From a virus (taxonomy: Duplodnaviria; Caudoviricetes): 33,934 nucleotides of DNA. Shown piece after piece: positions 1-33,934 of this stretch. Every line of letters begins with the position of its first letter. Position 1 is the first letter of the stretch. The stretch lies in the IMG/VR virus record IMGVR_UViG_3300032296_000132, positions 1 to 33,934 of that record. One strand, 5' to 3'. Both the position numbers and the translations under genes were made by a program. The notes below the pieces were generated by a model. It was not told where the DNA came from. It worked only from the letters and a program-made list of their open reading frames with translations, and did no database searches.

Positions 1-35
1 GCGGGCACTGCGCCGATATACAGATGATCAATCAT
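1..35 (-). CDS. 5' end of a leftward phage gene (partial, MIDHLYIGAVP...)
   Basis: Reverse-strand ATG at 35-33 preceded by SD-like AAGGGG, downstream of a leftward promoter; the frame runs off the window. Confidence 0.55.
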   Translation of the reverse strand, partial: MIDHLYIGAVP

Positions 36-89
36 GATGTTCCCCTTCTGTTGGTTGATGATCGGTCGGTATCTATCCGACATGAGCTA

Positions 90-117
90 ATATTATCATA
101 TCCCATAGGTATGTCAA
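90..117 (-). promoter_or_regulatory. Leftward sigma70-like promoter
   Basis: Minus strand reads TTGACA (117-112), 16 bp spacer, then TAATAT (95-90) preceded by TGn (extended -10). Confidence 0.65.
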
Positions 118-346
118 GTAAATCCGCCCTAGCCCCCCATCACCCCCATCCCCCTAAACGCGCAGATGGTTCCATCCGCTCCCTATACACTCTGTTCCGC
201 ACAAACGACTCCACAAAATCCCAAAATCAAGGTGATCAAGGTGAGCAAACACCCATCTAAGTTACCTACCCCCTAAGAAACTTTTAGCCTATACAAAAAA
301 TATTTCGCAAAAAATCCCCCAAACTTTATTGCCACAATAGCAACCC

Positions 347-374
347 TTTACATTCTTATTATTCCTGCTATAGT
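347..374 (+). promoter_or_regulatory. Rightward sigma70-like promoter for the packaging/structural operon
   Basis: TTTACA (347-352), 16 bp spacer, TGc-TATAGT (369-374), 33 nt before the first ORF; inverted repeat TATTG-CCA-CAATA at 327-339 just upstream. Confidence 0.6.
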
Positions 375-407
375 CGCGCAATCGTCACATAGGCCACAGG
401 AAGCTTA

Positions 408-974
408 ATGAATGTGATCGTCCCTAACATCGAGGAAGATATTCCTCTCCCAGCCTCTGCCCTAGAGGCCATGCCCCACTTGTCGCCTCATGAAGAGTTG
501 GAAATGCGGGCGCGTACTATTAAGTTAGTTGCTGACCTAAACAACACTCCCATCGAGCCAACGCCTGAGCACATTGATACTGCACGGGAAGTTGCCAAAC
601 AGATGATGCACAACCCAGCCCACAGGCCAGAGTTTGCAAAGTATCCGAACGAAGTAATGGCTTACTTAGCGGGTATGGTGGCGCAGTCAAACTGCATGAT
701 CGTCGAGGAACTCTCCGACCTAAAACTCTACGTAGTCAACAAGCTTGTCTCAGAAGTTGAAAATGCCAAGGACGCCAAGGCCAGAATCGCTGCACTATCC
801 AAGCTAGGCGAGGTCGATGGGGTCGATGCTTTCAAGAAGCGCAGCGAGATGACGGTCAAGATACAAAGTATTGAGGAAGTCGAGCGCGAACTAATTGAGA
901 CCCTGAATATGCTTGAAGATCAGGTGGTCGACGTGGAAGTCAGGGAGGTCGCCAATGGGCTTGGAGACGCTTAA
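408..974 (+). CDS. Probable terminase small subunit
   Basis: 188 aa helical protein directly upstream of and overlapping the large terminase; call is mainly positional. Confidence 0.55.
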   Translation: MNVIVPNIEEDIPLPASALEAMPHLSPHEELEMRARTIKLVADLNNTPIEPTPEHIDTAREVAKQMMHNPAHRPEFAKYPNEVMAYLAGMVAQSNCMIVEELSDLKLYVVNKLVSEVENAKDAKARIAALSKLGEVDGVDAFKKRSEMTVKIQSIEEVERELIETLNMLEDQVVDVEVREVANGLGDA

Positions 975-2481
975 ACTCTCTGCAACGGAACTAAATAGAC
1001 TGCGCGCGGCGCTGCCAAACATGCCTGAGAAGCAGAAAAGGCGCACCGCTGAGCTATTAAAGAAGTACAAAGAGGAAGTAACACGCGAAATCAGCAAGGA
1101 ATCGTTCCTCGATTTCGTAAAACACGTCTATCCGGGCTACAAAGTGGGGCCGCACCACTATAAATTAGCGAAAATCTTCGAAGAAATCGCTGCTGGCAAG
1201 AAAAAACGCGTGATTGTGAATATTGCACCGCGTCACGGCAAGTCTGAACTCATCTCTTACCTCGCTCCCGCATGGTTTTTGGGTAAATATCCCCAGAAAA
1301 AGGTCATTATGGCCTCTCACACGGCTGATTTGGCTGTTCAGTTCGGTCGTAGGGTGCGAAATCTCGTTGGATCGGAGTCTTATCATGACGTTTTTCCGCA
1401 AATTGAGCTACAAGCTGACTCGAAAAGTGCATCCAGATGGGGAACAAACTTCGGAGGAGAGTATTTCGCCATTGGTGTGGGTGGCGCTCTTGCTGGGCGG
1501 GGTGCTGATCTATTTATTATTGATGACCCCCATTCCGAACAGGAAGCCAAGCTGGGAAGACCAGAAGTGTTTTTACCTGCGTGGGAATGGTTCCAATCAG
1601 GGCCAATACAGCGTCTTATGCCGGGTGGGGCAATCATTGTAGTAATGACCAGATGGAGCAAACTTGATCTTACTGGACAGATTGTTACGCAGATGGAGCG
1701 CAGTGAGGATGTGGATCGCTGGGAAGTGGTGGAGTTCCCGGCAATCGACGAGAACGACAACGCTCTCTGGCCCGAATTCTGGCCGGTTGAAGAGCTGTTG
1801 GCGAAAAAGGCATCACTGGATATACGATACTGGAACGCACAGTACATGCAGCAACCGACCTCGGAAGAGGGAGCGCTTATAAAGCGTGAGTGGTGGAATA
1901 TGTGGGAAGAAGATGACCCACCGCAGTGCGAATTTACAATTATGTCGCTTGACGCGGCACAAGAAGCAAACAACCGATCTGACTTCAACGCCTTAACAAC
2001 ATGGGGTGTGTTCTACAACGAGGAAGTCAACAACTACAACATCATTCTCTTGAACTCAATCAAGAAACGAATGGAGTACCCCGAGCTAAAAGCACTCGTG
2101 CTTGAAGAGTATAGGGATTGGCAACCGGACGCGTTTATTGTGGAGAAGAAGTCCAGCGGTTCGGTGTTGTTTCAAGAGATGCGGCGTATGGGTGTGCCAA
2201 TACAAGAGTTCACACCGGGCAAAGGACAAGACAAGATTTCCCGCGTAAACGCAGTCTCTTCACTGTTTCATGGCGGTATTGTGTGGGCACCACACAGACG
2301 TTGGGCGATGGAGGTTATAGAAGAATGCAACGACTTCCCGTCTGGCATTAATGATGACTTGGTTGACTCGACTACGCTGGCTCTACTACGTTTCCGGCAA
2401 GGTGGGTTTATTAGGCTTGAGACTGACGAACCTGAAGAAATTCAGTTGTTCAAGTCGAAGCGACGTGTCGCTTACTATTAA
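955..2481 (+). CDS. terL: Terminase large subunit
   Basis: Walker A NIAPRHGKS, Walker B LFIIDD, coupling motif MTRW, nuclease acidic residues (SLD, NDDLVD). Start moved to ATG 955 because of SD GGGAGG at 943-948. Confidence 0.95.
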   Translation: MGLETLKLSATELNRLRAALPNMPEKQKRRTAELLKKYKEEVTREISKESFLDFVKHVYPGYKVGPHHYKLAKIFEEIAAGKKKRVIVNIAPRHGKSELISYLAPAWFLGKYPQKKVIMASHTADLAVQFGRRVRNLVGSESYHDVFPQIELQADSKSASRWGTNFGGEYFAIGVGGALAGRGADLFIIDDPHSEQEAKLGRPEVFLPAWEWFQSGPIQRLMPGGAIIVVMTRWSKLDLTGQIVTQMERSEDVDRWEVVEFPAIDENDNALWPEFWPVEELLAKKASLDIRYWNAQYMQQPTSEEGALIKREWWNMWEEDDPPQCEFTIMSLDAAQEANNRSDFNALTTWGVFYNEEVNNYNIILLNSIKKRMEYPELKALVLEEYRDWQPDAFIVEKKSSGSVLFQEMRRMGVPIQEFTPGKGQDKISRVNAVSSLFHGGIVWAPHRRWAMEVIEECNDFPSGINDDLVDSTTLALLRFRQGGFIRLETDEPEEIQLFKSKRRVAYY

Positions 2482-2490
2482 GGATAGATC

Positions 2491-4992
2491 ATGGTAATGG
2501 AAAAAGGGTTGTACGCGGCCCCGCAGGGCTTGGATCAGGCGAATATGGAGCCTGACTTGGAGATTGAGATTGAAGACCCGGAAGCTGTGCGCTTGCGCAC
2601 GGATGGACTAGAGATTGAGATTGAGCCTCGTGAGATGGACGACGAGGACTTTGAAGCGAACTTGGCTGAGTTTATTCCAGACAACGAGTTGTCGCTTCTT
2701 GCGAGTGAGTTGATTGATGCGTACGAGGAGGATGTATCTAGTCGTAAAGACTGGGTGCAGACATACGTTGACGGTCTTGATCTTCTTGGGATGAAACTCG
2801 ATGAGCGAACAGAACCTTGGGCGGGTGCTTGCGGAGTTACACACCCTCTTCTCACAGAAACGCTCGTCAAATTCCAGTCTGAGACGATCATGGAAACTTT
2901 CCCGGCTGCTGGGCCGGTTAAGACGAAAATTATCGGTAAAGAGACTTCTGAAAAGAAAGATGCGGCTGAACGCGTCAAAGACGATATGAACTATCGTCTG
3001 ACTGAAGAAATGCCTGAATACCGTCCTGAACACGAGCGTATGTTGTGGGGCTTGGGTCTGTCTGGTAATGCGTTCAAGAAAGTGTACTACGACCCGTCTC
3101 TTGGACGGCAGACAGCTATCTACGTTCCTGCTGAAGACGTAGTTGTACCGTATGGCGCATCATCACTAAGAACATGTGAGCGTGTAACTCACGTCATGCG
3201 CAAGACTCCAAACGAGCTACGCAAACTACAAGTATCGGGCTTTTATCTTGATGTTGACTTGGGCGACCCAGTTAATACCATTGAAGAAGTTGAGAAGAAG
3301 ATTGCAGAGAAACTCGGCTTTAGAGCTACTACTGACGACCGCTACAAGCTCCTTGAGATGCAGGTTGACTTGGACTTGCCCGGTTATGAGGATGTAGATG
3401 ATGAGGGTGAAGAGACAGGTATTGCGCTGCCATACATTGTAACTATAGAGAAGAGTACACAAACAATCCTCTCTATTCGCCGTAATTGGAGACCCGAGGA
3501 CAAGCTTCAACACAAGCGTATGCACTTCGTGCATTACGGCTATATCCCCGGTTTTGGCTTTTATTGCTTTGGTTTGATCCACTTGATCGGGGCATACGCG
3601 AAGTCAGGCACTTCTATATTGAGGCAGCTTGTTGACGCAGGTACGCTTTCAAACTTGCCGGGTGGATTGAAAACACGCGGTATGCGTGTCAAAGGCGACG
3701 ATACACCAATCTCTCCGGGTGAATTTAGAGACGTAGATGTACCAAGCGGCGCGATACGTGACAACATTTTGCCACTGCCGTACAAGGAACCATCACAAGT
3801 TTTGGCTGGATTGATGAATCAAATCATCGAAGAAGGCCGTAGGTTTGCCAGCGCGGCTGACTTAAAAGTCAGTGACATGTCTGCCCAATCCCCCGTTGGC
3901 ACGACGCTGGCTATTTTAGAGCGAACCCTGAAGATCATGTCAGCGGTTCAAGCGCGTATTCACTACGCGATGCACGAAGAGTTCCGCCTGTTAAAAGAGA
4001 TCATTCGTGACTTCACACCAGACAAGTATGACTACGAGCCAGTAGACGGTTCACGTCGCGCTAAACAGAGTGATTATGACTCGGTGGATGTAATTCCTGT
4101 TAGCGACCCGAATGCGGCGACGATGTCGCAGAAGGTTGTGCAGTATCAGGCGGTGTTTCAGTTGGCTCAGAGCGCACCACAACTATACGACTTGCCGCTA
4201 TTGCACCGTCAGATGGTTGAAGTACTAGGCGTGAAGAACGCGAACAAGTTAATTCCGATGGAGGATGACACTCGCCCGCGCGACCCCGTCACTGAGAACC
4301 AGAACATATTGATGGGTAAACCTGTCAAAGCGTTCTTGTATCAGGACCATCAAGCGCATATTGCTGTTCACATGGGCGCGATGCAAGACCCCAAGATTCA
4401 AGAAATCCTATCGCAGAACCCACAAGTTCAGATGATGCAAGCAGCAATGATGGCTCACATTAATGAGCACGTGGGCTATGAGTATCGCAAGCAGATGGAA
4501 GCAAACATGGGTCTCACGCTACCAAACTACGAGGAAGACGACGATGTAATGATCCCGAAAGAGATCGAAGTCGAAGTATCTCAACGTGCTGCACAAGCTA
4601 CACAACAACTTGTACAACAGCACATGCAAGAAGCCCAACAGCAACAGGCTCAACAACAGATGCAAGACCCGATCATACAGATGCAGATGCAAGAGTTGCA
4701 GATCAAACAGGCAGAAGTTCAGCGCAAGATCGCTAAAGATCAGCTTGATGCAGCAGCGAAAGATAAACAGATGGCGATTGAAATGGAGCGTATTAATGCT
4801 CAGAAAGAAATCGCTGGGGCAAATATGGCGGTTAAGACACATACTGACCGCATAAAGCTAGATAAACAGCAAGAAACTGAAGGCTTCCGCGCAGCAATAA
4901 ACTTGCAGCAGCAGCGTATGAATCAGCAGCAACAGAAATCCAAACCCCCACAGAAAGGGAAAGTAAATGAACGCAATAGAAGCGGCGGTTAA
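2491..4992 (+). CDS. Portal protein (P22-like, with Gln-rich C-terminal barrel)
   Basis: 833 aa directly after terL; GNAFKKVYYD motif; long Q/M-rich helical C-terminus. Confidence 0.9.
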   Translation: MVMEKGLYAAPQGLDQANMEPDLEIEIEDPEAVRLRTDGLEIEIEPREMDDEDFEANLAEFIPDNELSLLASELIDAYEEDVSSRKDWVQTYVDGLDLLGMKLDERTEPWAGACGVTHPLLTETLVKFQSETIMETFPAAGPVKTKIIGKETSEKKDAAERVKDDMNYRLTEEMPEYRPEHERMLWGLGLSGNAFKKVYYDPSLGRQTAIYVPAEDVVVPYGASSLRTCERVTHVMRKTPNELRKLQVSGFYLDVDLGDPVNTIEEVEKKIAEKLGFRATTDDRYKLLEMQVDLDLPGYEDVDDEGEETGIALPYIVTIEKSTQTILSIRRNWRPEDKLQHKRMHFVHYGYIPGFGFYCFGLIHLIGAYAKSGTSILRQLVDAGTLSNLPGGLKTRGMRVKGDDTPISPGEFRDVDVPSGAIRDNILPLPYKEPSQVLAGLMNQIIEEGRRFASAADLKVSDMSAQSPVGTTLAILERTLKIMSAVQARIHYAMHEEFRLLKEIIRDFTPDKYDYEPVDGSRRAKQSDYDSVDVIPVSDPNAATMSQKVVQYQAVFQLAQSAPQLYDLPLLHRQMVEVLGVKNANKLIPMEDDTRPRDPVTENQNILMGKPVKAFLYQDHQAHIAVHMGAMQDPKIQEILSQNPQVQMMQAAMMAHINEHVGYEYRKQMEANMGLTLPNYEEDDDVMIPKEIEVEVSQRAAQATQQLVQQHMQEAQQQQAQQQMQDPIIQMQMQELQIKQAEVQRKIAKDQLDAAAKDKQMAIEMERINAQKEIAGANMAVKTHTDRIKLDKQQETEGFRAAINLQQQRMNQQQQKSKPPQKGKVNERNRSGG

Positions 4993-5155
4993 AGAACTAA
5001 GGGAACGTCGGGCACAACTTTCCGATGCGTTAGCCAACAAAGCGGCTAAGTCCTTTGATGAGTATCAATTTATCTGCGGTGAAATACGAGGTCTCACCGC
5101 AGTTGAGACTTACCTTATAGACCTCGCAAAAAGAATGGAGCATGAAGATGACTGA
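4967..5155 (+). CDS. Small helical hypothetical protein
   Basis: 62 aa, SD-like AGGGA upstream, overlaps the portal end and the GroES start. Confidence 0.8.
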   Translation: MNAIEAAVKELRERRAQLSDALANKAAKSFDEYQFICGEIRGLTAVETYLIDLAKRMEHEDD

Positions 5156-5549
5156 ACTTGCCATCGCTACAGAAAGCGGTGAAGTATCAACACTGCCGGA
5201 AACAGCAGAAGAACGGGCTACACAACTGCCGCAACCTTCTGGCTACCACATTTTGGTAGCAATCCCTGAAATCGAAGCCAAATACGATAGCGGGATTATC
5301 AAGGCAGACTCAACCATGCACTATGAGGAGGTCCTTAGTACGGTCTTCTTTGTCGTGGAAATGGGGCCAGATTGCTACAAAGACGCAAGCCGATTCCCTA
5401 GTGGGCCGTGGTGCAAAAAGGGTGACTTTATCCTCGCGCGCCCGAACAGTGGCACAAGATTGAAGATTCATGGTCGGGAGTTTCGCCTGATTAATGATGA
5501 CTCAGTTGAAGCCGTTGTAGACGACCCACGCGGTATTTCACGAGCATAA
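5148..5549 (+). CDS. groES: GroES-like co-chaperonin
   Basis: PSGYHILV...SGII...VVEMGPD...KKGDFIL...GREFRLINDDSVEAVV follows the Cpn10 pattern (PLxDRVLV, SGGI, VAVGPG, VGDxV, E-DILAV). SD GGAG at 5137-5140 favours ATG 5148. Confidence 0.85.
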   Translation: MTELAIATESGEVSTLPETAEERATQLPQPSGYHILVAIPEIEAKYDSGIIKADSTMHYEEVLSTVFFVVEMGPDCYKDASRFPSGPWCKKGDFILARPNSGTRLKIHGREFRLINDDSVEAVVDDPRGISRA

Positions 5550-5558
5550 GGAGAATAT

Positions 5559-6515
5559 ATGGACAAGGAAGAATACAAGTTTCCGGACGAGATCGACCAG
5601 ACCAAAGCTTCAGCCCAAGAGGATGAAGAGGAGTTTGTCGTCGAGATCGAGGACGATACCCCGGAAGAAGATCGTGGTAAGGAACCCCTCCCTAAAGATA
5701 TTATTAATTCACTTGAAGCCCCAGAAGAGGGCGGAGAGTACCCTGAGGAAGTTATTGTCAAGTTTAAGCAGTATAAAAAAGCTTGGCATGACGAGCGCCG
5801 TGAGAAGGAGGCTGCGTTCCGTGAGCAAGAAGAAGCTCTGCGGATAGCACAGTCCATCCTAGAAGAGAACAAGCGTCTCAAAGCTACCTTGTCTACTGGT
5901 GAGCAAGAGTACATCGCAACGGTCAAAGCGGCGGCTGAAACCGAAGTGGAAGTGGCAAAGCGCAACTATCGGGAAGCCTATGACTCGGGCGATACTGATA
6001 AGTTAGTTGACGCACAGGAAGCCTTAATGCAGGCGTCTTTAAAGTTGGATCGCACAAAAAACTTTAAACCCACTTTACAAGAGGAAGAAACTGAGGTACA
6101 ACTGCCGCAAAGATCGCAACCTGATAACAAAACTCAGGTCGCTGATCCAAAGTTTCAAGATTGGCAACGTCGTAATTCAAATTGGTTCCAAAAGGACGAG
6201 GAGATGACCGACGCTGCAATGGGGTTGCATAAGAAGCTTTATCGTGAGTACGGCCCTGAATATATTGGTACTGACGATTATTATGAGCGCATCGACAAAA
6301 CGATCCGCAAGCGATTCCCAGAAGCTTTTAACGCTTCAGAAGTTGAGGTACAGAAACCTCAAAAAAGTAAACCGAGTACAGTCGTTGCTTCAGCTAAGCG
6401 GAGCACGGCTCCGAAGCAGATTAAGTTGACCCAGACACAAGCAGCGCTGGCTAAAAAATTTAAACTGACCCCGGAGCAATACGCCCGCGAAGTCCTCAAA
6501 TTGGAGAACAGATAA
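5559..6515 (+). CDS. Capsid scaffolding protein
   Basis: Acidic N-terminus, central coiled coil, basic C-terminal helix (LTPEQYARE); lies between portal and capsid; SD AAGGAG. Confidence 0.75.
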   Translation: MDKEEYKFPDEIDQTKASAQEDEEEFVVEIEDDTPEEDRGKEPLPKDIINSLEAPEEGGEYPEEVIVKFKQYKKAWHDERREKEAAFREQEEALRIAQSILEENKRLKATLSTGEQEYIATVKAAAETEVEVAKRNYREAYDSGDTDKLVDAQEALMQASLKLDRTKNFKPTLQEEETEVQLPQRSQPDNKTQVADPKFQDWQRRNSNWFQKDEEMTDAAMGLHKKLYREYGPEYIGTDDYYERIDKTIRKRFPEAFNASEVEVQKPQKSKPSTVVASAKRSTAPKQIKLTQTQAALAKKFKLTPEQYAREVLKLENR

Positions 6516-6961
6516 TGGCTGAGAACAGACTAACTCGTGAACTAGAAGCCCGTACACAACAGGAACGCCCCAAGCAGTGGGCACCTGCTGAGCTATTGCC
6601 AGAACCAGATAAACAGCCCGGTTTTGCGTACAGGTGGATTCGTGTCTCGACCTTGGATAAGGCCGACCCCCGTAACCTCTCAGCGAAGTTGCGTGAGGGT
6701 TGGGAGCCGGTAAAAGTGTCTGAGCAACCAAAGTTTCAACTGCTAATCGATCCAAATAGTCGCTTTAAGGACAATATTGAGATCGGTGGGCTGGTGCTTT
6801 GCAAGACTCCGCAGGAGTTGGTAACTCAGCGTAATGACTATTACGCGAACCAAACCCAAGCGCAGACGACTGCAATCGACAACAGCTTCATGCGGGAAAG
6901 CGATTCGCGGATGCCTCTTTTCTCTGAGAAGAAGTCCTCGACATCGTTCGGCAAAGGTTAA
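6515..6961 (+). CDS. Head-module hypothetical protein
   Basis: 148 aa, TAATG overlap with the scaffold gene; motifs YRWIR, REGWEPV, GGLVLCK. Confidence 0.75.
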   Translation: MAENRLTRELEARTQQERPKQWAPAELLPEPDKQPGFAYRWIRVSTLDKADPRNLSAKLREGWEPVKVSEQPKFQLLIDPNSRFKDNIEIGGLVLCKTPQELVTQRNDYYANQTQAQTTAIDNSFMRESDSRMPLFSEKKSSTSFGKG

Positions 6962-6981
6962 TAACTTTTTTGGAGTAAATC

Positions 6982-7623
6982 ATGGCACAAACTTCGCCTT
7001 ACCCAGCGATTACGGCCCCTTACGGCCTAAAGCCAATCAATCTGATTGGTGGTCAGGTGTTCGCCGGTGCAACTCGCCAACTCCCTATCACGACCGCTTC
7101 GATCAGCTACAACACCGCTATTTTTAACGGTGACGTGGTTGCTCTGACGGCTGATGGTGTGGTGGCTCTTGGCACCTTGGACACTGACACTTCCCCAGTT
7201 GCAGGTGTTGTCGGTGTATTCCTCGGATGCACTTACACTAACCCTGTAACTAAGCAACTGACTTTCTCCCAGTACTGGCCCGGTTTCGCCTCTGGCGTAA
7301 CTGATGCCAAGGCGTACATTGCCGACGATCCTGACCAGCTTTATAAGGCTGTCTCGGTTGGCGATACTGCTGGCACTACTGGTCTTACCCCTGTGGCACT
7401 GTCTCAGTCCACTCTGGGCAACAATGTGGTTCTGGTGTTGAACACTGGCTCGACCACTACTGGTAACTCGCGTATCGGTATTTACGCCAATGGCGTAACG
7501 ACTTCACTGCCTATGCGTGTAGTGGATATGGTGCCTGACACCGCAACCTCGGCTGGTTTCTTCGAAGTGATCGTTAAGTTCAACTTCGGTTACCACTCGT
7601 ACTACAACGCCACTGGCATTTAA
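6982..7623 (+). CDS. Probable capsid decoration/cement protein
   Basis: 213 aa, T/G/V-rich beta-type composition, directly upstream of the major capsid gene; SD GGAG. Confidence 0.6.
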   Translation: MAQTSPYPAITAPYGLKPINLIGGQVFAGATRQLPITTASISYNTAIFNGDVVALTADGVVALGTLDTDTSPVAGVVGVFLGCTYTNPVTKQLTFSQYWPGFASGVTDAKAYIADDPDQLYKAVSVGDTAGTTGLTPVALSQSTLGNNVVLVLNTGSTTTGNSRIGIYANGVTTSLPMRVVDMVPDTATSAGFFEVIVKFNFGYHSYYNATGI

Positions 7624-7634
7624 GGAGCATATAA

Positions 7635-8543
7635 ATGGCTATTTCACGCGCACAACTACTGAAAGAGCTGCTCCCCGGCCTGAACGCCCTGTTCGGTCTG
7701 GAGTATGCCCGCTATGGCGAAGAGCACAAGGAAATCTACGAAACTGAGACTTCCGAGCGTTCATTCGAAGAAGAAACCAAGCTGTCTGGCTTTAGTGCCG
7801 CACCGGTGAAGAACGAAGGTTCTGCAATCGCGTACGACAACGCACAAGAAGCATGGACTGCTCGCTACAACCACGAAACCATTGCTCTGGGTTTCTCGCT
7901 GACCGAAGAGGCCATCGAGGACAACCTGTACGACAGCCTGTCTGCTCGTTACACCAAAGCTCTGGCTCGTGCTATGGCTTACACCAAGCAAGTCAAAGCG
8001 GCTAACGTCCTGAACAACGGCTTCTCGTCTACTTACCCCGGTGGTGACGGTGTTGCTCTGTTCTCGGCTTCTCATCCGCTGGTAAATGGTGGCAACAACT
8101 CGAATATCCCTTCGACTGCTGCTGACCTGAACGAAACTTCGTTGGAAAATGCTGTGATTCAAATCGCTGCGTGGACTGACGAACGTGGTCTGCTGATCGC
8201 TGCTAAGCCTAAAAAGCTGGTCGTTCCTCCTGCTCTCCAGTTCGTTGCGACTCGCCTGTTGGAAACCGAACTCCGTGTCGGCACCAATGACAACGACGTT
8301 AACGCTCTGAAGAACAACGGTTCGATCCCAGAAGGCTATACGATCAACCACTTCTTGACCGACACGAACGCATGGTTCCTGACCACTGACGTTCCAAACG
8401 GCATGAAGCATTTTGTTCGTAGCCCACTGGCTAACTCGATGGACGGTGACTTTGACACCGGCAACGTCCGTTACAAGGCTCGTGAGCGTTATTCCTTCGG
8501 CTGGTCAGACCCATTGGGTATGTTCGGTTCGCAAGGCGCGTAA
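7635..8543 (+). CDS. Major capsid protein
   Basis: 302 aa, strong SD AAGGAG, biased codon usage, HK97-fold-type motifs (PKKLVVPPAL, RERYSFGWSD), followed by a terminator. Confidence 0.9.
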   Translation: MAISRAQLLKELLPGLNALFGLEYARYGEEHKEIYETETSERSFEEETKLSGFSAAPVKNEGSAIAYDNAQEAWTARYNHETIALGFSLTEEAIEDNLYDSLSARYTKALARAMAYTKQVKAANVLNNGFSSTYPGGDGVALFSASHPLVNGGNNSNIPSTAADLNETSLENAVIQIAAWTDERGLLIAAKPKKLVVPPALQFVATRLLETELRVGTNDNDVNALKNNGSIPEGYTINHFLTDTNAWFLTTDVPNGMKHFVRSPLANSMDGDFDTGNVRYKARERYSFGWSDPLGMFGSQGA

Positions 8544-8545
8544 GG

Positions 8546-8575
8546 AAAAAGGGGGCTTTACCGCCCCCTTTTTTT
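8546..8575 (+). terminator. Intrinsic terminator (potentially bidirectional)
   Basis: AAAAA-GGGGGC-TTTACC-GCCCCC-TTTTTTT right after the capsid stop. Confidence 0.9.
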
Positions 8576-8593
8576 GGTATATAAAGTAATAAA

Positions 8594-8664
8594 ACCGGGT
8601 GTACCCGGTATGTCGAACAGTCCCGGCTGACTTCATGCAGATCGACATACCTAACCGCATGAGG
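8594..8664 (+). ncRNA. Candidate cis-regulatory structured RNA (pseudoknotted 5' UTR)
   Basis: Perfect 10-bp stem 8607-8616/8642-8651, hairpin 8594-8609, and loop segment 8631-8638 complementary to 8657-8664 covering the SD; family not recognised. Confidence 0.6.
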
Positions 8665-8670
8665 AAAAAT

Positions 8671-9174
8671 ATGGCTCTCTCTACGACCCAAAGTATCTGG
8701 CGTTCGGGTGGCGGCGACAATACTCGCACCGCTTATTGTGGCACTGGCCTGATGGCTGCTAAGTTCTACATCGACCCAACTGCCGCTGACACCACAACTG
8801 TTAAAGTTTCTTCTGCTGCTGGTGCTCCAGCCGTGGTTCTTCCCGCTGGCGCAGTTATTGTCGAAATTCAAGCTAATGCTGCCGGTACTGGCGGTACTAC
8901 TCCTACATTTGACATGGGCTGGATCGGATACACCGACCCCACCGCTCTTGACGCAAATGGCCTGTTGAGCGCCGCTGATGCTGACGCAGGTAAGCAAGTA
9001 TTCAACTTTGCTTCCGCTACAGCGGGCGACGATCTTGGCGTGGCTATGTCCCTGACCCAGATGGTTACGCTTACAGGTGGCGCGACTACTGGCGACGGCC
9101 CAACCGGCGGTGCAATCACCGGCACAATCCTGTACTACGTTACTGATCCGCTGGTTGGTCAGCAGAACGTCTAA
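8671..9174 (+). CDS. Probable virion structural protein (minor capsid/decoration)
   Basis: 167 aa, A/G/T-rich; start ATG 8671 with SD GAGGA (the track start at 8599 lies inside the structured leader). Confidence 0.7.
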   Translation: MALSTTQSIWRSGGGDNTRTAYCGTGLMAAKFYIDPTAADTTTVKVSSAAGAPAVVLPAGAVIVEIQANAAGTGGTTPTFDMGWIGYTDPTALDANGLLSAADADAGKQVFNFASATAGDDLGVAMSLTQMVTLTGGATTGDGPTGGAITGTILYYVTDPLVGQQNV

Positions 9175-9182
9175 TAATCTTA

Positions 9183-9200
9183 GGGGCTTCGGCCCCCTTT
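9183..9200 (+). terminator. Hairpin, probable weak terminator
   Basis: GGGGC-TTCG-GCCCC with UUCG tetraloop and only a short T tract. Confidence 0.6.
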
Positions 9201-9217
9201 AAAACAAGGAGATTATT

Positions 9218-10009
9218 ATGGCGAATATTGGAACTTGGCGTTCTATAACCCAAGTAGGTACGTACGAGCCATTTGAGTTGCAAGTCTCTCGTGGTCAAAT
9301 TCAGGGGCACAGAAATGTCACTGTCTTTGGATTCAATTCTGATGTAGACACGGCTCAAGTATCGGTTTGGCCTCTGGCTAGTTTAATTACTTTCCCTGCG
9401 GCTGCTTTGCAGATGACTGTCAGTTCCACAAATGCAAACGATACAAGCAACGGCACCGGTGCGCGTTCTGTTGTTGTGCAGGGTCTTGATGCCAATTACA
9501 ACGAAGTGTCAGAAACTGTTGTCTTGAACGGACAAACGGCTGTGACGATGACCGCATCGCTGCTTCGGGTTAACTATGCTTATGTATTAACGGCAGGTTC
9601 TGGAAACAGTGCCGCAGGTGACATTTATATCGGCACAGGTACTGTGACTGCTGGTGTCCCTGCGACCCCATACGACATCATTAAGTTTGACTACAACACC
9701 ACGATCACGGGCAGCTACACCATCCCAGCAGGGTATACGGGGTATGTGTCTCAGGGTCTGTTTTCGGCGGGTCAAGCAGGGGGAACCGCCCAAGTTGAGG
9801 GGCGACTTTTAACCCGTGGCACCGACAACATTCGTCGCACTGCCGCAGTCACGACTGTCAATAATGGTGTAGCGGACTATGTGTTTGAGTACCCGCTTGA
9901 AATCCCAGAGAAGACTACACTTGAGACAACAGCACTTGCTAGTTCCAATAACAACGGTGTTTCTTCGATGTTCATCATCCTGTTAGTTCAAAACTACATG
10001 CAGGGCTAA
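9218..10009 (+). CDS. Probable virion structural protein
   Basis: 263 aa, T/G/V-rich beta-type protein; SD AAGGAG. Confidence 0.65.
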   Translation: MANIGTWRSITQVGTYEPFELQVSRGQIQGHRNVTVFGFNSDVDTAQVSVWPLASLITFPAAALQMTVSSTNANDTSNGTGARSVVVQGLDANYNEVSETVVLNGQTAVTMTASLLRVNYAYVLTAGSGNSAAGDIYIGTGTVTAGVPATPYDIIKFDYNTTITGSYTIPAGYTGYVSQGLFSAGQAGGTAQVEGRLLTRGTDNIRRTAAVTTVNNGVADYVFEYPLEIPEKTTLETTALASSNNNGVSSMFIILLVQNYMQG

Positions 10010-10010
10010 C

Positions 10011-10265
10011 ATGGCTAAATCACCAGCATGGACGAGGAAAGAGGGCAAAAATCCCAAGGGTGGTCTAAACGCCAAAGGGAGAGCTTCTTACAACGCAGCG
10101 AATCCGGGGAAACCCGGTCTGAAAGCACCGCAGCCAGAAGGTGGGGCTAGGAAGAAGTCATTCTGCGCCCGGATGTCTGGGATGAAAAAGAAGCTGACTT
10201 CTTCGAAGACTGCTAATGATCCAAATAGCCGTATTAATAAATCTTTGAGAGCATGGAAGTGTTGA
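10011..10265 (+). CDS. Small basic phage protein (resembles DUF6321)
   Basis: GKNPKGGLNAKGR...RKKSFCARM...SLRAWKC; family assignment from memory. Confidence 0.7.
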   Translation: MAKSPAWTRKEGKNPKGGLNAKGRASYNAANPGKPGLKAPQPEGGARKKSFCARMSGMKKKLTSSKTANDPNSRINKSLRAWKC

Positions 10266-10267
10266 AT

Positions 10268-10510
10268 ATGGCAAATCCTGAAATTGAAACAGCGCGGGAA
10301 CTAGCTACCCATGCAAATGACATAGATCATTTGCAGAAGGATATGGACAAGCTCGTCCAAGATATGGAAGAAATAAAGAAGGCCATACAAAGTATTCAGA
10401 CAACTCTGTCTGAGGCTAAAGGCGGCTGGCGTTTATTGGCTGCTGCCGCAGGTGCGGGCGGTGTATTGACTATAATTGCTGAAAGCGTAATTAAACTTTG
10501 GAGTAAATAA
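10268..10510 (+). CDS. Small coiled-coil protein with C-terminal hydrophobic helix
   Basis: Heptad region followed by GWRLLAAAAGAGGVLTIIAESVI; the non-overlapping ATG 10268 is preferred over 10253. Confidence 0.7.
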   Translation: MANPEIETARELATHANDIDHLQKDMDKLVQDMEEIKKAIQSIQTTLSEAKGGWRLLAAAAGAGGVLTIIAESVIKLWSK

Positions 10511-11226
10511 TGGCTACCAAAAAAGTCAAAAAATTTGGTCGCGGCGGTGACATCCTTACTGGTGTTGGCGCAGCTTTAGTTGGCAAAGCTCTATACGACA
10601 AGTACATTGGTAAGGGCGACAGCAAAGACGACGACTATACCAGCCGGGTAAAAGAATTCGGGCGTAAAGGCCGGTTTCCTGAAGAAAAGACGAAAGAGAA
10701 AGCTGACACTAAAAAAGCTGATGACAAGGTAGCTGAAGACAAAGTCGAAGCTAAAGAGCTTTCTAAGCGGGGTAAGTTTCCATACGAGACAGAAGACGGC
10801 ACAAGCGGCGCTAGTCCTAGTGAGTATAAATCTGCTGCCCCTGTTCCTGCCCCTGCTCCTGTGATAAAGAAAGATAAAAAAGTCGCAGCCTCAACTACTA
10901 CGTCAGCGGGAAAATCCACAACAGGTCAAGGTAGCAGCACTACTACGGGAGTTGACGCAGGTATTGCGGCTGGGCAAAAACAGAATCTTTTAAACCAAAT
11001 CCGTAATCAGACGTATGAAGGGCAAAGAAGAAGCACAAGTGGAAGAGGGGCTGGGCGGTCACGATACCCAGCTTCGACCGAAACACCTGAACCACCTAAA
11101 AAGGGGGCTGGTCGGTCACGGTATACTACAACTACTTCAGAAACTAGGATGAAAAAAGGTGGTGCAGTGAAGTCAGCTTCATCCCGTGCTGACGGTATTG
11201 CTATTCGCGGAAAGACGAGGGCTTAA
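10510..11226 (+). CDS. Basic low-complexity protein with C-terminal RADGIA tag
   Basis: 238 aa; ends MKKGGAVKSASSRADGIAIRGKTRA. Confidence 0.85.
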   Translation: MATKKVKKFGRGGDILTGVGAALVGKALYDKYIGKGDSKDDDYTSRVKEFGRKGRFPEEKTKEKADTKKADDKVAEDKVEAKELSKRGKFPYETEDGTSGASPSEYKSAAPVPAPAPVIKKDKKVAASTTTSAGKSTTGQGSSTTTGVDAGIAAGQKQNLLNQIRNQTYEGQRRSTSGRGAGRSRYPASTETPEPPKKGAGRSRYTTTTSETRMKKGGAVKSASSRADGIAIRGKTRA

Positions 11227-11228
11227 TT

Positions 11229-12014
11229 ATGTCTTACAAATCTAAAGACAAGATCCACTACGATTCCGCCACTGGCGCAACCTTCAAGGAAGCATTCGCT
11301 GATGCTCGTAAAGAAGGCCAGAAAACTTTTGAGTGGAACGGCAAAAAGTACGGTACCAAGCTAAAAGGCGAAGACGAGCCAAAGCAGGGTAAGGTTAGAG
11401 AAGACCCTACGATTGAAGCTGGCACACGTCAGAAGTCCGTACCCAAGGAAGAGAAGAAAGAAGACAAGCGGTCTCGCGGCACTGCCGCTAGTCTTGCTGG
11501 CGCTGGTCTAGGTCTTGGCGCGATGGCTGTTCTAAGCGGCCTACGCGGTGCAGAGCGCGCCCGCGCGGAACGTGAACTGAATAAAGGTAAGGAATACAAG
11601 GCATCCCCCCGCATAAAAGATTTAGGACCCGGTGAAGCTACTTGGGAAGGTGAAGGCGGGCGGTATTACAAAAAAGGCGGCAAAGTTAAGAAGTTTGCTG
11701 GCGGTGGTATGTACGAGAATATTCCGGCTAGGGGTAATCAGAAACCTTCTGGCTCTGTCAGGTCGACCGCTACAAAATTACCCGATAGGACCAAGGTAGA
11801 CCCAGACGCACCTTCGCAAACTGTGCTTGAGTCGCTCCAAAACGAGCGCAAGAATCAGGAACAGGACATCCGTAATCGCAAAGAGCGTGAAGCGTATGAC
11901 AAAGGCGAAAAGACTCGTCTGAAAGACCAAGGCGGTCTCAAGAAGGGTGGTATGGCTTCATCTCGCGGTGATGGTATTGCTATGCGCGGCAAGACGAAAG
12001 GCAGGATGATCTAA
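11229..12014 (+). CDS. Basic protein with C-terminal RADGIA-type tag
   Basis: 261 aa; N-terminal FKEAFADAR...FEWNGKKY module; ends LKKGGMASSRGDGIAMRGKTKGRMI. Confidence 0.85.
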   Translation: MSYKSKDKIHYDSATGATFKEAFADARKEGQKTFEWNGKKYGTKLKGEDEPKQGKVREDPTIEAGTRQKSVPKEEKKEDKRSRGTAASLAGAGLGLGAMAVLSGLRGAERARAERELNKGKEYKASPRIKDLGPGEATWEGEGGRYYKKGGKVKKFAGGGMYENIPARGNQKPSGSVRSTATKLPDRTKVDPDAPSQTVLESLQNERKNQEQDIRNRKEREAYDKGEKTRLKDQGGLKKGGMASSRGDGIAMRGKTKGRMI

Positions 12015-12412
12015 TGCCAGCTAAATCTGCCAAGCAGGAAAGGTTCATGCAAGCTGTGGCGAACAACCCAAAGTTTGCAAAGAAAGTCGGCGTCCCTGTA
12101 ACTGTGGGACAAGAGTTCACTAAATCAGGAGGCGGTATGGCTGAGTCAAAGAAGATGGTTAAGAAGGAAGTCGACTTCATGAAAAAGAAGGGTGCTCCTA
12201 AGTCGATGGTCAAGCACGAGATGGCTGAGGCTGGCATGAAGAAGGGCGGTATGGCTAAATACGCTAAAGGTGGCATGGTTGCTCCATCCAAGATGGGTGC
12301 TGTCAAAACCGCTGCTCCTAGCCGTGATGGCGTTGCTGTCAAAGGCAAAACCAAAGGCATGATGCCGAAGATGGCTGGTGCTAAAGGTATGAAAAAAGGC
12401 GGCTACTGCTAA
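12014..12412 (+). CDS. K/M/G-rich small basic protein with degenerate tag
   Basis: 132 aa; MKKGG twice, YAKGG, and SRDGVAVKGKTKG. Confidence 0.85.
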   Translation: MPAKSAKQERFMQAVANNPKFAKKVGVPVTVGQEFTKSGGGMAESKKMVKKEVDFMKKKGAPKSMVKHEMAEAGMKKGGMAKYAKGGMVAPSKMGAVKTAAPSRDGVAVKGKTKGMMPKMAGAKGMKKGGYC

Positions 12413-12424
12413 TAGGAGGCAGGC

Positions 12425-12895
12425 ATGAGAAACGAAGACCTTTTAGCACTTGCTGCTTTGGCTGGAGGTGTGGCTGCTTTTAAAAATAAAGCAGACAAGG
12501 ACTATGCTGAATTGCCTGAGCAAAAAGAAGTAGCTGCAAGGCGTCGGACGAAGTACGACAAGATGGCTGAAGACCTTGGCTATCCGGTAAGTAAAAACAA
12601 AATGTCTGCCCGGCATGGTGGTCGTGACCCGCTCGCTGTGAGTGTGGACACAGTTTCTGAAAAAGAAAAAGAAGCGGCTTCGGCAAGACGGAAAGCCGCA
12701 AGCGAAGAGTTGAACCTTAAAAACACAGGTCGCCGTAAAACCCCTATGGTGGATAGTAGCGGCAACCCTATAACTACGCGTTATGGCGGTTACGCTCATA
12801 CTGAAGGTATGAAAAAAGGCGGTAAGGTGTCTTCTGCTTCCAGCCGCGCTGATGGTATTGCGCAAAAAGGTAAGACGAAAGGTAGGATGATCTGA
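12425..12895 (+). CDS. Basic protein with C-terminal RADGIA tag
   Basis: 156 aa; SD AGGAGG; ends MKKGGKVSSASSRADGIAQKGKTKGRMI. Confidence 0.85.
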   Translation: MRNEDLLALAALAGGVAAFKNKADKDYAELPEQKEVAARRRTKYDKMAEDLGYPVSKNKMSARHGGRDPLAVSVDTVSEKEKEAASARRKAASEELNLKNTGRRKTPMVDSSGNPITTRYGGYAHTEGMKKGGKVSSASSRADGIAQKGKTKGRMI

Positions 12896-13170
12896 TGATG
12901 GCCTCGCGTGGTATGGGTGCAATCAACCCTTCCAAGATGCCCGGCGGGAAAAAGAAAGCCCGTCGTGATGACACCGACTTTACGCAGTACGCTGAAGGCG
13001 GCAAGGTCAATGCTGCTGGTAATTACACCAAGCCCGGACTACGTAAGAAGATTGTGTCGCAGGTAAAGTCCGCAGCAACTCATGGCACGGGTGCTGGTCA
13101 GTGGTCAGCCCGTAAAGCGCAGTTGGTAGCCAAGAAGTACAAAGCAGCAGGAGGAGGATATCGTGACTGA
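12895..13170 (+). CDS. Small basic phage protein
   Basis: 91 aa; TGATG overlap; YAEGG followed by NYTKPGLR...GQWSARKAQ...YKAAGGGY. Confidence 0.8.
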   Translation: MMASRGMGAINPSKMPGGKKKARRDDTDFTQYAEGGKVNAAGNYTKPGLRKKIVSQVKSAATHGTGAGQWSARKAQLVAKKYKAAGGGYRD

Positions 13171-13426
13171 AGAAAATAAAACCCCCTCAAAATCAGAGTA
13201 CGAAACCGCGCGCGAAAGACTTGAAACTGCGCGTAAAGAACGCGAAGCTGAACAAGCGAAAAGCCCAAAGCAAAAACGGGACGAAGCTTTGCTTAAATTT
13301 GGTTTCTCTATGATGGGGCAACCTAAAAAAGAAGATAAGAAAGCTAAAGGCGGCAAGGTTAAGTCAGCCTCATCCCGTGCAGATGGCATAGCCCAGCGTG
13401 GTAAGACGCGAGGTATGATGAAGTGA
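13163..13426 (+). CDS. Small protein with C-terminal RADGIA tag
   Basis: 87 aa; GTG start with SD GGAGGA; ends KAKGGKVKSASSRADGIAQRGKTRGMMK. Confidence 0.85.
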   Translation: MTEENKTPSKSEYETARERLETARKEREAEQAKSPKQKRDEALLKFGFSMMGQPKKEDKKAKGGKVKSASSRADGIAQRGKTRGMMK

Positions 13427-13656
13427 AAGCCCCACAGCAATCGCTAAAAAACTGGGGAGACCAGAAATGGCGGACTAAGTCCGGTAAACCCTCCAGTAAA
13501 ACCGGTGAGCGGTATCTGCCGGAGAAGGCGATTAAGGCGTTGAGTCCTGCTGAGTATGCCGCTACAACGAAGGCAAAGCGGGCAGGGAAGAAAGCAGGAA
13601 AGCAGTTCGTAGCGCAGCCTAAAGGCATTGCAAAGAAGACAGCGGGGTTTAGATAA
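13423..13656 (+). CDS. Small basic phage protein (resembles DUF5872)
   Basis: 77 aa; QQSLKNWGDQKWRT...ERYLPEKAIKALS; GTGA overlap; family assignment from memory. Confidence 0.75.
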   Translation: MKAPQQSLKNWGDQKWRTKSGKPSSKTGERYLPEKAIKALSPAEYAATTKAKRAGKKAGKQFVAQPKGIAKKTAGFR

Positions 13657-14096
13657 TGGCTGATAAAAATTTTTTAGGGTTGGATTGGGAAAACATACCC
13701 ACACCAAAGAAAAATGTTAAGAAGGCTGATCCGGGAGAGCCGGGCAGTGAAAAATTTAAGAGAGTGTCTGCCGCTTTACGGCAAGAAACGCAAGAAGCCA
13801 AAGAGTGGGCAAAAAGGCATGATGAAGCAAGAAAAGCCACCAATGCAAGAATAAATTTTCTTGGTATTGACGACATGCTCAAAGCCGATGAACAAAAGCG
13901 CCAAGAACGTCTTGGTCGTGGTGGCGGTGGCGGTGGCGGTGGCGGTGGGGGCCGTGGCGGTGGCGGTGGCGGTGGCGGCGGCAGTTTGCTACGCCAAATG
14001 AACCCGCAAGCGCTAATATACAAAAAAGGCGGCAAAGTGCGCACAGCCTCGCAACGTGCAGATGGGATTGCAATGCGTGGGAAAACGAGGGCTTAA
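13656..14096 (+). CDS. Protein with poly-Gly tract and C-terminal RADGIA tag
   Basis: 146 aa; ends YKKGGKVRTASQRADGIAMRGKTRA. Confidence 0.85.
   Translation: MADKNFLGLDWENIPTPKKNVKKADPGEPGSEKFKRVSAALRQETQEAKEWAKRHDEARKATNARINFLGIDDMLKADEQKRQERLGRGGGGGGGGGGGRGGGGGGGGGSLLRQMNPQALIYKKGGKVRTASQRADGIAMRGKTRA
13914..13982 (+). repeat. In-frame (GGTGGC)n hexamer repeat encoding poly-Gly
   Basis: Seen directly; encodes G-R-G11-R-G10. Confidence 0.9.
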
Positions 14097-14837
14097 ATGG
14101 CATTCACTACCTCAGTATCGACGTTTAACCCAGACCTCAACGAGATATTCGAAGAGGCGTTTGAGCGTTGTGGGCAAGAGATGCGTACGGGTTATGACTT
14201 CCGTACGGCGCGACGCAGCCTGAATTTCCTGCTGGGGGAGTGGGCTAACCGTGGCGTGAACTTGTGGACTATTGAGCAAGGCTCGATTAACTTAGCGCAG
14301 GGGGTAACTACCTATGATCTACCTAATGATACCGTTGATCTTCTGGAACATGTTATTCGCACTGATTCCGGACAGGGTCCTAACCAGACTGATTTGAACA
14401 TCACCCGTATTTCGGTCTCAACTTACTCGACTATTCCGAACAAGTTGGCACAAGGTCGTCCTATTCAAGTGTGGATTAATCGGCAAAGTGGACAGACAAC
14501 AAATTTAATTGGCGCGACTTCGGCTAACCCACAGATTAATGTGTGGCCCGCGCCGGATCAGGGCACTACTTTGAACCCCTATTACGTGTTTTACTATTGG
14601 CGCATGAAGCGTATTTATGACGCGGGCAATGGTATAAACGTGCCAGATATTCCGTTTCGATTCCAGAACTGCTTAGTGGCGGGGCTGGCTTTTATGTTAT
14701 CGATTAAGTTGCCGAATGCCGATCCGGTTAGGTCACAAGCGTTGAAGGCAATGTACGATGAAGCATGGGATTTAGCTGCTGGTGAAGACCGCGAGAAGGC
14801 GGCTGACCGGCTTGTTCCACGTGAAATGTTTTTCTAA
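14097..14837 (+). CDS. Probable head-tail adaptor / tail tubular protein A-like
   Basis: 246 aa; ARRSLN...EWANRG, Y.LP.D, INVWPAPD and C-terminal helical hairpin typical of podophage adaptors. Confidence 0.65.
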   Translation: MAFTTSVSTFNPDLNEIFEEAFERCGQEMRTGYDFRTARRSLNFLLGEWANRGVNLWTIEQGSINLAQGVTTYDLPNDTVDLLEHVIRTDSGQGPNQTDLNITRISVSTYSTIPNKLAQGRPIQVWINRQSGQTTNLIGATSANPQINVWPAPDQGTTLNPYYVFYYWRMKRIYDAGNGINVPDIPFRFQNCLVAGLAFMLSIKLPNADPVRSQALKAMYDEAWDLAAGEDREKAADRLVPREMFF

Positions 14838-15250
14838 TGGGCAACAGATTTTCTAGTGCGAAAAACTCGATTGCGGAATGTGACCGCTGCGGGTTTCGCT
14901 ACAAGTTAAAAGAACTAAAGAAGCTGACGATCAAGACTAAGCAGGTATCGATTAAAGTTTGTAAAACTTGTTGGGAACCGGATCAGCCGCAATTGCAATT
15001 AGGAATGTATCCAGTGCAGGACCCACAAGCAGTACGGGAACCGCGCCCTGATAACAGCTATGTACAAGCCGGTTATACGGGGCTACAGTTGACGTTAAAT
15101 ACAGATTTTGGTGATCCGTCGGGTGGTAGTCGGGTGTTTCAGTGGGGTTGGGCACCGATAGGTGGTGCAAGGGCTGACGATACTGGGCTGACTCCAAATG
15201 ATCTAATTGGCGTTGGTCAAGTAGGCAGTTTAACGGTGGTAATTACGTAG
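14837..15250 (+). CDS. Zinc-ribbon-containing phage protein
   Basis: CDRC...CKTC; TAATG overlap with the upstream gene. Confidence 0.75.
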   Translation: MGNRFSSAKNSIAECDRCGFRYKLKELKKLTIKTKQVSIKVCKTCWEPDQPQLQLGMYPVQDPQAVREPRPDNSYVQAGYTGLQLTLNTDFGDPSGGSRVFQWGWAPIGGARADDTGLTPNDLIGVGQVGSLTVVIT

Positions 15251-15258
15251 GAGCAATT

Positions 15259-15420
15259 ATGGACAGCATGAAGAAAGTAGCCAAGGCGGAAGTCAAGGCG
15301 CATGAGAAGCGGATGCACAAGGGTATGGCTAAAGGCGGCGTGACTGGCATGGCGATGAAAAAAATGGGCCGTAACATGGCTCGTGCCATGAATCAGCGCA
15401 GCGGTGGTCGGGGACGATAA
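15259..15420 (+). CDS. Small K/M-rich basic protein (53 aa, missing from the ORF track)
   Basis: Hand translation MDSMKKVAKAEVKAHEKRMHKGMAKGGVTGMAMKKMGRNMARAMNQRSGGRGR; SD AGGAG; TAATG overlap with the next gene. Confidence 0.85.
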   Translation: MDSMKKVAKAEVKAHEKRMHKGMAKGGVTGMAMKKMGRNMARAMNQRSGGRGR

Positions 15421-15677
15421 TGGCTAAATACTCACAAAAGCAGGGCGGCAAAGAAGTAGGCCAAGCTGCTACTTATGCGGAGCCACATACTATGGATGGC
15501 AAAAAGATTAAGGGCGACCTGCCCTACGAAGCGGGCGCTAAAGTTATGACCGAGATGAATCCTTCTGTTGCTGGTATTTCCAAGGGTAATTACAAAGAAC
15601 CAAAGACAACTGGTATCAAAATTCGTGGTACTGGCGCGGCAACTAAAGGTACGATGGCTCGTGGTCCAATGGGTTAA
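15420..15677 (+). CDS. Small basic phage protein
   Basis: 85 aa; C-terminal GIKIRGTGAATKGTMARGPMG. Confidence 0.8.
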   Translation: MAKYSQKQGGKEVGQAATYAEPHTMDGKKIKGDLPYEAGAKVMTEMNPSVAGISKGNYKEPKTTGIKIRGTGAATKGTMARGPMG

Positions 15678-15679
15678 TT

Positions 15680-16408
15680 ATGAATTACACGGAACTGTTC
15701 AATACTATTAAGTCTTACTGCGAAAACGATTTCGCAGCGTCGTCCTTTACGGCGTCGAATGGCGGCGCTGTTGTGGTGCCTAGTAATGAGCAGGTCAATA
15801 CGTTCATCAGACAAGCAGAGCAGCGTATTTATAACTCTGGCAATCCGCCTATCCTGAAGCACAATGTTTACGGCGACTTGAGTCAGGGTAATAAATATTT
15901 GAACTTGCCGCCAGATTTTCTGGCGGTGTATTCGTTGGCAGTGCTGACTGACACGGCAGCGGGGGAAGATAGTCCGCAGGAGTTCTTGCTCAACAAAGAT
16001 GTTAGCTTTATTCGGCAGTCATACCCTGATCCGACTTACGAGGATGTGCCGCTGTATTACGCGTTGTTTGGCCCTAACACAGGGCCTAATGTACCACTGC
16101 CAAATACAAATTACACAATGATTGTTGCGCCTACACCTGACGAAAACTATCGGGTTGAACTGCATTACTTCCGTTACCCAGAGTCGATTGTTACTGCTGG
16201 TACGTCATGGCTTGGCAATAATTTCGACACAGTATTGTTGTACGGCGCGTTGATGGAAGCCATCATGTTCATGAAGGGTGAACAAGATTTGGTCATGTTC
16301 TACAAATCGCGGTATGACGAAGCGTTAATGTTGTACAAGCAATTGACTGACGGCAAAGAACGTCAAGACTCGTACCGTTCTGGACAACCACGGGTGCCAA
16401 CGGCGTAA
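15680..16408 (+). CDS. Probable second adaptor/tail-associated protein
   Basis: 242 aa; FIRQAEQRI, YLNLPPDFL, VAPTPD, LLYGALMEA pattern of adaptor proteins. Confidence 0.65.
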   Translation: MNYTELFNTIKSYCENDFAASSFTASNGGAVVVPSNEQVNTFIRQAEQRIYNSGNPPILKHNVYGDLSQGNKYLNLPPDFLAVYSLAVLTDTAAGEDSPQEFLLNKDVSFIRQSYPDPTYEDVPLYYALFGPNTGPNVPLPNTNYTMIVAPTPDENYRVELHYFRYPESIVTAGTSWLGNNFDTVLLYGALMEAIMFMKGEQDLVMFYKSRYDEALMLYKQLTDGKERQDSYRSGQPRVPTA

Positions 16409-16426
16409 TTTAATTAGGAGTTCTAA

Positions 16427-16858
16427 ATGGCAATTACACAATCACTCTGCACAAGCTTTAAGGTTGACCTCCTTAGCGGCACTATGGATTTCACGGCGGG
16501 CACCGGCGACACGTTTAAAATGGCGCTCTACACCTCGTCCGCTACGCTTGGCCCAACCACCACAGTTTACAGTGCAACTAACGAAATTAGTGGTACCGGG
16601 TACACGGCTGGAGGTAATACGCTGACCGTATCGCAGTCGCCGACATCAGGCGGCACTACTGCATTTATTTCGTTTAACAATACTACATGGACTTCGGCAT
16701 CATTTACTTGCCGTGGCGCGTTGATATACAACAGCAGCCAGTCCAATAAAGCGGTGGCTGTCTTCGACTTTGGTTCAGATAAAACTGTTGTAGCTGGTAC
16801 GTTTACCGTTTCGTTCCCAGTTGCGGATGCAACTAACGCTGTTATCCGTATCGCTTAA
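16427..16858 (+). CDS. Virion structural protein (fibre/tail associated)
   Basis: 143 aa; FKMALYTS...NEISGTGYTAGG; SD AGGAG. Confidence 0.65.
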   Translation: MAITQSLCTSFKVDLLSGTMDFTAGTGDTFKMALYTSSATLGPTTTVYSATNEISGTGYTAGGNTLTVSQSPTSGGTTAFISFNNTTWTSASFTCRGALIYNSSQSNKAVAVFDFGSDKTVVAGTFTVSFPVADATNAVIRIA

Positions 16859-16870
16859 TAGGGGGCAATC

Positions 16871-18565
16871 ATGGCATTTGTGATTAATGACCGGGTACTT
16901 GAAACCTCTACTGTTATAGGTACGGGTCCGGCTACTCTGCTTGGTGCTTCTACAGGCTTTCAAAGTTTTTCGGCGGGTATTGGTGGTAGCAATACAACTT
17001 ATTACTGTATCGTTAACCCAAGCGTAGCTGCTGAATGGGAAGTAGGTCTTGGCACACTTGATGCAACTGGGTTGATACTTACACGTACAACAGTTTATAA
17101 ATCATCAAACGCAGACGCTGCGGTTGTATTTACTGCTGGTACCAAAACAGTATTTGGTACCTACCCATCGTCACGCTCGGTTAACTATGTTGCTGACGGT
17201 TCTATAACTATTACAGGCGCAGCAACGTTTAACAGCACCGCTGGATTTACTGGTGTAACTACAGTCACATCCGCTACCAACAGCCCATTTGTTGTAAACA
17301 ACAATGGCACTGGCACACCGCTGCCTAATTCGGTTGCGTCTTTCTTTGGAAACGTAAACAGCTATTCTCAAGTTAATTACCAGAACTTAAACGCTGGTAA
17401 TAACGCATCCACTGACTTTGTTGCTACAGCAGATAACGGTAACGATACAACTAACTTTGTTAATTTTGGTATCAATAGCTCAACCTACAATCTAGGTACG
17501 TTTACGATTACTGGAATTAACGACGGTTACTTTTACTCGCAGAGTACAAACCTTGCGATTGGTACCGCAGCGGCGGCTAAATCAATTAAGTTCTTCCAAG
17601 GCGGTACATTAGCCGCCAATGAAGTAGCGCGTTTTGCCCCAACCACAAATAACTTGTTGGTTAATACTACGAATGACGGTGCTGGCACTTCTAAAGTCCG
17701 CGTTGCTGGCGTAATCGAGTCAACCACAGGTGGCTTTAAGTTCCCTAATGGTACAACTCAAACTGCTGCTGCGGCGACTTATGGGATAACCATTAAGCTA
17801 GGAAACTCGCCAATCCAGTCGTTTATGTATTCGTTTGCGGATGCGAACGCCACCACTGCAAGTCATATATCAATGGTGCCAAATGCTAAAACGACTAATA
17901 CACTTATGGCTTTGGGCACTATTACTGGTGGTTCAGCGTATACCAACGGCACTTACACAAACGTTCCGTTGACTGGCGGTTCTGGTACAGGCGCAGTTGC
18001 GACACAGGTAGTTGTTTCTACAGGCACAATAACTTCAGTATCCCTACCGCATGATGTTGGCGCTGTAGTTTTAGGTACCATTGGTGGTGGCTCTGGTTAT
18101 GTAGATGGTACATACTCAAACGTACCGTTGACTGGCGGGGCAGGAGTTAATGCAGTAGCGACTTCAATTACTGTGTCAGGCGGGGCAGTTACAGCGGTTG
18201 TTTTGCCCGCCACCGGTACTGGTTCGGGTTATGCAGCTACAAACGTTTTAACCGCAGCGAATACTTTCTTAGGACCCCCAAGTGGTACGGGTTCAGGGTT
18301 TACCTACACGGTTACACAAGTTTCAACTTTTGGCGTTAATTACGCTTATGGCGACACGCTATCTGTTTTGGCAGCTAACGTGGGCGGTACAGGTTCTGGT
18401 TTTTCAATTCCTGTTGCATTACTATCAGCAGGTGGTGACGAACTAGAAATGGACGGTATTAAGGTTTCCGCACAATGTTTAAATAACGGAATCGTTACTG
18501 TTTATGTTGATGCAAGCCCCGGTTATATAGCTGGGGGCCGCACTTTTGCTTACACTCTCGGCTAA
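16871..18565 (+). CDS. Tail fibre-like protein
   Basis: 564 aa, T/G/N-rich; DRVLETS..GTG...WEVGLG N-terminal anchor; internal GGSGY-type repeats. Confidence 0.75.
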   Translation: MAFVINDRVLETSTVIGTGPATLLGASTGFQSFSAGIGGSNTTYYCIVNPSVAAEWEVGLGTLDATGLILTRTTVYKSSNADAAVVFTAGTKTVFGTYPSSRSVNYVADGSITITGAATFNSTAGFTGVTTVTSATNSPFVVNNNGTGTPLPNSVASFFGNVNSYSQVNYQNLNAGNNASTDFVATADNGNDTTNFVNFGINSSTYNLGTFTITGINDGYFYSQSTNLAIGTAAAAKSIKFFQGGTLAANEVARFAPTTNNLLVNTTNDGAGTSKVRVAGVIESTTGGFKFPNGTTQTAAAATYGITIKLGNSPIQSFMYSFADANATTASHISMVPNAKTTNTLMALGTITGGSAYTNGTYTNVPLTGGSGTGAVATQVVVSTGTITSVSLPHDVGAVVLGTIGGGSGYVDGTYSNVPLTGGAGVNAVATSITVSGGAVTAVVLPATGTGSGYAATNVLTAANTFLGPPSGTGSGFTYTVTQVSTFGVNYAYGDTLSVLAANVGGTGSGFSIPVALLSAGGDELEMDGIKVSAQCLNNGIVTVYVDASPGYIAGGRTFAYTLG

Positions 18566-18581
18566 TTTATAGGAGCTTCAA

Positions 18582-19262
18582 ATGGCTATTATTCAATCTG
18601 GTGCAAATAGCACTGTTCTTCAAACTGTTGATCCAACTTTTTTGGCGGCTCGTATATCTGAGCGCCCACCAGAAATTCTTGGTGCATATCAAATGACCTT
18701 GACTTCTGGTTCATTGACCACTGTGGCTGCTGGCGCTACGGTGTTCTCTTTCCGTTGGGCACCTGCTACAACTACTCAGCTTTGCATGGTTCGTCGTGTT
18801 GAAGTTGGTTTCTCAACTATCACGGCATTTGGTACCGCGCAGTCTTTACAGTATTCGTTGCAGATTGCTCGTCAGTGGACAGCTAATGACACAGTCGGTA
18901 CTACGGCGCTGTTTACTCAAACTAACACCGGCAAGTTCCGTACCACTATGCCTACTTCGGCATTTGCTGGTGGTGGTCAGATTTTTATCGCAACTACCGG
19001 CGCAATCACTGCTGGTACTCGTACGCTTGATACCCAAGCTATTGCGACTGTACAAGGTCAGTCAACTGCGATTGGTACTGTATTGACCGCTGCCCCAATC
19101 TACCAACACCAGCCGGGCGACTACCCAATTATTTTTGCTGCTAACGAGGGCTTCATCCTTAACAACGTGCAGCTTATGGGTGCTACTGGTGTGATTAACT
19201 TGACTGTTAACGTCGAGTGGATGGAACTTGCAGCAACTACTGGTAACGCAATCGCTTACTAA
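18582..19262 (+). CDS. Probable virion structural protein
   Basis: 226 aa, T/A-rich beta-type protein; SD AGGAG. Confidence 0.65.
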   Translation: MAIIQSGANSTVLQTVDPTFLAARISERPPEILGAYQMTLTSGSLTTVAAGATVFSFRWAPATTTQLCMVRRVEVGFSTITAFGTAQSLQYSLQIARQWTANDTVGTTALFTQTNTGKFRTTMPTSAFAGGGQIFIATTGAITAGTRTLDTQAIATVQGQSTAIGTVLTAAPIYQHQPGDYPIIFAANEGFILNNVQLMGATGVINLTVNVEWMELAATTGNAIAY

Positions 19263-19273
19263 TGAAGTGAACG

Positions 19274-19291
19274 GGGCGGCGAAAGCCGCCC
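19274..19291 (+). other. Intergenic GNRA hairpin without U tract
   Basis: GGGCGGC-GAAA-GCCGCCC; may be an mRNA stabiliser or weak terminator. Confidence 0.6.
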
Positions 19292-19310
19292 TAATTCAAT
19301 AGGGGTCTGT

Positions 19311-19550
19311 ATGTTAGGTTTAGCTCCATTTTCTGGTGCACCGTTTTCTGGTTATTTAATATTTGAGCCTACTTCTACAGTATCTGGGCTGCAAGCTAAT
19401 GCCTTATTGAATTCGGTTACTGCTACTCCAGCAACAGACGTATCAATTACTGGGGTGTCAGGCACTGTGCTATTGAACAGTGGAATTAATGGGACTACGT
19501 TCCCACTTCGTTGGACTACGATTAATACCGCGCAATATCCATTGGAGTGA
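19311..19550 (+). CDS. Small structural-type protein (MLG..PFS..PFS N-terminus)
   Basis: 79 aa; SD AGGGG; two imperfect (V/I)(S/T)G.....LLNS repeats. Confidence 0.65.
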   Translation: MLGLAPFSGAPFSGYLIFEPTSTVSGLQANALLNSVTATPATDVSITGVSGTVLLNSGINGTTFPLRWTTINTAQYPLE

Positions 19551-19552
19551 TC

Positions 19553-20170
19553 ATGCTTGACCCGGTGACTATTGGGCTGGCTATACAAGGCGTGAAGTTA
19601 GTAGTTAACGGTATTAAAGCCGCCGCCGATGAAGCCAAGGAAGCGTTTGATAGCATTAACGAATGCGTAGAGTCTGGTAGAAACTTAGCCGAATCGCTTT
19701 CACCGGTGAAAAAGTTTTTCTCAGCGGCAGGTAAGTACGAAACAAACAGAGCAAAGTTAGAAGAAGCAAAAGTAGCGCAGGAAGAAGCGGTAGAACGTGG
19801 TGAAACAGTCGCTGACCATATGTCAGATGCTGAGTATGTGATGGAGTTGATGGCGATAGATCGCCAGATTAAGCAGTACTACGACGACATCAAACATATT
19901 TTTATCTACCACTTTCAAGAAGCTGGGATGTGGGATGAGTTCTGGGCAAGGATGCATAAGCTCAGATCAGATCGTGAAGCTAAAGCGGAAGCTAAGCGAT
20001 TAGCGGAAACTGAAAAAAGATTAGAAGCAAAACGCGCTGAAATGAAAAAGCGTCGTGAGCGACAAAAGTTGATAGATAGCATTGAAACAGTAGTAGCAAG
20101 TCTTGTTATTGTTGCGATTATTTTGGCGTTTTGCTGGGCTATATGGTGGATGTTCCAACAAGGAGGTTGA
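19553..20170 (+). CDS. Coiled-coil protein with C-terminal transmembrane helix
   Basis: MLDPVTIG N-terminus, VVASLVIVAIILAFCWAIWWMF hydrophobic segment; SD GGAG at 19544-19547. Confidence 0.75.
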   Translation: MLDPVTIGLAIQGVKLVVNGIKAAADEAKEAFDSINECVESGRNLAESLSPVKKFFSAAGKYETNRAKLEEAKVAQEEAVERGETVADHMSDAEYVMELMAIDRQIKQYYDDIKHIFIYHFQEAGMWDEFWARMHKLRSDREAKAEAKRLAETEKRLEAKRAEMKKRRERQKLIDSIETVVASLVIVAIILAFCWAIWWMFQQGG

Positions 20171-20171
20171 C

Positions 20172-20582
20172 ATGCTAGGACTTGATGCGCTGCTGGGTAT
20201 CGGCGGCAAACTGATCGATAAACTGATCCCTGACCCTGAACAGAAAGCCAAGGCGCAGTTAGAACTTGCCAAGATGGCGCAGGATGGTGAACTAGCCAAG
20301 ATGGCTAATGACACCGACTTGTACAAGACAGAACAGAACAACCTGACCGAGCGCCTTAAAGCCGACATGGCAAGCGATAGCTGGTTGTCCAAGAACATCC
20401 GGCCTTTGACGCTGGTATATATCTTGGTAGCCTACATGGCGCTGGCTATTCTGGACGCTGCATTGATTGACATCGCCGACTCCTTTGTTGAGTTGCTGGG
20501 GCAGTGGGGGATGCTTGTGATGTCCTTCTACTTTGGCGGCAGAACGCTTGAGAAGATCATCGATATGAAAGCCAAGAAATGA
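20172..20582 (+). CDS. Holin (3TM / GTA-type family)
   Basis: Start ATG 20172 with SD AAGGAGG; LIDKLIPDP, SWLSKNIRP, two hydrophobic segments, YFGGRTLEK; overlaps the endolysin start. Confidence 0.8.
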   Translation: MLGLDALLGIGGKLIDKLIPDPEQKAKAQLELAKMAQDGELAKMANDTDLYKTEQNNLTERLKADMASDSWLSKNIRPLTLVYILVAYMALAILDAALIDIADSFVELLGQWGMLVMSFYFGGRTLEKIIDMKAKK

Positions 20583-21091
20583 AAGAGAACTTTGACGAAG
20601 CTCTGAAGGCCATCCTGAAGCACGAGGGTGGTTTCGTAAACCACCCGAAAGACCCCGGTGGCATGACCAATCTGGGCGTGACCAAGAAAGTCTGGGAAGA
20701 ATGGGTGGGGCATCCTGTTGACGAAAAGGCAATGCGCGCTCTGACACCCGAAGTGGTAGGCCCGATGTACAAGAAGAAGTACTGGGATGCTGTGAAGGCT
20801 GACGAGATGCCGGATGGACTGGACTATCTGATGTTTGACTTTGCCGTCAACGCTGGCCCCGGTCGGGCGGTTAAGACTATGCAGAAAGCTATCGGCACCA
20901 CGCCTGACGGTGCTATCGGCCCCAAGACCATGCAAGCATTAAAAGATGCCAATCAGGCTGAATTAGTGGCAAAATTCAGCGCAGAAAAGGAAGCGTTTTA
21001 CCGCAGTCTGCCTACGTTTGCGACCTTTGGTAAGGGCTGGTTGCGCCGCTTGGCAGAGGCTAAAACCCACGCCGAGACCATGCTTGCTTAA
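20579..21091 (+). CDS. Endolysin, glycoside hydrolase family 108 with peptidoglycan-binding C-terminus
   Basis: HEGGFVNHPKDPGGMTNLGVT catalytic motif, FDFAVNAG, DGAIGPKT, FGKGWLRR. Confidence 0.92.
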   Translation: MKENFDEALKAILKHEGGFVNHPKDPGGMTNLGVTKKVWEEWVGHPVDEKAMRALTPEVVGPMYKKKYWDAVKADEMPDGLDYLMFDFAVNAGPGRAVKTMQKAIGTTPDGAIGPKTMQALKDANQAELVAKFSAEKEAFYRSLPTFATFGKGWLRRLAEAKTHAETMLA

Positions 21092-21103
21092 CAAGGAATA
21101 AAT

Positions 21104-21898
21104 ATGGCAGTTTCAGAATACTCCGAAAGTTTACGTATTGAGCTTATCCCGAACGGTGAGCAGTCGGGTACGTGGGGCACTACGACTAACCTGAACCTAG
21201 GCACATTGCTTGAGGACGGTATTACTGGTTATGTGGATGTAATAGCTTCCACCGCTACTCCCGGCGTTCTTAAGTATCCACTGACAACTAACAACGGTGC
21301 GGTGGATGAAGCGCGAAGCGCGATTGTAAGTCTTGATGTAGATGGCACTACCATCGCAGCCGCGTATGAGGTGTTTATCCCTCCGGTGCCAAAGACATAC
21401 ATCATGCGCAACTTAGCGGCGTACGACGTGACCATATACGTTAGCACGGTTGATGGCAACGTAATTCCAAAAGGTACTGGGGCGCTAATACCCGCAGGTA
21501 AAACCTCGCAGATATGGACAGATGGCACTGATTTATTTAGCTCGACAGATTTTATAGATGGCTCTTTGTCGTTTACTACCCCACTTCCTGTTGCTTCAGG
21601 CGGCACTGGTTTAGCTGCGCCTATCGGTGTATTGGTCGGCAATAGTACTGGCACTGCTATAACTGCGATTGCACCGGGGACTGCGGGTAATTTGTTACAG
21701 TCAGACGGCGTTACATGGGTCGCTTCAACCGCCGGTGCGGGTTCTGTGGCGGGCGGTACTATTTATGAGACTACTACGATACTAACTCAGAATTACACAT
21801 TGACCGTTGGTAAAAACGGTATGACAGTGGGGCCATTTACTATTGCAACCGGTGCGTCATTAACAGTGCCAACGGGCCAGCGGTTTGTTATTATTTAA
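21104..21898 (+). CDS. Tail fibre/baseplate adaptor-like protein
   Basis: GEQSGTWGTTTN N-terminus, LPVASGGTG fibre repeat, C-terminal NYTLTVGKNGMTVGPFTIATGASLTVP module. Confidence 0.65.
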   Translation: MAVSEYSESLRIELIPNGEQSGTWGTTTNLNLGTLLEDGITGYVDVIASTATPGVLKYPLTTNNGAVDEARSAIVSLDVDGTTIAAAYEVFIPPVPKTYIMRNLAAYDVTIYVSTVDGNVIPKGTGALIPAGKTSQIWTDGTDLFSSTDFIDGSLSFTTPLPVASGGTGLAAPIGVLVGNSTGTAITAIAPGTAGNLLQSDGVTWVASTAGAGSVAGGTIYETTTILTQNYTLTVGKNGMTVGPFTIATGASLTVPTGQRFVII

Positions 21899-21907
21899 GG
21901 ATTAGCT

Positions 21908-22669
21908 ATGGCAAGCATAATTAACGCAGTATCAGGTGGGTCTGGTGGCTTAGTTACCGCTGGCGACGCATCGGGTACTTTGCAAATTCAAACCGGTGGC
22001 ACTACAGCTATTACTGTTGGCGCGGATCAGAGTATTACCTTTTCAGGCACGGTTGTAGGTATTAGTACCGGGGCTATCATTATTAGAACCCTTGAGACTA
22101 CTGGTACTTGGACTAAACCCGCCAATTTAGTTGGCGCTAAAGTTACTGTAGTTGGTGGTGGAGCAGGTGGCGCAACAACTGGTTCCACGCAGGGTGGTGC
22201 TGGCGGCGGTGGTGCTGGCGGCGCATCAATTAAATTCTATACAGCAGCGCAATTAGGCGCGACTGTGTCTTATACAGTAGGTACTGGTGGAGCGGCTGGT
22301 GGTAGCTCGGGTGGTAGTGGGGGGGCAACTTCTTTTGGCTCGGGTAGCACGGCTGTTATATCAGCTACGGGCGGCGGTGGCGGAAGTTGGATATCTGACC
22401 GTTACGGTGTAGGCGGTGGCGGTGGTTCTGGTAGTGGCGGCGATACAAATATTGATGGCGGCGGCGGTAATGGCGGCGCAAGTGGTTCTGGTGGTGGCGG
22501 TAACAGTATTTTTGGCGCTGGTGGACGGTCTGCCGCCGTAGGCGGTGCAGCTTATGGTCCCGGCGGTAGATACGGCGGCGGTGGCTCCGGGGGTGGCGCA
22601 GTAAACGGTGTTATAGGTGCGGGCGCTGCTGGCTATGCTGGCGTTGTAATTGTCGAGGAGCATTACTAA
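21908..22669 (+). CDS. Glycine-rich tail-tip/adhesin-like protein
   Basis: GTWTKP...VVGGGAGG...GVVIVEE glycine-rich (polyglycine-type) domain. Confidence 0.75.
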   Translation: MASIINAVSGGSGGLVTAGDASGTLQIQTGGTTAITVGADQSITFSGTVVGISTGAIIIRTLETTGTWTKPANLVGAKVTVVGGGAGGATTGSTQGGAGGGGAGGASIKFYTAAQLGATVSYTVGTGGAAGGSSGGSGGATSFGSGSTAVISATGGGGGSWISDRYGVGGGGGSGSGGDTNIDGGGGNGGASGSGGGGNSIFGAGGRSAAVGGAAYGPGGRYGGGGSGGGAVNGVIGAGAAGYAGVVIVEEHY

Positions 22670-22670
22670 G

Positions 22671-23087
22671 ATGAAACAGGCACTTATTTCTCCCCAAGAA
22701 CAAATTATTAGCCAGTCTGGTCAAATCGGCGCTCGGGTTGCACAGGTCGTTGCTAGTGGCTCAGAGTTTCCAGTTGGTCTGCCGTTGTTTTGGGCGGAGT
22801 GCGCGGACGACTGCGACTCTAGTACTTGGTGGTACTACGAGGGCATTTGCCAACCCAAGCCAATTCCAATACCGACTGCTGAAGAAAATAAAGCCACAGC
22901 GGTAGATAAATTATCTGCCACAGATTGGACTCAGACAACGGATGTATCTAATCCAGCCAACAACCCTTACCTGATGAACGCTACAGAGTTTGCTTCTTAT
23001 CGTGATCAAGTACGTCAGGTAGCTGTCAATCCTGTTAGCGGTTTCATCGACTGGCCTGTGGAACCCTCGGCGCAGTGGAGTAGCTAA
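22671..23087 (+). CDS. Tail fibre assembly chaperone-like protein
   Basis: LSATDWTQ..DV...YRDQVR...WP..P motif; ATG 22671 with SD GAGGAG. Confidence 0.75.
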   Translation: MKQALISPQEQIISQSGQIGARVAQVVASGSEFPVGLPLFWAECADDCDSSTWWYYEGICQPKPIPIPTAEENKATAVDKLSATDWTQTTDVSNPANNPYLMNATEFASYRDQVRQVAVNPVSGFIDWPVEPSAQWSS

Positions 23088-23109
23088 ATAAAATTTTATA
23101 GGTGCAGCT

Positions 23110-23637
23110 ATGTCAGTCACAATTAATGGCACTACAGGTTCTATATCCTTAGCCCTACCACCGGGTATGGTGATGTATTTCGCAAACTCCACTGCTCCGG
23201 GCGGTTGGTTAGAGTGTAATGGGGCAGCGGTTTCACGTACTATTTATGCTGATCTTTTTGGTGCAATAGGCATAGTTTACGGTTCAGGAGACGGTGCTAC
23301 TACATTTAATCTTCCTGACTTACGTGGGCAGTTTGTTCGTGGATGGTCAAATGGTGCGGCTATAGATAGTGGCAGAACAATTGGTTCAAGTCAGTTAGAC
23401 CAGATGCAACAAATAACGGGTAGTGTTACAAACATAGGAAGAGTACATTCGGGGTCTTCAAACGTAGGTACTGGGGCGCTTTCTATTACCGGTTCAGCAG
23501 AAGGAAACAACGGTATTGCTGCGGGCGGTAATACTGGAGTTAATATAGGTTTTAACAATGCTACTTCTACTGGCGCTAGGGTAGGAACTGAAACTCGCCC
23601 AACTAACGTAGCGATGATGGCATGTATTAAATTTTAA
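23110..23637 (+). CDS. Phage tail collar domain protein
   Basis: PGGWLECNGAAVSRTIYADLF...YG.GDG.TTFNLPDLRGQFVRG...ETRPTNVAM. Confidence 0.9.
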   Translation: MSVTINGTTGSISLALPPGMVMYFANSTAPGGWLECNGAAVSRTIYADLFGAIGIVYGSGDGATTFNLPDLRGQFVRGWSNGAAIDSGRTIGSSQLDQMQQITGSVTNIGRVHSGSSNVGTGALSITGSAEGNNGIAAGGNTGVNIGFNNATSTGARVGTETRPTNVAMMACIKF

Positions 23638-23685
23638 TATTGATGCTTGCTTATTTGTAAAAGCAAAGTATCTAAAGGAGTAATT

Positions 23686-24102
23686 ATGTCGATGTCAATA
23701 AGCGGGGATACTGGACTTACGTTCCCTGATGCCTCAACTCAAACCGCATCCCCCGCTAGTCTGGGGTTTCAGACTGCGGCAGAAGTTACTACTACTGCCA
23801 CTACTGTCGTTAATAATTTGTCTTTAGGTATAGGGCAGACTTGGCAAAATGTTGCTGGCAGCAGGGCATCAAATGGTACGGTTTACACTAATAATACTGG
23901 TAAACCAATCATGGTGGCATTTTCATCCGGCGGCGGTGGGTCTCTTAATGTGACCTATACAGTGGGGGGCGTAACAATAGGTCTTGCTTATTTATCTGCT
24001 GGTAACGCTATGTATTTTCCTTTTTCTTTTATCGTGCCTGATGGGGCTACTTATAGTATTTATAGTGATAGAGGGACTACTACTTGGGCGGAACTTCGTT
24101 AA
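23686..24102 (+). CDS. Small tail-fibre tip protein
   Basis: ATG 23686 with SD AAGGAG; GQTWQNV..SR...YTN.TGKPI...FIVP.GATY...WAELR fibre C-terminal domain. Confidence 0.75.
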   Translation: MSMSISGDTGLTFPDASTQTASPASLGFQTAAEVTTTATTVVNNLSLGIGQTWQNVAGSRASNGTVYTNNTGKPIMVAFSSGGGGSLNVTYTVGGVTIGLAYLSAGNAMYFPFSFIVPDGATYSIYSDRGTTTWAELR

Positions 24103-24111
24103 GGATTATTT

Positions 24112-24333
24112 ATGAAACTATCTTATGAAGCTAAAGTTTTGCCAGACGGTTCCATCGAATCTGCCCACACAGTTGAACAGGTTTGCGTCCATTGCCAAGA
24201 CCCTGTGAGCGAAAAAGAAGCCGCGTCTGGCGTGTGCACTAAATGCAATATGCCTTGGGAGGCCACACAAAGCGTAACGGTAAGTATAACTTCCATGCCA
24301 GCAATTCAGGGCCTGACTATTAACATAGGTTAA
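24112..24333 (+). CDS. Small zinc-ribbon protein
   Basis: CVHC...CTKC; SD AAGGA. Confidence 0.75.
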   Translation: MKLSYEAKVLPDGSIESAHTVEQVCVHCQDPVSEKEAASGVCTKCNMPWEATQSVTVSITSMPAIQGLTINIG

Positions 24334-24335
24334 TC

Positions 24336-26429
24336 ATGCCTCTACAGAGACTGCAATTTCGCCCCGGTGTAAACCGCGAGAGCACGACACTTGCTAACGA
24401 AGGGGGTTGGTACGCTTGCGATAAAGTGCGGTTTCGTTCTGGCTATCCTGAAAAGATTGGCGGTTGGACAGCGTTTTCCAACGACACTTTTTTAGGCGTC
24501 TGCCGTTCACTCTGGAATTGGGTGACTCTTAAAAGTTTTAATCTTGTTGGACTTGGCACACACCTGAAGTTCTATATAGAGAACGGCGGCGCGTATTACG
24601 ACATCACCCCCATCCGGTACACTTCTACGGTTGCTTCAAACGCTTTTACCACAGGGGTATCCACTCTAAACGGCGGCATTAACGCAACCCAGACTTCAAT
24701 AACATTAACGAACGCCTCAAATTTTTCTACCGCAGGGGGCGTTATTTATATCGGGTCTGAGCAGATTTTTTACGGCGCAATTACTAGTAACACATTAACG
24801 AATTGCGTTCGAGGTTATAACGGTACAACTGCCGCAGCGCATTTAACTGGGGCTACGGTTGCTTCTTCCACAATCATAGTTACTGATCCGGGGCATGGCG
24901 GTCAGACGGATGACTTCGTCACCATTTCCAATGTTGTAGGGTTTGTGAACGGTATTCCCGTGTCGTACATCAATGGTAACTGGCAGATGACTGTCATTGA
25001 CTCTACGTTTTGGACGTTTACTATAGCAACTCCTGCAATTACTGATGGGGTAGCTATAAACGGTGCAACTTTTACCTACGAAATTGGGACTGGTAAGGCT
25101 GTATATACCGCTGGTACTGGCTGGGGCGCTGGCCCTTGGAGTCGTTTGGGTTGGGGCGATGGTTTTACGACCGGTGTGGGGCAGCAGCTTCGCCTGTGGA
25201 GCCAAATTAACTACGGACAGGATTTATTGTTTTCTTACCGTGGTGGGCCTATTTATCATTGGGCACCGGGTCCCGGCACTCAGCCAGATTTTGGCACTAG
25301 GGGTGATCTCGTCACAGGCTCAGAATGCCCTACTCAGGTGCTACAGCTTTTGATCTCAGACGCTACGCGGATTGTGATTGCGTTTGGTTGCGACCCATAT
25401 TCATTTGAACCCGACCCCGGCGTTCTTGATCCACTGCTTATTCGCTGGTCTGTCTCTGAAGACTATACCGACTGGAACCCTGCAATTACGAATCAGGCTG
25501 GTAGCTACCGGCTTTCTCACGGCTCATTGATTATTGGCGCATTGCAAACGCGTCAAGAAAATTTGATTTGGACAGACACCGCTATGTACTCCATGCAGTA
25601 CGCTGGCCCACCGTTCGTTTGGAACTTTAATATTCTTGCCGACAATCTGTCTATTTGTAGCCCGAACGCCATGACTACAGTCAACGGTGTAGTTTATTGG
25701 ATGGGTACTGACAAGTTCTATATGTACGCTGGTCGAGTAGAAACTTTGCCGTCTACCGTTCGTCAGTATGTGTTTAGCGACATTAACCGTGATCAGTTCT
25801 ATCAAGTGGTTGCCGGTACAAATGAGGGCTACAACGAGGTGTGGTGGCAGTACTGCTCAGCTAATTCAACAATCAACGATAGATACGTCATCTACAACCA
25901 CCTTGACCGTGTGTGGTACTACGGCACGTTAAATCGTACGGCTTGGCTGGATAGCCCGCTGCGTGGCTTCCCTATGGCTGCTGACCCAAATGTTAATCGC
26001 CTTGTGTTCCACGAGTTTGGGGTCAATGACAACTCCACAAATACCCCTCAACCTATTAATGCTTATATCCAGTCTTCCGACTTTGACATTGGTGATGGAC
26101 ACAATTATGGGTTTGTGTGGCGCATAGTGCCAGATATTACTTTTGACGGGTCTAATGTTGTTCAGGGCGCTACAACCCCACGGGTGGATTTTACAGTTCT
26201 TCCACGTAGAAACCCCGGGTCGGCCTATGGCCCAGCGGATAACCCGCCGGTTATAACTGAAAACAACTATGCGGTGGCAAACACTTATGAGGTTCAGCAA
26301 TTTACCCAGATTGTGTACACCCGCGTTCGTGGCAGACAGATGGCTTTCAAGGTCGAGTCCAATACGCTTGGCACTCAGTGGCAGCTAGGTACACCCAGTA
26401 TGGATGTACGTCCGGACGGCAGGAGATAA
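24336..26429 (+). CDS. Probable tail nozzle / tail tubular protein B (P22 gp10-like)
   Basis: 697 aa with beta-propeller-like content (LIRWS, VYWMG, EVWW.Y, YVIYN), upstream of the ejection genes. Confidence 0.7.
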   Translation: MPLQRLQFRPGVNRESTTLANEGGWYACDKVRFRSGYPEKIGGWTAFSNDTFLGVCRSLWNWVTLKSFNLVGLGTHLKFYIENGGAYYDITPIRYTSTVASNAFTTGVSTLNGGINATQTSITLTNASNFSTAGGVIYIGSEQIFYGAITSNTLTNCVRGYNGTTAAAHLTGATVASSTIIVTDPGHGGQTDDFVTISNVVGFVNGIPVSYINGNWQMTVIDSTFWTFTIATPAITDGVAINGATFTYEIGTGKAVYTAGTGWGAGPWSRLGWGDGFTTGVGQQLRLWSQINYGQDLLFSYRGGPIYHWAPGPGTQPDFGTRGDLVTGSECPTQVLQLLISDATRIVIAFGCDPYSFEPDPGVLDPLLIRWSVSEDYTDWNPAITNQAGSYRLSHGSLIIGALQTRQENLIWTDTAMYSMQYAGPPFVWNFNILADNLSICSPNAMTTVNGVVYWMGTDKFYMYAGRVETLPSTVRQYVFSDINRDQFYQVVAGTNEGYNEVWWQYCSANSTINDRYVIYNHLDRVWYYGTLNRTAWLDSPLRGFPMAADPNVNRLVFHEFGVNDNSTNTPQPINAYIQSSDFDIGDGHNYGFVWRIVPDITFDGSNVVQGATTPRVDFTVLPRRNPGSAYGPADNPPVITENNYAVANTYEVQQFTQIVYTRVRGRQMAFKVESNTLGTQWQLGTPSMDVRPDGRR

Positions 26430-26430
26430 T

Positions 26431-26742
26431 ATGTCAACTGGAACAACAAGAGCGCCAGCGTTGCCCTACGCGCCCGTCGAGTACGACCGGCTATATATGG
26501 ATCAGCTACTGAACATTCTCAGGCTTTACTTTCAGCAGCTAGACAACCCCGGCCCTAGCGCAGCGTCCACGCAGGTCATAAACTTGAACCAGATTGTATC
26601 TGCCATGAACTTTAGCGTAATAAATCAGGCGACTGGGCAGAGGGTTGCGAGCTTGCCTACCGAGGCAGACTTAGCCAATATGCGGGTGGGCGACTTGTAC
26701 CGTGACACAACAGCAGATAACGTAATAAAGATAAAGGTATGA
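26431..26742 (+). CDS. Small tail-associated protein
   Basis: ATG 26431 with SD AGGAG; PALPYAPVEYD...LRLYFQQLD. Confidence 0.7.
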   Translation: MSTGTTRAPALPYAPVEYDRLYMDQLLNILRLYFQQLDNPGPSAASTQVINLNQIVSAMNFSVINQATGQRVASLPTEADLANMRVGDLYRDTTADNVIKIKV

Positions 26743-27116
26743 CCGAACGAAACGCTGCTATCAAGTTAGTGTACAAGTCTGTCAAAGGACGCGCCCCGTT
26801 TGCGTTAGAAGAGTTCGTGCAGATGTTAAGGCTATGGGAAGTAGTACCTCTTTATGAAAACGGGCGGATTATTGGTGGTGTGTTAGCAAAAGATAACGAA
26901 TTACACGTTGGGTATGGAGAAAAGCCAAGAGCCTCGATCCGGCCCTACATCAAGGAAATATTGGGTGGGGTCATAGATAAGTATGGTTTTGCAATGACCA
27001 CAGTACAGGCAGACAATCCGGCGGGTTTACGCTTTTGCGAACGGCTAGGATTTGTCAAATTGGGCGAAGAAAACGGTACAATCCGACTAAGATGTGATAG
27101 GAGTAATTTCTCATGA
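26739..27116 (+). CDS. GNAT-fold acyltransferase-like protein
   Basis: TTVQADNPAGLRFCERLGF matches the GNAT C-terminal motif (N..A..FY.RLGF); sits at the position of T7 gp13, before the ejection genes. Confidence 0.65.
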   Translation: MTERNAAIKLVYKSVKGRAPFALEEFVQMLRLWEVVPLYENGRIIGGVLAKDNELHVGYGEKPRASIRPYIKEILGGVIDKYGFAMTTVQADNPAGLRFCERLGFVKLGEENGTIRLRCDRSNFS

Positions 27117-29308
27117 TTATCCGCAATAAATTTAACGGCTACGGGTTTGACGGGGTACGGCTCTATCACGATCCTGTCTCTCTTTCTATTGCTGCTACTC
27201 AAGCCGGTGTCGCTTCTTCCGCTGCCGCTGCCGCCCTTGCTGCTAAAACCGCTGCCGCAACTACCGCTGCTACAACTGCTGCTACGGCTGCTGCTGGTAA
27301 AACCGCCGCCTTAGAACTAGCGAAGAAAGAAGCAATTACGGCGGGCATGAAGCAAGCTGGAACAGAAGCCACTAAGCAAGGCATCGCTCAAGCTGGTCAA
27401 CAGGTTGGTGTAGAAGCCGCTAAGCAAACCGGCGTAGAAGCCGCAAAACAGGGTATTTTCTCAGCTAATCCTGCTGGTATGCCACCGACTGCTGGTGCGC
27501 CGATCACCCCCACTGCTCCTGCTACACCACTGCCACCGGCTGGTGGTACGCCCTTTACGCCACCTACTACTGCGGCTAAACCTATAGACCCATATTCGGA
27601 ACAATATTTAAGGCAGACTTACCCAGAGCAGTATGCGCAACATGCGGGTAAGACTATAGAGCCGGGCACTGCGGCGCAAAAGTTAGGGGAAAAAGCAGCA
27701 GAAACAGCGGCTGACCCATATAAAAATGCCGGGTTTTCAAAAGACTATTTGGGTGGCGAGACGTTCAATCCGGGCTTTAAAGGTCTAGACGCCACAAGCG
27801 TTACTAATTCGCCTTCACTTACCGCTCCTCCTGCTAACCAAGGCATAAATATGACGCCAGATTTAGCTTCTAAATTTGGCGCACCCCCAGAACCAAGCGC
27901 GTTAAAAAGAGGCGTTATGGAGGGGTTAGAGATTGTTAAAAAATACCCTATGGAAACCGGCATGGGGCTGATGGCGGCTGGGCAGTACATGAACAAGCCC
28001 GAAAAAGAGGATGAAGACAAGTACAAGAACACGGTGGATATGTCTGGGTTCCAGCCATCAGTGCCTACGCAGCGCCCCTTTACCCGCTCGTATGAGTACC
28101 AAAGCTATCAGGGTGGTGGCCCGGTTGAAGATATGTCTCGTATGAATAGCATCGGGGCCAATACTGGCTTTCCTATGGCACGACTGCAAACCCCAGCATA
28201 TGCTGTCAGTTCAGCTACACCGATGCCTGTAAACACCCTGACCCCCTCGGCTGACGCTTCCGTTAATGCCTACACTGGTGAGCCACGTTTTGCAGAAGGT
28301 GGTCTTTCTGCGGCGCAGCGTCGTGAGTATGGTTTGCAGACCCGTGGGCAAAGGGCGGCTAGAAGCCTGACAAAATCTTACGAAGAGATGGAAGAAGAAC
28401 GCCAGAAAGAGGCGATGAAGTTGTTTGGCGAACGCTCAGACCCCGGTATTGTGCCGCGTAGCCGCACCCAGATGATGAGTAGCCCCTTTTCCGCTGCTCA
28501 AGCTGAACATGCGCGTCTTGGTAAAAAAGCTAAAGTACCCGTTGTAGAGATGCCTAAGACTAATCTAGGTGACATCGACAACTATATGGACATCCCTATT
28601 GAGGCTGCGGGTGGTGGCATCATGCATGGCGCAGAAAAATTTTCAAATGGTGGCCCCGCGTTTATGCGGGCTTCAGGAACGCCATCAAAAGCTGAAAGCG
28701 TTTCTAGCGGGGGTCCTGCGTTTATGCGGGCTTCAGGAGCGCCATCAAGAGCCGAAATCGTTTCTAGCGGAGGTCCTGCGTTTATGGGGCCGGTTGGATC
28801 GGGGGTATATGGCTCGGGTTCTGATTCAGCTCCTGATTTTGGCGGTGCCCCATATAGTATTCCTGCACAGCAAGCCCGTTATACACCACAGCCCGAATAC
28901 GCACCTGTTCCTTACCAAAATAATTTACCGCCCCAGCAACAGCCTGACATGAGTGATTTTTATGCAAACATGGATCAGCAACTTGCTAGTTATGGGTATG
29001 CAGCAGGTGGGGGCATCATGCACGGTCTTGGTGGTTATTCCGATGGTGGGCGTTTATTGAGAGGACCCGGCGATGGAGTTTCTGATTCTATCCCTGCTGT
29101 TATTGGTAAACGCCAGCCTGCTCGTCTTGCTGATGGCGAGTTTGTAGTCCCAGCGCGTATTGTCTCTGAATTGGGTAACGGCTCGACTGAGGCAGGTGCC
29201 CGTAAGTTATACGCAATGATGGAACGTGTTCAGGCATCGCGTAAGAAAAGCATAGGCAAGAAAAAGGTTGCTGTTAATTCTAAATCTGACAAACATCTAC
29301 CCGCATGA
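27113..29308 (+). CDS. Candidate internal virion/ejection protein 1
   Basis: 731 aa; Ala-rich N-terminus, low-complexity middle, C-terminal GPGDGVSDSIPA...LADGEFVVPA domain. Confidence 0.7.
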   Translation: MIIRNKFNGYGFDGVRLYHDPVSLSIAATQAGVASSAAAAALAAKTAAATTAATTAATAAAGKTAALELAKKEAITAGMKQAGTEATKQGIAQAGQQVGVEAAKQTGVEAAKQGIFSANPAGMPPTAGAPITPTAPATPLPPAGGTPFTPPTTAAKPIDPYSEQYLRQTYPEQYAQHAGKTIEPGTAAQKLGEKAAETAADPYKNAGFSKDYLGGETFNPGFKGLDATSVTNSPSLTAPPANQGINMTPDLASKFGAPPEPSALKRGVMEGLEIVKKYPMETGMGLMAAGQYMNKPEKEDEDKYKNTVDMSGFQPSVPTQRPFTRSYEYQSYQGGGPVEDMSRMNSIGANTGFPMARLQTPAYAVSSATPMPVNTLTPSADASVNAYTGEPRFAEGGLSAAQRREYGLQTRGQRAARSLTKSYEEMEEERQKEAMKLFGERSDPGIVPRSRTQMMSSPFSAAQAEHARLGKKAKVPVVEMPKTNLGDIDNYMDIPIEAAGGGIMHGAEKFSNGGPAFMRASGTPSKAESVSSGGPAFMRASGAPSRAEIVSSGGPAFMGPVGSGVYGSGSDSAPDFGGAPYSIPAQQARYTPQPEYAPVPYQNNLPPQQQPDMSDFYANMDQQLASYGYAAGGGIMHGLGGYSDGGRLLRGPGDGVSDSIPAVIGKRQPARLADGEFVVPARIVSELGNGSTEAGARKLYAMMERVQASRKKSIGKKKVAVNSKSDKHLPA
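28641..28786 (+). repeat. 60-bp tandem repeat (about 2.4 copies), in frame
   Basis: Encodes SxGGPAFMRASGxPSxAExV; identity is visible between successive 60-nt lines. Confidence 0.9.
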
Positions 29309-29751
29309 ACAATTACGGGAAACTAGAATGGTTTGGTGGTAACAACGATGCGCTACAGGTGTACCGTATGCTGGTTGATCTCGCGCACCTATGGGATGAC
29401 TTGGTTGATAAAGACAAAGACGTAACTGAGTTAGATATAAATAATTCTTTTCTTATATGCCTTGTCTACCTGCCGCTGAATCCTTTTTATCAACAGATAC
29501 AGCGCGATGTGTTGCCGATGTGGATAACCGTAGTGTCTTCGTACCAAACTGCAAACAAGTTTGAACGCGAGAAAGATGAACGTGGGTTAGAGGCGGCACA
29601 TATGCTCAGATACGCCGCTGGAAATATCTTAGCTTATGCGATACATGTATGTGTCGGTCCGGAAAAAGCCGCTGAATACGTGCCGGAAATGTGGAAAGAT
29701 ATTGTTAACGAACGCTTTGCGGAGTACCGCGAGGAGCACTTGAATGCTTAA
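29305..29751 (+). CDS. Small helical DDxxD protein, isoprenoid synthase/prenyltransferase-like
   Basis: LAHLWDDLVDKD resembles the first Asp-rich motif of class I isoprenoid synthases; overlaps both neighbours. The CDS is well supported, the function is tentative. Confidence 0.5.
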   Translation: MNNYGKLEWFGGNNDALQVYRMLVDLAHLWDDLVDKDKDVTELDINNSFLICLVYLPLNPFYQQIQRDVLPMWITVVSSYQTANKFEREKDERGLEAAHMLRYAAGNILAYAIHVCVGPEKAAEYVPEMWKDIVNERFAEYREEHLNA

Positions 29752-32101
29752 TCTATTAAAATTTATTTTCCCTGACTTCACATTCTACTTCGGCGGTGGC
29801 GGTGGTGGTCCAACTACGACCAAGTCTGAGACTTCAAACATCCCAGATTATGCCCGTCCGTACGTTGAGCGGATGATGGGTTCGACCGAAAAACAAGTCT
29901 ATCAGTATGGTCCTAGTGGCAATATAACTGGCTTCCAACCATACAAACCATTCCAAGGCGAAACAGTTGCTGGCTTTAGCCCAATGCAAGCCCGAGCCAT
30001 GCAAGGTATTGGCGGCTATCAACTGCCCGGTCAAACTGGATTAGCTACTCGCATGACTGGCATGGGAAGTATGGCCTCTATGGGGGCAGGTCAGCGGTAC
30101 GAACAACAGGCAACTAACCCTTACGCCACACAAGCATATATGTCTCCATATATGGAGAACGCACTGCAACCACAGATGCGTGAGGCTGCACGTCAGTCTG
30201 CCATACAGAAACAAACTAATTTGGCTGAAGCTTCTAAGCAAGGTGCGTTCGGTGGGTCTCGTTCTGCACTTATAGAAGCTGAGCGCCAGCGTAATCTAGG
30301 CCAGCAGCAAGCCGACATCTACGGCAAGGGGATGCAGACGGCGTTTGAGCAAGCCCGTCAAGCCCAGCAGTTTGGTGCCGAACTTGGTCTCAAAGGTTAT
30401 GGTCAGGGTATAGAAGGCGCTAAATTAATGGGCGCGTTGGGTCAGCAACAGTACGGTCAGGAAACGGGGCTTCTGGGTCAGCAGATGGAAGTCGGCGGTA
30501 AACAGCAAGCTTACGAGCAAGCTCGTCTAAACCAGAGAATCCAAGACTACGCGACTGAGCAACAGTATCCGTTCATTCAACTGGGTACGCTTTCCAACAT
30601 GCTGCGCGGCTTACCGATGCAAGCGTCTACTACTCAGTTGTATCAGGCGCAGCCGCCGCTCATGCAGCAAGCTGTTGGTCTGGCTGGTGCGGGCGCAAAC
30701 TTGTATCAGGCATTTGGTAATAAACAAGCTAAAGAAGGCGGCGCTATTAAGGAGATGGCAAGTGGTGGTATCGCCACAGGCGCTGACCCATACAAGTTAC
30801 CGGGCATGATGAAGAAACTCTCAGACGCCCAGCTAAAAGGAAAGCTGGGCGGTGACACCGATCCCGAGACTATGGGAATTGCCCAAGCTGAAAAGCAGCG
30901 TCGTGATCAAGTACGCGCTGGCGCACCCAAGATGATGGCAGGTGGCGGTGCTGTGGCGTTCGCTAAAGGCGGGATAGATACTGTTAATAGAGAAGATACT
31001 GAGTGGGCTGAAGGTAAGCCAAAAGAAGACAAGAAGGCTGGGTTTAAAACAGTTAAGAAAGAAGCTAAAGCCCCTGCGCCTACGGCTTCTGCTACGCCTT
31101 ACCAAGATGAATACCGCGCGGCTATGACGGAGTTTGCCCCACCACCAGAATTAGAAAAAACACGTGCAAATATCAAGGCTCTTGAAGATCGTGTTGCCGG
31201 TGGTGTTGAGGGTGAACTAGACCGCCAACAAGTCGCTTATAAAAAACTGGGTATTGATCCAGTTAAGATGTTTGAAGAAGAGCGCGCGCGTCGCCAAGAA
31301 GAAATGAGGATGAGCAAGGAAGATGCTAGAAAGTCTGAGCATCTACGTTGGGCGCAAATGTTCGCTAAGTTTGGTTCCACCCCCGGCCCCGTGCTTAGAG
31401 CCGCGCTTTTGTCGATTAACGACACCGTGCCCGATCTTCTTGACGACCAAGCCAAGGTGAGCGCTATTCAGCGTGAAGCTAATAAAGCCTTAGATGATCT
31501 AAACAGGGCAGAGTACCAAGAGAAAAGGGGTAGGGTTGACGAGGCGCTTAAATCACATAATGCTGCGGCAGAAAAAGCGGCTACCCTTAGCGCCAATTTA
31601 GGCGAAGTGTTGTACAAGGGCCAAATCGAAAAAATTAGATCGAAGGCTGGTTTGGCAGAAAAAGAAGTGGAAGGTAAAACACGGATTGACGCCGAAAAAA
31701 TACAAGCTGGCGCTAGAATGGCTGAAGCTGGTATGCGCGTTAAAGCTGAAGACCGACGTGATGCAAGAGAGCAAAGAAAGCGGGAAGATACTCAAACTAG
31801 AGCCGCTCGTGCCGAATACAACGACTTTAAGAGTAATAAAGATCGGGTAGCGGAAACACAAAAACTTAATAGAGACTTAACCTACGCTAAGCCGGGGACT
31901 CCTACAAGAGAAGCTGCGGAAAAACGTCTGGCTGAGATGAAAGCAGAAGAACGGCAGTTTATAAGAGGCTTGCCTAAATCTTATCCAGATGCAAGGATCG
32001 ATGAGCTTATACAAGAGCAGGCTCCTGCTAACGCTACGACATCGGGGGATATAAAATTTACTAATCCTAAAGCTGCCGATTACTATAATCAATATAAATA
32101 A
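29744..32101 (+). CDS. Candidate internal virion/ejection protein 2
   Basis: 785 aa; SD GAGGAG; leader then G6-PTTT, Q/G/A-rich helical region, GAFGGSR motif, charged coiled-coil C-terminus. Confidence 0.75.
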   Translation: MLNLLKFIFPDFTFYFGGGGGGPTTTKSETSNIPDYARPYVERMMGSTEKQVYQYGPSGNITGFQPYKPFQGETVAGFSPMQARAMQGIGGYQLPGQTGLATRMTGMGSMASMGAGQRYEQQATNPYATQAYMSPYMENALQPQMREAARQSAIQKQTNLAEASKQGAFGGSRSALIEAERQRNLGQQQADIYGKGMQTAFEQARQAQQFGAELGLKGYGQGIEGAKLMGALGQQQYGQETGLLGQQMEVGGKQQAYEQARLNQRIQDYATEQQYPFIQLGTLSNMLRGLPMQASTTQLYQAQPPLMQQAVGLAGAGANLYQAFGNKQAKEGGAIKEMASGGIATGADPYKLPGMMKKLSDAQLKGKLGGDTDPETMGIAQAEKQRRDQVRAGAPKMMAGGGAVAFAKGGIDTVNREDTEWAEGKPKEDKKAGFKTVKKEAKAPAPTASATPYQDEYRAAMTEFAPPPELEKTRANIKALEDRVAGGVEGELDRQQVAYKKLGIDPVKMFEEERARRQEEMRMSKEDARKSEHLRWAQMFAKFGSTPGPVLRAALLSINDTVPDLLDDQAKVSAIQREANKALDDLNRAEYQEKRGRVDEALKSHNAAAEKAATLSANLGEVLYKGQIEKIRSKAGLAEKEVEGKTRIDAEKIQAGARMAEAGMRVKAEDRRDAREQRKREDTQTRAARAEYNDFKSNKDRVAETQKLNRDLTYAKPGTPTREAAEKRLAEMKAEERQFIRGLPKSYPDARIDELIQEQAPANATTSGDIKFTNPKAADYYNQYK

Positions 32102-32110
32102 GGTGTAGAC

Positions 32111-33934
32111 ATGCCTACCTTTCAAGAACTTGAGCGGGCGTTTGTTAACGCCCATGAAGCGGGGGATAAGAAAGCAGCGTCTGCACTAGCGGCGGAATTG
32201 CGTAGCCATTCCAGAGCGACTGAACCACGTAAAGAAGAACCAAAACCTGAACCCAAGACTAGAAATATCGCTGCTGTCTTAAACGACACAGTTATTGGTA
32301 TTGCAAACGCAGCGGCGGGCGGCGTCCAAGCGGCGGCTGACTTTGTAGTACCCGGTAACTCGTTCTCAAAAGCGGTCGATGCCTTTATCAAAAAGGGCGA
32401 AGAGTCACAGAGTGACCTAGTCAAAGCCGGGCGTGAGAAGTTCCAAAAGGATTTAGAAGCCGCGCAATCAGGCGGGGAAGAAGTTGCTGCTGTTGCCAAG
32501 TACGTAGCCGAGAACCCACTACAGGCCGCTGCTCAAGCGGCTGGTTCTTTTGCTGGCCCCGGCCTAGCTATTAAAGGCGCTGCTAAAGCTGCACAACTAT
32601 TAAAACTTACTGAAAAAACCGCGAGTCGTTTAGGTCTTGGCGCTGGTGTTGTGACCGGCGCTGCGATGGCAGGTGGTGATGCTGGTGGTTCGGCTTACCG
32701 TATGGTCATGGAGACGCCTGATGAGATTCTTCTACAGAACGACTACATCCGTAGCCAAGTAGAAAAAGGTGTATCACTAGCACAAGTAAAAGAAGAAGCT
32801 GCAACTACTGCGGCTCGCCGTGCGTCATTCGTCCCCGCTTTGATTGGCGGCGCAACAGGTGCGTTTGGTGTTGAGCGATTCTTGGCTGGTATAGGTGGTA
32901 AAGCCGCTAATAGTATTTTTGGTGGTGCAATTAAATCTGGCTTGTCCGAAGCTGCTCAAGAAGCTCTTGAAGAAGGCGTGACCGAATACTCTGGACGCGC
33001 AGCCGCTCAAACTTATGACCCACGAATTGATCCAATGAAGGGTGTGGCGGGTGCCGCTACGCTGGGCGCGGTGCTTGGTGCCATTCCGGGTGCAGGTATT
33101 GGCGCTCTTGAAGCGCGTAATAAACTTGCAGCCGACGCTGCTATAAAAGATTTAGAAGCCAAGCAAGCAGTAGATCAAGCGGCGCAAAGTGCAGCGGCTA
33201 TCGTCCCAGATGCGCAAGCCATTCAGGCGCAGGCGCAAGCGCAAGCACAACCACCTGCCACCCTACCTTTTGGTATTGCTACGCCTGAACAGATAAATGC
33301 TGCAATAAACCCACCGGCTCCCGCTGTTACGCCCGAGGCAGACCCGCTTACTACACAGCAACAGCCCAAGTTGCCCCCCGCGAGCGTAAAAAACGAAACA
33401 GACGAGCAAAAATTAATCAGATACGACGCTGAGCTTACGCTTGGTATAAATTCGAACGGTAAAAAACTTGCACCGCAAGCTATAGAAAATAAAACTAAGT
33501 CCCGAGACAAAGTTATAGAAAAACTGGGAGCCGAAAATGTCGAACGCATACGAGCCGGTGCCGCACAATCTGCTGGAATTGACACCACAGGAGATCAGTC
33601 TGGCGCTGCTGGCACTCCATCAAAATTGGGAATCACCCCCGGAGAACCTACAACACCTGTCAACGCTAGACTGGATGATACTGGAGGGGATGCTCAATCA
33701 ATTATTGCTCCAGCGACGGATCAGCGTCCTGCATTAGTACCGGGTCCTGCAATTTTAAATGAGCTTGGGGGTAGCACTCCGGTCACGGTACTAAGCACTT
33801 CAGGTGATCGCGCAGAAATAAGTATAAAAGATGAAATGGGCGAAGTTCTTCGCTCTGTGCCTATTACAAGCTTACAACAGCCAGCTACACTAGAAGGAGC
33901 GCCAAGTGTCACTCAAGCCGCTGAAACCAAGCAA
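32111..33934 (+). CDS. Large candidate ejection protein 3 (partial; absent from the ORF track)
   Basis: ATG 32111 with SD AAGGTG; MPTFQELERAFVNAHEAGDKKAASALAAE...; A/G-rich hydrophobic helices and EAAQEALEEG motif; no stop seen before the window end. Confidence 0.85.
   Translation, partial: MPTFQELERAFVNAHEAGDKKAASALAAELRSHSRATEPRKEEPKPEPKTRNIAAVLNDTVIGIANAAAGGVQAAADFVVPGNSFSKAVDAFIKKGEESQSDLVKAGREKFQKDLEAAQSGGEEVAAVAKYVAENPLQAAAQAAGSFAGPGLAIKGAAKAAQLLKLTEKTASRLGLGAGVVTGAAMAGGDAGGSAYRMVMETPDEILLQNDYIRSQVEKGVSLAQVKEEAATTAARRASFVPALIGGATGAFGVERFLAGIGGKAANSIFGGAIKSGLSEAAQEALEEGVTEYSGRAAAQTYDPRIDPMKGVAGAATLGAVLGAIPGAGIGALEARNKLAADAAIKDLEAKQAVDQAAQSAAAIVPDAQAIQAQAQAQAQPPATLPFGIATPEQINAAINPPAPAVTPEADPLTTQQQPKLPPASVKNETDEQKLIRYDAELTLGINSNGKKLAPQAIENKTKSRDKVIEKLGAENVERIRAGAAQSAGIDTTGDQSGAAGTPSKLGITPGEPTTPVNARLDDTGGDAQSIIAPATDQRPALVPGPAILNELGGSTPVTVLSTSGDRAEISIKDEMGEVLRSVPITSLQQPATLEGAPSVTQAAETKQ
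33537..33737 (+). CDS. Possible overprinted small helical protein in the +1 frame
   Basis: 66 aa, SD GGAG at 33527-33530, Leu-rich amphipathic sequence lying over a disordered part of the main ORF. Confidence 0.4.
   Translation: MSNAYEPVPHNLLELTPQEISLALLALHQNWESPPENLQHLSTLDWMILEGMLNQLLLQRRISVLH

What the first reader, a model, noticed from the sequence alone, without database searches (positions are those of the whole stretch)
10510..30973. Recurrent [MFY]-[AKS]-x-G-G motif linking the basic cluster and the ejection proteins: candidate double-glycine processing code
Seen: in the basic cluster MKKGG occurs four times and YKKGG twice, plus FAGGG, YAKGG, YAEGG, MAKGG and variants FGRGG, LKKGG, KAKGG. 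In ejection protein 1: YQGGG (28106), FAEGG (28289), AAGGG (28604), FSNGG (28640), YAAGG (28997), YSDGG (29036). In ejection protein 2: AKEGG (30728), MASGG (30755), MAGGG (30935), FAKGG (30959). I did not find the strict form in terminase, portal, scaffold or capsid; there is one stray FAGGG in 18582-19262. The motifs fall at composition boundaries and directly precede each RADGIA tag. Known: adenovirus protease cleaves (M/I/L)xGG-X and ASFV pS273R cleaves after GG in core polyproteins. Inference: these proteins are polyproteins cut at the motif during maturation, or the motif is a multivalent docking peptide for head loading. No canonical prohead protease is visible in the window.
Basis: partly seen in the sequence, partly recalled or inferred. 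Interest (0 to 1): 0.85.

Follow-up and report, generated by a model that had tools for sequence, protein, structure and literature searches.

The report
AxGG cut-and-anchor signal in phage cargo
A short peptide (a bulky residue, then Ala/Lys-x-Gly-Gly) marks the joints of this phage's small basic proteins and probable injected proteins; it is likely a cut-and-anchor signal cut just before the Ala/Lys, where phage T5 cuts a look-alike peptide in its tail ruler protein, but no cut has been shown here.

Summary
The motif is real: 10 vs 1.2 expected in the basic cluster, 7 vs 0.8 in ejection proteins 1-2, 2 vs 1.7 elsewhere. The window is an HTVC023P-type podophage virion module. The motif sits at module joints, and it opens a conserved ~70-residue domain ending ejection protein 1 that is homologous to the distal module of siphophage tape measures, including lambda gpH. 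Free motifs are enriched only in relatives carrying that domain. T5 pb2 is cut at R|AEGG (mass spectrometry). The ordered crAss001 cargo domain starts at A425-FGG. Stand-alone DUF6321 ends exactly where fused copies continue with [AK][DE]GG (12 of 13). Best reading: an X|[AK]xGG cut frees N-terminal cargo while the AxGG side stays anchored (0.5); rival, an uncut docking tag (0.3). No protease was found, models were low-confidence, and the T5 and crAss modules are not statistically linked to this domain. The scan noted this motif before on other DNA (five findings). Prediction: lambda gpH, whose site is unknown, is cut at F733|A734.

The parts
10011..10265 (+). Stand-alone DUF6321 basic module, no motif here; relatives fuse it to the tag through C|[AK][DE]GG
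   Evidence: Pfam PF19846 6.5e-20
10510..11226 (+). Basic protein, 238 aa: variant FGRGG 10534, MKKGG 11149-11163, C-terminal RADGIA tag
11229..12014 (+). Basic protein, 261 aa: YKKGG 11667, FAGGG 11694, LKKGG 11937, C-terminal tag
12014..12412 (+). Basic protein, 132 aa: N-terminal phrog_16759 module, MKKGG 12236, YAKGG 12260, tag, MKKGG 12389 two residues from the end
12425..12895 (+). Basic protein, 156 aa: variable body, MKKGG 12809-12823, tag; most relatives match only the last ~29 residues
12895..13170 (+). Basic protein, 91 aa: YAEGG 12988 directly before a phrog_17747 module
13163..13426 (+). Basic protein, 87 aa: KAKGG 13340, tag; the same KAKGGKV word lies near the end of crAss001 gp45
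13656..14096 (+). Basic protein, 146 aa: poly-Gly run, YKKGG 14019, tag
15259..15420 (+). Basic mini-protein, 53 aa: MAKGG 15325
27113..29308 (+). Ejection-type protein 1 (role inferred from position), 731 aa, with motifs at 28106, 28289, 28604, 28640, 28997, 29036
29036..29308 (+). Conserved C-terminal domain opened by YSDGG (GPG, SD, GE words); homologue of the distal tape-measure module; candidate reader/anchor of the motif
29744..32101 (+). Ejection protein 2, 785 aa: natural fusion of two genes that are separate in relatives; motifs 30728 and 30755 lie in the joint, 30935 and 30959 close the next module
   Evidence: phrog_4287 1.3e-6
18963..18977 (+). Stray FAGGG in a tail-region gene, at chance level; not counted as part of the system
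23920..23934 (+).

Best explanation
The motif marks the joints between modules of the basic proteins and ejection proteins 1-2, and it is likely a maturation site cut as X|[AK]-x-G-G, so that the AxGG side would stay anchored in the particle while the variable N-terminal cargo is freed. Shown: enrichment, position at joints, gene ends that match the X|[AK] register, and a conserved domain opened by the motif at the end of ejection protein 1, homologous to the distal module of tape measures (lambda, JBD30, Douge). From papers: T5 pb2 is cut at R|AEGG; in T5-like DT57C the C-terminal piece stays in the tail tip after ejection; the crAss001 gp45 domain starting at AFGG is bound to the portal. Inferred: these proteins enter the prohead; the prime-side modules (RADGIA tag, ejection-1 domain) are anchors; the ejection-1 domain recognises the motif. 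The cutter is unidentified: that domain itself through its invariant Glu and near-invariant Asp (about 1 in 4), a host protease it directs, or a gene outside the window.
For: Enrichment. 163 of 163 distinct tagged proteins from 80 loci have a GG within 30 residues upstream; M/Y/F/L at -5 in 145, K/A at -4 in 153 (loci were chosen by likeness to this region). Joints: 20 of 20 fused ejection-2 proteins have the motif in the linker, and the second module starts at residue 4-5 of its own gene in 4 of 4 split cases. Register: 47 DUF6321 proteins stop at W-x-C, and 12 of 13 extended ones continue directly with [AK][DE]GG (a random 20-residue window holds the pattern 23% of the time). T5 cut after R1127 by proteomics and intact mass (PMC10038345) falls at R|AEGG. 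crAss001 gp45 ordered domain 425-552 (PMC10172136) begins at A425-FGG. Domain: 9306 cluster representatives at E<=0.001; its profile hits only three PDB sequences at E<=10, all tape measures (Douge 3e-30, JBD30 7e-12, lambda gpH 0.017); PHROG bridges link it to lambda. A cut at lambda F733|A734 gives 79.8 + 12.5 kDa against the published ~78 and ~14 kDa. Co-occurrence: domain in 6 of 9 relatives; motif enriched in 4 of these 6 (0-6 of 300 shuffles), borderline in 1, and in 0 of 3 without the domain.
Against: No cut is shown in any HTVC023P-type phage. No peptidase was found in 46 window genes or in 31 HTVC023P genes scanned. The T5 and crAss modules are not statistically linked to this domain (hhalign E 0.12 and 0.36; HMM searches negative): they share only AxGG, a later GE and position. 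The residue before the cut is R in T5 but mostly M/F/Y here, and about half of the basic-cluster sites have K where T5 has A. 46 of 755 motifs lie within 4 residues of the C-terminus and some pairs are 8-9 residues apart, so cuts would free tiny peptides. A425 is only the first ordered residue, and the crAss001 authors read gp45 as continuous. Caulobacter phage RW has the domain but no excess of motifs (2 vs 2.0). Nine genomes are few and related; the fused ejection-2 forms may come from one event. The lambda masses are gel estimates, and the ~14 kDa figure fits cuts nearer residues 710-720 better.
Confidence: 0.5

Rival explanations
1. Uncut multivalent docking tag: the 7-residue word binds the ejection-1 domain (or portal/scaffold) and gathers cargo into the prohead; nothing is cut in this phage, and the T5 cut is a separate matter.
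For: Motifs at the extreme C-terminus (46 of 755 within 4 residues, 5 ending at GG) and closely spaced pairs suit avidity better than cutting. No protease found. Co-occurrence with the domain fits a reader as well as a cutter. The crAss001 domain is portal-bound with AFGG ordered.
Against: Does not explain why the mapped T5 cut, the first ordered crAss residue and natural gene ends all fall on the same bond. In 12 of 13 DUF6321 fusions the unit begins at [AK] without the bulky residue.
Confidence: 0.3
2. Adenovirus/ASFV-type processing: a cysteine protease cuts after the two glycines.
For: Invariant GG with a bulky residue upstream resembles those sites (recalled, not tested). A cut after lambda FATGG gives 80.1 + 12.2 kDa, equally compatible with gel sizes.
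Against: T5 is cut four residues earlier; G427-G428-W429 lie inside the modelled crAss range; 5 of 755 motifs end the protein at GG; no such protease family matched.
Confidence: 0.06
3. Structural joint only: a short turn or linker left by duplication and shuffling of one ancestral piece, with no reader and no cut.
For: The basic genes are tandem paralogues sharing a tail; Gly pairs are common in linkers.
Against: A narrow 7-residue pattern is kept in unrelated proteins and in phages whose capsid proteins are 63-72% identical to the window's, and is absent where the domain is absent (0 of 3).
Confidence: 0.1

Closest known systems
T5 tape measure pb2 maturation to pb2* + pb2C (PMC10038345, passages read)
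   Same: Cut at X|A-x-G-G (R1127|AEGG); a GE word follows; in the related DT57C the C-terminal piece stays in the tail tip after ejection (PMC10713586, passages).
   Different: One site in a siphophage tail protein, not many sites in head cargo; R before the cut; its module is not statistically linked to the window's domain. The passages read do not describe a motif.
Lambda gpH distal region and gpH* / gpHC processing (PMC12617516, passages read)
   Same: FATGG 733-737 and YATGG 778-782 bracket a homologue of the ejection-1 domain. gpH is cut near there; the paper states that site and mechanism are unknown.
   Different: Lambda has E/H where the window has the SD word; no free motifs were sought in other lambda proteins; tail rather than head.
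crAss001 cargo protein C1 gp45, Pfam PF25725 (PMC10172136, passages read)
   Same: One protein punctuated by about eight x[AKD]xGG words with small basic modules between them; the ordered portal-bound domain starts at AFGG; the tail-bound piece 214-245 lies between two motifs.
   Different: PF25725 does not match the window; only a 0.85 language-model lead and E 0.36. The authors propose no cutting.
T4 internal proteins with capsid-targeting sequence cut by gp21; phiKZ head protease sites (recalled, not checked)
   Same: A short shared tag loads variable cargo into the head and is cut off.
   Different: N-terminal tag, cut after Glu, by a dedicated prohead protease; here the tag is C-terminal or internal and no such protease was found.
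Adenovirus protease and ASFV pS273R double-glycine sites (recalled, not checked)
   Same: GG with an upstream bulky residue in core proteins.
   Different: They cut after GG; the evidence here puts the boundary before [AK]xGG, and no such protease family matched.

Membership tests
HTVC023P-type podophages | Capsid protein and virion gene order like HTVC023P | tested here: met
   Capsid 64% identical to HTVC023P, 72% to MinM2; terminase-portal-GroES-scaffold-capsid order shared
Distal tape-measure module (lambda/JBD30/Douge type) | Significant profile match | tested here: met
   Profile A3: Douge 3e-30, JBD30 7e-12, lambda 0.017; shared PHROG positions; lambda-type prophage member at 2e-5
Distal tape-measure module (lambda/JBD30/Douge type) | Opened by an AxGG word | tested here: met
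   63 of 82 domain hits in 80 genome loci have the strict motif within 60 residues upstream; window YSDGG at 29036
Distal tape-measure module (lambda/JBD30/Douge type) | Second motif after the module, then a baseplate-binding helix | tested here: not met
   The window's domain ends the protein with a basic tail and no second motif
T5 pb2C-type cut module | Sequence homology to the pb2C start | tested here: inconclusive
   No HMM hit either way; hhalign E 0.12 with a 9-row T5-type alignment
T5 pb2C-type cut module | Cut at X|AxGG in the virion | not testable with these tools
   No virion proteomics at hand; gene-end register agrees
crAss_CARG1 (PF25725) | Pfam match over cut-off | tested here: not met
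   0 of 1 own record, 0 of 5 prophage-bearing genomes over cut-off
crAss_CARG1 (PF25725) | Same fold, portal-bound | tested here: inconclusive
   Models pLDDT 68 and 65 with the N-terminal part at 39-53; no PDB fold match
Adenovirus/ASFV double-glycine processing | Cognate cysteine protease gene | tested here: not met
   No peptidase family in 46 window genes; record 54% complete
Adenovirus/ASFV double-glycine processing | Cut after GG | tested here: inconclusive
   Not measurable here; all indirect evidence points to another bond
T4-type capsid-targeting sequence | N-terminal tag and gp21-type protease | tested here: not met
   5 of 755 motifs start a gene; no protease family

The most novel reading that the evidence does not exclude
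One ancient anchor-and-release module, an AxGG word read by a ~50-70-residue Asp/Glu domain, works across tailed phages: it cuts lambda gpH at F733|A734 and T5 pb2 at R1127|A1128, splits crAss001 gp45 on either side of the portal, and in HTVC023P-type podophages acts in trans on dozens of free tags to load and release head cargo. The small domain would be an unrecognised self-activating peptidase.
Probability: 0.2. Interest if true: 0.92.

Novelty: new variant of a known kind. Interest (0 to 1): 0.68.

Why it matters
How and where lambda gpH is cut is stated to be unknown in a 2025 structure paper; this gives an exact, cheap prediction (F733|A734). It offers one explanation for the T5 cut site and for the two crAss001 gp45 pieces found about 420 A apart across the portal. 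It also suggests how HTVC023P-type phages, described as among the most abundant pelagiphages (abstract in listing), load a swappable set of basic proteins with no recognisable prohead protease. A portable tag of about 30 residues for loading phage heads would be a useful laboratory tool. No paper describing the motif turned up in searches of an open-access library; subscription papers are not covered.

Tried and rejected
Complex prediction of the ejection-1 domain (without its own motif) with a tag peptide: no verdict, score 0.00, controls not folded; it says nothing for or against. Two AlphaFold2 models of the domain were confident only in the helices; PDB Foldseek and the wide VIA search found nothing, and the viral library returned only the family itself. 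Direct links to PF25725 failed (0 of 401 genomes over cut-off). A T5-type profile did not hit any window or GPG-SD-type protein among 5813 targets. The idea that genes start at M-AxGG as a ready-made N-terminus: only 5 of 755 motifs, mostly unrelated genes. A tblastn of the tag against cultured phages found no match; relatives were found through the capsid and the domain instead. For the module b13423 only 2 of 10 N-terminal extensions held the motif, most being false upstream starts. The JBD30 authors' guess of a cut at 1066 rests on an Arg-C prediction; the register here would put it at F1019|A1020. The crAss001 supplement 1 (pictures) and Extended Data figures could not be read; the gp45 peptide map there could show peptides spanning predicted cuts. 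The four peptides named in the text (79-101, 181-190, 275-300, 307-320) span none.
Full report
Context. The window is the virion module of an HTVC023P-type podophage: terminase, portal, GroES, capsid, adaptors, lysis genes, tail genes and three ejection-type genes. The capsid protein is 64% identical to HTVC023P and 72% to MinM2. The record is about 54% complete. 'Ejection protein' rests on a PHROG match for protein 2 (1.3e-6) and a DarB-like match for protein 3; for protein 1 it is inferred from position.

Observation. Every motif listed is present at the stated place, and there is one more stray at 23920. With all glycines fixed, the strict motif occurs 10 times in ten basic proteins (mean 1.19, 0 of 5000 shuffles), 7 times in ejection proteins 1-2 (0.84, 0 of 5000), never in protein 3, and twice in the other 33 (1.67). 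Because the pattern came from these sequences, I also anchored on GG alone in 510 basic genes of related loci. The information peaks at -3 (M/Y/F), -2 (K/A), -1 (K/E) and two residues after GG (V): a 7-residue footprint. In 120 homologues of ejection protein 1 there are 354 motifs against a mean of 44.9 in 50 shuffles (these are close kin).

Anatomy of the basic cluster. Most relatives of the 156-residue protein match only its last ~29 residues. Of 163 distinct tagged proteins from 80 loci, all have a GG within 30 residues upstream of the RADGIA-type tag; the body before it ranges up to 381 residues. The layout is variable body + motif + conserved C-terminal tag.

Motif at joints. Ejection protein 2 is a fusion: among distinct proteins from 47 loci and six cultured phages, 20 were fused and all 20 have the motif in the linker; 4 were split, with the second module starting at residue 4-5 of its own gene; 14 had no hit for the second module (the six long ones have the motif right after the first module); 3 ran off the contig; 5 cultured phages gave no hit for the first module. 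The fused forms may descend from one event. For small modules, the motif lies at 12 of 13 C-terminal extensions of DUF6321, 48 of 51 N-terminal joints of the phrog_17747 module, 50 of 78 joints after the phrog_16759 module, and 2 of 10 for the phrog_14910 module; a random window holds it 23% of the time.

The domain. The last ~90 residues of ejection protein 1, opened by YSDGG, are 88-100% identical in the 120 listed of 8000 scored hits, and 9306 cluster representatives match them. A genome scan brought in prophage tape measures in which the same domain lies near the C-terminus, often with a second motif after it; 63 of 82 hits have the strict motif just upstream. In 73 aligned copies G, G, S, D, L, E and V are invariant; only the Glu of the acidic pair survives in lambda. 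The profile hits three PDB sequences, all tape measures: Douge (two copies), JBD30 and lambda gpH; PHROG families bridge the window, a prophage copy and lambda at the same model positions. Among nine of the 22 records (near-identical ones left out), the domain is in six. Motif counts observed/expected: HTVC027P 12/3.4, DSL-LC04 14/4.7, psg01 12/5.1, HTVC023P 9/4.1, MinM2 6/2.8 (20 of 300 shuffles), Caulobacter RW 2/2.0; without the domain CRP-901 2/3.5, QDWS535 1/1.6, MW202785 0/1.2. CRP-901 has small basic proteins but no motifs in them.

Register. Three lines put the boundary before [AK]xGG, not after GG. (a) T5 pb2 is cut after R1127 by proteomics and intact mass (PMC10038345, passages); the sequence there is R|AEGG, followed by a GE word. 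This lead came from earlier finding e1-6309010 and I checked it. (b) The portal-bound domain of crAss001 gp45, residues 425-552 (PMC10172136, passages), starts at the Ala of AFGG, and gp45 carries about eight such words between small basic modules. (c) 47 DUF6321 proteins stop at W-x-C, and 12 of 13 longer ones go on directly with [AK][DE]GG, so a cut there would restore the stand-alone end. For lambda, whose site and cutter are stated to be unknown (PMC12617516, passages), F733|A734 gives 79.8 and 12.5 kDa against ~78 and ~14 kDa. Gel sizes cannot separate the two registers.

Mechanism. In T5-like phages the C-terminal piece stays in the tail tip after ejection (PMC10713586, passages), and in crAss001 the AFGG domain is held on the portal while an upstream piece sits in the tail. 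I therefore read the motif as a release site whose downstream side is an anchor. For this phage: basic proteins and ejection proteins would be gathered into the prohead by their AxGG-led tails, cut at X|[AK]xGG, and the bodies freed to pack with DNA or be injected. Every step of this sentence is inferred. The ejection-1 domain is the best candidate reader because it begins with the motif and travels with it; whether it cuts is open. A reference title seen speaks of host involvement in cutting the T5 tail protein (paper not read).

Against. No cut is shown here. No peptidase family matched 46 window genes or 31 HTVC023P genes. The T5 and crAss modules could not be tied to the window's domain by statistics. 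The residues around the bond differ (R|A in T5; M/F/Y|K or A here). 46 of 755 motifs sit within 4 residues of a C-terminus, which suits a docking tag. One domain-bearing phage has no free motifs. Both structure models were weak and matched no solved fold.

Literature and prior notes. Searches found no paper describing the motif; searches served to find the structures. I read passages only of PMC11445458, PMC12617516, PMC11972413, bioRxiv 2026.02.24.707460, PMC10172136 (plus a term search of supplement 2), PMC13033339, PMC10038345 and PMC10713586. Adenovirus, ASFV, T4 and P22 facts are recalled. The scan has noted this motif on other DNA; those notes are leads, not support.

Verdict. A real, conserved code at module joints; probably cut before [AK]xGG (0.5), otherwise an uncut docking tag (0.3). 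It works like known tag-and-cut cargo loading but is not a member of the T4 or adenovirus systems. New variant of a known kind; interest 0.68, mainly for the exact prediction on lambda gpH.

Noticed in passing
window 29305-29751: 148-residue gene between ejection genes 1 and 2 with a WDDLVDKD word like the aspartate motif of prenyl-transferring enzymes (motif recalled); phrog_21390, unknown function.
   Followed up: no
window 26739-27116, 27113-27180, 29744-29800: Small gene that looks like a GNAT acetyltransferase before ejection protein 1 (by eye; no Pfam hit); ejection proteins 1 and 2 start with short leader-like peptides, the second followed by a Gly run, recalling P22 gp7 (recalled).
   Followed up: no
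window 28640-28800: Three near-tandem GGPAFM repeats in ejection protein 1, a stretch almost absent from 118 homologues (4-5% identity): a recent insertion between two motif copies.
   Followed up: partly
window 15420-15677: Basic mini-protein with a different C-terminal tag (RGTGAATKG word) and no strict motif; similar words end HTVC023P basic proteins after a motif.
   Followed up: no
window 13911-13980: Run of about 20 glycines in a basic protein, also present in the closest relative L001.
   Followed up: no
window 5142-5549: Phage-encoded GroES-like co-chaperonin between portal and scaffold, shared by all relatives whose head module was seen.
   Followed up: no
L402, L403, L412, L418, L423: Split forms of ejection protein 2 often end in a motif plus another short tag (GLAELAL- or GLQALAL-like), a third kind of tail after the motif.
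   Followed up: partly
records OQ594354, OL906435, PP438419: Three phages with different stated cyanobacterial hosts have the same length (65,014) and identical match scores; host labels may be unreliable.
   Followed up: no
L194, L226, L235, L238, L244: The domain also occurs near the N-terminus or twice in long prophage proteins of Betaproteobacteria, not only at C-termini.
   Followed up: no
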